Shown: positions 1 to 64,000 of the stretch, one piece after another
How the letters are laid out: every line of letters starts with the position of its first letter
Position numbering within the stretch: position 1 is the stretch's first letter
Assembly (NCBI RefSeq): GCF_036365525.1
Contig: NC_090374.1
Location: forward strand, 15,169,168-15,233,167
Reading direction: 5' to 3'
Length of the DNA: 64,000 nucleotides
DNA from: Heterodontus francisci
Lineage: Eukaryota
Notes under the pieces: model-generated
What the model saw: the letters and a program-made list of their open reading frames with translations, nothing else
Database searches by the model: none
What the model was told of the DNA's origin: nothing
Program-made: the position numbers and the translations under genes

Positions 1-643
1 AGGTACGATTCTACCTTTCAGTTTTTCTAGATTAAATGTGTTCTATCTTCTTAATGTTATATCATTACAACAATCTATGTCAAATTAACATTTAATCTGC
101 ATGCCTTTTTTAGCTGTAGCCATATTAGACTCCCATGGGAATGGGCTTTAAATATCCCTCAGATTCCCATGGGAATGGAGCTCACAGCTGTTGAGAATTG
201 ATGCACACAATGGAATACAATACCTGCAAGGGCGGTGGAAGCAGATTCAATAATAACTTTCAAAAGGGAATTGGATAAATATTTGAAAAGGAAAAAAAAT
301 GCAGCTGTCTGGGGAAAGAGTAGGGGGATGGGACTAATCAGAAAACTCTTGCAAAGAGCCTGCTCAGGGTCGATGGGTTTCTGATTACATTCCAGTGAAC
401 CCTATTGGATTTCAGGATTGGATAAGGTATGACAGCGATTCCCTCCCTGACCGAATAGCCCGATGGCGCTTTCTGCCTTTGCTCCCAGGTGAATAATGCC
501 AGGTGGGTTTGTTATTGGTGGCTGGTAGTGCTTAAAGACCTGTACCGCAATTAGAGAGCAATCCTCTGGGTGAAAAGGGGAGAACATTTAGGAAAATACT
601 TATACTGTTTCACTTTGAAATTTCTGGGTACTTCTGACTTTAG

Positions 644-835
644 GGAGAGCAATTTTAACCTAACTCTCTGATTGAGAAGCGGATAGTATCAGCAGCAATG
701 CTAGTCTCACACCATCCGTCCGAATTTATACTCTACTGAAGTTGTTATTGTGTAATATCAGGCAGGGTGTCAAACTGGTATTCCGCCCAATCCCAGGGGT
801 TTCCCTCCAGGTGAAACTGGTTAAAATAACTCTCC
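644..835. mobile_element. Short MITE with ~17-bp terminal inverted repeats
   Basis: Left ggagagcaattttaacc; right end reverse-complements to ggagagttattttaacc. Confidence 0.65.
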
Positions 836-859
836 AGTCGCCGAGTCTGTGGGCCCTCT

Positions 860-1460
860 CTATCACAAAGATGAACTGCTTCCATCTCTGATATCATCTA
901 CCTTAGCCCATCTGCTGGTGAAACCTTATCTGTGCCTTTGTTGCCTCCAGACTCAACTAATCCAATGGTTTGCTGGCCAGCCTCCCATCCTGAAGTCAGC
1001 TCATCCATGACTCTGTGGTCCTTATCCTATCAGGAACCAAGCCCTCCTCGCCCGTCACTCCTGACCTCACTCACCTTGTTTGTCAGTCCTTTGATGCCTC
1101 AAAGTTTAAAATTTGCATCCTCGTGTTTTAATCCTTTTAATGTCTCTCATCTCCATCTCTGCAACTTCCTCGAGTCTTGCAAACATCTGAGAACTCTCCA
1201 TTCCTCTGTCTCTGACCTTGATCCTCCATAATCCTCACCTCCACCCATGCTTTCAGATGCCTAGACCCCCCTGCTTGAGAGATCCCTCCCTAAACCCCTC
1301 CTCTTTTTACTCCTTTTAAGATGCTTAAATACCCATTTGACCAAGGTTTCATCACCAATCCTAATATGTTTTTGGCTCAACATCCAATTGTTTTGACCCT
1401 GCCTTGTGAAGCATCTTGCGGTGTTTTTCTACATTAAAATATTATATAAATGTAAGTTTT
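860..1460 (+). mobile_element. L2-like LINE 3' remnant
   Basis: Degenerate LDYSN.LLAGLP coding and L2-type tail. Confidence 0.6.
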
Positions 1461-1635
1461 GTGCCATCACCACTGACACAGTTGGATAGTTGTGTGTCTA
1501 TGGGTCACTGAGAGTGAGACCTGATATAACATGGGTTCAGTGGAACTTCTTGTGAATATTGTGTCTGTCCGTAATAACGTCTGTAGTTTGATTTCTTCTT
1601 TATAAATGCAAATCTTTCTTTTTCTTATCTCTTAG

Positions 1636-1697
1636 CTACCAGCCAGATTCATCCACGTATTGTAAAGTTAAACTGTATCAGCAGCAATCAACACCAG
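1636..1697 (+). CDS. Candidate cytoplasmic exon of a convergent gene, YQPDSSTYCKVKLYQQQSTP (ITIM-like SxYxxV)
   Basis: Long polypyrimidine tract ending cttag, donor CAG|gtatct; the reading frame is inferred. Confidence 0.5.
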
Positions 1698-2203
1698 GTA
1701 TCTGTGGATCCATTTATAGTGACTTCCAAAAATTAGATAACCATTCAATTATTTAACTTGAAGCTGGGATTATTCTCCTTAGAGCGGAGAAGTTTAAAGA
1801 GAGATTTGATGGAGGTATTTAAAATAATTTGAGGTTATGATAAAGTAAACGGGGAGAAACTTTCCAGTGACTGAAGGGTTTAGTAACCAGAGGTCACAGT
1901 TTGAAGCAAATTGGTAAAAGAACCCCAGAAGGGAGATGAGGAATTTGTGTTTTTTTTTTAAACTTAACGAGTTGATCTGATCTGGAATATACTGCCTGAA
2001 AAAGTGGTAGGAGCAGAATATGCTAGAAAGAATCTTGGAGCGGAATGTACTGGAAAGAAATAACAACAACAACTTGTATTTATATAGCACTTTTAATGTA
2101 ATAAAATGTCCCAATGCACTTGACATGAACATTATCAAACAATATTTGACACTGAGGTACATAAGGTAATATTCGGTCGGATGACCAAAAGCTTGGTCAA
2201 AGA

Positions 2204-2620
2204 GTCATAGAGTTATACAGCACAGAAACAGGCCCTTCGGCCCATTGTGTCTGTGCTGTCCATCAAGCACCTATCTATTCTAATCCCATTTTCCCGCACA
2301 TGGCCCGTAGCCTTGTATGCTATGGTGTTTCAAGTGCTCATCTAAATGCTTCACAAATGTTGTGAGGGTTCCTGCCTCTACCACCTCTTCTGGCAGTGCG
2401 TTCCAGATTCCAACCACCCTCTGGGTGAAAAAGGTTTTCCTCAAATCCCCTCTAAACCTCCTGCCTCTTACCTTAAATCTATGCCCCCTGGTTATTGACC
2501 CCTCCGCTAAGGGAAAATGTTTCTTCCTATCTACCCTATCAATGCCCCTCATAATTTTGTATACCTCAATCAGGTCCCCCCTCAGCCTTCTCCTGCGCCA
2601 AGGAAAACAACCCTAGCCTT
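2204..2620 (-). mobile_element. CR1 LINE 3' fragment inserted in an L2 remnant (L2 continues 2630-3017)
   Basis: TRGHRFKV..FFTQRVV..WNALP; flanking DYSNALLAGLP/QNSAA frame. Confidence 0.85.
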
Positions 2621-3123
2621 TCCAGTCTCTCTGGTGGAGCGATTAAAATCGGGGATGCTCAAGAGGCCGGAATTAGAGGAGCACAGCTATCTCAGAGAGT
2701 TGTGGGTCTGGAGTAGATTACAGAGATAGGGAGGGGTGAGGCCATGGAGGGATTTGAAAACAAGGATGAGAATTTTAAAATCAAGACGTTACTTGACCGG
2801 GAGCTGATGTAGGTCAGCGAGCACAGGGGTGATAGGGGAACAGGACTCTGTGCGAGTTAAGACCCAGGCAGCAGAGTTTTGGATGACCTCAGGTTTACAG
2901 AGAGTAGAATGTGGGAGACCAGCCAGGAGAGCATTGGAGTAGTCTACAGGTAACAAAGGCATGAATGAGGGTTTCAGCAGCAGATGAGCTGAGACAGAGG
3001 CGAAGTCAGGCAATGTATACATTAAATATGTAAAGCTGTGTTAACTTGACAAGGTGAGAACTTTCTTCCAGACAGACAGTGAAATTATCCCCAATCCTGA
3101 AGTAAATTCCTTCCCTTTTACAG

Positions 3124-3170
3124 AGTCAACTTGCAATGCCGCAGAATCGCCTGAAATGAACAATCAATAA
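3124..3170 (+). CDS. Candidate terminal coding exon (E)STCNAAESPEMNNQ*
   Basis: Acceptor ttccttcccttttacag; phase-compatible with the 1636-1697 exon. Confidence 0.4.
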
Positions 3171-5089
3171 TTGACCAGTTTTAGCGCATGTGACCCTTGA
3201 CTGCACCTTGGGACTAGACATCGCAGAAGGGAGGTTACCCCAAAATACAACAACTCAAGATCTGTTTCAGCGGAAAGGGATCAGATTCTGCGTGAACCCG
3301 TCATCATAAAAATGACAGCCCTATTCTGTGCATTGATACAATATGTGCGTTTGGGTGAATTGAGACTTCTACGGGTGTTTTTTAGGATTAGCTGGTTCCC
3401 TTGATGCACGCGAAGAGCCATCAATCACCAAAGGAATCTACTGTCTGATGGAGGATCCACAGTCTCATCCTGTAGGGCAGAACATCCCAGTTACCCATGT
3501 GAACCTGTGGACAGGTTGGCAAGAGCTACTGATTTGGAGCATCGAGTGTGTGTGTGAGTGAGTGAGTGTGTATCTGTGCCCGGGCCGCCGCCTTGAACTG
3601 TTGCCGTCCTTTGTAGCGGTTTGATACAGCTGAATGTCTCAGTGGGCCACGTCCGAGTGAAGAGTCATCCATGTTGGTGTGAGACTGGAATCAGGGCAGC
3701 AGGTCTCCTTCCCTAAGGGACCTAGTGAGCTATTTTGGTTCTTATGACAATCCAACAGCTTCGTGGTCACTTATACTAATACCAGCCTTTAATATCTGGA
3801 TTGAACTGAATTCAAATATTGCCATTTGAACTGGCGTGCTCTGGATTATTAGTGCAGTAACATGAACTCTGTGCTGTGATACAGTGATCATCAGGGTAGA
3901 ATATTGGGAAGCAGCTTCATCTGCTGGGACAAGCCAGCCGATTAAGCTCTGGGTTAACGAGCAAATCCGAGACCTGAGAGGGCTAAATCTCAGTACCGAG
4001 TCCTAACTAGGAGAACTGTGAACCTACTGGATCATGGAATTTACCCCAGAGCATAGACTCAGCTCTTGAAATAACCAGAAACCAGAAATAACAGGGAGCC
4101 AGCGGCCCTAAACTATCCCTAACAGCCCTAACCCCAGAATCTAGCTTCCCCCGAAGGAACATAGCCAACAATGTAAAATGCATAATTGTATTAGAAGGGC
4201 AGTGTCGGTTTATGCTGGTTAAGGGTATCAAGCGATAAGGAGCAAAGATGGGGAAATGGAGTTGATGTAAAAGGTAAGCCGTGATCTTATTTAAAGCTTG
4301 AGGGGCTGATGGCCTCCTCCCATTTCTATGTTCCCACTGCTGCCAAGTTCATACCCACTTACGCTATCCTCTGTGAATACCTCACACTGATTGCCAAGAG
4401 TTCTTTTCTCCAGTTCTCCTTGGATAAGACGGTTTGGAATGCGTGTCACACCAAGGATGTGCATTCTAGCAACTAGGGTACACCATGCAGGCCTTCAAGC
4501 CTGTTCGGTCATTCAGTCAAATCGTAACTGGTCTGCATCCCAACATTCTGTTTTCTTTCTAGGTTGTAGGTGGCCAGTATAGCACTGTGCTGCCCCCCTC
4601 CATCACAGTCTGTAAATAAAGTATGCATTTTGTAATAGTAGTGCACTCATATAATCTGTCTCCTCTCAAGGTACTGAAAGACAATAATTTCCAATAGACC
4701 TGATTTGTATTTGGTGTTTCAGCTGAAAGAAGCTTCATCTGACTAGTATTTACTCATAAATCTGTTCCGAGTCACTTATCTTTCTTGAAAGTCTACATTG
4801 GGAAAAATAATCCCAATTTTAGGGCATTTTCAATCGTTTGTCTTACCAGTTAGTCATCAAAGCTCAGCTTCTCTGCACAAGCCAACATCTTCAGTGTTCC
4901 ATTATTCAGGTAATATAATTGTGTGGCACATAATGGTCAAATATATTTTTATAATTTAAACCTTTAAACCTCTGTAGGCAGTTTCTGACCCTTTTTCTCA
5001 CGTACACCACTGGATCTCTAGTAAAACTTTGTGTCCATTTTGGTGGGTTAGTGCATAAATGGTTGACAAAGAATCTTTTTTTTTTAATG

Positions 5090-8000
5090 GGATGTGCGCA
5101 TTGCTGGCTAGGCCTGCATTTATTACCCATCCCTAATTGCCCTTAAGATGGTGCTGGTGAGCTGCCTTCTTGAACTGTTGCAGTCCATGTGGTGTAGGTA
5201 CATCCACAGTGCTGTTAGGGAGGGAGCTCCAGGATTTTGACCCAGTGACAGTGAAGGAACGGCGATATAGTTTCACATCAGGTTGGTCTGTAGCTTGGAG
5301 GGGAAATTGCAGGAGGTGGTGTTTCCATGCATCTGCTGCCCTTATCCTTCTAGGTGGTAGAGGTCGCGGGTTTGGAAGGTGCTGTCGAAGGAGCCTTGGT
5401 GCGTTGCTGTAATGCATCTTGTAGGTGGTACACACTGCTGCCACTCTGCGTCAATGGTGGAGGGAGTGAATATTGAAGGTGGTGAATGGGTGCCAATTGT
5501 TACGACCTACCACCCCAGTCAAAGCCCCCAATCAAAATATACGATTCTGATCGTGGTGGGAGAAACACACTGTTAATTCAATCCACAGATCGCCTAACAT
5601 ATCATTTTAACTTTCCAAATTAAAGAAAGACCCAGCCAAATGGTACCATCTATTAACCCCTGAATGAGGCTAACCAAACCAGATGTCTTTAAATCAACAA
5701 ATTAACTGTTTAATTGAAAAAAACTAATTTCTTAAACACTATGAAGATGTAAACAACATTTAAAATAGAAAAAATTGGATTCCTTGCAAATTTACAGTCC
5801 AATGTTGCTCGAAGTCCTCACTGCCGTCCAATGGGGGAGAAAGGTTTTTCAACAGTAGAACAGCCCATAGTCTAATTCCAGCAGTAATTGGTGCTTTCCT
5901 TCTCCAGCGATGGATTTCAACAATTAACAACTTGCAAACACTTTCAATAGAATCGATCTGGCTTTAGAGTTTTTGAGGGATAAAAGATTGTCGCAGTCGA
6001 ACTTCCCTTCTTCAGTTTAAATTATCAGAGATCTCTGTTTTGGCTTGACTTTTTTAGAATTTTGAGAGATAATAATTAAACAGATTAAATTCTCTTCCTT
6101 CAGTTTAAATGGCTGGGAGCTCTTCTTTCAGGTGTTAACACCAGCTGTCTGTCTGTGTTCTGTCAGAACAGACTGACTTCAACTAAAAAGCAGTTCAAAA
6201 AATAATTGCAACATTGTATATCCAGTCACGGGTCCCTCAATGGTTGTTGCAGGGTAACCAGGATGCATTCTCTGAAGCTGGTTGGTTCCCTCGCCATATG
6301 GTTGTATCCAAGGGCAACCAAAATGCATTTTCTCTAACTCCTGAGACTTGCTTGTTCTTGAAGCTTTTTTTCCAACCTGAAAGGCACACTGCGTTCTTCA
6401 CAAAAAAAAGCTACAGGACCATGACAAAATCAAGCAGGCTGCTTTGTCCTGGATGGTGTCAAACCTCTTGAGTGTTGTTAGAGCTGCACCCATCCAGGCA
6501 AGTGGAGAGTATTCCATCAGGATGGTGTGTGACTTGGAGGGGAACTTGCAGGTGGTGGTGTTCCCATGCATTTGCTGTCCTTGTCCTTCTAGGTTACAGA
6601 GGTCGTGGGTTTGGAAGGTGCTGTCTAAGGAGCCTTGGTGAGTTGCTGCAGTGCATCTTGTAAATGGTACACACTGCTGCCACTGTGCGTCGGTGGTGGA
6701 GGGAGTGAATGTTTATAGATGGGCTGCCAATCAAGCGGGCTGCTTCGTCCTGGATGGTGTCGAGCTTCTTGAGTGTTGTTGGAACTGCACCCATCCAGGC
6801 AAGTGGAGAGTATTCCATCACACTCCTGACTTGTGCCTTGTAGATGGTGGACAGACTTTGGGGAGTCAGGAGGTGAGTTACTCGCCTCAGGATTCCTAGC
6901 CTCTGACCTGCTCTTGTAGCCACAGTATTTATATGGCTACTCCTGTTCAGTTTCTGGTCAATAGTAGCCCCTAGGATGTTGATAGTGGGGGATTCAGCGA
7001 TGGTAATGCCGTTGAATGTCAAGGGGCGATGGTTAAATTCTCTCATGTTGGAGATGGTCATTGCCTGGTCCCTGGGTGGTGCGAATGTTACTTGTCACTT
7101 ATCAGCCTAAGCCTGGATGTTGTCCAGGTCTTGCTGCATCTGGACAGGGGCTGCTTCAGTATTTGAGGAGTCATGAATGGTGTTGAACATTGTGCAATCA
7201 TCAGCGAACATCCCCACTTCTGACCTTGTGATGGAGGGTGTGTCTTTGATGAAGCAGCTGATGATGATTGGGCCTAGGACACTACCCTGAGGAACTCCTG
7301 CAGTGATGTCCTGGGACTGAGATGATTGACCTCTAACAACCACAACCATCTTCCTTTGCACTAGGTATGACTCCAACCAGCGGAGAGTTTTCCCCTGATT
7401 CCCATTTTGCTAGGGCTCCTTGATAGCATACTTGGTCAAATGCTGCCTTGATGTCAAGGGCAGTCACTCTCATCTCACTTGCCCATGTTTGGACCAAGGT
7501 TATAATGAGGTCCGGAGCTGAGTGGCCCTGGCGGAACCCAAACTGAGCAGGTTATTGCTAAGCAAGTGCCGCTTGATGGCACTGTCAATGATACCTTCCA
7601 TCACTTTACTGATGATTGGGAGTAGACTGATGGAGCAGTAATTGGCCAGTTTGGACTTGTCCTGCTTTTTGTGTACAGGGCACGCTTGGGCAATCTTCTA
7701 CATTGCCAGCATTGTAGCTGTACTGGAGCAGCTTAGAGCACAGGTCTTCAGTACTATTGCCGGAATGTTGTCAGGACCCATAGCCTTTGCAGTATCCAGT
7801 GCCTTCAGCCATTTCTTGATATCACATGGAGTGAATGGAATTGGCTGAAGACTGGCAGCTGTTATGCTGGAGACTTCAGGAGGAGGCCGAGATGGATCAT
7901 CAACTTGGCACTTCTGGCTGAAGATTGTTGCAAATGCTTCAGCCTTATCTTTAGCACTGATGTGCTGGGCTCCCCCATCATTGAGGATGGGGATATTTGT

Positions 8001-8790
8001 GGAGCTTCTTCCTCCTGTTAGCTGTTTAATTGTCCACCACCATTCATGGCAGGACTGCAGAGCTTAGATCTGATTCATTGGTTATGGGATTGCTTAGCTC
8101 TATCGCATGCTGCTTACGCAGTTTGGTGTGCAAGTAGTCCTGTCTTGTAGCTTCACCAGGTTGACACCTCATTTTTAGATATGCCTGGTGTTGCTCCTGG
8201 CATGCCCTCTTTGTTGAACCGGGGTTGATCCCCTGGCTTGATGGTAATGGTGGAGTGGGGGATATGCTGGGCCATGAGGTTACAGATTGTGGTTGAGTAT
8301 AATTCTACTGCTGCTGATGGCCCACAGCGCCTCATGGATGCCCTGTTTTGAGTTGCTAGATCTGGTCGAACTCTATCCCATTCATCACATTGAAGTCCCA
8401 CGCCCCAGAGTACATTCTGTGCCCATGCTACTTCTTCCAATTGGTATTCAACATGGAGAAGCACTGATTCATCAGCAGGAGGTTTCCTTGACCTGATGCC
8501 ATGAGACCTAGAGTCAGTATTGAGGACTGCCAGGGCAACTCCCTCCTGACTGTATACCACTGTGCTGCTACCTGAGGAATGGTAATGTCTGGGATAATTC
8601 CGTGAGTATGACAAGGTCAGGCTGTTGCTTGACTAGTTTTTGGGACAGCTCTCCCAATTTTGGCACAAGCCCCCCCAGATGTTATTAAGGAGAATTTGAC
8701 AGGGCTGGGTTTGCCGTTGTCATTTCCATTGCCGAGGTCGATGCCGGCTGGTCTGTCTGGTTTCATTCCTTTTCTTAGGCTTTGTAGTAG
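5090..8790 (-). mobile_element. Decayed CR1/L2-group LINE (RT region) with internal duplication and LTR insertion
   Basis: GVPQGSVLGP, FADD, LGATIDQKL..HIN, YKAQVRSVMEYS motifs. Confidence 0.85.
5498..6426. mobile_element. Solo LTR (~930 bp)
   Basis: TGTTACG...CATGACA ends, 4-bp TSD caat/aaat; the LINE sequence is continuous across it. Confidence 0.8.
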
Positions 8791-9075
8791 TTTGATGCAA
8801 CTGAGTGGTTTGCCAGGCCATTTCAGAGGGCATTTAAGAGTCAACCACAGTGAGGACAGCAGATTTCCTTCCCTAAAGGGCATTAGTGAACCAGATGGGT
8901 TTTTACAACAATCGTTTCATGGTCACCATTAGACTAGTTTTTTTAAAATTCTAGATTTATTAATTGATTCACATTTTACTATCTGCTGTGGTGGGATTTG
9001 AACCCATGTCCCTAGAGCTTTAGCCTAGGCCTCTGGTTACTAGTCCAGCATCATTACCACTATGCCACTGCCTCC
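8790..9075 (-). mobile_element. tRNA-derived SINE (same family as 26615-27035)
   Basis: Reverse complement has an A box GTGGCATAGTGG and a B box GGTTCAAATCC. Confidence 0.7.
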
Positions 9076-10127
9076 CCATTATTGAGCTGGCCTGCCTGTA
9101 TTTCTACAGTGCTGAGCACTTACTGGGAGCTGATTGGTGGCTACTCCAGACTCATTGGATCTTCCAGCACAGAAGGAGGCCATTCGGCCTATTGTGCCTT
9201 TGTCAGCTCTTATTAAATCTCCTCTGCACCCTCTTTAAGGCCTTGATATCCTTTTTTAAAGTGTGGTGGCCGGAATTGGGCACAATACTCCAGCTAAGGT
9301 CTAACCAGTCATTTAGGAAGGTTGAGCATTATTCCCTTGCTTTTCTACTGTATTCATCTCTTTATAAAGCCAATGATCCTGTAAGCGTTTTTGAACTGTT
9401 TCATCTGTTTGTCCTGCGACTTTCAATTGAGCCCCTTCAATCAACAGAGAGAAAAAAAATTTCTCCTGACCCAGCGGTTATAAAAGGATTGGATGTTAAC
9501 TCAGCTGGGAAACGGAAACTAAGAGTTTCCCCCTGCATCTCCCCTGTCCCATTCCTGTTCTGGAATCATTAGATCCTGCCATTGTTTCCCCAGCGCCTTA
9601 CGAAGATAAATCGACCTCAATCGCCCCTCAAAGCAGAGTCAATAATTAATACAGATTCAATGGAATGTCTTTTCATGACTTTTATTGGTTACTAGTTACA
9701 TTTTCAGCATCAGGAATGCTTTGCAGGCTGGTGTGCTGGTTGCTCACTGTCTGCATTCAACTGGTTCCTGACTGGGGTAGAGATCACATCATACAGAAGG
9801 CAAGTGTCTTTACTGCAACAATGCCAATTTGCATTTATATAGCTCCGTTAACATAGTTAAACACCTCGCATCACAGGAGAGCCACATATGGAGATATTAG
9901 CACAGTTGATCAAAAGCTTGATCAAAGTGGCAGGTTTTAAGGAGGATCTTAAAGTAGGAGAGAGAAATGGAGAGGTTTAGGGAGAGAATTTCAGAGTTTG
10001 GGACACAAAGCAGCTGAAGGCATGGTCACCAAGGGGATTTGAAAACACCAATGAGAACTTTAAAATCGAGGGATTGCCAGTCTGGCAATCCCATGTAGAG
10101 TAAAGGCCTGCTCGGGTATAAAAGTGA

Positions 10128-11458
10128 AACCCGACCTGGGCCTGAACCCGAACACAGCCAATCCGAACCCGACCCGGGTCCGACCCGACCACAGCCAATC
10201 CGAACCCGAACCCGACCCGGGCCCCGACCTGACCACAGCCAACCCGAACCCGACCCGGGCCCCGACCCGACCCGACCACAGCCAATCCGAACCCGACCCG
10301 GGCCCCGACCTGACCACAGCCAATCCGAACCCGACCCGGGCCCCGAACCGACCACAGCCAACCCGAACCCGACCCGGGCCCCGACCCGACCACAGCCAAT
10401 CCGAACACGACCCGGGCCCCGACCCGACCACAGCCAACCCGAACCCGACCCGGGCCCCGACCTGACCACAGCCAACCCGAACCCGACCCGGGCCCCGACC
10501 CGACCACAGCCAATCCGAACCCGACCCGGGCCCCGACCCGACCACAGCCAACCCGAACCCGACCCGGGCCCCGACCCGACCACAGCCAATCCGAACCCGA
10601 CCCGGGCCCCGACCCGACCACAGCCAACCCGAACCCGACCCGGGCCCCGACCCGACCACAGCCAACCCGAACCCGACCCGGGCCCCGACCCGACCACAGC
10701 CAATCCGAACCCGACCCGGGCCCCGACCCGACCACAGCCAGTCCGAACCCAAACCTGACCCGGACCCGGGCCCGACCCAACCACAGCCAATCCAAATCTG
10801 AACCCGACCCGGGCCCCGACCTGACCACAGCCAATCCAAATCCGACCCAGGCCCAACCCGACCTGACCACAGCCAATCCGAACCCGAACCTGACCCGGGC
10901 CCGACCCGACCACAGCCAACCCGAACCCGACCACAGCCAATCCGAACCTGACCCGGGCCTGACCCGACCACAGCCAATCCGAACCCGAACCTGACCCGGG
11001 CCTGACCCGACCACAGCCAATCCGAACCTGAACCTGACCCGGGCCCGACCCGACCACAGCCAATCCGAACCCGAACCTGACCCGGGCCTGACCCGACCAC
11101 AGCCAATCCGAACCCGAACCTGACCCGGGCCTGACCCGACCACAGCCAATCCGAACCCGAACCTGACCCGGGCCTGACCCGACCACAGCCAATCCGAACC
11201 TGAACCTGACCCGGGCCCGACCCGACCACAGCCAACCCGAACCCGACCACAGCCAATCCGAACCTGAACCTGACCCGGGCCCGACCCGACCACAGCCAAC
11301 CCGAACCCGACCACAGCCAATCCGAACCCGAACCTGACCCGGGCCTGAACCGACCACAGCCAATCCGAACCCGAGCCCGACCTGACCACAGCCAACCCGA
11401 ACCCGACCCGGGCCCCGACCCGACCACAGCCAATCCGAACCTGACCCGGGCCCGGGTC
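10128..11458. repeat. GC-rich minisatellite with 38-bp then 43-bp units (CGACCACAGCCAATCCGAACCCGACCCGGGCCCCGACC)
   Basis: Direct periodicity, e.g. 10501 to 10539 and 11051 to 11094. Confidence 0.97.
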
Positions 11459-11487
11459 CTTTCATCTTTTTTCCCGCCAACCCAACC

Positions 11488-12850
11488 GGGTTGGCACAGT
11501 GGCGCAGTGGTTAGCACCGCAGCCTCACAGCTCCAGGGACCGGGTTCGATTCTGGGTACTGCCTGTGCGGAGTTTGCAAGTTCTCCCTGTGTCTGCGTGG
11601 GTTTCCTCCGGGTGCTCCGGTTTCCTCCCACATGCCAAAGACTTGCAGGTTGATAGGTTAATTGGCCATTATAAATTGCCCCTAGTATAGGTAGGTGGTA
11701 GGGAAATATATAGGGACAGGTGGGAATGTGATAGGAATATGGGATTAGTGTTCTTTCTTTTCTTTTTGGGCCTCCTTATCTCGAGAGACAATGGATACGC
11801 GCCTGGAGGTGGTCAGTGGTTTGTGAAGCAGCGCCTGGAGTGGCTATAAAGGCCAATTCTGGAGTGACAGGCTCTTCCACAGGTGCTGCAGAGAAATTTG
11901 TTTGTTGGGGCTGTTGCACAGTTGGCTCTCCCCTTGCGCCTCTGTCTTTTTTCCTGCCAACTACTAAGTCTCTTCGACTCGCCACAATTTAGCCCTGTCT
12001 TTATGGCTGCCCGCCAGCTCTGGCGAATGCTGGCAACTGACTCCCACGACTTGTGATCAATGTCACACGATTTCATGTCGCGTTTGCAGACGTCTTTATA
12101 ACGGAGACATGGACGGCCGGTAGCTCTGATACCAGTGGCGAGCTCGCTGTACAATGTGTCTTTGGGGATCCTGCCATCTTCCATGCGGCTCACATGGCCA
12201 AGCCATCTCAAGCGCCGCTGACTCAGTAGTGTGTATAAGCTGGGGATGTTGGCCGCTTCAAGGACTTCTGTGTTGGAGATATAGTCCTGCCACCTGATGC
12301 CAAGTATTCTCCGAAGGCAGCGAAGATGGAATGAATTGAGACGTCGCTCTTGGCTGGCATACGTTGTCCAGGCCTCGCTGCCGTAGAGCAAGGTACTGAG
12401 GACACAGGCCTGATACACTCGGACTTTTGTGTTCCGTGTCAGTGCGCCATTTTCCCACACTCTCTTGGCCAGTCTGAACATAGCAGTGGAAGCCTTACCC
12501 ATGCGCTTGTTGATTTCTGCATCTAGAGACAGGTTACTGGTGATAGTTGAGCCTAGGTAGGTGAACTCTTGAACCACTTCCAGAGCGTGGTCGCCAATAT
12601 TGATGGATGGAGCATTTCTGACATCCTGCCCCATGATGTTCGTTTTCTTGAGGCTGATGGTTAGGCCAAATTCATTGCAGGCAGACGCAAACCTGTCGAT
12701 GAGACTCTGCAGGCATTCTTCAGTGTGAGATGTTAGTGTAGGATTAGTGTAGGATTAGTATAAATGGGTGGTTGATGGTCGGCACAGACTCGGTGGGCCG
12801 AAGGGCCTGTTTCAGTGCTGTATCTCTAAACTAAACTAAACTAAACTAAA
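11488..12850 (+). mobile_element. HE1-like tRNA-derived SINE interrupted by an RTE; (TAAAC)n tail
   Basis: A box TGGCGCAGTGG, B box GGTTCGATTC, CR1-like 3' end gggccgaagggcctgtt. Confidence 0.85.
11751..12733 (-). mobile_element. RTE-clade LINE, 3' portion with C-terminal C2H2 motif
   Basis: FTYLGS, LLYGSEAW, LRWLGHVSRMEDGRIPK, CSTCGRACHSRIGLYSH; ttagtgt duplicated at both flanks. Confidence 0.92.
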
Positions 12851-13519
12851 CCCGACACGACCATTGCAATAAATTTAATTATACCAAACATGTTATTGTG
12901 CTCTACCTTGTCCAAATGGTAATACCAGTGATCCTGTTCATCTGTTCCAGCAGCAGGCTATTCCTGCAGATGGAGTTGTGGGGAATCATGGGTAAGCCTG
13001 ATCCAGTGAGTTCCCAGAGGCAGCACTGTCCAGCCCGACCCGACCCGAGCCCGAATGCTGGACTGGGAATATAGACCTGACCGGACCCCCGCACCTGACA
13101 CATGCAGTCGGGTCTAGTCAGGTTTGGGTTGGGTAGCCAGGATTTAATGTCGATCAGTGAGCACAAGGATAATGGCTGAATGGGATTTGGTGAGAGTTAG
13201 GATACAGGTAGCAGAGCTTTAAAAACTGAATATCATTCAATGATTTATATTGGTTATAAGCTATCATTTCAGTATATAAAGGTATATTTTTTCACATGGA
13301 CAATGACTCAGAAATAAAGTCCCATTTGCAGATTGCATCATGGCTGAGGGTATTTTGTGACTTCAATTATCATTTCCCAATAATTTCTGAGCCACTCTAT
13401 TATCAACATGCAACTGTCGCACTTTGCAGGTCTCCCCTGGTCTTACACAATAACCACTAGGAGGTGCTGGAGAGCCATTTAAAGTGGCCCTGCCATTAAA
13501 CTCCGTCCCCTCTGGAAGG

Positions 13520-14835
13520 TGTCAGCTGTGGCTCAGTACGTAGCCGTCTCACTTCAGAAATTTGTGGGATCAAGTCCCACTCCAGAGACTTGAGCACATA
13601 ATCTAGCCTGACAATCCCAGTGCAGTACCAAGGAATTGTTATACCATCAAAAAGTGCTGTTCTACAGCTAAAGCAAGAACAAAGAACAGTACAGCCCAGG
13701 AACAGGCCATTCGGCCCTCCAAGCCTGCGCCAATCTTGATGCCTGCCTAAACTAACACCTTCTGCACTTCCAGGGCCCGTATCCCTCTATTCCCATCCTA
13801 TTCATATATTTGTCAAGATGTCTCTTAAACGTCACTATCGTATCTGCTTCCACCACCTCCCCTGGCAGCAAGTTCCAGGCACTCACCACCCTCTGTGTAA
13901 AAAACTTGCCTCGCACATCCCCTCTAAACTTTGCCCCTCGCACGTTAAACCTATGTCCCCTAGTAACTGACTCTTCCACCCTGGGAAAAAGCTTCTGACT
14001 ATCCACTCTGTCCATGCCGCTCATAACTTTGTAAACCTTTATCATGTCGCCCCTCCACCTCTGTCGTTCCAGTGAAAACAATCTAAGTTTATCCAACCTC
14101 TCCTCATAGCTAATGCCCTCCAGACCAGGTAAACCTCTCCTGTACCCTCTCCAAAGCCTCCACATCCTTCTGGTAGTGTGGCAACCAGAATTGCCCGCAA
14201 TATTCTAAGTGTGGCCTAACTAAAGTTCTGTAAAGCTGCAGCATGTCTTGCCAATTTTTATACTCTATGCCCCGACCGATGAAGGCAAGCATGCCGTATG
14301 CCTTCTTGACTACCTTATCCACCTGCGTTGCCACTTTTAGTGACCTGTGGACCTGTACGCCCAGATCTCTCTGCCTGTCAATACTCCTAAGGGTTCTGCC
14401 ATTTACTGTATACCTCCCACCTGTATTAGATCTTCCAAAATGCATTACCTCACATTTGTCCGGATTAAACTCCATCTGCCATTTCTCTGCCCAAGTCTCG
14501 AACCTATCTATATCCTGCTGTATCCTCTGACAATCCTCATCACTATCCGCAACTCCACCAACCTTAAACCAAGGCCTCATCTGAAGGATGTAAAAGGTCC
14601 CAGGGCACTCTTCAAAGAGGAGCAAGGCAGTTCTCCCGGTCTCCTGGCCAATATTTATCTCTCAACCAACATCAGTAAAACAGATGATCTGGTCATTATC
14701 ATATTGTTGTTTGTGGGATCTTGCCGTGTGAAAATTGGCTGCTGCGTTTCTACATTACAACAGTGACTGCACTTCAAAAGTACTTCATTGGCTGTAAGTG
14801 CTTTGGGATGTCCTGAGATCGTGCAAGGTGCTACA
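13520..14835 (+). mobile_element. Deu-type SINE split by a CR1
   Basis: Halves 13520-13670 and 14564-14835 match the uninterrupted copy at 32728-33150. Confidence 0.65.
13675..14563 (-). mobile_element. CR1 LINE 3' fragment
   Basis: WQMEFNPDKC, RPHLEYC, TRGHRF motifs. Confidence 0.92.
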
Positions 14836-15748
14836 GAAAGGAAAATCTATCATTATTTGGAAGAATCTGGCTTTGTCTCTCCTGTACAGAAGATTCCTTG
14901 GCGGGGTTGCCGAGATTGGTAATTCATGAATCTTCCATTCTGGGGCACGCGGCACTGTGCATTGGAGTTCTGGTTCAATATTCACATTTTAACTTCATCA
15001 AAACTGTTATAAAACACAGGGAGCCTTGTCACACGCAGAGAATCACACATCACTCACATTGTGTGGTGGCCTTGATGACAGTCGCATAAATTACATCTGA
15101 AAAACAAACCACTCTGTTTTAGGATTATTTTCTAATTCTGTTTTTTGAGATTCTACAACTTTGTTCAGGCACAATTGAGAGGAAATCGTTCAAAATCTCA
15201 TGGACTATTAAATGTGTATAGTCCGATTGGTTTGGCTGCAGCTACAACTAGAGCTGCCAGCCAACCATTGTGATCACATTGTTCTTAAATTGATTAATTG
15301 CTGACAAGAAAGCTAGTGTTCAAATCAAAACATGTACGTGTTAAACAAATACATGTATAACACATGTAAGGATCATTGTTCCTTGGCACCTCTAAGTTAT
15401 TGCTAGACAAGTTCATTGGCACTATGTGGAAACTGGGACTGTGGAAAAAGGAGTTTGAACACATTAAGGAGGAGCTGTTGATCTGATAGGTCTCTCCCTT
15501 TTGTATAAGTTCACCACATTGTGTAAAACCCCAAATGATCCATTGAGAGTATGGTGGAATTGAACTTTCACCTTCCCCATAACCATGTGACAGATCTTGG
15601 AGGTGTGGGCTTGCTGCATTACAACAATGCCCACACCTCGAAAAGTACTTCATTGGCTGTGAAGCACCTTGGGGCAATCTGAGGACGTGAAAGGTGACAT
15701 ATAAATGCAAATTATTTAATAGGGATAGGTTGCTGTCTCTGTAGTCTA

Positions 15749-16478
15749 TGGCTGGATTTTAATTAGGTGATGGGGATCCTGGCGACAGACAGAAGACAGG
15801 CAGTGGGGGTGGAGGAAGCACAGGGGCGACCCCTCCTCGATCCTTTGTGGACCCTCGGCTGAATTCAAAGGAGAGCAGGTAATTAATCGTCCAGTGCCTG
15901 GATCCCCATCCCCTTTAAGGGACAATCCGGCATTGCCAGCCAATCAGAGGGTCAGCTGCTCAGCAGTCCCAGCAGCGCCCCCAGGAGAGGTGACCACTGC
16001 TGGAACTGCATGGGGCCCGGGACCAGGGGCAACATTGGAGCCCCGAAGTGCAGGTAATTGTGGGGGGGTGGGGGGGGCTCATCGGGGCCACTCAGGCAGG
16101 CCCTGGCGAGGGGTGGGAGGGTAGTGGGTGTTGAGGGCAGGAGGTGTGTTGGCGCAGAGGTGGCCTTTTCCACCGGGGCCTCCTGCATGGGCCACAGATT
16201 GCCCTAGCAGGAGGCCCCCTCCTCAATAGCCCACTGGGTTGCCGCGTGGTTTTACTGAGCGATCTCCCCATATGTGGGGGGGGGGGGGGTGCTCCCACCA
16301 GCTGTTGGTAAAATAACAGCGGCAGCAGGAAGAGGCTTTTAAGTGTCCTTTAAGGGTCTCAATTGGCCTCTTGGTGGGTAGGCCATCCTTGGCATCTCTA
16401 TACCCTGCCTTCCCTCGCTATTTTATGGGCCCCCTCCACCACTCTGCCCAGCCCTAGAGGGCCGATAAAATTCAGCCC
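15749..16478. mobile_element. GC-rich non-autonomous DNA element (Harbinger-like MITE)
   Basis: TIRs ggctggatttta and taaaattcagccc. Confidence 0.6.
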
Positions 16479-16879
16479 TCTGTTACCAACCCTCCAGGCC
16501 CGTCCTGGTGTCCCCAGGAGTGAAAAAAAACTAATCTCTAGTACAGTGTCGTGAGTAACTCAGGAGACAGATTGTAGGGGCATTAAAAAAATTATTCATT
16601 TAAATAAAAATTCTTTGAATACTTTAGTCCTTTAGTTTTGAGAGTATCAGAGTATTGGGAATCATGGATCAAAAGTCACATGTTCCTCCAAAGCATGTAA
16701 CACGATACTGCATCACAAAATATTATTTTCTGAAAGAAATCCAATTTGCATTTTAATGGTTTAATACTAACTGTGTCCTGTGTCTCCCTAGGAAACCTGT
16801 TCCATAGATTACTCACTGAAATATTGGTCTCCTTGTTAATCCCCACGAGAGTTTTAAATCTATGTCCCAAACACACGGT

Positions 16880-17593
16880 GCGTGGTTCCACACCATCCAC
16901 TATGATTGAAACCAGTATCCATCAATATCTCTTGTGAGGGTGAGCTGCAGGTTGGCATGTCACCATAACTTTGCCACACATCCCAGGCTCCACTCCACCA
17001 ATGACTGTGTTCAAAGGTAATAAAAGACCATATCAGAAGGATTGTGTATTTATCATCGACCATGATACTGGGGAGATTGTGCTTGAAAAACTCAGCAGCA
17101 GTATACAGGTGAAGAAAACCAGAGCTAAAGGGAGCAGTAAAATCCAGGCTCAATTGGAGTCGCAGGTGGTGCGAAGACCGCAGCCTTCCTCACAGTTTAA
17201 TAAATAAGCCATGTGCTGGACCAAAAGCATCCCCTTCAAAGGACAACCCAACACCTGAACTCGATGACATAAAAAGAGAACTGAGAGCTGAAACAGATAT
17301 TATTGAACAGACGTTCAACAGCAGTAGTTCCTCAGAATCAGGAAGTTCCTCTAGCAGCGCCGATAATTCTAGCAGTGATGTGGAAATGAAGTTCAACCTT
17401 CCGCTACATCACCACTGATGCATACTCAACCGCAACCCTACTCCCAGCCCCAACAACAACAGCAGCCACTATAGCAGTACCGGCAGTACAGTAACAGAAA
17501 TGCTACTACAAATGGCACCCGCAGACCAGAAAGCTTATTAGCTTATGAGCACACTGAGAAATGACTTGCAATTGAGTGAATCTGGAAGGGACA
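16880..17593 (+). pseudogene. EAF1: Processed pseudogene of ELL-associated factor 1, 5'-truncated
   Basis: Intronless [81 protein letters not shown], with frameshifts and a stop at 17205-17207. Confidence 0.92.
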
Positions 17594-20074
17594 TAGCTAA
17601 TCATGGGTGATTTTAATCTACAGATAGAATCGACCAATCAGATTGGCAAAAATAACCTTGAAGATGAGGTCCATGGAATGTTTTCGGGACAGTTTCTTAT
17701 AGTGGCACATTCTCGAACCAACCAGAGAGCAGTCTACAGTCGAACTGGTAATGCGTAACGAGACAGGCTGACCTCATAGTAAAGGCGTCCCTAGGTAGCA
17801 GTGATCACAATATGAATAAATTTCGCATTCAGTTTGAGGGTGAGAATAGTGGATCTAAGGCTAGTGTTTTAAACTTAAGCAAGGGTAACTATGAGGGTTT
17901 GAGGATAGTGCTGGCTAAAGTAAACTGGGAAATTAGGTTAAGAGAAAGGTCAGTAGAGATGCAGTGGCAGACATTTAAGGAGATATTTCATAACTCTAAG
18001 CAAAGATACATTCCAGTGTGAAAGAAAGACTCTAGGGGAAGGATGCACCCATCCGGGGCTAACTAAGGAAGTTAAAGATAGTATCAAATTGAAAGAAACA
18101 GCATACAATTCAGTGTAGAGAGCTGGCAGTTCAGAAGATTGGACAGAATATTAAAAAAAAGTAAAGAATGACTAAAAGAATGGGAGAGAAATTAGAGTAC
18201 GAGAGAAAGCTAGCTAGAAATATAAAAATGGATAGTAAGAGTTTCTGCAAGTATTTAAAAAGGAAAAAAGTAAGTAAAGTGAGTGTTGGTCCTCTAGAGA
18301 GTGAGTCTGGGGAATTAATAATGGAAAATAAGGAAGTGGTGGAGGAATTGAACAGATATTTTGCATCTGTCTTCACTGTAGAGGATACGAATAACATCCC
18401 AGAAATAATTGTGAATCAGAAGTTGAAAGGGAGGAACTTAAAACAATTACCATCACCAGGGCAAGGCTACTGAGGAAATTATTAGAACTAAAAGCTGACA
18501 AGTCCCCAGGTCCCAATGGACTTCATCCTGGGGTCTTAAAAGAAATGACTGCTGAGATAGTGGATGCATTGGTTTTAATTTTCCAAAATTCCCTGGATTC
18601 TGGAAAGGTCCCATCAGATTGGAAAATAGCAAATGTAATTCTGCTATTCAAGAAAGGAGGAAGACAGAAAGTCGGAAACTACAGGCCAGTTAGCTTAACA
18701 CCTGTCATAGGGGAAATGCTGGAATCTATTATTAAGGAGGTTATAGCAGATCATTTAGAAAATCTCAATGCAATCAGGCAGAGTCAACATCGTTTTGGGA
18801 AAGGGAAATGGTGTTTAATGAATTTATTAGAGCTCTTTGAGGAAGTAACAAGCAATTTTGCTAAAGGGGAACCTGTGGTTGTGGTGTACTTGGACTTCCA
18901 AAAGGCATTTGACAAGGTGCCAAGTAAAAGGTTACTAAACAAAATAAGAGCCCATGGTATAGGGGGTAACATATTAGCATGGATAGAGGATTGGTTAGCT
19001 AACAGGAAACAGAGAGGAGGCATAAATGGGTCATTTTCAGGTTGGCAAGATGTAACTAGTGGAGTGCCACAGGGATCAGTGCTGGGGCCTCAACTATTTA
19101 CAATCTATATCAATGACTTGGATGAAGGGAAAGAATGTATAGTTGCTAAATTTGCTGATGACACAAAGATAGGTAGGAAAGTAAATTGTGAAGAGGACAT
19201 AAGGAGTCTGCAAAAGGATATAGATAGGTTAAGTGAGAGGGCAAAGATTTGGCAAATGGAATATAGTGTGGGCCAGTGTGAACTTGTCCACTTTGGCCGG
19301 AAAAATAGAAAAGCAACATATTATTTTGATGGAGAGAGATTGCAGAACTCTGAGACGCAGAGGGATCTGGGTGTCCTAGTACACCAAACACAAAAAGTTA
19401 GTATGCAGGTACAGCAAGTGATTAAGAAGGCAGACGCAATGTTATCGTTTATTGCAAGGGGAAATGGAATATAAAAGTAGAGATGTTTTGCTACAGTTGT
19501 ACAGGGCATTGGTGAGACCACATCGAGAGTATTGTGTACAGTTTTGGTCTCCTTACTTGAGAAAGGATATAATTGCATTGGAAGCAGTTCAGAGAAGGTT
19601 CACTCAGCTGGTTCCTGGGATGAAAGGATTATCTTATGAGGAAAGACTGGACAGGTTGGGTCTGTATTCATTGGAGTTCAGAAGGATGAGAGGTGATCTT
19701 ATTGAAACATATATGATCCTGAGGGGTCTTGACAGGGTGGATGTTGAAAGAATGTTTCCCCTTTTGGGAGAGACTATAACTAGGGGGCACAGTTTAAAAA
19801 TATTTAAGACAGAGATGAGAGGAAATTCTTTCTCTCAGAGAGCCGTGAGATCATGGAACTCTCTTCCCTGGAGAGAGGTGGAGTCAGAGTCATTGAATGT
19901 TTTTAAAGCAGAGATGGACAGATTCTTGACAAACAAGGGAGTCAAAGTGTATCGGGGGGTAGGCAGAAAAGTGGAGTTCAGGCCACAAACAGATCAGCCA
20001 TGATCTTATAGAATGGAGGAGCAGGCTCGAGGGGCCGAATGGCCTACTCCTACTCCTAGTTCATATGTTTGTAT
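17594..20074 (+). mobile_element. CR1 LINE, decayed ORF2, inserted in the EAF1 retrocopy
   Basis: EN/RT motifs with frameshifts; gaca duplicated at 17590-17593 and 20075-20078. Confidence 0.93.
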
Positions 20075-20350
20075 GACAATGATGATTGAAATTTTAAGAA
20101 AGTGGACCACTACCTCCATGATGACCTAACATGGAGATGACATTTTGCTGTGGAGGTTTACTGGCGCATTAGCTAGATTAATGAGTTTCTGTAAAAACTC
20201 ATTTATTGTGTGCCATTACTGTAGGTTTAATATCAGACGTGAGTGTAGGGTGATTGATATGCATTTTATTTAAAAAAATATTTGACTGCTTTTTTAAAGT
20301 TAAAGGAAAATTTTGGTTTACTTGTATATTTTGTCAGGTATCCTAATCAA
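20075..20350 (+). pseudogene. EAF1: EAF1 retrocopy last codons (DNDD*) and probable 3' UTR remnant
   Basis: gac aat gat gat tga at 20075-20089 completes SESG-R-DNDD* (human ends SESGSDSDD). The UTR extent is approximate. Confidence 0.75.
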
Positions 20351-21014
20351 TTTTCTGAAGGCTTATTGATAGGCACTTGAGGGAAATGAACCTGCAGGGC
20401 TATGGGGATAGAGTGGGGCAATGGGACTGACTGGATTGCTCAACAGAGGGCTGGCATGGACTTGATGGGCCAAATGGTTTCCTTATGTGCCGTAATGACT
20501 CTATGATTGATCAAATACATTTTCTACGGCAGCGGATATTGTGTCCTGCCACGGAGAGGCGGGACACGCCATTAACCAATTATTAATGTTCCTACAGTGC
20601 AATTAGGAGGCTGTCATTTTGACCGGCTGCCAGGCAGGAAACAGAACAAAACCCTTGCCAGTTCTTCAGCCACGTTCAGCCTCCCCCCCTCCCCCTCCCA
20701 TCTTCTCATAAATATTGTTTCTGCAGATTCGTTTTAAATTAACCCCCACCATTCAAGTGCAGGTTGTGTCCTCTGGTTCTACTGTTCTGGTCAAGGTGAA
20801 ACCATCTGTCATGGTTGACATTATCTACTCCCTTTAGAATGCGAAAAGGAACATCACATCACCCTGAACCTTCTCTCTGCAGTGAGAACATGCCCAGTTT
20901 ATATAACTACCCCTCATCATCCAAACCTTCCAACTCCTCATTCATTAATAGGTTGTAATTGAACTGAGTAAGGCATGATCTAATGGCATTCAAAGGCAAT
21001 TCTTGTTGTTTTAC

Positions 21015-21086
21015 TTGTCTATTCTGCTTGAGGTGCTTTGGGTTTGTTGACCGTGCTTTTGAGAGCACCTTCTACCTCCTGCGCAT
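21015..21086 (-). CDS. Cytoplasmic exon 4 DAQEVEGALKSTVNKPKAPQAE* (stop TAG at 21019-21021)
   Basis: Acceptor tatgtgtctttaaag; same D.QE....QAE pattern; 72 nt to a vestigial gtaaaa donor. Confidence 0.7.
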
Positions 21087-24000
21087 CTTTAAAGACACAT
21101 AGAGAAAATAACGATGAACCCAAATGTCCTCTGTTATTGACAATGTGCCCCATTGAATTGGTGATTGCACAACAAGCTAGATCCTAGTCAAGAGAATCCC
21201 ATTGTCCAATCAACTGAAAGGCCATTTAACACAACAGGAACAAACGTGCTCAGCAATTACTCTGCAAGGCTAAAGATTCAGGATTTTGCCTTTTTAAACT
21301 AAAAACCTTGGGAGATGGGCAAATATTTCTCTGGGATGTGATCCCTGCATTTTCACCAGGATCACTCCCATTAGGGAGTGATCACTGCCCCTGACCCCCA
21401 TCGTGTATGCAGGGTCAATGGGAAGTCATGTGAGTTCTCATGGACAAAGACGAGAGTGGTCCGAAAGGAAGAGTGCTAAATTGGGGGAAGGCCAACGATA
21501 CCAAAATTCGGCAGGAGCTGGGAAATGTAGATTGGGAGCAGCTGTTTGAAGGTAAATCCACATTTGATATGTGGTCGGCTTTTAAAGAGAGGTTGATTAG
21601 CGTGCAGGAGAGACATGTTCCTGTGAAAATGAGGGATAGAAATGGCAAGATTAGGGAACCATGGATGACAGGTGAAATTGTGAGACTAGCTAAGAGGAAA
21701 AAGGAAGCATACATAAGGTCTAGGCGGCTGATGAAAGACGAAGCTTTGAAAGAATATTGGGAATGTAGGACCAATCTGAAACGAGGAATTAAGAGGGCTA
21801 AAAGGGGTCATGAAATATCTTTAGCAAACAGGGTTAAGGAAAATCCCAAAGCCTTTTATTCATATATAAGGAGAAAGAGGGTAACTAGAGAAAGGATTGG
21901 CCCACTAAAGGACAAAGGAGGAATGTTATGCTTGGACTCAGAGAAAATGGGTGAGATTCTAAACGAGTACTTTGCATCGGTATTCACCGAGGAGAGGGAC
22001 ATGACGGATGTTGAGGTTAGGAACAGATGTTTGATTACTCTAGGTCAAGTCGGCATAAGGAGGGAGGAAGTGTTGGGTATTCTAAAGGGCATTAAGGTGG
22101 ACAAGTCCCCAGGTCCGGATGGGATCTATCCCAGGTTACTGAGGGAAGCGAGAGAGGAAATAGCTGGGGCCTTAACAGATATCTTTGCAGCATCCTTAAA
22201 CACGGGTGAGGTCCCGGAGGACTGGAGAATTGCTAATGATGTCCCCTTGTTTAAGAAGGGTAGCAGGGATAATCCAGGTAATTATAGACCGGTGAGCCTG
22301 ACGTCAGTGGTAGGGAAGCTGCTGGAGAAGATACTAAGGGATAGGATCTATTCTCATTTGGAAGAAAATGGGCTCATCAGTGATAGGCAACATGGTTTTG
22401 TGCAGGGAAGGTCATGTCTTACCAACTTAATAGAATTCTTTGAGGAAGTGACAAAGTTGATTGATGAGGGAAGGGCTGTCGATGTCATATACATGGACTT
22501 CAGTAAGGCGTTTGATAAGGTTCCCCATGGCAGGCTGATGGAGAAAGTGAAGGCGCTTGGGGTCCAAGGTGTACTAGCTAGATGGATAAAGAACTGGCTG
22601 GGCAACAGGAGACAGAGAGTAGCAGTAGAAGGGAGTTTCTCAAAATGGAGACGTGTGACCAGTGGTGTTCCACAGGGATCCGTGCTGGGACCACTGTTGT
22701 TTGTGATATACATTAATGATTTGGAGGAAAGTATAGGTGGACTGATTAGCAAGTTTGCAGACGACACTAAGATTGGTGGAGTAGCAGATAGTGAAGGGGA
22801 CTGTCAGAGAATACAGCAGAATATAGATAGACTGGAGAGTTGGGCAGAGAAATGGCAGATGGAGTTCAATCAGGGCAAATGCGAGGTGATGCATTTTGGA
22901 AGATCCAATTCAAGAGTGAACTATACAGTAAATGGAAAAGTCCTGGGGAAAATTGATGTCCAGAGAGATTTGGGTGTTCAGGTCCACTGTTCCCTGAAGG
23001 TGGCAACGCAGGTAAATAGAGTGGTCAAGAAGGCATACGGCATGCTTTCCTTCATCGGACGGGGCATTGAGTACAAGAGTTGGCAGGTCATGTTACAGTT
23101 GTATAGGACTTTGGTTCGGCCACATTTGGAATACTGCGTACAGTTCTGGTCGCCACATTATCAAAAGGATGTGGATGCTTTGGAGAGGGTGCAGAGGAGG
23201 TTCACCAGGATGTTGCCTGGTATGGAGGGCGCTAGCTATGAAGAGAGGTTGAGTAGATTAGGATTATTTTCATTAGAAAGACGGAGGTTGAGGGGGGACC
23301 TGATTGAGGTGTACAAAATCATGAGAGGTATAGACAGGGTGGATAGCAAGAGGCTTTTTCCCAGAGTGGGGGTTTCAATTACTAGAGGACACGAGTTCAA
23401 AGTGAAAGGGGAAAAGTTTAGGGGGGATATGCGTGGAAAGTTCTTTACGCAGAGGGTGGTGGGCACCTGGAACGCATTGCCAGCGGAGGTGGTAGATGCG
23501 GGCACGATGGAGTCTTTTAAGATGTATCTAGATAGATACATGAATGGGCAGGAAGAAAAGAGATACAGAACCTTAGAAAATAGGCGACATGTTTAGAGAG
23601 AGGATCTGGATCGGCGCAGGCTTGGAGGGCCGAAGGGCCTGTTCCTGTGCTGTAATTATCTTTGTTCTTCTTTGAGTTCCACATATTGCCACGATGGGCA
23701 ACCCTGACTGTCAATATTTAAAAGGTACTCCATCATGTCAGTTGTACTTATGTGAAAGGTTTACTCTTCAAATAAAGTAGAAATTATGGTTGGCTGCTAT
23801 CTGTTCACTGCTAGCTCTGGAGTCACCATTCCTTACCTGTCTCTGCTTGGTGGGGTCTTAGAATATTTACATTGCCGTGGAGAGAGACATGTTCAGATTC
23901 CTGTGGATCTGTAAAGGACACAGTCAGTTACTTTCTTCTTTCATCCTTATCTTCAAAGCCTTTCTACAATTTATTGGTTATAATAATGAATCCAACTTGC

Positions 24001-27000
24001 ATTTATATAGCACCTATAACAGAGTAAAATGTTCCAAGGCACTTTACAGGAGTGTTATCAAACAAAATTTGACAAGGGGATATTAGGACAGATTTGGTCA
24101 AAGAGGTAGGTTTTAAGGAATGACTTCAAGAAGAGGGAGGGAGAGAGGCGGACAGAGGCAGAGAGGTTTAGGGAGGGGATTCCGGAGCTTAGGACCCAGG
24201 CAGCTGAAGGCACGGCCGCCAATGGTACAGAAATTAAAATCAGGGATGTGCAAAGGGTCAGAATTGGAGGAGCACAGATATCTGTATTGTTGAAAATTGA
24301 TATATCCTTTGCTGCTTCATTAAAATTAGTAGACAGGAATAAAAAGCAATCAAAAAGGCTATTTTGAAAATAGAGACATGTTGTCGAAGCTTTTCGTCTT
24401 GCACTCATCAGAACAATCCTCAAGAATACCAACGTATGGGAAAACAACAACATTATACAGAATGAGAAGAGAGTGATGATTGGTTGACAAGTGAATTCTG
24501 GTCGAGGCATTGCCAGGGAGAATGCACACTTTACGATGACTGATGGTTAACTGTCAAGCTTTGTTTGAAATTTAAACCAGGCAGCTTGACTCTGATTGGT
24601 CAAAGCATCGCCCTGAGGAATGAACCAGCGAATGGCTGTCACTTATTTTGTTTAGCTGAAACAGGCGCAATGTTTGTCAACGTTCTTTCTGTCTACAAAG
24701 AACATGGCCTTGTGCATTAATATATAGCTTCCAGTACGCGCAAATGTGCCACACTGCAAGCCCTACTGACAATCTTAAATTGGTTGTCAACGTAATTCTT
24801 AGCACATTGCGGATTATTTAGCAAACGTTGTCCAATTGCGGAATCACATCGAATGTTGGATATTGTGCTTTGAGTTTTGCAAGCACGGGGCTGGTTGGGT
24901 GCAGCCTGTACCTTGCCTGTTGCGAACAGTGGCAGGGACGTGTTGTTTGATATGATCCGCCAGTCTTTGGGACATACGGCCTATATACCTAGCATCACAT
25001 TGGCATTGAAATTCATATATCACATTACTCATTTGTGTGATAGGCAGGGCATCTTTTTAGCTTGACAGCAGCATCCTGTCAGTGGCGAACACCACACATG
25101 TTGCTACCGTATAGCAGCAGCGTGAAACAGCTAGCTTTACCTGTTGCGTAAATTTTTGGGCTAGATTACCCTTCCAGGGTAATTTGAGGTAGACTGGGCA
25201 CTTTTCAGGGCTGAAAATGAGGGCCTTCGGCCCGTTCATAAGTTTATGTGATATACAGCACAAAATGATTTGATCAGGGTAGCCATCATCACCCAGGATG
25301 TCTTTGATTTGTTCTGTTTCAGCATCAAGCATTCAGCATCTCCATGGTAACACCTCGACCAATCAGAGTTCACTTGCCAATTGATCAGCACTCTCTAAAA
25401 CAGTATAAAGTTGTTGCTTTCCCTTACATTGGTTATTCTTGCGGATTGTCCTGATGAGTGCAAGATGAAAAGCTTCGACAACATGTCTCTTTTCAGCAAT
25501 ACTCGATTTCTGTGCTACTAAACAACTAATTCCAAAAGGAGTGCTGGGCTATTTAGGCGTCAAATCAGGAAGTGCTTCTTCACACAAAGAGCAGTGGAAA
25601 TCTGGAAATCTCTCCCCAAAAAGACTGTGGACACTGGTGTCAGTCTGATATCGAAAGACATCTGTTCAATAAGGGTATTGAGAGGTATGGAGTTAAGGTC
25701 CTGAAATTTCTCCTGAATTCCCAGCTGTATTTATTAGAGACTGTCTTATATTTATAGCCCCTAGTTCTGATCTCCCCCAGAAATGGAAACTTTTTATATC
25801 TACCTTATCAAATCCTTTGACAATCTTAAAAACCTCTATTGGGTCACCCCTCAGTCTTCGTTCAGCCTGTTCAATCTTTCCTGATGTGTACAACCTCTCA
25901 GTGCTGGTATCATTCTGGTAAAACTTTTCTGAACTTTCTCCAGTGCCTCATTATCCATTTTATAATTATGGAGACCAGAACTGTGCACAGTAACTCCAAG
26001 TGTGGTTTAACCAAGGTTTTATATAAGTTCAACATAACCTCAGACAAAAACAAATTAATGCGGATGCTAGAAATCGGAAATAAAAACAAAAATTGCTGGA
26101 AATACACAGCAGATCTGGCAGCATCTGTGGAGAGTGAAACAGTGGCCAGAGCTTTCACAGACCTGACATTTTAACGTTGGGCGGGATTTTGCCAGTCAAA
26201 ACAGGCAAGGCTGGAGGTGGCTGGAACTGTCAGCAGCAGGATTATAGTGCGGAGGAACTGGGTGCAGTGCTGCAAGAGGTTTAATGACCTTTTTCATTCT
26301 GGCAAGGTGAGTGCAAAGTGAGGCCCTGATAACAGGCCTTGGGGGTCTTCATGCTCCAGCAGACACAACAGTTGAGCAGCCTGAGGGCGGTGCTCCTGAA
26401 CATGGGAGAAATGTGTGCCCAGCGGGATTACTTACTCAAAGCCCCTGTTGAGGACCTGGCAGCACTGATACAAGCAGCTTCTTCTGTAAATAGCATCAAT
26501 CAGAGAGGCCAGCAGTGCCTTAGCTCGCTCCCTTTTGTCATTCCACAAAAGGGTGCATAATACACACAAGAGGAGAATGGAAATCGCCAGGGTGTCCCCA
26601 CAGCACCAAATGGGGAGACAGTGGCATAGTGCTAATGTCACTGAACTAGTAATTCAGAGGCCCAGGCTAATTTCCTGAGTGCACAGGTTCAAATCCCACC
26701 ACAGCAACTGGTGGAATTTAAATCAAATTCATTTAGTTCAATTAATTAATTAGAAAAAAATCTGGAATTGAACTCTAGTCTCTGTTATGGTGCTATGAAA
26801 CTACCATCAATTGTCGTAAAAATCCATCTGGTTCACTAATGTCCTTTAGGGAAGGAAATCTGCTGTCCTTACCTGGTCTGGCCTACACGTGACTCCAGAC
26901 GCACAGCAATGTGGTTGACTCTTAATTTCCCTCTGAAATGGTCGAGCAAGCCACTCAGTTGTCAAGGGCAATTAGGGATGGGCAATAAATGCTGGCCTTG

Positions 27001-30000
27001 CCAGTGATGTCCACATCCCATGAAGGAATATAAAATAAAAAGTAGGCAGTGGAGAGATAGGAATAGCTGGGGGAGAGAGTGAGATCTATCGATAAAGGGG
27101 ATGGGGTCCACTCCTCCCCGTCTAACAGCACGCCCAAGACTCAGCTGCACTGGGAAGCTTCAGCACTGCACAGGCATCTGATGTCACAGAAGAGTTCTCA
27201 TGATCTCCTTCTAATGTCTCCCACAGGGTCAGTCATGGAGGGAGAGGGTGAAAGTACAGCAGCATCACTAGGGGTCTCTCAAACATCCGAAACAGCAGAC
27301 CTAGCACCGTCACATCATTTAAACACACTGTCCACCGGTGCAGATACACTCACAATGGTGGGCCTTTTGTGCAATTAGATTGGGTGGCACTAGGTGAAGA
27401 ATATGGCACTAGTGTGCAGGAGGAAGTGACAGAGGCAGAGGCAGCTGTGGGAAGCCCCTCTTGGAGGACGGAGGACAGAAACAGCCATGTTCAGCTGGGC
27501 GCAGATGCACAGCCCCAGGAGTCACAAGAAAGGAGGCCCTACTTTGACCAGCAGTGAGAGATGTCATAGAGTCATAGACTTATACAGCACAGAAACAGGC
27601 CCTTCGGCCCATCGCATCTGCACCGACCATCACACCCATCCAATCTACTCCCACTTTCCCGCACTTCGAGTCATAGACTTATACAGCACAGAAACAGGCC
27701 AAATGTGTGCACTTATGTTGGAGTTCCCTGAGGCAATGCAGGATCATGGGCTGAGAATGGAGGAGTCCAGTCAGTTCATGCACACCACCATGGCTCAGGG
27801 GATTGAATGCAATGAGCTGCTCCATTGAGAGAGTGGCTAACCACATGGAGAGTTAAATGCGGCAGCACTAGGATTGGATGCAGGAACAGTGCACTGACAT
27901 GCACAGAATGCACGCTCTGTAGCATGGACTGGTCAGTGGTGCTGATGGCGAAGAGATGCACGGAGCGGACTGGCTGGATTGCTGCGCAGAGAGCCAGCAT
28001 GGACTCGATGAGCTGAATGGCCTCCTTCTGTGCCGTAAATGACTATAGCTATAACTGTGCCAGTTACACCCCGGCTGGTGGTCCCCTCCAGTCATCCAGA
28101 GTGTCATCCGAAGCCTGAGGCAGTCACCGATGAAGCTGTGGGAACCTCCCATCAAGGGGCACCGCCATCAACATCATCGACCTCCTTGGCCCCTCTGACT
28201 AAGGAGCCATGTATCCAGCATGGCCCAGTGATGGAGACCGCCCCTGCATTGATGCTGGTACAATAGCTTCTGGAGGATCTCCTACTGGCATCTCCACAAC
28301 AAGGATGACCACTATGGGCATCTCAGCCACATGTAGACACACGCAAGCAGGCTGCCTCCACTCATCCGAGGTCACAATGGGCGCTCCGCATAGAAGTGGC
28401 CAAGACCGAAGGCTACTGCGTTCATCAGAGCACTGAGTGGTTCACTTGGGGTTTTTTCACTTGTTAATGTGCACTTTTTAACTTTTTGCTAACACTGTAA
28501 ATGTTGACACATGTGAGCTTCCATTCTTTAATGGTAAAAACTGGAAAAGAGGGATAAGCTGGTGAAGGGAAGCAATGGTATTTGAACAAGAACAGTGAGA
28601 CTGCTGGAGAGATGAGCACCATGCATTGGCAGTACAAGTGGATCTAATCAATAGAACTGCTCTCACAGGCAGATCAAAGTGAGTTCCAGAGCATCCAGTC
28701 CTCTTGGGTGAGAAGCGCTCAGATGCCAGATGTTCCCCGAAGTTGACACTATCCCGATGGGAGCTTTGACTCCTGAGCCAACCCCGCCACCTCTGTTCTG
28801 CATCTTCCTCTTCCTCGTCCTCCTCCGAGGAGCTGTGTTGTTTTCACGCCTCACCCTCTTCAAGGTCCAGGTCTCTCTGGAGAGCCATGTTATGGAGAAT
28901 ACAGTAGACGATCACAATGCGCAAGACCCTTGCAGAAGTGTACTGCAGGGCACCACCCGACTGGTCCAGGCATCGGAACTGCATCTTCAGAAGCCTGATG
29001 GTCTGCTCGATGGTGGTCCTAGTGAGCAGATGGCTTCACCTGTGATGCCTCTGTGGCTCCGTCTTGGGGTGACATAAAGGGGTGAGTAGCCATCTCTTCA
29101 AGGTATATCCCTTGTTATGGCCAGGTGAGAAAGAGGTCTAGGGTTCCCTTTCAGCCTTTACCTGGTCTTACTGTAACAGGGTTTAATTTTAAACACACCG
29201 TGTTTTTAGCTCCCTCTTGGTGAATCCTTGTTCACCGCTTTCCAATTATAAGGCAAAGAAACCAGCACAAACAGGCTTTCTTCGGTTTAAAGAAGAAAAG
29301 TTGAAATTTATTGAACTTGAGCTTAAACTCTAATTCGGTTAATGCCTACGGATACATGACGCGCCCACGCGAGCATGCATACGCGATACACACATGCAGA
29401 TAGAGACAGAAAAGAGCAGAAGGAAAAATACGTGGAAATGTTTGAGGCAATATCTGAAGAGTTTTTGTTACAGTTCTTCAAACTCGCTGTAGAGTCCTTG
29501 ATTGTAGGTAGATCCTGCTTTTTGTTGGGGCCCAGTATTCTTCTAAAACCTTGTTCACTGTGGGAGACTTTTCTCTCTTAGAGTTCATGTATCTTCAGTG
29601 GATTCAGAGGCTTGTGAGAAAGAGATGGGAGCAGACAGGAGAGATCGGCTCAGTCCAGGAGCAAACAGTGTTTCTAAGTTCAAACTGTTTGTACAATTCA
29701 GAAAAACCCAGGTTGCCAAGCAGGTTAATCATGTTACTAATTGGTCTGCCACGTCTTGGCTCTGTGGATTATATCATCTTAGCATGGTCTGGAATGCACT
29801 TCCCTGCCTTCAGTGTCTGGTGCTCAAAGTCCATTGTGGGTTAGATGGATAATGGGAGTAACCTCTCTTGTCCCTATTGGTATGTAAAAGTCTTCCAGTC
29901 AAGTGTCTGGCAGCCCTTGTAACAGGCCTCCTTTTCTTCACAGCAACAAGTTGAAATATAATGTCCTTGTGGCAAAATTATTATACCTCATTCTTGGCAG

Positions 30001-33000
30001 GTGGTGGTCTAGCATGACACTCTCGTCGGCTAGAATGCAGCCACGTTGTTCAGGGGATAGAATAAAGAACTGCAGCAACCTGGACTCCCGGAGGATAAAG
30101 GAGTTCTGGCATCGGCCAGGAAAGTGAATGCACACATGTCGGAGGCTTGTTGTGGTCGCAGACCAGCTGAATGTGCAGCGACTGGTACCCATTCCTGTTG
30201 ATGAATTTCCCTGGCCAATCGCTTGGCACATTGATGGCCACAAGGGTGGAATCAATGATGCCCTGCATCATTTGGGGAATCCAGCAATGGAGGCGAATCC
30301 CACTGGCCTTTGTGCCTGCAAGGCCTCATCTATTTGAAATTGTATGTACTGCCCAGGTCTCACAAATAGGGCAGCAGTGACCTGCTAGCTGCAATGGGTT
30401 GCATCTTGTGAGAGGCCGCTTGTGAGAGGCCACTAAAGTCCATTGCTAATCCTTGGAAGGAGCCAAAGGCGAGGTAATTCAAGGCCACAATGACTTTGGA
30501 AGCGACTGTCGGGCATGGAGAACAGTACTGCAAGGTGTGAGGTCTTCCTCAACGAGGGCACAAATCTCAGTGTTCATCTGCTTAGAGAGGCGCAGTCTCC
30601 TGGGGCCTTATGGCTGGAGCTCTATCTCTGTTCCTGAGGATGTCGATCCTCATTGCCACTCGACCCAATATCTGAGTACCTTAATCCCATGTCTACCTGT
30701 TGCCTTGCTCACGCTCAGCTGCACTCACCCACCCTCCTCTGATGACCCCATGATCCCTGGAGGGTCATGACCTTTTCCGCTGCCCAAGTGTGCTCAGACC
30801 ACTCGCTGTGCAACCTCTGCTCACCCGATGGCACCTGTGTGCCAGTGACTGAGTGACCCTCTTAGCCATGCACCCTTTTATTGGCCCAACTAATTGCATG
30901 GAGTGGCCATGACTGGCTCCTCATGACTGTGTGCTGCCTCATAGGAACATAAGAGCATAAGAAATAGGAGCAGGAGTAGGCCATTCAGCCCCTCAAGCCT
31001 GCTCTACCATTCAACTAGATCATGGCTGATCATCTACCTCAACATTACTTTCCTGCACTGTCCCCATGTCCCTTGATATATTTAACATCTAGAAATATAA
31101 TGATTTCTGTCTTGAAAAATAGGCTCAACATTTGAGCCTCCACAGCCCTCTGAGGTAGAGAATTCCACAGATTCACCACCCTCTGAGTGAAGAAATTCCT
31201 CCTCTTCTCAGTCCTAAATGTCCTATCTCTTATTCTGAGATTGTGTCTCCTGGTTCCAGGCCCCCAGCCAGAGGAAAAATCCTTCCTTCATCCACCCTGT
31301 CGAGCCCTGTAAGAATTTTGTAAGTTTCAATGAGATCACCTCTCATTCTTCTAAACTCTAGAGAATACAGGCCCAGTATCCTCAATCTCTCCTCATGGGA
31401 CAAACCCACCATCCCACGGAATAGTCTGGAGAACCTTCATTGCCCTCCCTCTATGGCAAGTATAGATAAGGAGATCAAAACAGTACACAATGCTCCAGGT
31501 GTGATCTCACCAAGGCTCTATACAATTGCAGCAAGACACCTTTAGTCCTGTACTCAAATCCTCTTGCAGTAAAGGCCATACCATTTCCCTTCCTAATTGC
31601 TTGCTGTACCGTATGTTAGCTTTCAGTGACTCATGAACAAGGACACCCAGGTCCTGAACAAGGACACCCAGGTCCTGAACAAGGACACCCAGGTCCTGAA
31701 CAAGGATACCCAGGCCTCTAAGCACATGGACTGTTGCTGATACAGCATTCAACCCGTGTGTCCCCACCAACGTTCCAAACTGGCTCTTGACAAGATGGCA
31801 ATAAGTTCATCAACAAGATTACTTGGCCACGTCTCCAAATTGGGCAGGTTGCCGGGGCCTGCCCTGAGGAAAGTGGCTGGCTGGTATGCCATCCGGCGGT
31901 GCCAATTTTCATGTCCGCCCATCTCCGCATGAGCCCCCATCAGGGCTGAAAAATCCTGCTCTCTGTTTCTCTCTCCACAGATGGTGCTAGACCTGCTGAG
32001 TATTTCCAGCAATTTCTATTTTTATTTAACATAACCTCTCTGCTTTTCTATTCTATCCCTCTAGAAACGAACCCCATTTCTTCGATAGTTTTTTAAAAAT
32101 AGTCTTACTAACCTGTGTTGCTACTTTTAGTGATCTGTGTCCCTTTACCCCTAGACCTTGCTGTTCCTTTATCCCATTTAGATGCTTATTTTCCAAGGAC
32201 GATGTGGCCTCAATAATCCTCCTACCAAAATGCACAACCTCACACTTATTTATGTTGAAGTTCGTTTGTCATTTGCACCCATTCTGCAAGTTTATTAATG
32301 CTTCGTTGTATTTTGCCGCAGTTCTCCTCTGTGTTAACTACACCTTCCAATTTGTCCACAAATTTTGAAATTGTAGTTCCAATTCCTACGTCCAAATTAA
32401 TTATGTAAACTGTGAATAAGAGTGGTCCCATCCGCAGTCCTTAACCACTGCGCTCTATTTTCTGTTTTGAAGTGGATTTACCTGTCTCTGCTTGCTGTAA
32501 TTTTGTAAAATTCACAACACTGTAAACAGGATTACTTTCAGCTCCCGGTGGATCTATCAAAGACAAAAATGGAAGAAAATATGGATTTTTTAAAATGGAG
32601 AAACACAGGTGAAATGACGACAATACTATCAAGGATGAAATAGTTGCAGAGAGAAGGAGGTAAATCACAAACTAATGATTGGGGATGCCAAACATGGCTT
32701 TTAAAAACCTTTAGCTTTTGAGTTTTAGCTGTGGCTCAGTGGATAGTGCTCTCACCGTCATGTCTGAAGATCATGGATTCAAATTCCATTCCAGATATTT
32801 GAGCACATAATCCAGACTGACACCCCTAAGTGCAATACTGAGGGAGTGCCGCCTTGTCAGAGGTGCCGTCCTTCAGATGAGACAAACTGAGGCTCCATCT
32901 GGTCTCTCAGTTAACAATCCCATGGCCACTTCTTTGAAGAAGAGCAGGGGTGTCCTCCCGGGTGCCCTGGCTAACATATATTTCTCAAACCTAAATTAGA

Positions 33001-36000
33001 TTTAGCAGGTCATTATCCCATTGCTGTTTGTGGGAGCTTGCTGTGCACAAAATTGGCTGCCGTGTTTCCTGCATTCCAACAGTGACTGCGTTTCGAAAGC
33101 ACTTTGGGACTTCCTGAGGTGGTGATAGTAGCTATATAAATGCAAGTTCTTTCTTTAAAAGCTGGTAGATTGTCGGATGGGACGACTCAGGTAAATAATA
33201 TGTTTCATGTTTTTGTTGCCTGGGTAAATAAGCAGATTGATTCCCAGTCCTGTTTTAGACTGGGAGCAGGGCAGTAGGAGCAATCCAAATTGAACTACAG
33301 AATACACCATTCCATCATTCCGTCCACTGCCATTTAGATTGGGGTCTTCAGGTGGGCTTTAAGGCTTGTGCCTGAAGCAGGTGGGAACCTTTAGAATCAT
33401 AGAATGGTGACAGCATCAAAGGAGGCCATTTGCCTCATCCTGTCCGTAATGGTTTTCTGCAAGAGCAATTTAGCTAGTCCCATTCCATCACCCTTGTCCT
33501 GTCGTCCAGCAATATTTTTTCTCTTCAGGTGCTTATCCAATTTCCTTTTGAAAGCCACAATTGAATCTGCCTTCACCACACTGTGTATTCCAGATCCTGA
33601 CTACTTGCTGCGTAAAAATAGATTTTCCTCAAATTGTTTTTGGTTCTCTGAACAATCAGTGCCCTCTGGTTCTTGACCTTCCACCAATGGGAACAGTTTC
33701 TCTCTATCTACGCTGTTCAGACCCCTCATTTTTTTAACACTATCAAATCTCCTCTCAACCTTTCCTTCTCCAGACTTTCCACATAACTGAAGCCCCTCAT
33801 CCCTGGGACCATTCTTGCAAATCTTTTCTGCACCCTCTCTAAAGTGCAGTGCCCAGAATTGGACACAATACTGTAGTTGAAGCCGGACTAGTGTTTGATA
33901 AAGGCTCATCATGCCCTCTCTGCTTTTGTACTCTATGCCTCTATTTATCAAGCCCAGGATACTGTATGTTTTATAAACCACTTTCTCAACCTGCCCTTCC
34001 ACCTTCAATGATTTGTGCACATACACACCCAGGTCCCTCTGCTCCTGCACCCCCTTTAGAATTGTATCTATTATTTTATATTGCCATTCTTCATTCTTCC
34101 TATCAAAATGAATCACTTCACACTTCTCTGCATTAAATTTCATCTGCCACGTGTCTGCCTATTTCACTCGCCTGTCTATGTCCTCTTGAAGTCTATCACT
34201 ATCCTCCTCACAGCTCACAATAGTTCCAGGTTTTGTGTCATCTGCAAATGTTGAAATTGTGCCCTGTACACCCATTATAGAACCTGTTGAGACTGAGGTC
34301 GAAAGAGTTTTGTTAGGTGACAGTACCGATGGATAAGGAGCTAAGGTAGGAAAATGGAGTTGAGGTACAGATCAGCCATGATTGTGATCGAATGGTTTGA
34401 GGGGCTGAATGGCCTCCTCCAGTTCCTATGTGGTTGGGGGGGTGGGGTTATTATAACTTGCAATGTAGTAGATATTGTGACACAGTGACCCAGTCTGACT
34501 TCCTTTACCATTTCCAACCTGTACCCACATCTTGCTTGCCATTTCAACACTCCCCCCTGCTCTCATGCTCACATCCCTACCCTGGGATTGCTGCAGTGTT
34601 CCAGTGAACATCAACGCAAGCTCGAGGAACAGCATCTCATTTTCCGATTAGGCACACTACAGCCTGCTGGACTGAACATTGAGTTCAATAATTTCAGGGA
34701 AGACGGGCCCCCCCATTTTACTTTTATTTAGTTATTTTTTATTTTTTACATTTTTTACAAAATTTTTTTTTCTTTTGTTAATTTCATTTCATTGTAGGTT
34801 GTTCAGTTTGCTTACCCACTGTTTTTTTTTCATGTTTGTACTTGCTGCTGTTCAATCCTCAGTTCGTTAACACCCTATCTGTACTAATGCTTTGTCTTTC
34901 AACACACCATTTACATATTGTTTGCCTTTGCTCCATGACCTTTTGCTCAGCTATGTGGCCTTGTCCAATCTACACCTTCTCCTTTGTTATCTCTTGCCCC
35001 ACCCCCGCCTCACTTGCTTATAACCTTTGACATTTTTAATATTTGTCAGTTCCGAAGAAGGGTCACTGACCCGAAATGTTAACTCTGCTTCTCTTTCCAC
35101 AGATGCTGCCAGACCTGCTGAGTGGCTCCAGCATTTCTTGTTTTTATTTCAGATTTCCAGCATCCGCAGTATTTTGCTTTTATATTACTGTACCCACATC
35201 TCTTGCTCTGAGTAAATCCAGACTGACTGAATTCCCACTGGAAGTGATTTCCTGCTTAATGACCCCTCCTGCCCTCCCCACAACAGCTCTTAATATTATT
35301 ACTGTAGTCAGGGAAGGATGGACTTTGTGTAAATCCCAAGAGGCGGAGGAAATGTCTGGAAAATCAATCGTAATGGGGCAGATGATGTGACCTATTTTTG
35401 AAGAGGGGTTTTAGGCAAGATAATGTGGATATTGGAAATCTGAAATAAAAGCAGAAAGTAGCAGGGTAGATAGGGTGGATAGTGAGAGTCTTTTTCCTCG
35501 GATGGTGATGGCAAACACGAGGGGACATAGCTTTAAGTTGAGGGGTGATAGATATAGGACAGATGTTAGAGGTAGTTTCTTTACGCAGAGAGTAGTAGGG
35601 GCGTGGAACGCCCTGCCTGCAACAGTAGTAGACTCGCCAACTTTAAGGGCATTTAAGTGGTCATTGGATAGACATATGGATGAAAATGGAATAGTGTAGG
35701 TCAGATGGTTTCACAGGTCGGCGCAACATCGAGGGCCGAAGGGCCTGTACTGCGCTGTAATGTTCTAAAAAAAAAGTGCTGGAAATACTCAGCAGGTCTG
35801 GTATCATCTGTGGAGAGAGAAATAGAGTTAACGTTTCAGGTCGATGAGATTTTGTTAGAACTGGGAAAAGTTAGAGATAGGATAGGTTTTAAGCAAGCTT
35901 GGGTTTCCTCCGGGTGCTCAGGTTTCCTCCCACAGCCAAAGACTTGCAGGGTGATAGGTAAATTGGCCATTGTAAATTGCCCCTAGTGTAGGTAGGAGAA

Positions 36001-39000
36001 TGTTAGGGAATATGGGATTAATGCAGGAGGGGATGTGGTAGGGAATATGGGATTAATGTAGGATTAGTTTAAATGGGTGGTTGATGGTCAGCACAGACTC
36101 GGTGGGCCGAAGGGCCTGTTTCAGTGCTGTATCTCTCTATGACTCTATGACTAAAATGGTGGGGGAGTGACGGTGAGAAAAAGAGAAAATCATATTGTGG
36201 GGAGACAAAACGCAGACTGGGTTTTCGCTTTGTGGAACGCCTCCACTCAGTCTGCAAGCATGACCCTGAGCTTCCAGTCGCCTGTCATTTTAATTCTCCA
36301 TGTGGCTCCCACTCTGACCTCTCTGTTCTCAACTGCCTGCAGTGTTCCAATGAAGCTCAATGTAAGCTCGGGGAACAGCGCCTCATCTTTCGATTATGCA
36401 CTTTACAGCCTTCCAGGCTCAACATTGAGTTCAATAATTTCAGACCGTAATCTCTGCCCCCATCTTGTTTCCTTTTCTTTGCTGAGTTTGGCTTTTCTCT
36501 CTTTTTTGTTTTCAGTCCATTATTCTGTCATTCTCCCCCGTCATATCTTTTGTTTCTTTACTTGTCTTTTCAGAGTCATGAGGGGTCTGGACAGAGTAGA
36601 TAGAGAGAAACTGTTCCCACTCATGAAAGGATCGAGAACGAGAGGGCACAGATTTAAAGTAATTGGTTAAGAGAAGCAAAAGTGACTTGAGGAAAAACTT
36701 TTTCACGTAGCGAGTGGTTAAAGTCAGGAATGCGCTGCCTGAGAATGTGGTGGAGACAGGTTCAATTGAAGCATTCAAAAGGGAATTAGACTGTTATAGG
36801 AAAAGGAAGAATGTGCAGGGTTACAGGGAGAAGGTGGGGGAATGGAACTGAGTGAATTGCTCTTTTGGAGAGCCGGTGCAGATACGATGGGCTGAATGGC
36901 CTCCCTCTGCACTGTAATGATTTTGTGATTCTGTTGTTCCATCACCACTCCATCTGGCCTTGCACCATTAAACCGTTTGTCGTTTGCTCTCTCCTGCCCT
37001 CCACCCTATCTCAGACCTTCCCTTTTGTTATTTTTCCCACCCTCCCCCATTTCACTTGCTTAAAACTGGTTACATTCCGAACGTTTACATTTCCAACTTT
37101 TCCCAGTTCTGATAAAAGGTCACTGACCTGAAACATTAACTCTGTTTCTCTCTCCACTCACAATGCCTGACCTGCTGAGCAGTTCCAGTATTTTCTGTTT
37201 TTACTTTGAGCTTAAGGTATGTACATCTAAGAATGTTCTCAGTGCAAAGCAGGGGTTTGTCTCATTACCTGTCTCTGCTTGCTGTGACACGGTATCATGA
37301 GCAACACTGTTGCTTCCAGCTTCCTGCTGATCTGTCAAAGACACAGAAACGTAAGAGAGTATTTCCATAGAAATTGACAGAAATGACCATCAGGCAGTCG
37401 GCTATATAATAGCAGGTGATCTGCTCCATCAGTTTACTTACTAAGGATTCCCCTCCCCACACCTCCCACCCAGACAAGATCTAACAAGCCAGCTATTGTG
37501 CTGTGCATGAAATTGTGCCCAGACGACTCTCCAATATCTCTGTGCTCCTCTAACTCTTGCACATCCCAGTATTCACCGCTCCACCATTGGTGGCTGTACC
37601 TTCAGCCTTTAGCGGGTACTTTAGACAAAATTAAACTGACGGACATAGACATACATGAGCTACAGTTTGCAGATGACTGCAGTGCCATTGTCCACTCTGC
37701 ACCAGGTTTGCAAGCCCTCTCAATCTCTTCAATTCTGCATACGAGAAACTCCTGGCCTTGAATGTCGCCAAAACAAAACTGATGTATTAACCCACACGAG
37801 GACCAATGGCAGAAACTCGTGACCCTGAGTAGACGTCATCCTCGAATCACGGGAATGCCGATGGACTAACAATCCAGACATCTGGACCAATGATTCAGAG
37901 ATGTGACCAGAAGTCCAACATCTCAACATCCCTTTCAGATTTTCCTGTCAGTGACTGGTCATGGAGAACTTCCCGCGTCCACATAGCAGGAAGGCAATTA
38001 AGGTATTAAAGAGCCCAACAGACAGCAATTTTACTCGTTGTGTCCGATTTAACTAATGGAGCACAGGAACCATGGAGCTTCACAGCCTCGCCTGGTGAAA
38101 GGTGGTGACAAATACTCAGAGGAGTGCAGTCATAGCCAAGTTTGTGGCACCACAGGTGGCTCAGTTGCACAGGAGGGGAGGAAGAAGAGTGGAAGAGCAG
38201 TCGAGATAGGGGATTAATTGGTTATAGGAGCAAACAGGCGTTTCTGCGGCTGTAGATGTGACTCCAGGATGGTGTGTTGTCTCCCTGGTGTCAGGGTCAA
38301 GGATGTCACGGAGCAGCTGCAGGACGTTCTTCAGAGGTTGTGGTCCACATTGGTACCAATGACATAGGAACAGGGATGAGGTCCTAATAGCAGATTTTAG
38401 GGAGCTAGGAAGGAGATGAAAAAGCAGGACCTCAAAAGTTGTAATCTCGGGATTACTCCCAGTCTCACATGCTAGTGAGCATAGGAATAGGAGAATTGAA
38501 CAATTGAACACATGGCTGGAGAACTGGTGTAGGAGGGAGGGCAAATGATTTCTGAGGCATTGGGTTGTTCCTGGGGCAGGTGGGACCTTTACAAGATGGA
38601 CAGGTTGTATCTTAGCAGGACTGGGACGAATATCCTTGCAGGGAGATTTGCTAGTGCTGTTGGGGAGGGTTCAAACTAGATTATTAGGGGGATGGGAACC
38701 TGAGAGGGAGCTCAGATTGGAGGGAATCAAAACTGGTAACAGGAAGTAGAACAGTAGTAAGTGAAATTAGAAGACAGCCAAAGCAAAGGCAAACATCAAT
38801 CGGATCAGAATGCAGAATCATGTTAAAAATGCAGAATTAAAGACACTCTACCTGAATGCACACAGCATTCACAACAATGTTGATGATTTGTCCACACAAA
38901 TTCAGGTAAATGGATATGATTTAATTGCCATTACAGAGACGTGACTACAGGCTGACCAAGATCGGTAACTTGGATATTCATCATTTAGGAAAGATAGGCA

Positions 39001-42000
39001 AAAAAAGAAAAGGAGGTGGAGTTAGCACTCTTAATAAGGGATGAGGTCAGTACATTAGTGAGAGAGGATCTTAGATCAAAGGATCAAGACGTGGAATCTG
39101 TTTGGGTGGAGCTAAGAAACAGCAAGGGGCAGCAAACATTGGTGGGATTTGTTTCTTGGCCAATAGTGGTAATGTGAAGCATGGTATTAATCAGGATATT
39201 AGAGAAGCCAAGCCAAAAAGACGTCCTGCCTATCACACAAATGAGTAATGTGATATATGAATTTCAATGCCAGTCTGATACTAGGTATATAGGCCGTACG
39301 TCCCAAAGACTGGCAGATCGTATCAAACAACATGTCCCTTCTGCTATTCGCAACGGGCAAGGTACAGGCCGTACCCAACCAGCCCGTGGTTGCAAAACTC
39401 AAAACACAGTTTCCAATATTATATGTGATTCTGCGATTGGACAATATTTGCTAAATAATCCTCAGTGTGCTAAGAATTACGATTTAAGATAGTCAGTAGG
39501 GCTCACAGTGTGATGCATTTGTGCCTACTGGAAGCTACATATATTAATACACAGGGCCCTGTTCTTTGCAGGCAGAAAGAACATGTACACACATTATGCC
39601 TGTTTCAGCTAAACAAAATAAGTGACAGCCATTTGCTGGTTCATTCCTTAGGACAATGCCTTGACCAATTAGAGTCAAGCTGCCTGGTTTAAATTTCAAA
39701 CAAAGCTTGGCAGTTAAACTGTCAGTCACCACAAACTGGTGCATTCTCCATGGCAATGCCTCCACCAATCTGATTCCACTTGCCAACCAATCAGCACTGT
39801 CTTCTCATACAGTATAAATTTGTTGCTTTCCCTTGCATGGGTATTCTGTGAATTGTCCTGATGAGTGCAAGATGAAAAGATTCGACAAAATGTCTCTGTT
39901 TTCAGAAATACTGAAATTAGTATTATTAATGAGGTAGTATTTGAAAAGTTAACCGGATTGAATGTTGATAAATCTCCTGGACCAAATGAGCTACATCCCA
40001 GAGTATTGAAGGAGGTGGTTATAGGGATAGTGGATGCATTGGTGGTTATCTTTCAAACTTCTATAGATTCTGGCAAGGTTCCTGTAGACTAAAAAGTAGC
40101 AAATGTAACCCCACTTTTTAAGAAGGGAGGGAGAGGGAGAATGGAGAACTACAGACCTGTTAGTTTGACATCAGTAGTGGGGAAAACGTAAGAATCTATT
40201 ATAAAGGATGTGATAACTGGACACTTGGAAAATAACGGTAAAATTGTGCAGAGTTAACATGGATTTATGAAAGGGAAATCATGTTGGACAAACCTGTTGG
40301 AGGATTTTGAGGATGTAACTGGCAGAATAGATAAGGGGAAATTGGTGTATTTGAATTTGCAGAAGGCTGGATGGGAAGCTTTGGCAGGCCAGAGTCTGGT
40401 CCGCGGGTCATATGTTGGACAACCCTGGTCTTATTTAATTAAAGGGTGATCTAATTGAGGTGGTCAAGGTGATTAAAGGAGTTGATAGGGTAGATAGAGA
40501 GAAACTATGTCCTCTGGTGGGGGAGTCCAGAACAAGGGGACATAACCTTAAAAGTAGTGTTAGGCCATTCAAGGGTGATGTCAGGAAGCATCTCTTCACA
40601 CAAAGAGTCATGATAATCTGGAATTCTCCCCGAAAAGCTGTTGAGACTGGGGAGTCAAATAGAAGTTTAAAAACTGAGATCTTTGTTAGGCAACGGTATT
40701 AGGGTTAAGATACAGATCAGCCATGTTCTAACTGAATGACAGAACAGGTTCAAGGGGCTGAATGGCCTCCTCCTGTTATGAAAACTAGAAGATGTCAGAA
40801 TATTACTATGATGTTGCCACACCAGTCGAGTTTTTATTGTGAAGCTTACCTCTCTTCAACCACCAGATAGTAAAACAAATTAAAAGAAAGAAGATAATTA
40901 AAATGGCAGGCCAAATGTAGAGAACAATATTCAACTTGTCCTTTTCATCAGCGGAGAAGTGGATTTGACAGACGTCTCTCCCGTGTTCATTTACAGCCAC
41001 ACAGCTGTAGGTCCCTCTCAGTGTTGGGTTAAGAAACTCTCCTACAGTTTGATGTTTGTCCGGCACTCGTGTGACTGTTGCACTGTTGCTGTCCTCAGTC
41101 AATGTGTTGTTTTCAGGGTCAATCCATGTGATGTTGGCAGGTGGCTCCCCTTCAACCCTGCACATGATGGTGTCTCCACTTATATTATCATTCACAGCTG
41201 ACAGTTCCAGGATGGTGGCTGGGGCTTGGGCAAGAAAGTTACAATGAGTTAACTCAGACTAACAGATATTGGCATTACGATTGCTGAATTCCCCACCATC
41301 AACATCATGGGGGTTACCATTGACCAGAAATTGAATTGGACCAGCCATATAAATGGCTCTTGTGGCTACAAGAGCAGGTCAGAGACTGAGAATTCTGCTG
41401 TGAGTAACTCACCTCCTGACTCCCCAAAGCCTGTCCACCATCTACAAGGCACAAGTCAGGAGTGTGATGGAATATTCTCCACTTGCCTGAATGGGTGCAG
41501 CTGCAACAACACTCAAGAAGCTCGACACCATCCAGGATAAAGCAGCCCGCTTGATTGGCACCCCATCCACCACCTTCAACATTCACTCCCTTCACACAAT
41601 GGCAGCAGTGTGCACCATCTACAAGATGCACTGCAGCAACGCACCAAGGCTCCTTAGACAGCACCTTCCAAACCCGCAACCTCTACCACCTAGAAGGACA
41701 AGGGCAGCAAATGCATGGGAATACCCCCACCTGCAAGTTCCCCTCCAAGTCACACACCATCCTGACTTGGAACTATATCGTCGTTCCTTCACTGTCGCTG
41801 GGTCAAAATCCTGGAACTCCCTTCCTAACAGCACTGCGGATATATCTACCCCACATGGACTGCAGCGGTTTAAGGAGGCAGCTCACCACCACCTTAATAA
41901 ATGCTGGCCTAGCCAGCGACGCCCACATCCCATGAATGAATAAATTTTTTTTTATAGGAACATAGGAGCAGGAGTTGGCCACTTAGCCACCCGAGCCTGT

Positions 42001-45000
42001 TCTTCCGTTCAATGAGATCAGGGCTGATCCGTGACCTGAATCTATACACCCACCTTTGCCCCATATTCCATAATAATTTTCGTTCACAAAAATCCATCAG
42101 TCCCAGTTTCGAAATTAACAATTGATTCAGCATCAATTGTCATTTGTGGAAGAGTTCCAGACTTCTACCGCCCTTTGTGTGTAGAAGTGTTTCCTAATTT
42201 CACTCCTGAAAGGACTGGCTCTAATGTTTAGACTATATCCCCAAGTCCTGGACTCCCCAACCAGAAAAAATAGTTTTTTTCTCTCTCTACCTTATCTGTT
42301 CCCCTGAATCGTTTGAAAACTTTGAACAAATCACCCCTTAACCTTCTAAATAAAACCCTAGTTTGTGCAATCTCTCCCTGTAATTTAACCCTTGGAGTCC
42401 AGGTATCATTCTGGTAAATCTATGTGGCACTCCCTCCAAGACCAGTATATTCTTCCTAAGGTGTGGTGCCCAGAATTGTTCACTGTACTCCAGGTGTGGT
42501 CTAACCAGGGCTTTGTATAGCTGAAACATGACTTCTACCCCTTTGTATTCCATTCCTCTAACATAAAGGCCAGAATTCCATTAGCCTTCTTGATTATTTG
42601 CTGGACCTGTTCATGACATTTTAATGATCTATGAACCTGGCCCCCCAAGTCACTATGGATCACCACTGTTTCTAACCTTTAACCTTGAACCAATATTAAA
42701 GGTGCATGGTGGCAAGATCCATTATGTGACACTGAGAAGCACATGCGCAGAGAGAGGTGGCAGCTAACATCCAGAGATTGAATTGTAATGTTTAGTGAGG
42801 GAATGGATTGACTCCTGATAAACGGGGACATGGGTTTGATGTTAATGGAACAGACGAATGGAATTAGCCTGAGAGAGTCTGTGGCCTAGAGAATGGATCC
42901 TCTAAACGGCCTCCTAAGCTCCGATATGGTGGACAGGAAGTGCTGCTCAACCTGAGCTGGAAAGACACCTCCCGCCCTGTTGGTCAAGGCCAATAATTCA
43001 GTGCACATTGTCCACAGATAGAAATAGCACTAAAGGGTCAGTGGAAGCCAGGGTTCATGAATTGGAACTACAGTGGTTTAGGTCTGTCTCAAGTCTCAGC
43101 TCATCCCTGGGATTGAATTTGCTCTTCTGTTTGTTCAACATGTTTTATCATTTACCCCACATTGTTGACATTGACGTTTCCTTACCGACAACCTGTAGTT
43201 TTATCCCATCCTGCGTCACATTTTCCCCTCCCCCATTCTTGACGTGTACATGACAGAAGTAGTCACTGGAGTCATTCAGCTGCAGGTCCTTCATCCGTAT
43301 GGAGGCATTGCCTTGGGTTAGGTTTCCGATCAGTTCATACCGATTGTCTTCATTTACAGTAGCTAGGTCAGTATAGTAAGAACCAGGACTGCGGGTATGA
43401 GTGTGATTAAAAACAGTGAACTCTTTGTGTGGATTCTCCTTCATCCAGAGGACAGTGATGGAGGTCACATTCAAGTCAGGGAGATTGAAGGTGCAGGACA
43501 ATAGAACATAGAACATACAGCACAGAACAGGCCCTTCGGCCCACAATGTTGTGCCGATCCTTTGTCCTCTGTCAAGGACAATTTAATCTATACCCCATCA
43601 TTCTCCTTTATCCATATACCTATCCAAAAGCCTTTTGAAAGTCCCTAAAGTTTCTGACTCAACAACTTCCCCGGGCAAGGCATTCCATGCCTCGACCACT
43701 CTCTGGGTAAAGAACCTTCCCCTGACATCCCCCTTATATCTCCCACCCTTCACCTTAAATTTATGACCCCTTGTAACGCTTTGCTCCACCCGGGGAAAAA
43801 GTTTCTGACTGTCTACCCTATCTATTCCCCTGATCATCTTATAAACCTCTATCATGTCACCCCTCATCCTTCTCCTTTCTAATGAGAAGAGGCCTAGAAT
43901 GTTCAGCCTTTCCTCGTAAGACTTATTCTCCATTCCAGGCAACATCCTGGTAAATCTCCTCTGCACCCTCTCCAAGGCTTCCACATCCTTCCTAAAATGA
44001 GGCGACCAGAACTGCACACAGTACTCCAAATGAGGCCTTACCAAGGTCCTGTACAGCTGCATCATCACCTCACGGCTCTTAAATTCAATCCCTCTGCTAA
44101 TGAACGCTAACACCCCATATGCCTTCTTCACAGCCCTATCCACTTGAGTTGCAACTTTCAATGATCTATGCACATAGACCCCAAGGTCTCTCTGCTCCTC
44201 CACATGCCCAAGAACCCTACCGTTAACCCAGTATTTTGCATTCATGTTTGTCCTTCCAAAATGGACGACCTCACACTTTTCAGGGTTAAACTCCATCTGC
44301 CACTTTTCAGCCCAGCACTGCAACCTATCCAAGTCCCCCTGCAGACGACAATAGCCCTCCTCGGTATCCACAACTCCACCAACCTTTGTATCATCTGCAA
44401 ATTTACTGACCCACCCTTCGACTTCCTCATCCAAGTCGTTAATAAAAATCACAAACAGGAGAGGACCCAGAACTGATCCCTGCGGCACGCCACTGGTAAC
44501 TGGGCTCCAGGCTGAGTATTTACCATCTAAGACCACTCTCTGCCTTCTATCAGTTAGCCAATTCTTAATCCAACTGGCCACATTCCCCACTATCCCATGC
44601 CTCCTGACTTTCTCCATAAGTCTACCATGGGGGACCTTATCAAATGCCTTACTAAAATCCATGTACACCACATCCACTGGTTTACCCTCATCCACTTGCT
44701 TGGTCACCTGCTCAAAGAATTCAATCAGGCTTGTGAGGCAAGACCTACCCCTCACAAAACCGTGCTGACTGTCCCGAATCAAGCAGTGTCTTTCCAGATG
44801 CTCAGAAATCCTATCCCTCAGCACCTTTTCCATCAACTTGCCTACCACCGAAGTAAGACTAACTGGCCTGTAATTCCCAGGGTTGTTCCTATTCCCTTTC
44901 TTGAACAGGGGCACAACATTTGCCACCCTCCAATCACCTGGTACCACCCCCGTCAGCAGAGAAGATGAAAAGATCATTGCCAGCGGCTCTGCAATTTCAT

Positions 45001-48000
45001 CCCTTGCTTCCCATAACATCCTTGGATATACCCCGTCAGGCCCGGGAGACTTGTCTATCTTCAAGTTATTCAAAAACCCCAACACATCTTCCCTCCTAAC
45101 GAGCACTTCCTCGAGCTTACCAGTCTGTTTCACACCGTCCTCTTCAGTAATACACCCCTTCTCATTCGTAAATACCGAAGAGAAGTACTCATTCAAAACC
45201 TCACTTATCTCTTCCGGCTCAACACACAGTCTCCCGCTATTGTCCTTGACCGGACCTATGGTCCCCCTGGTCATCCTCATATTTCTGACATACGCGTAAA
45301 AGGCCTTGGGGTTTTCTTTTATCCTACCCGCCAAGCATTTTTCATGCCCTCTCTTAGCTCTCCTAATCCCTTTCTTCAGATCCTTCCTGGCCATCTTGTA
45401 TCCCTCCAGAGCTATGCCTGTGCCCTTTTTCCTCAACTTTATATACGCATCCTTCTTCTTCCTAACAAGACTCTCAACCTCTCTTGTCAACCACGGTTCC
45501 CTCACATGACCATCCCTTCCCTGTCTGACAGGGACATGCTTATCAATGGCCCCTACTATCTGCTCCTTGAAAAAGTTCCACATTTCGACCGTGCCCTTCC
45601 CTGCCAGCATATGCTCCCAACTTATGCTCCTCAGTTCCTGCCTGACAGCATCATATCTACCCTTCCCCCAATTGTAAACCTTGCCCTGTTGCACATACCT
45701 ATCCCTCTCCATTACCACAGTGAATGCTACAGAATTGTGATCACTATCTCCAAAGTGCTCGCCCACCAACAGCTCTATCACTTGCCCTGGTTCATTACCT
45801 AGTACCAAATCCAATATTGCCTCCCCTCTGGTCGGGCAGTCTACATACTGAGTCAGAAAAGCTTCCTGGACATACTGCACAAACACTACCCCATCCAAAC
45901 TATTCGATCTAAAGAGTTGCCAATCAATATTTGGGAAGTTGAAATCCCCCATAATTACTACCCTGTGACTTCTGCTCCTTTCCAATGTGGCAGAATCTCC
46001 CTTCTTCCCAATCACTGGCCACATATTGTTCTTATTAGCTGAGGATAGAGAAGGGTTCCAAAGAAAGTACATTATTCTTTCGGGCAATTACATTGAATAG
46101 AGTTTATACAATGTATATCTTCCTGTGCACTGTGAGCTTATCTCTGATGGCAGTGCAGGAACACAACAGCAACCTGCTGTAATGTAATGAAACATCCCAA
46201 AAGCAGCATTATCAGACAAAACTTCACACTGAGTCACATAAGGAGATCTTCAGACAGGTCAAAGCTTGGTTAAAGTGGTAGGTTTTAAGGAGTGTCTTAA
46301 AAGAGGAGAGAGAGGTAGGTGGAGAAATGAGGAAGGGAATTCCAGAGTTTAGGCCTAGCCGGTTGAAGGTGAAAAGCAAATGTGTCGCGCAGGCAGCTTT
46401 TGGACACCGTTTGAGCTTGGACATAGACAGCTCATCTCTTAGCCACGTACTGGGCAGCAGTGTACCTCCCTCACGCTCGGCCTCTACACACCGTCCCCTC
46501 AGAGCAGGCAGGGCCCCAGACTGATTAACAAAGGTGGGAGTGAAAATCTTATACATTTCCTTTTCAAGTATTTATCCAATTCCCATCTGGAAGTTACGAT
46601 CGAATCTGCTTCCACCGCCCTTTCAGGCAGCACATTCCAGATCACAACAACTAGCTGCGTAAAATAAAACTCATCTGTCTGTTTATCTCAAATTAACTCA
46701 AACCTGTGTCCTCCGGTTCCGGTTACCAACCCTCCTGTCCATGGGAACAGTTTCTCTAGATTTACTCTATTAGAACTCTTCATAGTGTTAAACAGCTCTA
46801 CTAATTCTCATCCCTGCCATTCTAGTAAATCTCCTCCGCACTCTCTCCAAGTCCTTTACATCCTTTCTAAAGTGTGTTGCCCAGAATTTCACACATAATA
46901 ACTTCCTTTTGTTCTCTAAACCTCCAGTAATAAAGCCAAGAATCCCTTATACTTTTTAACAGTGTTATCAAGTTGTCCTGCCACCTTCTATTGTTTGTTT
47001 ATGTGAAGCCCCGGCTCTGTATCTCTCCATCCCCTTTAAAATTGCACCATTTAGTTTATATTGCTTCTCCTCATTCTGCCTTCCAAAAATAAAAAATCAC
47101 TTCATCCTTTCTCACAACAAGCCAGCCCATGAAACATTGGAAGATCTTCCTCTTTGAAAAGACTTCCTCTTGTTCCAGTGAAGTAGAGCCCATGACTGAA
47201 TGCAGAGGATCTTTTTCAATGTGAGACCTGACGAATTCCGGATCAAAATCAGACCTGATAACAACATGGACATTCCAGAAACATTTTGAGGTCTAACACC
47301 TCCAATGCAGGAGCATGGTTTGTGACTGGACAGACAGTGATTTAATGATTGTGTTGCAGGTTTAGTAATCTAAAGGCCTGGGTAAATAATTCTGTAAGTG
47401 TAAGTTCAAATCTCCCCATAGACATACAAACTTACCAATTCAGTTAGGAAAAAACTAAAATGCTGGCATCAGTAAAATGACCCATGAAGGTGTTGGATTT
47501 TTGTTTTTAAAAACAAAAACCAACTGTTCACTAATGTTCAGCTTGGCCTGGTCTAGATGTGATTTCACTTCCACCATCTCTGAAGGGTGATGAGGCATTG
47601 CCAGTGATGCCCACAAACCAAGAAGCAATTCTTAAAAACATACATGTATGTGCTCCAGTTGCTTCACAGCTCAATCTTATATCGAGTTTGAATTATTCCT
47701 TACCTATCATCTTGACAACTCCAAGCTCATGTTCAAATTTTGCTTTCTTTCTGTCTTTGGGATTCACACGACAAATATATTTGTTAATTGTGTCCTCTTT
47801 CCTCAGCTTTTTGATGATCATGGAAGCATTGTTCTCTCTCGGGTTCCCCGTCGCTTGGTAACTCTTGTTAATATTCTGGTGGATCAGATTCTGAAACCCA
47901 TGGTTCTGCGAGTTTGGAGATGGATAATTTGTGTAATTAAAAATCGCTTTTGCATTTCCATCTTTCCACGTGACGGTGATGTTACCTTTATATCCAGGGT

Positions 48001-51000
48001 GAGGGTGAGTGAACTTGCAGAACAGGACCACAGGCTTCCCTTCCCTACCCGTCACCCTATCAGGGGTCTCCATGGTCCAGCCATGTTTACTGAGACCTGT
48101 GAGGACACATAGATTTCGTGTCAACCCTTAACTGAGGACAACAGTCAAACACAGCACAGACGAACCACAAAACATCCTGTTTGTCTAATGTCTTTCTGAT
48201 CTTCTTTGGCCTCCTTATCTCGAGAGACCATGGGTAAGCGCCCGGAGGTGGTCAGTGGTGTGTGGAGCAGCGCCTGGAGTGGCTATAAAGGCCAATTCTA
48301 GAGTGACAGGCTCTTCCACAGGTGCTGCAGAAAAATTTGATTGTCGGGGCTGTTACACAGTTGGCTCTTCCCTTGCACCTCTGTCTTTTTTCCTGCCAAC
48401 TGCTAAGTCTCTTCGACTCGCCACTCTTTAGCCCCGCCTTTATGGCTGTCCGCCAGCTCTGGCGAACGCTGGCAACTGACTCCCACAACTTGTGATCAAT
48501 GTCACAGGATTTCATGTCGTGTTTGCAGACATCTTTAAAGCGGAGACATGGACGGCTGATGGGTCTGATACCAGTGGCGAGCTCGCTGTACAATGTGTCT
48601 TTGGGGATCCTGCCATCTTCCATGCGGCTCACATGGCCAAGCTATCTCAAGCGCCGCTGACTCAGTAGTCTGTATAAGCTGGGGATGTTGGCCGTCTCGA
48701 GGACTTCTGTGTTGGAGATACGGTCCTGCCACCTGATGCCAAGTATTCTCCGGAGGCAGCAAAGATGGAATGAATTGAGACGTCGCTCTTGGCTGACATA
48801 CGTTGTCCAGGCCTCGCTGCCATAGAGCAAGGTACTGAGGACACAGGCTTGATACACTCGGACTTTTGTGTTCCGTGTCAGTGCGCCATTTTCCCACACT
48901 CTCTTGGCCAGTCTGGACATAGCAGTGGAAGCCTTTCCCATGCGCTTGTTGATTTCTGCATCTAGAGACAGATTACTGGTGATAGTTGAGCCTAGGTAGG
49001 TGAACTCTTGAACCACTTCCAGAGCGAGGTCGCCAATGTTGATGGATGGAGCATTTCTGACATCCTGCCCCATGATGTTCATTTTCTTGAGGCTGATGGT
49101 TAGGCCAAATTCATTGCAGGCAGCCGCAAACCTGTTGATGAGACTGTGCAGGCACTCTTCAGTGTGAGATGTTAAAGCAGCATCGTCAGCAAAGAGGAAC
49201 AAAGAACAAAGAACAAAGAAAATTACAGCACAGGAACAGGCCCTTCAGCCCTCCAAGCCTGCGCCGATCCAGATCCTCTATCTAAACATGTCGCCTATTT
49301 TCTGAGGGTCTGTATCTCTTTGCTTCCTGCCCATTCATGTATCTGTCTAGATACATCTTAAAAGACGCTATCGTGCCCGCGTCTACCACCCCCGCTGGCA
49401 ACGCATTCCAGGCACCCACCACCCTCTGTGTAAAGAACTATCCACGCATATCCCCCCTAAACTTTTCCCCTCTCACTTTGAACTCGTGACCCCTAGTAAT
49501 TGAATCCCCCACTCTGGGAAAAAGCTTCTTGCTATCCACCCTGTCTATACCTCTCATGATTTTGTACACCTCAATCAGGTCCCCCCTCAACCTCCGTCTT
49601 TCTAATGAAAATAATCCTAATCTGCTCAACCTCTCTTCATAGCTAGCGCCCTCCATACCAGGCAACATCCTGGTGAACCTCCTCTGCACCCTCTCCAAAG
49701 CATCTACATCCTTTTGGTAATGTGGCGACCAGAACTGCACGCAGTATTCCAAATGTGGCCAAACCAAAGTCCTATACAACTGTAACATGACCTGCCAACT
49801 CTTGTACTCAATACCCCGTCCGATGAAGGAAAGCATGCCGTATGCCTTCTTGACCACTCTATTGACCTGCGTTGCCACCTTCAGGGAACAATGGACCTGA
49901 ACACCCAAATCTCTCTGTACATCAATTTTCCCCAGGACTTTTCCACTTACTGTATAGTTCACTCTTGAATTGGATCTTCCAAAATGCATCACCTCGCATT
50001 TGCCCTGATTGAACTCCATCTGCCATTTCTCTGCCCAACTCTCCAATCTATCTATATTCTGCTGTATTCTCTGACAGTCCCCTTCACTATCTGCTACTCC
50101 ACCAATCTTAGTGTCGTCTGCATCAGGAGTTCCCTGATGAGGACTTTCCATACTTTGGACTTCGCTCTTAGACGGGCAAGGTTGAACAACCTGCCCCCTG
50201 ATCTTGTGTGGAGGAAAATTCCTTCTTCCGAGGACTTGAACGCATGTGAAAGCAGCAGGGAGAAGAAAATCCCAAAAAGTGTGGGTGTTTCACACCACTC
50301 AGGATAGGAAAGGGGTCTGATGAGGAGCCACCATGTTGAATTGTGCCTTTCATATTGTCATGGAATGAGGTGATGATACTTAGTAGCTTTGGTGGGCATC
50401 CAATCTTTTCTAGTAGTCTGAAGAGGCCACGTCTGCTGACGAGGTCAAAGGCTTTGGTGAGATCAATGAAAGCAATGTAGAGGGGCATCTGTTGTTCACG
50501 GCATTTCTCCTGTATCTGACGAAGGGAAAACAGCATGTCAACGGTCGATCTCTCTGCACGAAAACCACACTGTGCCTCAGGGTAGACGCGCTCGGCCAGC
50601 TTCTGGAGCCTGTTTAAAGCGACTCAAGCAAAGACTTTCCCCACTATGCTGAGCAGGGAGATTCCACGGTAGTTGTTGCAGTCACCGCGGTCACCTTTGT
50701 TTTTATAGAGGGTGATGATCTTGGCATCGCGCATGTCCTGGGGTACTGCTCACTCGTCCCAGCACAGGCATAGCAGTTCATGTAGTGCTGAGAGTATAGC
50801 AGGCTTGGCACTCTTGATTATTTCAGGGGTAATGCTGTCCTTCCCAGGGGCTTTTCCGCTGGCTAGAGAATCAATGGCATCACTGAGTTCCGATTTTGTT
50901 GGCTGTATACTGTGCTGAATTATGAGCAGTTGTGTGTTGTGTGTTCACGCTCAGTGGGAAATGGGTTGGAGTGCATCCATCTCACTGGACCAAGAGGAAC

Positions 51001-54000
51001 AAAATAGAACCGGATAGAACTTCAGCAGCAGAAGTTGTTTCACACCCCCTGTCTGTAACTACACTTTCCTGGAGAGATTGTTAACCCAACAGAGTATTTG
51101 TCTTTAAAACAAAAGTAAAGAACTAACTTTCATTTACACAGCTTTCTTCAAAAACTCCTATATAACCAGTGAGATACTTTTGAAGCAAAAGAAAAATCCT
51201 GCAGTTGCTGGAAATTTGAAATCGAAAATGCTGGAAATACTCAGCATCTTGTGTGGAGAGAAACAGAGTTAACATTTCTGATCCTTATATCTCTAAACTT
51301 TCTCCAGTTCTCGACGTAACTGGTTTTAAGCAAATACAGAGGCAGGAAAAGCGGGGAGAGGAGGAGAGAGCAACGGGGAAAGTCCGTATGGCATGAGAAG
51401 GGAAACAAAAAGCAATGAAGGTGAACAAGGTAAAAGAGACAAATGGAAATCCGGTCGGAGAGAAGAGCAGAACTTCTTCAGAGTTGCCATTCCTGGAAGA
51501 GAAGTGGCAGTGAATTAAACACTAATACAAAGCAAAATACTGCAGTTGCAGGAAATCTGAAATAAAAACAGAAATTGCTGGAAATACTCAGTAGTCCCTG
51601 TTTTAAGAAAGGGGTAACGAAGCAGCCAATTATGCACAGCAGGATCCCACTAGCAACAATGAAATAAATGGCTATGTCATATGTGTTAGGTTCCTTGAGG
51701 GATAGATGCCCTGCCTGTGCTGGCACTTTCAGACACCTATCTCATTATTTCCACGCCACTGCACTTTCCCTGCAGCCCAAAAGAAATAAACAAAGAGCTT
51801 GCATTAACATATTTTATCTTTCTTGTACTACATATCTGCATTTATACATTATTTATGTAGTTCCTTTCACAATCTGAGAGTGTGTCAAAGAGCTTGACAA
51901 CCAATGAAGTATTTCTGAGTGTTGGAATGTGGAAGACATTATTTGCTGCTGCTAATTAGCACACAGCAAAAATGCCAGAAACTGTAATAAACTAAACAAC
52001 CAGATTTTTAAAATATTCTTTCATGGGATGTGGGTGTTACTGGCAAGGCCAGCATTTGTTGCTCATTCCTAATTACCCTTAACAACTATGTACCTGTGAG
52101 GCAGGGAGGAAGTTGTCGAGCGAGGGAGCCGTGGTTTACTAAAGAAGTTGAAGCGCTTGTCAAGAGGAAGAAGAAGGCTTATGTTAGGATGAGACGTGAA
52201 GGCTCAGTTAGGGCGCTTGAGAGTTACAAGCTAGCCAGGAAGGATCTAAAGGGAGAGCTAAGAAGAGCAAGGAGAGGACACGAGAAGTCATTGGCGGATA
52301 GGATCAGGGAAAACCCTAAGGCTTTCTATAGGTATATCAGGAATAAAAGAATGACCAGAGTTAGATTAGGGCCAATCAAGGATAGTAGTGGGAAGTTGTG
52401 TGTGGAATCAGAGGAGGTAGGGGAAGTGTTAAATGAATATTTTGCGTCAGTATTTACAGTAGAGAAAGAAAATGTTGTCGAGGAGAATACTGAGATTCAG
52501 GCTACTAGGCTAGATGGGATTGAGGTTCACAAGGAAGAGGTGTTGTCAATTTTGGAAAGTGTGAAAATAGATAAGTCCCTTGGGCCAGATGGGATTTATC
52601 CTAGGATTCTCCGGGAAGCTAGGGAGGAGATTGCAGAGCCTTTGTCCTTGATCTTTATGTCGTCATTGTCGACAGGAATAGTGCCGGAAGACTGGAGGAT
52701 AGCAAATGTTGTCCCCTTGTTCAAGAAGGGGAGTAGAGACAGCCCTGGTACTTATAGACCTGTGAGCCTTACTTCGGTTGTGGGTAAAATGTTGGAAAAG
52801 GTTATAAGAGATAGGATTTATAATCATCTTGAAAAGAATAAGTTCATTAGCGATAGTCAGCATGGTTTTGTGACGGGTAGGTCGTGCCTCACAAACCTTA
52901 TTGAGTTTTTCGAGAAGGTGACCAAACAGGTGGATGAGGGTAAAGCAGTGGATGTGGTGTATATGGATTTCAGTAAGGCGTTTGATAAGGTTCCCCATGG
53001 TCGGCTATTGCAGAAAATACGGAAGTATGGGGTTGAAGGTGATTTAGAGCTTTGGATCAGAAATTGGCTAGCTGAAAGAAGACAGAGGGTGGTGGTTGAT
53101 GGCAAATGTTCATCCTGGAGTTTAGTTACCAGTGGTGTACCGCAAGGATCTGTTTTGGGGCCACTGCTGTTTGTCATTTTTATAAATGACCTGGAAGAGG
53201 GTGTAGAAGGGTGGGTTAGTAAATTTGCGGATGACAATAAGGTCGGTGGAGTTGTGGATAGTGCCGAAGGATGTTGTAGGGTACAGAGGGACATAGATAG
53301 GCTGCAGAGCTGGGCTGAGAGATGGCAAATGGAGTTTAATGCGGAAAAGTGCGAGGTGATTCACTTTGGAAGGAGTAACAGGAATGCAGAGTACTGGGCT
53401 AATGGGAAGATTCTTGGTAGTGTAGATGAACAGAGAGATCTTGGTGTCCAGGTGCATAAATCCCTGAAGGTTGCTACCCAGGTTAATAGGGCTGTTAAGA
53501 AGGCATATGGTGTGTTAGCTTTTATTAGTAGGGGGATCGAGTTTCGGAGCCACGAGGTCATGCTGCAGCTGTACAAAACTCTGGTGAGACCGCACCTTGA
53601 GTATTGCGTGCAGTTCTGGTCACCGCATTATAGGAAGGATGTGGAAGCTTTGGAAAGGGTGCAGAGGAGATTTACTAGGACGTTGCCTGGTATGGAGGGA
53701 AGGTCTTATGAGGAAAGGCTGAGGGACTTGAGGTTGTTTTCGTTGGAGAGAAGGAGGAGGAGAGGTGACTTAATAGAGACATATAAGATAATCAGAGGGT
53801 TAGATAGGGTGGATAGTGAGAGTCTTTTTCCTCGGATGGTGATGGCAAACACGAGGGGACATAGCTTTAAGTTGAGGGGTGATAGATATAGGACAGATGT
53901 TAGAGGTAGTTTCTTTACTCAGAGAGTAGTAGGGGCGTGGAACGCCCTGCCTGCAACAGTAGTAGACTCGCCAACTTTAAGGGCATTTAAGTGGTCATTG

Positions 54001-57000
54001 GATAGACATATGGCTGAAAATGGAATAGCGTAGGTCAGATGGTTTCACAGGTCGGCGCAACATCGAGGGCCGAAGGGCCTGTACTGCGCTGTAATGTTCT
54101 AATTCTAATTCTAACTGAGTGGCTTGTTTGGCCATTTCAGAAGGCAGTTAAGAGTTAACCACATTGCTGTGAGTCTGGAGTCACATGTAGGCCAGACCAG
54201 GTAAGGATGGCAGATTTCCTTCTCTAAAGGATATTAGTGAACTAGATGGGTTTTTACGACAATTGATGATAGTTTCATGGCAGCATTACTGACAGTAACT
54301 TTTAAATACAGATTTTTTAATGAATTATATTTAATAATTAATTGACTTTAAATTAGAGTCATACAGCACAGAAACAGGCCCTTCGGCCCACCGGGTCCAT
54401 GCCGGCCATCAAGCCTTTCTATTCTAATCCCATTTTCCAGCACATGGGCCATAGCTGTGTATGTTATGGCGTTTCAAGTGCTCATTTAAATACTACTTAA
54501 ATGTTGTGAGGATTCCTACCGCTAACACCCCTTCAGGCAGATTCCAAAAACCCTCTGGGTGAAATTTTCTTTCCTCAAATCCCCTCTAAACCTCCTGCCC
54601 CTTACATTAAATCTATGCCCTCTGGTTATTGACACCTCCACTAAGGGAAAAAGTTTCTTCCTATCTAACATATCTATGCCCCTCATAATTTTGTATACCT
54701 CAATCAGGTCCCCCCTCAGCCTTCTCTGCTCTAAGGAAAATATCCCTAGCCTATACAGTCTGTCTTCATAGAGTAAATACTCCAGCCCAGGCAACATCCT
54801 GGTGAATCTCCTCTGCACCCTCTCCAGTGCAATCACCACCTTCCTGTAGTGTGGCGACCAGAACTGTACACAGTACTCCAGCTGCGGCCTAACTGGCGTT
54901 TTGTACAGCCCCATCATAACCTCCCTGCTCTTATATTCTAGCCTCAGCTAATAAAGGCAAGTATCCCATATGCCTTCCTAACCACCTTATCTACCTGTGC
55001 TGCTGCCTTCAGTGATCTATGGACAAGTACACCAAGGTCCCTCTGACCCTCTGTACTTCTTAGGGTCCTTCCATCCATTGTATATTCCCTTGCCTTGTTA
55101 GTCCTCCCAAAATGCATCACCTCACACTTCTCAGGATTAAATTCCATTTGCCACAGCTCTGCCCATCTTACCAGCCATCTATATCGTCCTGTAATCTAAG
55201 CCTTTCCTCCTCACTATTTACGACACAACCAATTTTCATGTCATCTGCGTATTTACTGATCATCCCTCCTATATTCTCATCTAAATCATTAATGTACACT
55301 ACAAACAGCAAGGGTCCCAGCACCGATCCCTGCAGTACACCACTGGTCACAGACTTCCACTCGCAAAAACAATCCTCGACCATCACCCTCTGCCTCCTGG
55401 CACTAAGCCAATTTCGGATCCAATTTGCCAAATTGCCCTGGATCCCATGGACACATCTTTTTACCCAATCTCCCATGTGGGACCTTATCAAAAGCCTTAC
55501 TGAAGTCCATGTAGACTACATCAACAGCTTTACCCTCATCTACACATCTAGTCACCTCCTCGAAAAATTCAATCAAATTGGTTAGACACAATCTCCCCCT
55601 GACAAAGCCATGCTGACTATCCTTGATTAATCCCTACCTCTCCAAGTGGAGATTAATCCTGTCCCTCAGAATTTTTTCCAATAGTTTCCCTACCACTGAT
55701 GTTAGACTCACCGGCCTGTAATTACCTGGTTTATCCCTACTACCCTTCTCGAATAATAGTACCACATTTACCGTCTTCCAGTCCTCTGGCACCTTTCATG
55801 TGGCCAGAGAGGATATGAAAATTTGTGTCAGAGCCCTTTCTCCCTTGCCTTATATAACATATTGGGATACATCTCAACTGGGCCTGGGGATTTATCCACT
55901 TTTAAGCCCACTAAAACCGCTAATACTTCCTCCCTTTCAATGTTAATATGTTCAAGTATATCACAATCCCCCTCCCTGATCTCTGCACCTACATTGCCCT
56001 TCTCCATAGTGAACACAGATGAAAAGTAATCATTTAAAACCTCACCTACGTCTTCTGGCTTTACACATAGATTGCCACTTTGGTTCCTAATGGACCCTGC
56101 TCTTTCCCTGGTTATTAGAAATACAGCACTGAAACAGGCCCTTCGGCCCACCGAGTCTGTGCCGACCATCAACCACCCATTTATACTAATCCTACACTAA
56201 TCCCATATTCCTACCAAACATCCCCACCTGTCCCTATATTTCCCTACCACCTACCCATACTAGTGACAATTTATAATGGCCAATTTACCTACCATCCTGC
56301 AAGTCTTTTGGCTTGTGGGAGGAAACCGGAGCACCCAGAAAAAACCCACGCAGACACAGGGAGAACTTGCAAACTCCACACAGGCAGTACCCAGACTCGA
56401 ACCCAGGTCCCTGGAGCTGTGAGGCTGCAGTGCTAACCACTGCACCACTGTGCTATCTTCTTGCCCTTAATATACTTATAAAATGTCTTGGGATTTTCTT
56501 TTATCTTGACCCAGTGTTTTTTCATGCCCCCTCTTCGCTCTCCTAATTACTTTTTAAAGTACCCCCCTACACTCTCTGTACTCCTCTCGGACCTCCTCTG
56601 TTTTCAGCCCTCTAAATCTGCCTCCTTTTTTTTTCCTTATCCAATCCGCTATATCCCTTGACATCCAGGGTTCCCTGGACTTATTGGCCCTACCCTTCAC
56701 CTTAACGGGTACATGTTGGCCCTGAACTCTCACTATTTTCTTTTTGAATGACTCCCACTGGTCTGATGTAGACTTTCCTACAAGTAGCTGCTCCCAGGCA
56801 ATTTTGTCCAGATCCTGTTTTATCATATTGAAATCGGCCTTCCCCCAATTCAGTACCTTTATTTCCGATCCATCTTTGTCCTTTTCCATAACTACCTTAA
56901 ATCTTAGAGTTATGGTCACTATCCCCGAAATGTTCCCCCACTGACAATTCTACCACTTGTCCGGCTTCATTCCTGAGATTAGGTCCAGTACCGCTCCTTC

Positions 57001-60000
57001 TCTTGTAGGACTTTCTGCGTGCTGGCTCAAAAAGCTCTCCTGGATGCACTTTAAGAATTCCGCCCTCTTTAAGCCTTTTGCACCAAGACTTTCTTTTTTT
57101 TTCTTTTGGGCCTCCTTAACTCGAGAGACAATGGATACGCGCCTGGAGGTGGTCAGTTCTTTGTGAAGCAGCGCCTGGAGTGACTATAAAGGACAATTCT
57201 AGAGTGACAGACTCTTCCACAGGTGCTGCAGATAAAATTGGTTGTCGGGGCTGTTGCACAGTTGGCTCTCCCCTTGCGCCTCTGTCTTTTTTCCTGCCAA
57301 CTACTAAGTCTCTTCGTCTCGCCACATTTTAGCCCTGTCTTTATGGCTGCCCGCCAGCTCTGGCGAACGCTGGCAACTGACTCCCACGACTTGTGATCAA
57401 TGTCACAGGATTTCATGTCGCCTTTGCAGACGTCTTTAAAGCGGAGACATGGACGGCCGGTGGGTCTGATACCAGTGGCGAGCTCGCTGAACAATGTGTC
57501 TTTGGGGATCCTGCCATCTTCCATGCGGCTCACATGGCCCAGCTATCTCAAGCGCCGCTGACTCAGTAGTGTGTACAAGCTGGGGATGTTGGCCGCCTCG
57601 AGGACTTCTGTGTTGGAGATACGGTCCTGCCACCTGATGCCAAGTATTCTCCGGAGGCAGCGAAGATGAAATGAATTGAGACGTCGCTCTTGGCCCCAGT
57701 TAATATTGGGGAAGTTGAAATCCCCTACTATTATTACCCTATTATTTTTACACCTCTCTGGGATTTGAGTACATATCTGTTCCTCTATCTCTCCCAGACT
57801 GTTTGGAGGCCTGTAGTACACTCCCAGCAAAGTGATTGCCCCTTTTTGTTTTTAAGTTCTACGGATTTGGCTGCATTTGAGGAACCTTCTGAGATATCAT
57901 CCCTCCTTACTGCAGTAATTGACTCCTTGATCAATAGTACAATGCCACCTCCTCTTTTACACCCCCTCTGTCACGCCTGAAGATTCTATACCCTGGAATA
58001 TTGAGCTGCCAGTCCTGCCCTTCCCTCAACCATGTCTCTGTGTTAGCAAGAATATCATAATCCCATGTGTTAATCAATGCCCTCAATTCATCTGCCTTAC
58101 TAGTAAGAATCCTTAAGTTAAAATAGATGCAATCCAGCCTTGCATTTTTCCCTTGTGCCTTAACCGGTCTATATTTGCTCTGCCTTTCAGACTGACTCAG
58201 TTTCTCTTCTATATTTGACTGTTCATCACCCCCTACTGTACCTCCACTCTGTATCCCATCCCCCTGCCAAATTAGTTTAAACCCCACCCCCCACCCACCC
58301 CACAACAGCACTAGCAAATATCCCAGCAAGGATGTTGGTCCCGTTCCAGTTCAGGTGCAACCCATCCAACTTGTACAGGTCCCACCTTTGCCAGAAACAG
58401 ACCCAGTGATCCAGGAAACTAAAGCCCTCCCTCCTGCACCATCTCTTCAGCCACACATTCATCTGCTCTGTCCTGCTATTCCTATACTCACTCGCACGTG
58501 GCACTGAGAGTAATCCAGAGATTACAACCTTTGTGGTCCTGCTTTTTAATCTGCTACCTGGCTCCCTAAATTCTTGTTGCTGTGGTAGGATGTAAACCGG
58601 TGTCCCCAGGGCATTAGCCTGGGTCTCTAGATTATTAGCTTAATGACATTACCACTCTGCTTCACTTTTTCAGTGGTATTACTTAAGAAATAAATCTTGG
58701 CCAGGACACTAGTCTACTGTATCCTAATCACAGGTATCAAAGGCTATTTAATGGGATAGATTTATTTCTGTGTTCTGTCTAAATTCAGTTCAGATGATCT
58801 CACTCACACTGGCTCTAGCTCTAACCTCCAGCTCCTAATTCACACAATTCACCCCATTTCACACTCCCACTGGAACTGCCAGAGTGAACAAAGACCAAAG
58901 TCCGTTGAGTTCACCAGCTATCATCCTTGTCTTCACATGATGCAATGATAATGGTGTTCCTGAATAATTGTAATGATCAGTCTCTATCAATCAGTCTGTA
59001 CAACCTGTCTTCATAATTTACCGTTTGAGTGCCGGTATCATTCTGGTGAATCTGTGCTGCACCCCCTTCCAAGGACAAGATATCCTTCCAGAGGGGCGGG
59101 GCCTGGAACTGAGATGTGGTCACATCAGAGCTTTATAATAACATAGAAGCAGAAAATGTAAGGCACAGAAGGAGGCCATTTGGCCCATTGGTCAGAGTTT
59201 TCCCATGGGCTTTGGGACCCTGCCATCGGGACCAAATGGGGGTCCCGAGCCCACCTCCATGGTCGCCATCCTATTAATGATGGCAGCCAATCCAATCCAG
59301 AGCCTCGGCAGCAGCACTGGGAGAGGTGAGCTCTGCTGAGGCAGGTCTGAGAGCACCATGGTGTTTCAAAATGGAGGCGCCCCCAGAGAGGTACAAATAA
59401 TTAAATATTTTAGAGGGAGGAAGGCAGCGGGCCCCGCGGAGCAAAGTGGAAAGGCCTCTGGGGGGGCGGGGGGGGATAATCACTGGGGCAGTGAGGTGAC
59501 CTTTCCTTCCTGCTACCCCTACATTGGGGAATGGAGCTTCTGGCTCTGATGACACCCCCTCCCCCCCCCACCTCCCCCCACCGCCTGCCACAGGGAGGCT
59601 GCCTCCATTGAGCTGGTGGCCTCCCCCACAGCTGGGTAGAGAAGGGGGGGGGGGGATGTGGGTGAGGGGGGGGGTCATCAATGGAAAAATGCTGGTGGCC
59701 CAAACTATTTCCCCTAATTGGGGCCTTAATTATTTAAATTGTCTGCCCGCCTTGGTGGAACAGCCAGCCAATCCGCATCCCAGCTTGACTTGGGAAACTC
59801 CCTGGCTGTGGGAATGTATTGGGGATCCATCCCGACACAGCTCCCCCGATTTACTGGCCACTCTCTGACTCTAACCCTCCACGGGTTCTCCATGCATCCG
59901 GAAATTTCTGCCTATCAAATCCGTGCCAGCCGAGACAGAGCTATCCAGCCTGGTCCCACTCTCCAGCTATTGGTCTATAGCCCAGTAGGATACAGCCCTT

Positions 60001-60837
60001 CTACTGCATATCCAAGTGTGATGGTTTCTGCCTTTACCACCCTTTCCGGCAGTGAATTCCAGACTTCCACCAGCTTCTGGATGAAAACAATTTACTCCTC
60101 AACTCACCTCTAATCCTTCCACCAATTTAAATCTGCATCCTTTGGTTGTTGACCTCTCTGCTAAGGGAAATAGGTCCTTCCTATTCACTCTATCGAGGCT
60201 CCTTTTAAGGTTATACACCTCAATTAAATTTTCCCTCAGCCTCCTCTGTTCCAAAGAAAACAACCCCAGCCTTTCTTCATAGCTAAAATTCCCCAGTCCT
60301 GACAACATCCTCGAAAACTTTTTCTGCACCCTCTCTAGTGCAATCACACCCTTCAAGTAATGCAGCGACCAGAACTGTCCGCAGTGCTCCAGCTTCAGTC
60401 TAACTAGTGTTTTACACTGTTCTAGCATAAACCCCCTTCTTTCATACTCTATGCCTCAGTTAACGAAGCAAATGATCCCATAAGCCTTCTTAGCCACTTT
60501 ATGTACCTGTCCTGCCATCATTGTAATCTCTCATGTTTCAAATTACTATTATTTATAAAGAAAGTTAAACCAAGCACACACACGAGCACAAAAACACACA
60601 CACGTTTAAGTATAAAGTACTTTTTTCCACTGGTAGGACAATTCTTGCCTCTATATCAGTACAATATTCAGTATAATACAAAGGAACCACGTCTTCTCAG
60701 TCTGCAGTGAGACCCAGTTCTTTCCTACACAGTAAAAGATTGTAACAGACAGAAAACAGACTCCAGTTTCTCACTGGAGAATACGCACGTTCTGCTGAGC
60801 CGGCCAGTGTGAGTGCACAAAACAAGATGCACAACAT
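21015..60837 (-). CDS. Siglec-15-like Ig-superfamily type I membrane receptor gene (leader, micro-exon, V1, V2 interrupted by CR1, C2+TM, four cytoplasmic exons)
   Basis: Collinear minus-strand exons with AG/GT boundaries; all internal exons are phase 1-1 and multiples of 3 nt. V1 and C2 motifs resemble mammalian Siglec-15 (CTFTHPH, GNP, YFCRV, EGEPP) as recalled. Orthology is not established, so no symbol is given. Confidence 0.8.
21438..23672 (+). mobile_element. Young 5'-truncated CR1 with uninterrupted 718-aa ORF2
   Basis: ORF 21440-23596 with KFADD; 7-bp TSD tgagttc at 21431-21437 and 23673-23679. Confidence 0.96.
23837..23908 (-). CDS. Cytoplasmic exon 3 DPQESEHVSLHGNVNILRPHQAET
   Basis: Acceptor tgtgtcctttacag, donor ACAG|gtaagg, 72 nt, paralogous to exons 1 and 2. 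Confidence 0.78.
24381..24416 (-). ncRNA. Minimal type I hammerhead ribozyme
   Basis: UUGUU CUGAUGA GUGCAAGAC GAAA AGCU UC GACAA. Confidence 0.75.
25446..25481 (+). ncRNA. Minimal type I hammerhead ribozyme
   Basis: UUGUC CUGAUGA GUGCAAGAU GAAA AGCU UC GACAA, with perfect stem I and palindromic stem III. Confidence 0.78.
26615..27035 (+). mobile_element. tRNA-derived SINE whose 3' end matches the LINE at 5090-5150
   Basis: A and B boxes; tail gggcaattagggatgggcaataaatgctggcc is shared with that LINE. Confidence 0.75.
29113..30019. mobile_element. Solo LTR (~907 bp) inside the Harbinger transposase
   Basis: TGTTATG...CATGACA ends, TSD ccct/ctct; removing it restores A-D-E-G-Y. Confidence 0.82.
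30941..31717 (-). mobile_element. CR1 3' fragment with a 4x21-bp tandem at its 5' end
   Basis: YSLEFRRMRGDLIE; tgaacaaggacacccaggtcc repeated at 31634-31717. Confidence 0.88.
32482..32553 (-). CDS. Cytoplasmic exon 2 DPPGAESNPVYSVVNFTKLQQAET (YxxV tyrosine motif)
   Basis: Acceptor ttttgtctttgatag, donor ACAG|gtaaat, 72 nt. Confidence 0.8.
32728..33150 (+). mobile_element. Deu-domain-type SINE (SacSINE1/AmnSINE-like)
   Basis: tRNA-like head gtggctcagtgg, core gagggagtgc..gtcagaggtgccgtc.ttcagatgagac, L2-like tail ctatataaatgcaag. Confidence 0.65.
33393..34275 (-). mobile_element. CR1 3' fragment
   Basis: FNAEKCEVIHF, RDLGV, YCVQFW. Confidence 0.88.
34480..35190 (+). mobile_element. Penelope-like element 3' end (second family)
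   Basis: LLQCSSEHQRKLEEQHLIFRLGTLQPAGLNIEFNNF followed by a pLTR-type tail. Confidence 0.75.
35465..35767 (+). mobile_element. CR1 3' fragment nearly identical to 53800-54100
   Basis: Direct sequence comparison. Confidence 0.92.
36190..37205 (+). mobile_element. Penelope-like GIY-YIG 3' end interrupted by a CR1 fragment (36573-36930)
   Basis: GET.RRLG.RF.E...PVACHFNS..LNIEFNNF. Confidence 0.75.
37269..37331 (-). CDS. Cytoplasmic exon 1 DQQEAGSNSVAHDTVSQQAET
   Basis: Acceptor tctgtgtctttgacag, donor ACAG|gtaatg, 63 nt. Confidence 0.75.
39204..39912 (+). mobile_element. Penelope-like element 3' part (same family as 24370-25502)
   Basis: NVIYEFQCQSDTRYIGRTSQRL. Confidence 0.88.
39853..39888 (+). 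ncRNA. Minimal hammerhead ribozyme, stem III palindrome mutated
   Basis: UUGUC CUGAUGA GUGCAAGAU GAAA AGAU UC GACAA. Confidence 0.65.
40850..41224 (-). CDS. Ig C2-set domain plus transmembrane exon
   Basis: Acceptor ttcttgcccaag, donor G|gtaagc, 375 nt. CRVEGEPPANITW..GTYSCVAVNEHG followed by uncharged TM IVLYIWPAILIIFFLLICFTIWWL and KR. Confidence 0.9.
41268..41945 (+). mobile_element. 3' fragment of the LINE family at 5090-8790
   Basis: GVTIDQKLNWTSHIN, LDTIQDKAARLIG. Confidence 0.88.
41955..42690 (-). mobile_element. CR1 3' fragment
   Basis: LVRPHLEYSEQFW. Confidence 0.85.
43186..43498 (-). CDS. Ig V-set exon 2, 3' part SCTFN..W..DYFCHVH..KLQVV
   Basis: Joins the 5' part to give a 369-nt open exon (SATL-SCTF); donor G|gtaagg. 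Confidence 0.9.
43503..45982 (-). mobile_element. Young CR1 with 794 open codons of ORF2 (partial EN plus complete RT) inside Ig V2 exon
   Basis: GDFN, SDH, GVPQGSVLGP, KFADD; (TATGTTC)n tail; TSD caat at 43499-43502 and 45983-45986. Confidence 0.97.
45983..46038 (-). CDS. Ig V-set exon 2, 5' part (A)NKNNMWPVIGKKGDSATL
   Basis: Acceptor cttctctatcctcag; V-set A'/B strand pattern G..GDSATL; ends at the CR1 insertion junction (ATTG duplication). Confidence 0.85.
47704..48096 (-). CDS. Ig V-set exon 1, Siglec-15-like, F-strand Arg retained (YICRV)
   Basis: Acceptor tgtgtcctcacag, donor G|gtaagg, 393 nt. Translation includes WTMETPDRV..VLFCKFTHPH..W..GNPRENNASMII..YICRVN. Confidence 0.9.
48200..50912 (-). 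mobile_element. RTE-clade LINE, RT region, interrupted by a CR1
   Basis: FIDLTKAFD, FADDAAL, C-terminal C2H2 motif. Confidence 0.92.
49199..50122 (-). mobile_element. CR1 3' fragment, same subfamily as 21438-23672
   Basis: Near-identical protein from ADDTKIGG onward; (TTCTTTG)n tail. Confidence 0.94.
51737..51769 (-). CDS. Candidate 33-nt linker micro-exon (R)KVQWRGNNEI
   Basis: Acceptor tttatttcttttgggctgcag, donor G|gtgtct (weak), phase 1-1, open frame between leader and V1. Confidence 0.45.
   Translation of the reverse strand, partial: GKCSGVEIMR
52088..54112 (+). mobile_element. Young 5'-truncated CR1 with open ORF2, inserted in a SINE (52020-54350)
   Basis: ORF open to 54033; TSD aact at 52084-52087 and 54113-54116; (TTCTAA)n tail. 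Confidence 0.95.
56112..56452 (-). mobile_element. HE1-like SINE
   Basis: Reverse complement of the SINE at 11488. Confidence 0.88.
57090..57693 (-). mobile_element. RTE-clade 3' fragment
   Basis: Near-identical to the 11751 and 48200 copies. Confidence 0.92.
59190..59912. mobile_element. GC-rich MITE inserted in a CR1 3' tail (CR1 spans ~59150-60520, minus)
   Basis: Ends ggtcagagttttcc and ggaaatttctgcc; CR1 tail sequence resumes after it. Confidence 0.55.
60789..60837 (-). CDS. Candidate signal-peptide exon MLCILFCALTLAGSAE
   Basis: ATG in AAAATG context, hydrophobic 16-aa leader, phase-1 donor C|gtgcgt. Confidence 0.65.
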
Positions 60838-60901
60838 TTTCTTCACTCCTTCAGCGCACAGATCTCTCTGATGTCCCACCACTGACTCCCTGGAACTGAG
60901 A

Positions 60902-61012
60902 CAGTTCCTCGCTATTTCTTGTTGCTTCCTTCTTAAACCTCAGGTTACCAAATAAGAAAAAAAAAACTTGTGATATTTGATAAGGATTGCAGACAGCTTC
61001 AGATGAGGAAGT
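60902..61012. promoter_or_regulatory. Cluster of ETS/PU.1-like (GAGGAA) and GATA motifs upstream of the leader exon
   Basis: GAGGAACTG (minus, 60902-60910), AGGAAGCA (minus, ~60923-60930), TGATAA (~60978), GAGGAAGT (61005-61012). These are short motifs and could be chance. Confidence 0.3.
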
Positions 61013-62004
61013 AAAAGCAAGATACTGACCTGAAATGTTAATTCTGCTTCTCTCTCCACAGATGCTGCCAGACTGGCAATTCACCCACCAAGCTTAACTG
61101 AGTAACTCCAAACAAGGGGTTAGCTCTGGAGATAGGCCCGTGATCTGTCAGAGCAGGTATTGCCCCTCCCCACCGTCAGTCACTGTCTGCATCGTGGGTG
61201 CCACCGGTAAATAAGGGCAAATCGGATTTTTGGGTTAGAACGTGAATGGGATTGAGACCAAATCGCAGGACGTAATACTAAACTGTAAAGACTATCAATT
61301 ATCTATATTTCGGCTGGTTTATTATCTGATTAGCAGCTCTGACACAGGCTCTCTACCCAAAACATCAACCTCTTCCCTTCTCAACTGCTGGCAGAGCTGC
61401 TGTGTATTTCCCCACTTTGATTTGTTGCTTCAGGGAGAGATACACAATGTAATGTATTTGTGTATTCTGCAGGGACTGTCTATAAACCAGCTTTACTGAG
61501 CCACTACCTGAAGTTTTACACCAAACTGAACCGGGAACATGGCGTTGTGGAAGATGTCTGGGTTAAGGTTCTCCAACACTCCAGCTGAGTGGTACAGAAA
61601 CACAAACAACAAGGACAGAGGTGACAGAGTGACTTGTGTCCCACTGACTTTAGTCTGTTTCCAGAGTTTAATGTCTGGAATGTGTCCCCCTCACTGAGCA
61701 AGTAGAATCTGTGCTGTAACAATTCTGAATGCTGAATCTGACATAGAGTTTTCAATCCATCGACATCACACTGTTCTGACCGAGGCAGGAGCAGTGCACT
61801 CTTTATTCTAGTTCCACTTCTCCACAGGACACAACATATATTTAAATTTTCCCACTTACCAATACTGTCAATCATATCTCTATTTTTCCCAAAATAAAAC
61901 ACACCAATCAGGTTTCTGTAATAAACAACAAAATTATCAGTTTTTTCAAAACAAGTCTTAAGCGGTAACAAAGCAAAGCATACATGCACAGATTGAAATA
62001 TTAA

Positions 62005-63945
62005 GAATATAAGAACACAAGAAATAGGAGCAGGAGTAGGCCATTCAGCCCCCCAAGCCTGCCCCACCATTCAATAAGATTATGGCTGATCTGTCCCAGG
62101 CCTCAACTCCTCTTTCAGGCCTGCCTCGACTCACCGACATTTCAAAAATCTATCTACCTCCTCCTTAAATACATTTAGTGACCTAGTCTCCACAACTCTG
62201 AGGCAGAGAATTCCAGAGATTCAGCACCCTCTGAGAGAAGAAATTCCTTCGCATCTCAGTTTTAAATATGTGACTCCTTATTCTGTAACTATGTCTCCTA
62301 GTTCGAGATTCCCCCACCAGTGGAAACATCTTCTCAACATCTAACCTGTCAAGCCCCCTTAGAATCTTATTTGTTTCAATGACATCACCTATCATTCTTC
62401 TAAACTCCAATGAATAAAGGCCTAACCTGCTTAGCCGTTCTTGATAAGACAACCCCTTCATCCCAGGAATCAGCCTAGTGAACCTTTTCTGAACTGCCTC
62501 CAATGCTAGTATATCCTTCCTTAAATACTGGGACCAAAACTGTACGCAGTACTCCAGGTGTGGCCTCACCAACACTCTGTACAGTTGTAACAAGACTTCC
62601 CTATTTCTAAACTCTAACCCCCCTAGCAATAAAGGTCAAAATTCCATTTGCCTTCCTAATTACTTGCTGCACCTGCATGCTAACCTTTTGTGTTTCATGT
62701 ACAAGAACACCCAGATCCCTCTGTACTGCAGTATTTTGTAGTCTTTCTCCATCTAAATAATAATCTGCCTTTTTATTCTTCCTACCAAAGTGGATGACCT
62801 CACACTTTCCCACACTGAACACCATCTGCCAAGTTTTTGCCCACTCACTTAACCTATCTATATCCCTTTGCAGATTCTTTGTGTCCTCAATCACAACATG
62901 CCTTCCCACCTATTTTTGTATCGTCAGCAAATTTGGATACTCTTCACTCTGTCCCTTCCTCGAAGTCATTAATATAGATAGTAAATAGTTGAGGCCCTAG
63001 GACCGATCCTTGTTACGGCTTTCCAACCTGAAAAAGACCCATTGATCCCGACTCTCTGCCTTCTGTGTGTTAGCTAATCCTCAATCCATGCCAACACATT
63101 ACCCCCAATACCCTGAGCTCCTGTTTTGTGTAATAACCTTTTATGTGGCACCTTATCGAACGCCTTCTGAAAATCCAAATACACTACATCTACCGGTTCA
63201 CCTTTATCCACTCTGCTTGTTATATCCTCAAGGAACTCTAACAAATTTGTCAAACATGATTTCCCTTCCATAAAACCACGTTGATTCTGTTTGATTGCAT
63301 TATGTTTTTCTAAATGTCCTGATATTTCTTCCTTAATAATGGACTCTAGCATTTTCCCAATGACAGATGTTGAGCTAACTGGTCTATAGTTTCCGGCTTT
63401 CTGTCTCCCTCCTTTCTTGAATAGGGACGTCACATTAGCAGTTTTCCAATCCGCTGGTACCCTACCAGTCAGTTTTGGTATATTATGACCAATGCCTCTG
63501 CTTTCTCTGCAGCAATTTCTTTTAAAACCCTTGGACGCAGGCCATCAGGTCCTGGCAACTTGTCTGTCTTTAGTCCCATCAGTTTGTCCAGCCCCCTTCC
63601 CTTGTGATAGAGATTGTTATAAGTTCCTCCCTCCCATTTACACCTTGTTCATCTATTACTGTTGGGATGTTTATAGTGTCCTCCACCGTGAAGACTGATG
63701 CAAAATATTGGTTTAAATTACCTGCCATTTCCCTGTTCCCTGTTATTAATTCCCCAGTCACATCTTCTAAGGGTCCCACACTTATCTGAGCTACTCTCTT
63801 CCTTTTTATATATTCGTAGAAGCTCTTACTGTTTGTTTTTATATTTCTTGCCAATTTACTCTCATAAACAATTTTCTCCCTCTTTATTAGTTTTTTAATC
63901 ATCTGCTGGTTTCTAAAAAATTCCCAATCCTCTTTTTTACCTTAG
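62005..63945 (-). mobile_element. Decayed CR1 ORF2
   Basis: NYRPVS, LDFQKAFDKVPH, RPHLEYCVQFW. Confidence 0.92.
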
Positions 63946-64000
63946 CCCCTCACACTCACACGCACATATACCAGTTAACTGGAAAAATAAAGGAATTTGT

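Follow-up and report, generated by a model that had tools for sequence, protein, structure and literature searches.

A Siglec-15-related V-V-C2 receptor gene of the horn shark, divided by a young LINE and likely the inhibitory partner in a receptor pair

The window analyzed here is a 64,000-nt stretch of the Heterodontus francisci assembly (GCF_036365525.1, NC_090374.1, 15,169,168–15,233,167). Its minus strand carries a receptor gene whose first V domain (V1) is kin to Siglec-15 and whose second (V2) is divided by a LINE. The best explanation, which we hold with a probability of about 0.7, is a V1-V2-C2 member of a receptor cluster that is likely the inhibitory half of a pair, with predicted binding of sialylated glycans through the V1 Arg and signaling through a terminal ITIM, the window allele being likely non-functional. 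Mammalian Siglec-15 has V and C2 domains, a Cys before the essential F-strand Arg, and a TM Lys that pairs with DAP12. Passages of PMC7226832 present Siglec-15 as an activating Siglec that is conserved and carries a TM Lys, and state that fish are without CD33-type inhibitory Siglecs.

In the empty allele, which is free of the LINE, the exons (Table 1) all join in phase 1 to give a single 479-codon frame, and the product is 62.9% identical to Heptranchias protein P0002 over 480 columns. The domain order reads signal peptide, V, V, C2/I-set, and TM, the second V being atypical. All motifs named in a first-pass annotation were found on this strand: CKFTHPH at 48019 and YICRV at 47779 in V1, YFCHV at 43261 in V2, YSVV at 32524 in tail exon b, a spliced exon of 72 nt, and a TM segment without charged residues (within 40850–40945). 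That annotation had described a two-domain ectodomain and a 3' end at 21015. A third Ig domain, overlooked there, is encoded in the TM exon (Pfam Ig_3, E 2.8e-7; I-set, E 1.2e-6; both above the cut-off), so the ectodomain is V-V-C2, and the last coding exon, assigned to the gene by the RefSeq model and homology, lies beyond the span described. Tail exons a and c had been missed as well, as had the membership in a receptor pair. The donor after 60789 is shown by a spliced contig from run X7, the sole spliced contig seen, which omits V1 and joins exon 1 to V2 across the empty site. Exons belonging to different genes would have spoken against the annotation; this joint instead connects two of them. 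No splice joint was seen in reads over 40500–48500, a region dominated by repeats. Introns are long and repeat-filled.

Table 1. Features of the receptor gene, with positions in the window, listed from exon 1 onward
Feature	Positions	Strand	Remarks
Exon 1, signal peptide	60789–60837	-	ATG at 60837; phase-1 donor GTGCGT; X7 spliced contig; matches Heptranchias N-terminus
Exon 2, V1 domain	47704–48096	-	Arg at 47770–47768; Trp and Phe present; no C-C' Cys pair
V2 exon, 5' piece (56 nt)	45983–46038	-	First ATTG copy at its end
CR1-type LINE (presumed label), 5'-truncated	43503–45982	- (gene orientation)	Second ATTG copy at 43502–43499
V2 exon, 3' piece (313 nt)	43186–43498	-	His replaces Arg
C2/I-set Ig domain and uncharged TM helix, single exon	40850–41224	-	
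Tail exon a, without Tyr	37269–37331	-	
Tail exon b (72 nt), PVYSVV	32482–32553	-	Non-canonical Tyr motif
Tail exon c	23837–23908	-	His at site of Heptranchias ITIM Tyr
Degenerate tail exon (72 nt)	21015–21086	-	In-frame TAG at 21021–21019; left out of RefSeq model
Last coding exon, canonical ITIM VIYATV and stop	15050–15096	-	

Among Siglecs, PILR, and other IgSF proteins, sequence and fold comparisons single out Siglec-15 as the nearest to V1. The best PDB sequence match is Siglec-15 (E 2.8e-11), followed by CD33 (9e-5). The predicted structure (pLDDT 89.7) fits human Siglec-15 (PDB 7zoz) with a Z score of 18.9 and an rmsd of 1.6 over 120 residues, against 14.2 for the next fold, and Foldseek gave the same ranking (E 1.7e-9 versus 1.1e-6). 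When bird Siglec-15 was used as query, the best 30 of 42 matches fell in the shark cluster. The tree agrees, though support for its Siglec-15-like group is weak (81/78), with shark and hagfish proxies rather than mammalian CD22, MAG, CD33, or PILR as outgroups. The kinship proposed from the motifs is supported, and V1 did not group with non-Siglec IgSF families. The protein has structural features of Siglecs, namely an N-terminal V-set domain followed by a C2 domain, type I membrane topology, and an F-strand Arg with A- and G-strand aromatics. Trp, Arg, and Phe of V1 align with W44, R143, and Y154 of Siglec-15, with a Cys immediately before the Arg and the B-F disulfide (equivalent to C64-C142) present; the annotation's pairing of an Arg-bearing V1 with an Arg-less V2 stands. 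V1 has these two Cys only and therefore no counterpart of the second disulfide of Siglec-15, C95-C104, a pair that the V-V subfamily of the cluster retains and that is also seen in the aligned tetrapod and lungfish rows and most of those from coelacanth. The Arg is accompanied by an aromatic 11 residues later, as in tetrapod Siglec-15, in four of five elasmobranch V1 domains from uncharged-TM proteins, and Leu stands at the Arg position in 7 of 8 elasmobranch V1 domains from TM-Lys proteins. Exceptions are the Mobula birostris V1, without the Arg, and the TM-Lys V1 domains of Mustelus and Callorhinchus, which retain it. By analogy, V1 is predicted to bind sialylated glycans through its Arg. 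Cloned zebrafish Siglec-15 gave no strong binding to the glycans tested, according to part of PMC7226832.

The uncharged TM and the terminal ITIM make this product likely an inhibitory receptor, as had been suggested, through a different motif than first proposed. The ITIM consensus is given in part of PMC7226832 as [IVLS]xYxx[LV], and VIYATV in the last exon conforms to it. PVYSVV, first taken for the signaling motif, falls outside the consensus because of Pro at -2. A second YSVV at 33304 is intronic in the gene model, and PVYSII of Heptranchias is likewise not a canonical ITIM. In the degenerate tail exon, the TAG replaces a Heptranchias Gln and Lys stands at the Heptranchias ITSM Tyr, so that with tail exon c two Tyr motifs retained in Heptranchias are gone from the horn shark gene. 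Of nine further proteins with an uncharged TM and a tail judged credible, three carry a canonical ITIM (Heptranchias, Narcine, and Callorhinchus), five have none within the last 160 residues, several of these models looking incomplete, and the sixth of the remainder, Rhinoraja P0254, has a tail unlike the family's.

A sister gene, P0004 (G000:C4:15095546-15103566), lies ~106 kb away and encodes a TM Lys, a tail of few residues, and Leu in place of the V1 Arg. Synonymous differences between the two genes are 0.044 in V2 and 0.047 in C2, compared with 0.31 in V1 and 0.74 in the TM, and the flanking introns are ~55% identical. Approximately unbiased (AU) tests on a 37-row alignment (a 48-row version misplaced V+C2 proteins and was dropped) rejected a clade of the window gene and its sister for V1 (p 0.004); for V2 (p 3e-6) and for C2 (p 1e-10), it was a TM-Lys clade that they rejected. 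V2 and C2, but not V1, have been exchanged between the two genes by exon-limited gene conversion. Linked genes whose ectodomains are similar, one of them ITIM-bearing and the other short-tailed with a charge in its TM, form the layout of paired receptors, and the sister is likely the activating half. From known Siglec biology, V1 would bind sialic acid, the phosphorylated ITIM would recruit SHP-1/2, the sister would couple to DAP12 or DAP10, and expression in leukocytes would be expected. A DAP10 family search gave a single weak match (E 0.21) with an internal stop.

V2 had been regarded as an intact spacer domain, which does not hold for the window copy. Its 2.5-kb insert is a 5'-truncated ORF2 (endonuclease end and RT) with a short repeat tail, an RVT_1 profile match of E 4e-36, and an ATTG target duplication; from the RT motifs and tail we take it to be a CR1. 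The insertion is extremely young, with 100% identity over 1001 nt at 40 of 40 scored places (this copy and 39 others). Inserted and empty alleles both occur in the reads of one sample, possibly the assembly's own source, with one contig for each: an X4 contig runs into the LINE, and an X1 contig crosses the empty site and carries the sequence of this gene. The ORF2 fragment is in frame with V2 up to a stop at 43598, and reading through from V2 would end at codon 961 without a TM. Skipping of the whole V2 exon would keep the frame and could yield V1-C2-TM-ITIM. In-frame rescue by cryptic sites was considered and rejected under crude scoring, since the best LINE-tail acceptor (43568) matches in phase neither the V1 donor nor the one donor found near the 5' junction. 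The window allele is likely non-functional. RefSeq protein P0090 ("CXADR-like") corresponds exactly to the 3' piece of V2, the C2-TM exon, and four tail exons; it starts at an internal Met 3' of the LINE and therefore has neither V1 nor a signal peptide, and its name is wrong. A young, heterozygous LINE that entered the reference assembly has thus left a gene truncated and misnamed. Many other cluster members are labeled Siglec-15 by RefSeq auto-naming.

The empty-site reads could instead derive from a second, unassembled gene copy or a cell-mosaic insertion rather than from the other chromosome. The cluster is prone to duplication (13 V-V paralogues, six of them on an unplaced contig) and a single contig supports each junction, but in the assembly the V1, V2, and C2 of this gene are each found just once, X1 contig depth shows no excess (10.1 on V1 and 4.7–6.8 on the V2/C2 pieces), and 308 nt of the contig with the empty site match the window without a difference, making this very improbable. 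We also think it unlikely that an ancient inhibitory receptor is decaying towards a pseudogene in the horn shark, with the LINE tolerated as the gene no longer matters. The replacement of homologous Tyr motifs by His and Lys, the TAG in one tail exon, the LINE within a coding exon, the absence of V1 from the only spliced contig, and the long, repeat-filled introns are as such decay would leave them. Yet the empty allele is spliced and keeps an unbroken frame, all splice sites, and the terminal ITIM, V1 retains its Trp, Arg, and Phe, the insertion is extremely young, and null alleles are common among working paired Siglecs, as described in part of PMC6288428.

A Siglec-15-derived receptor for a protein ligand, or an adhesion molecule as the CXADR-like name implies, with the Arg structural or left over, would fit the best PDB matches of V2 (JAML and CD276), the transcript that skips V1, the sister V1 domains that manage without the Arg, and a conversion that keeps V2 and C2 alike and not V1. 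Against it, the name derives from the V1-less RefSeq model, the V1 fold points specifically to Siglec-15, and the Arg and its aromatic are both present in four of the five elasmobranch orthologues, while most sisters have lost both; we regard it as improbable.

Orthologues were identified in Heptranchias, Pristis, Narcine, Mobula, and Callorhinchus, so the lineage-specificity first proposed applies to cartilaginous fishes as a whole and not below that level. Both uncharged-TM and TM-Lys types occur in sharks, rays, and the chimaera. The Siglec-15-like cluster has at least 10 genes on contig C4; TM and tail exons of its V-V subfamily were taken from RefSeq proteins, as the ORF scan did not find them. 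A distinct V family resembling pIgR/PILR is located on C48. The neighbors of mammalian SIGLEC15 are presumably SLC14A1, EPG5, and ATP5F1A. Urea transporters (C1:85.3–85.6 Mb) and an ATP5F1A-like gene (C1:45.2 Mb) lie 40 Mb apart on C1, where the bird Siglec-15 query found no match better than those of the C4 cluster. Unique ORFs sought over 200 kb to the right of the window identified no neighboring gene. No description of shark Siglec-15-like pairs was found in the openly accessible main texts searched. We tentatively suggest, as a possibility well short of even odds, a paired-Siglec system derived from Siglec-15 in cartilaginous fishes with inverted logic, in which the pair is older than the divergence between chimaeras and the shark-ray lineage, and the ancestor of jawed vertebrates may already have had Siglec-15 relatives of the ITIM type. 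The brake alone would sense host sialic acid through V1; the sister, having dropped the Arg, could not be triggered by self. Conversion would hold V2-C2 identical as the surface grabbed by a microbial or other protein ligand, and V1 skipping and the segregating LINE null may tune the brake. Which domains are kept alike (V2 and C2) and which diverge (V1) would indicate the site at which a shared ligand binds. The expansion of the Siglec-15-like family, with ITIM and TM-Lys members, implies that inhibitory sialic-acid sensing may have arisen independently from the Siglec-15 branch.

As far as human Siglec-15 is described in parts of PMC10264397 and PMC6941304 (structure 7ZOZ), the horn shark protein shares its V-set fold, FTHPH B-C loop, F-strand Cys-Arg, B-F disulfide, A-strand Trp, G-strand aromatic, and single C2-type domain before the TM. 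It differs in an extra Arg-less V domain, with three Ig domains instead of two, in having no C95-C104 pair, and in a tail built from a series of short repeated exons, the last of them with an ITIM. The TM Lys of human Siglec-15 is found in the sister and not in this gene, and Siglec-15 is a single conserved gene whereas its shark relative belongs to a cluster. PILR-alpha/beta are likewise paired ITIM and TM-Lys receptors with a Siglec-like V domain, but V1 fits PILR much more poorly (Z 13.2 versus 18.9). The closest parallels are primate Siglec-11/16 and Siglec-5/14, where, in the portions of PMC5701461, PMC6288428, and PMC13358205 concerned, an ITIM receptor stands beside a TM-charged sister, the two evolve in concert by gene conversion, and null alleles segregate. 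In those accounts, conversion in primates takes in the V exon that binds sialic acid and maintains a similar ligand preference, whereas the elasmobranch pair excludes V1 and converts V2 and C2; primate nulls lie mostly in the activating gene, whereas the broken shark allele is in the ITIM gene; and the elasmobranch TM-Lys sister is usually without the Arg. The primate pairs are CD33-related and the shark pair is Siglec-15-related.

The receptor gene lies on the minus strand, where all the motifs listed in the first-pass annotation were found, and runs through eight exons from an ATG at 60837 to a stop at 15050, with every joint in phase 1. Its frame has 479 codons if the V2 exon is taken without its insert, and this model has 62.9% identity to the Heptranchias orthologue P0002 over 480 columns. 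Pfam identified the three Ig exons as V-set, V-set, and Ig_3/I-set, and the ectodomain is therefore V1-V2-C2. The two-domain ectodomain first proposed had overlooked C2. A single exon encodes both this domain and the transmembrane segment (TM); the TM is uncharged, as had been claimed. The tail is encoded by related exons of 63–72 nt each. Its PVYSVV, first listed as a tyrosine motif (YSVV), does not fit the ITIM consensus in the available text of PMC7226832. Nor does the gene end at 21015; the exon there has a TAG, without the Tyr of the Heptranchias ITSM. The RefSeq model (P0090, XP_067884866.1, named CXADR-like) begins at an internal Met past the LINE, skips that exon, and closes with a canonical ITIM, VIYATV, in a final exon whose joint is predicted from this model and from homology. 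Similar IYA[ATV]V stretches end the Heptranchias, Narcine, Mobula, and Callorhinchus proteins. RefSeq proteins that match exactly assign the window to Heterodontus francisci.

Features in the window (15.17–15.23 Mb of contig C4, assembly G000) and elsewhere in the assembly
Feature	Location	Strand
Tail exon with TAG	window 21086–21015	-
Final exon, ITIM	window 15096–15050	-
Tail exon of neighbouring V-C2 Siglec-15-like gene, STYCKV (fits ITIM consensus)	window 1636–1697	+
V and C2-TM exons of neighbouring V-C2 gene	G000:C4:15161895–15168445	
LINE in V2	window 43503–45982	
Further long LINE RT reading frames within introns of this gene	window 21434–23596, 52012–54033, others	
Tandem repeat array, GC-rich, strong strand skew	window 9977–11500	
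Isolated V1-exon fragment of this gene's subfamily (L016), just right of window; 78% nt identity, short piece inverted, resembles rearranged remnant	G000:C4:15234876–15235082	
Thirteen V-V genes (L003–L017), V1 over 85% alike	G000:C4:13.4–14.9 Mb and C2279	
V-V gene with TAG within V1	C2279:170056	
Three tandem V exons (L065, L066) with YCRV; top single-domain PDB matches PILR-alpha/beta (E 2.5e-19); possible shark PILR-like cluster	G000:C48:7.47–7.49 Mb	

Kinship to Siglec-15, also proposed earlier, was upheld. Siglec-15 is the top PDB sequence match of V1 (E 2.8e-11; CD33, 9e-5), and the predicted V1 model (pLDDT 89.7) aligns with Siglec-15 (7ZOZ) at Z 18.9 (120 residues, rmsd 1.6), ahead of a runner-up at 14.2; a second structure search agrees on this best match. 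The V1 Trp, Arg, and Phe occupy Siglec-15 positions W44, R143, and Y154, and V1 retains the C64-C142 bond (residue roles and positions from the available text of PMC10264397). The best 30 of 42 matches to a bird Siglec-15 query fall in the C4/C2279 cluster. A tree of 71 V domains, built without mammalian CD22, MAG, CD33, and PILR and without extra repeats of two multi-V proteins, agrees weakly (81/78), separating 64 Siglec-15-like rows from three shark sialoadhesin/MAG/CD22-like domains, one pIgR/PILR-like domain, and hagfish rows; branching order among the subfamilies is not settled in it. Urea-transporter and ATP5F1A-like genes, which neighbour SIGLEC15 in mammals, lie on C1, some 40 Mb from each other, and the shark cluster on C4. 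The gene is predicted to be Siglec-like in its working and is a member of the Siglec-15 lineage. It is not Siglec-15 proper: it has three Ig domains instead of two, no Lys in its TM, and no second disulfide (C95-C104). Many family members are named Siglec-15 in RefSeq, including uncharged-TM proteins of lungfish, coelacanth, and caecilians. Siglec-15-like proteins from these animals (P0087, P0097, P0119, P0208) have several V domains and/or an uncharged TM, one with an ITIM, which suggests that such variants persist in lobe-finned lineages too.

A sister gene, P0004, sits on the other strand some 106 kb farther left, measured between the C2 exons, with the same V-V-C2 layout, Leu replacing Arg, a TM Lys, and a tail of a few residues. 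Between them lies a V-C2 gene with Arg and an uncharged TM. Its tail reaches into the window, its last exon was not located, and conserved counterparts occur in Carcharodon, Cetorhinus, skates, Mobula, and Callorhinchus. The 13 V-V genes farther left (7 on C4) and on an unplaced contig (6 on C2279, possibly in part the other haplotype) retain the Siglec-15 Cys pair in V1, and their RefSeq proteins include both TM-Lys and ITIM tails. Across 62 shark and ray proteins of the V-V subfamily, each isoform counted separately, 28 have an uncharged TM (21 of them with an ITIM-like motif), 18 a TM Lys without ITIM, and 16 no clear TM. Among elasmobranch members of the pair, Arg and the aromatic residue are retained in 4/5 uncharged-TM V1s, and Leu replaces Arg in 7/8 TM-Lys V1s; V2 has His in 12 of the 14 sequences listed. 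Callorhinchus has both types, with V1s 90–92% alike and Arg in each, so the pair predates elasmobranchs and the V1 asymmetry came later.

At the nucleotide level this gene and P0004 are 91.9% identical in V2 and 97.9% in C2; V1 reaches 74.8%, the TM part 61%, and four stretches of flanking intron about 55%. Synonymous difference is 0.044 in V2 and 0.047 in C2 (V1, 0.31; TM, 0.74), low enough to rule out plain conservation as the cause of the V2 and C2 likeness. The two genes pair in trees of V2 (99/98) and C2 (100/98), where a TM-Lys clade is rejected (p-AU 3e-6 and 1e-10). In V1 their pairing is rejected (p 0.004), and TM-Lys V1s of sharks and rays form a group (92/96). At the sequence level, V2 and C2 have been exchanged by gene conversion and V1 spared.

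V2, first described as a whole domain, is interrupted in the window copy: its first 56 nt stop at 45983 and the remainder restarts at 43498. The 2480-nt insert is a LINE truncated at its 5' end, retaining RT and the end of the endonuclease and accompanied by an ATTG duplication; we take it to be CR1-type from its RT motifs and tail. The sister's site is uninterrupted. A 1-kb stretch of the LINE is 100% identical at 40/40 scored places, window copy included (186 candidates), and the insertion is therefore very recent. One contig (run X1) crosses the empty site with letters matching this gene and not the sister, and another (X4) runs into the LINE, with both sets of reads from one sample. A heterozygous insertion explains this most simply, with one contig for each form and a sample that may be the assembly's own source. 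In a 502-nt contig from X7, a run presumed to be RNA, exon 1 is followed immediately by V2, whose acceptor is 14.7 kb distant in the genome, and the sequence then crosses the empty site. The intact allele is spliced; V1 is skipped in this contig and the frame kept. Read through, the inserted allele would stop at codon 961 in the LINE frame, without a TM; skipping the V2 exon would preserve the frame. The many identical 1-kb copies, at the window and at least 39 other places on 20 or more large contigs, indicate a CR1-type family that is probably active now and a likely rich source of insertion polymorphisms.

Alongside the observed structure, kinship, pairing, conversion, and two alleles, we favor (probability about 0.7) a Siglec-15-like inhibitory half of a pair with predicted sialic-acid binding. 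By analogy with Siglec biology (available text of PMC6941304, PMC6288428, and PMC13358205), V1 would bind sialylated self glycans, the ITIM would recruit SHP-1/2, and the sister would couple to DAP12/DAP10. Counting against this mechanism, a DAP10 family search gave one weak match with an internal stop (E 0.21) and located no adaptor for the sister, two Tyr motifs are lost in H. francisci, and the X7 transcript skips V1; decay of the gene in this species is nonetheless unlikely, with an intact allele that is spliced. Zebrafish Siglec-15 is reported to bind glycans weakly (available text of PMC7226832), which also counts against a sialic-acid mechanism; a non-lectin role is about as unlikely as decay.

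A search of literature listings and passages found no published account of a shark Siglec-15-like family, and the available text of PMC13262535 and PMC8455134 mentions Siglecs just in passing. Siglecs that come in pairs and null alleles made by LINEs have precedents; a Siglec-15-derived pair in which conversion spares the predicted binding domain is a new form of these. In primate SIGLEC11/16 the binding exon lies inside the converted tract (available text of PMC5701461), whereas the shark pair excludes its binding-type V1, and the pattern is therefore reversed.

Follow-up and report, generated by a model that had tools for sequence, protein, structure and literature searches.

A young LINE in the second V-set exon of a Siglec-15-related, likely inhibitory paired-receptor gene of Heterodontus francisci, probably carried by one of two alleles

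A gene on the minus strand of the window (the whole 64,000-nucleotide stretch of Heterodontus francisci DNA analysed here) carries a LINE inside one of its immunoglobulin-domain exons, and the question that this raises is whether the gene is being remodelled into a shorter receptor by skipping of that exon, or is damaged. The initial annotation favoured the former. Our reading is that the locus is likely to be a damaged, segregating allele of a shark paired receptor that has apparently not been described: a young CR1 LINE lies in the V2 exon of a Siglec-15-related, likely inhibitory member of the pair, and the insertion is probably present on one of two alleles. Functional domain loss by V2 skipping is possible.

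All of the exons lie on the minus strand. The leader exon (60789..60837, 49 nt) has an ATG, a signal-peptide-like sequence and a phase 1 donor, and was matched by tblastn with P0001 (76% over 17 amino acids). The V1 exon (47704..48096, 393 nt; Pfam V-set) encodes a Siglec-15-like V-set domain with the sialic-acid arginine and two cysteines only. The V2 exon is in two parts: the 5' part (45983..46038, 56 nt) contains the first copy of a 4-nt duplication and is the 56-letter side of the RNA joint described below, and the 3' part (43186..43498, 313 nt; Pfam V-set) has an intact donor and a histidine in place of the arginine. The C2-set and transmembrane exon (40850..41224, 375 nt; Pfam I-set/Ig) has a membrane span without lysine, and both of its ends are spliced in the RNA-type run X5. 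Three cytoplasmic exons, all matched by P0004, follow at 37269..37331 (63 nt), 32482..32553 (72 nt, with a non-canonical ITIM-like tyrosine motif that has proline at -2) and 23837..23908 (72 nt), and the last coding exon (15050..15096) holds the stop codon and completes a canonical ITIM, with the V-x-Y-x-x-V signature given in PMC7226832. The range first annotated, 40850..48096, omits the leader (60837-60789) and the four cytoplasmic exons (37331 down to 15050).

Without the insert, V2 measures 56 + 313 = 369 nt. The coordinates agree with the original description of V1 (393 nt), V2 (369 nt) and C2-TM (375 nt) as stop-free phase 1-1 exons, each with AG/GT ends. The native ectodomain layout is V1-V2-C2, with an open frame of 479 amino acids in the full form; splicing of V1 to C2 would stay in frame, as had been claimed, the leader-V1-C2-tail frame being open over 356 amino acids.

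The best match to V1 is Siglec-15 (PDB 7zoz), both by sequence (E 3e-11, vs 2e-4 for CD33) and by predicted fold (TM 0.81). In the alignment to 7zoz, the V1 arginine occupies the R143 position of human Siglec-15, and its two B and F strand cysteines align to the C64-C142 pair, and would form the same disulfide. Judged by its sequence, however, the gene is a relative of Siglec-15 and not Siglec-15 itself: the second disulfide, C95-C104, reported in PMC10264397, has no equivalent in V1, and the membrane span lacks the lysine that PMC7226832 reports for association with DAP10/DAP12, and is followed by an ITIM tail. Human Siglec-15 also has one V and one C2 domain, whereas the shark gene has an extra V2. 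The extra cysteine pair is retained in neighbouring genes of the cluster, L018-L025 among them, which in this feature stand nearer to Siglec-15; a native V-C2 gene already adjoins the window gene.

About 110 kb from this gene, on the opposite strand, lies a paralogue, P0003, that has a transmembrane lysine. Linked inhibitory (ITIM) and activating (transmembrane lysine) genes, the mark of paired receptors, are therefore both present, and the window gene is likely to be the inhibitory partner. The C2 domains of the two proteins are 99% identical. In the trees the two genes pair up for V2 (98/97) and for C2 (99/98), whereas V1 does not unite them, and dS between them is 0.043 and 0.049 for V2 and C2, vs 0.375 for V1. 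V2 and C2 group by species in Heterodontus and Heptranchias, V1 does not, and neither do skate V2 and C2. Because of this grouping and the dS contrast, we infer that V2 and C2 have been homogenised by gene conversion with P0003, with V1 spared. The arginine is present in 7 of 9 non-lysine forms vs 2 of 11 lysine forms (the lysine state of P0014 and P0069 was set by eye, and P0173, with an ambiguous arginine column, was scored as a miss). The pair appears to occur in chimaera, sharks and rays alike, and conversion leaves the domain with the arginine untouched.

Siglecs 5/14 and 11/16 offer a close likeness, with adjacent inhibitory and lysine-bearing genes, homogenised ectodomain exons and segregating loss-of-function alleles in one partner, as reported in PMC4042635 and PMC5701461. 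However, in the accounts given there, conversion extends over domains one and two, the sialic-acid domain among them, and it is the activating gene that carries the null allele. In the shark, V2 and C2 but not V1 are homogenised, the arginine is mostly in non-lysine forms, and the damaged gene is the inhibitory one.

The insert (43499..45982, minus strand, in sense orientation with the gene) is a 5'-truncated LINE of 2,480 nt with a short tandem-repeat tail, plus the second copy of the 4-nt duplication. Its Pfam domains are RVT_1 and Exo_endo_phos_2, and we take its clade to be CR1. All of the hallmarks of a young CR1-type LINE are present (endonuclease-RT ORF, 5' truncation, tandem-repeat tail, and short duplication or end homology), and insertion would have been by target-primed reverse transcription with short end homologies. 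The insertion had been called recent on the grounds that both V2 halves are open. Recency stands, but the open halves are a weak clock, as V2 would have to change neutrally by about 6% before the chance that it holds one stop reached 50%. Far better evidence is the near-identity of the element to other copies: 12 of 12 fetched are 99.80-100% identical over 2,485 nt. From 483 candidates 40 matches were scored, the window itself among them, and every one is 100% identical over 1,386 nt; the subfamily occurs in RNA-type runs.

The ORF2 remnant, comprising part of the endonuclease and the whole RT, is in frame with the 5' part of V2 and ends at a stop at 43601-43603. On the insertion allele, use of the V2 acceptor would therefore give an in-frame LINE ORF2 fusion with a stop 415 nt before the V2 donor, the read-through product being 960 amino acids long with its C-terminal end inside the LINE. 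Because such a fusion would most likely trigger decay or give a membrane-less product, the insertion allele is likely to be null or weak. Taken alone, damage by a young LINE to a single allele of an immune gene is an ordinary event. 5'-truncated non-LTR elements with tandem-repeat tails in coding exons, and exon skipping after LINE integration, are on record in PMC9502224; set against the cases covered there, this one differs in its sense, in-frame ORF2-receptor fusion, and in being germline and apparently segregating in a shark immune gene.

The RNA evidence comes from assembled, spliced contigs of one run (X5) and one sample, RNA as the run type being the tool's guess. Coverage and joints were compared over four runs (X5, X6, X7 and X10), excluding X8, X11 and X13 (other organisms) and X14, X19 and X20 (small or unexplained shares). 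A joint seen in one of the four runs, X5, connects 43498 to 45983, skipping 2,484 nt, with 4 letters that fit both sides and ends that are not GT-AG. It is borne by one contig (depth 6.9) with no other letter differences across 417 nt, of which 104 nt are intron, and its insertion-free V2 is spliced at V2's own acceptor. An empty site at V2 is therefore observed in one RNA-type contig, and since insertion-free V2 is present in RNA, the insertion is probably on one allele and unfixed.

Two other sources for this contig were considered and rejected. Splicing out of the LINE does not fit, because the skipped stretch lacks GT-AG ends however it is slid (4 positions) and joining its flanks recreates a sequence colinear with the paralogue. 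The paralogue itself, which has one copy of the 4-mer, differs at 8 of 56 and 30 of 366 V2 letters.

The locus is expressed and spliced in X5. The 7 joints listed do not include the V1 to C2 junction that the initial annotation proposed (47704 to 41224); in X5 the depth of V1 is 0.17 and 0, vs 10 for C2, and among the records listed V1 cover appears in none of X5, X6, X7 and X10. Zero V1 cover is not proof of absence, because records were filtered and joints near contig ends may go unlisted; the 20-kb comparison of the four runs is dominated by repeats, with 15 of 65 joints listed.

Contig geometry was modelled as a k=31 graph, in which the 29 letters before both V2 and C2 are reproduced only if a single exon feeds both. 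Two of the four models fit, the no-skip and all-junction models failing, and the leader-fed and V1-fed models fit the 29/29 pattern equally. The 502-letter length was fitted, and the model is incomplete, because it predicts 28 letters after C2 where 30 are seen. Because one upstream exon feeds both V2 and C2 in the fitting models, a transcript reaching C2 without V2 is implied, with that exon being spliced both to V2 and straight to C2. The exon is probably the leader; a diverged V1 allele and the window's own V1 are each much less probable, and equally so. The contig pieces stop exactly at the acceptors, as expected for the leader, which has 0 shared letters, but not for V1, which has 2. Such skipping would be permitted by the uniform phase-1 design with the LINE present or absent, and no link between skipping and the insertion allele was found in the X5 contigs. 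In the NCBI model P0004, which is alone in its cluster and bears no isoform label, V2 is joined to C2; this is not what would be expected if leader-to-C2 splicing were well supported. Short contig-derived proteins that could name the upstream exon gave 2 matches, neither from this gene. Of the proposal that a V1-V2-C2 receptor is shortened by skipping, the skipping transcript is supported, as implied by contig geometry, whereas the V1-C2 junction and the link to the LINE are not supported.

It is worth asking whether the LINE nevertheless drives skipping on its own allele, giving a working V1-C2-TM-ITIM receptor with domain loss in progress. We consider this unlikely, although it is the best of the alternatives. 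The open V1-C2 frame and the fit of the V1-fed model agree with it, an exon of 2.85 kb is a poor splicing substrate, and the X5 contig is unbroken by any contig joining the LINE tail to V2. V2 also varies in copy number from 1 to 3 among relatives and is less constrained than C2 (dN/dS 2.3 vs 0.1, Fisher P 0.01-0.02); we do not claim positive selection on V2, because P is about 0.15 vs neutrality. Against it are the unlisted junction, the V1 depth and the piece ends without the 2-letter extension that V1 would share, and a protein with the window's V1 is absent among 10 matches in the collection. The uninterrupted V2 that was to be sought at relatives' loci is there: in all 28 relatives that have V1 and C2, a V2 lies between the two, adjoining C2. 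Three Callorhinchus proteins were rejected as V1-C2 forms, V2 being present at 41% identity, just below the cut-off.

Skipping had been expected to produce the Siglec-15 layout. This is right for domain count, but the signalling layout, with an ITIM and no transmembrane lysine, is that of CD33. A V1-C2 product would, like CD33, be V-C2-TM-ITIM, and a leader-to-C2 product would resemble its short form as a C2-only ITIM isoform; in that form exon 2 is reportedly skipped, with a SNP allele altering the skipping of this Ig exon. The shark case differs in having a LINE rather than a SNP, and in a gene nearer to Siglec-15.

Less probable again is a fixed insertion, with the RNA that lacks it transcribed from a nearly identical duplicate absent from the assembly, the window copy being a fresh pseudogene or spare. 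An unassembled duplicate could explain insertion-free V2, because the evidence is from RNA-type contigs; related V exons number at least 16 in the tandem cluster, with some of them on an unplaced contig, and the zero V1 cover would also be explained if the duplicate had another V1 or none. However, no second near-identical V2 was found in the assembly (G000), the X5 contig shows no exon or intron letter differences, and insertions of a LINE that has dozens of identical copies should be polymorphic. Least probable of all is that the LINE is partly exonised through a cryptic donor at 44938 (score 6/7, in frame before the stop), giving V1, 18 amino acids of V2 and about 349 of LINE in frame to C2, or is read through to give a secreted fusion of V1 with reverse transcriptase. 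ORF2 does share the frame of V2, and the insert has no AATAAA and a single ATTAAA (43587), but one random insertion in 6 would be sense and in frame, 2.85 kb should by chance contain about one donor of this kind (a rough estimate, not a simulation), no such joint is among those listed, and 45966-46211 is covered in X5 by the 56-letter piece alone.

Two alleles, one damaged, in a likely inhibitory pair member therefore remain our preferred reading. V1 may bind sialic acid through its arginine, as Siglecs do, and the two partners may be co-expressed, share a ligand and signal in opposite senses. A far more speculative scheme, to which we give little credence, is that in a Siglec-15-derived pair of cartilaginous fishes predating the chimaera split the inhibitory partner mainly holds the V1 sialic-acid site, that microbes latch on to the fast-changing V2 common to both partners, and that the segregating LINE allele strips V2 from the inhibitory partner by skipping to leave a CD33-like, self-sensing receptor free of microbial hijack, a transposon-made immune escape caught before fixation. 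Searches that covered few subscription journals found no paper on a shark ITIM/lysine Siglec-like pair, and nothing relevant on horn shark CR1 or elasmobranch Siglec-15; PMC8455134 names Siglecs once, in passing.

With an intact and a damaged allele apparently present side by side, a direct test of whether an exonic LINE creates a shorter working receptor is possible. More interesting than the insertion itself is an inhibitory/activating Siglec-like pair shared by chimaera, sharks and rays. One statement in PMC7226832 is that fish genomes lack inhibitory CD33-related Siglecs, so an ITIM-bearing relative of Siglec-15 would fill that inhibitory role in sharks.

The Siglec-15-related receptor gene on the minus strand of the window contains V1 (48096-47704), V2 (46038-45983 and 43498-43186) and C2-TM (41224-40850) exons, and the positions, open frames and 1-1 phases given for these in the initial annotation are correct. 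The gene is however larger than this three-exon set, having also a leader exon (60837-60789) and four cytoplasmic exons extending down to 15050. Because of this exon design, and independently of any insertion, every exon skip stays in frame: translation gives 479 residues for the full leader-V1-V2-C2-tail form, 356 for leader-V1-C2, 348 for leader-V2-C2 and 225 for leader-C2. The last intron also holds open frames that look like a conserved cellular gene in processed form, possibly an ELL-associated factor (16944-17415, plus strand). At 9980-11500 is a GC-rich tandem array in which either strand has long open frames. Upstream of the leader, at a distance of about 5 kb and on the opposite strand, lies an orphan 3' fragment of a V1-like exon (L035, G000:C4:15234876-15235052, plus strand).

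V2 is split by a 5'-truncated LINE, which we take to be of CR1 type, in sense orientation. It is 2,480 nt long, not counting a duplicated 4-mer (single copy in the paralogue), and has a partial endonuclease, a whole reverse transcriptase and a short tandem-repeat tail at its end. The near-identity among LINE copies dates the insertion as very recent: 40 of 40 scored matches in the shark assembly (from 483 candidates, one match being the window itself) agree at 100% identity across 1,386 nt, and 12 of 12 copies fetched, all extending further 5', have 99.80-100% identity across 2,485 nt. It is these copies that bear out the recency originally proposed from the open V2 halves, which alone are no proof of it, because about 6% divergence is required for even a one-in-two chance of a stop in V2. 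The first 18 codons of V2 continue in frame into the ORF2 remnant, and read-through gives 960 residues, with a stop 415 nt short of the V2 donor. By standard rules a stop so far before a donor invites transcript decay; the read-through transcript of the insertion allele would be expected to decay, and any that escaped would encode a product with no membrane span.

RNA-type data were available as assembled contigs of five runs (X5, X6, X7, X9 and X10; 24 are on record), of which only X5 was clearly informative. One X5 contig covers C2-TM exactly, with 29 foreign letters before and 30 after, and C2-TM is therefore spliced. A second joins 45983 to 43498, skipping 2,484 nt (four letters fit both sides); it runs from 29 letters ahead of the V2 acceptor to 104 nt into the following intron, with no other letters over 417 nt. 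This is an insertion-free V2. A second allele is its simplest source, and sample S1 may differ from the assembled animal. It is possible that it comes from a duplicate gene collapsed in the assembly, in which no second V2 copy was found. The paralogue, different at 30 of 366 letters, is ruled out as the source, and so is splicing out of the LINE, as the skipped stretch has no GT-AG. Contigs of the LINE subfamily were seen in all five runs; over 43508-46175 their summed depth exceeds 200,000 in X9 and is no more than about 3,000 in X5-X7, which may reflect a tissue with a very active LINE family, contig depth being a poor measure.

The initial annotation proposed that the broken V2 could be skipped by a 47704-41224 junction, but this is absent among the seven joints listed. 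V1 depth in X5 is 0.17 and 0, though gaps in contig cover are no proof of absence. When the contigs are modelled as a k=31 graph, 29 letters appear before both V2 and C2 if one upstream exon feeds both, since each begins with C. Two of the four splicing models compared fit the contigs, whereas the no-skip and all-junction models fail to reproduce them; the model is off by two for the 30 letters after C2. Two letters of V1, but none of the leader, would match both acceptor flanks. That the X5 pieces break off precisely at the acceptors points to the leader, provided that loose ends are given at full length, as is apparently so elsewhere. Against the leader, the single NCBI model joins V2 to C2; this protein, P0004 (labelled Heterodontus francisci), starts within the 3' half of V2 and is 100% identical across the matched V2 part. 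No protein with the window's V1 was found among 10 matches. On balance the leader is somewhat the likelier upstream exon, a diverged V1 allele being unlikely and the window's own V1 similarly improbable; under none of the three is the V2 skip linked to the insertion allele. Low X5 intron cover at 47442-47703 seems to end at about the V1 donor, with none over V1; patchy cover could explain this, as could an expressed allele whose V1 is diverged or absent. The family includes recorded forms without V1: in P0011 and P0021, annotated isoforms of the lysine-type gene from two carpet sharks, V2-C2 is retained and most of V1 is missing.

The 41 family proteins retrieved have V1 zero to three times and V2 one to three times per unit, and V2 directly precedes C2 in all 28 that have both V1 and C2. 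A V-C2 layout is already present in the cluster: the gene adjoining the window on the left (L034, G000:C4:15161884-15168447, plus strand) is a native, Siglec-15-like V-C2-TM gene, with the arginine and no transmembrane lysine; it is conserved in other sharks (66-68% match to P0040).

By both sequence and fold (AlphaFold model, pLDDT 87), the window's V1 is nearest to Siglec-15, and its arginine is retained. Two Siglec-15 features given in PMC10264397 and PMC7226832 are absent: the second disulfide from V1 and the transmembrane lysine from the gene. The tail carries a canonical ITIM together with a second motif that is ITIM-like. In the near-identical tandem genes at G000:C4:13.39-14.94 Mb and on unplaced contig C2279 (L003-L015, L018-L025), V1 retains the arginine as well as two cysteines resembling the second disulfide pair of Siglec-15, and a separate V exon has no arginine; the L024 V1 contains a stop.

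About 110 kb away on the opposite strand is a lysine-type paralogue (P0003, L027-L028, G000:C4:15088537-15103566, plus strand), a V1-V2-C2 gene with a transmembrane lysine, no tail and no V1 arginine. Its V2 and C2 exons are homogenised with those of the window gene, the C2 tract stopping just before the membrane span (dS 0.375 for V1, 0.043 for V2 and 0.049 for C2). Trees join the two genes at V2 (98/97) and C2 (99/98), as they do the Heptranchias pair (100/99 and 89/85); the V1 domains of seven lysine-type shark proteins form a group (95/96) without the window's V1, and skate domains are not grouped by species. The Callorhinchus annotation has both types. Of the proteins checked, with isoforms counted separately, 7 of 9 non-lysine and 2 of 11 lysine forms have the arginine. 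Within the pair, V2 differs by 26.5 replacement and 3.5 silent changes and C2 by 1 and 3 (Fisher P 0.01-0.02); for V2 taken by itself the excess over neutral is not significant (P about 0.15), and the pattern fits either relaxed constraint or diversifying selection. Judged by their motifs, the two genes would signal in opposite directions. The Siglec-5/14 and 11/16 pairs, as described in PMC4042635 and PMC5701461, work alike, but here the converted part is V2-C2. No description of the shark pair was found in the literature searched.

Allele-dependent skipping of a V exon is reportedly known in CD33. What the initial annotation observed is borne out, and its reading as domain loss in progress holds in part. 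V2 skipping is probably present, and the skipped form probably lacks V1 too. Exon skipping linked to retrotransposons is itself known, according to passages of PMC9502224. The LINE insertion in the window is most likely a young, damaging allele, still segregating, of the inhibitory gene in a shark receptor pair.
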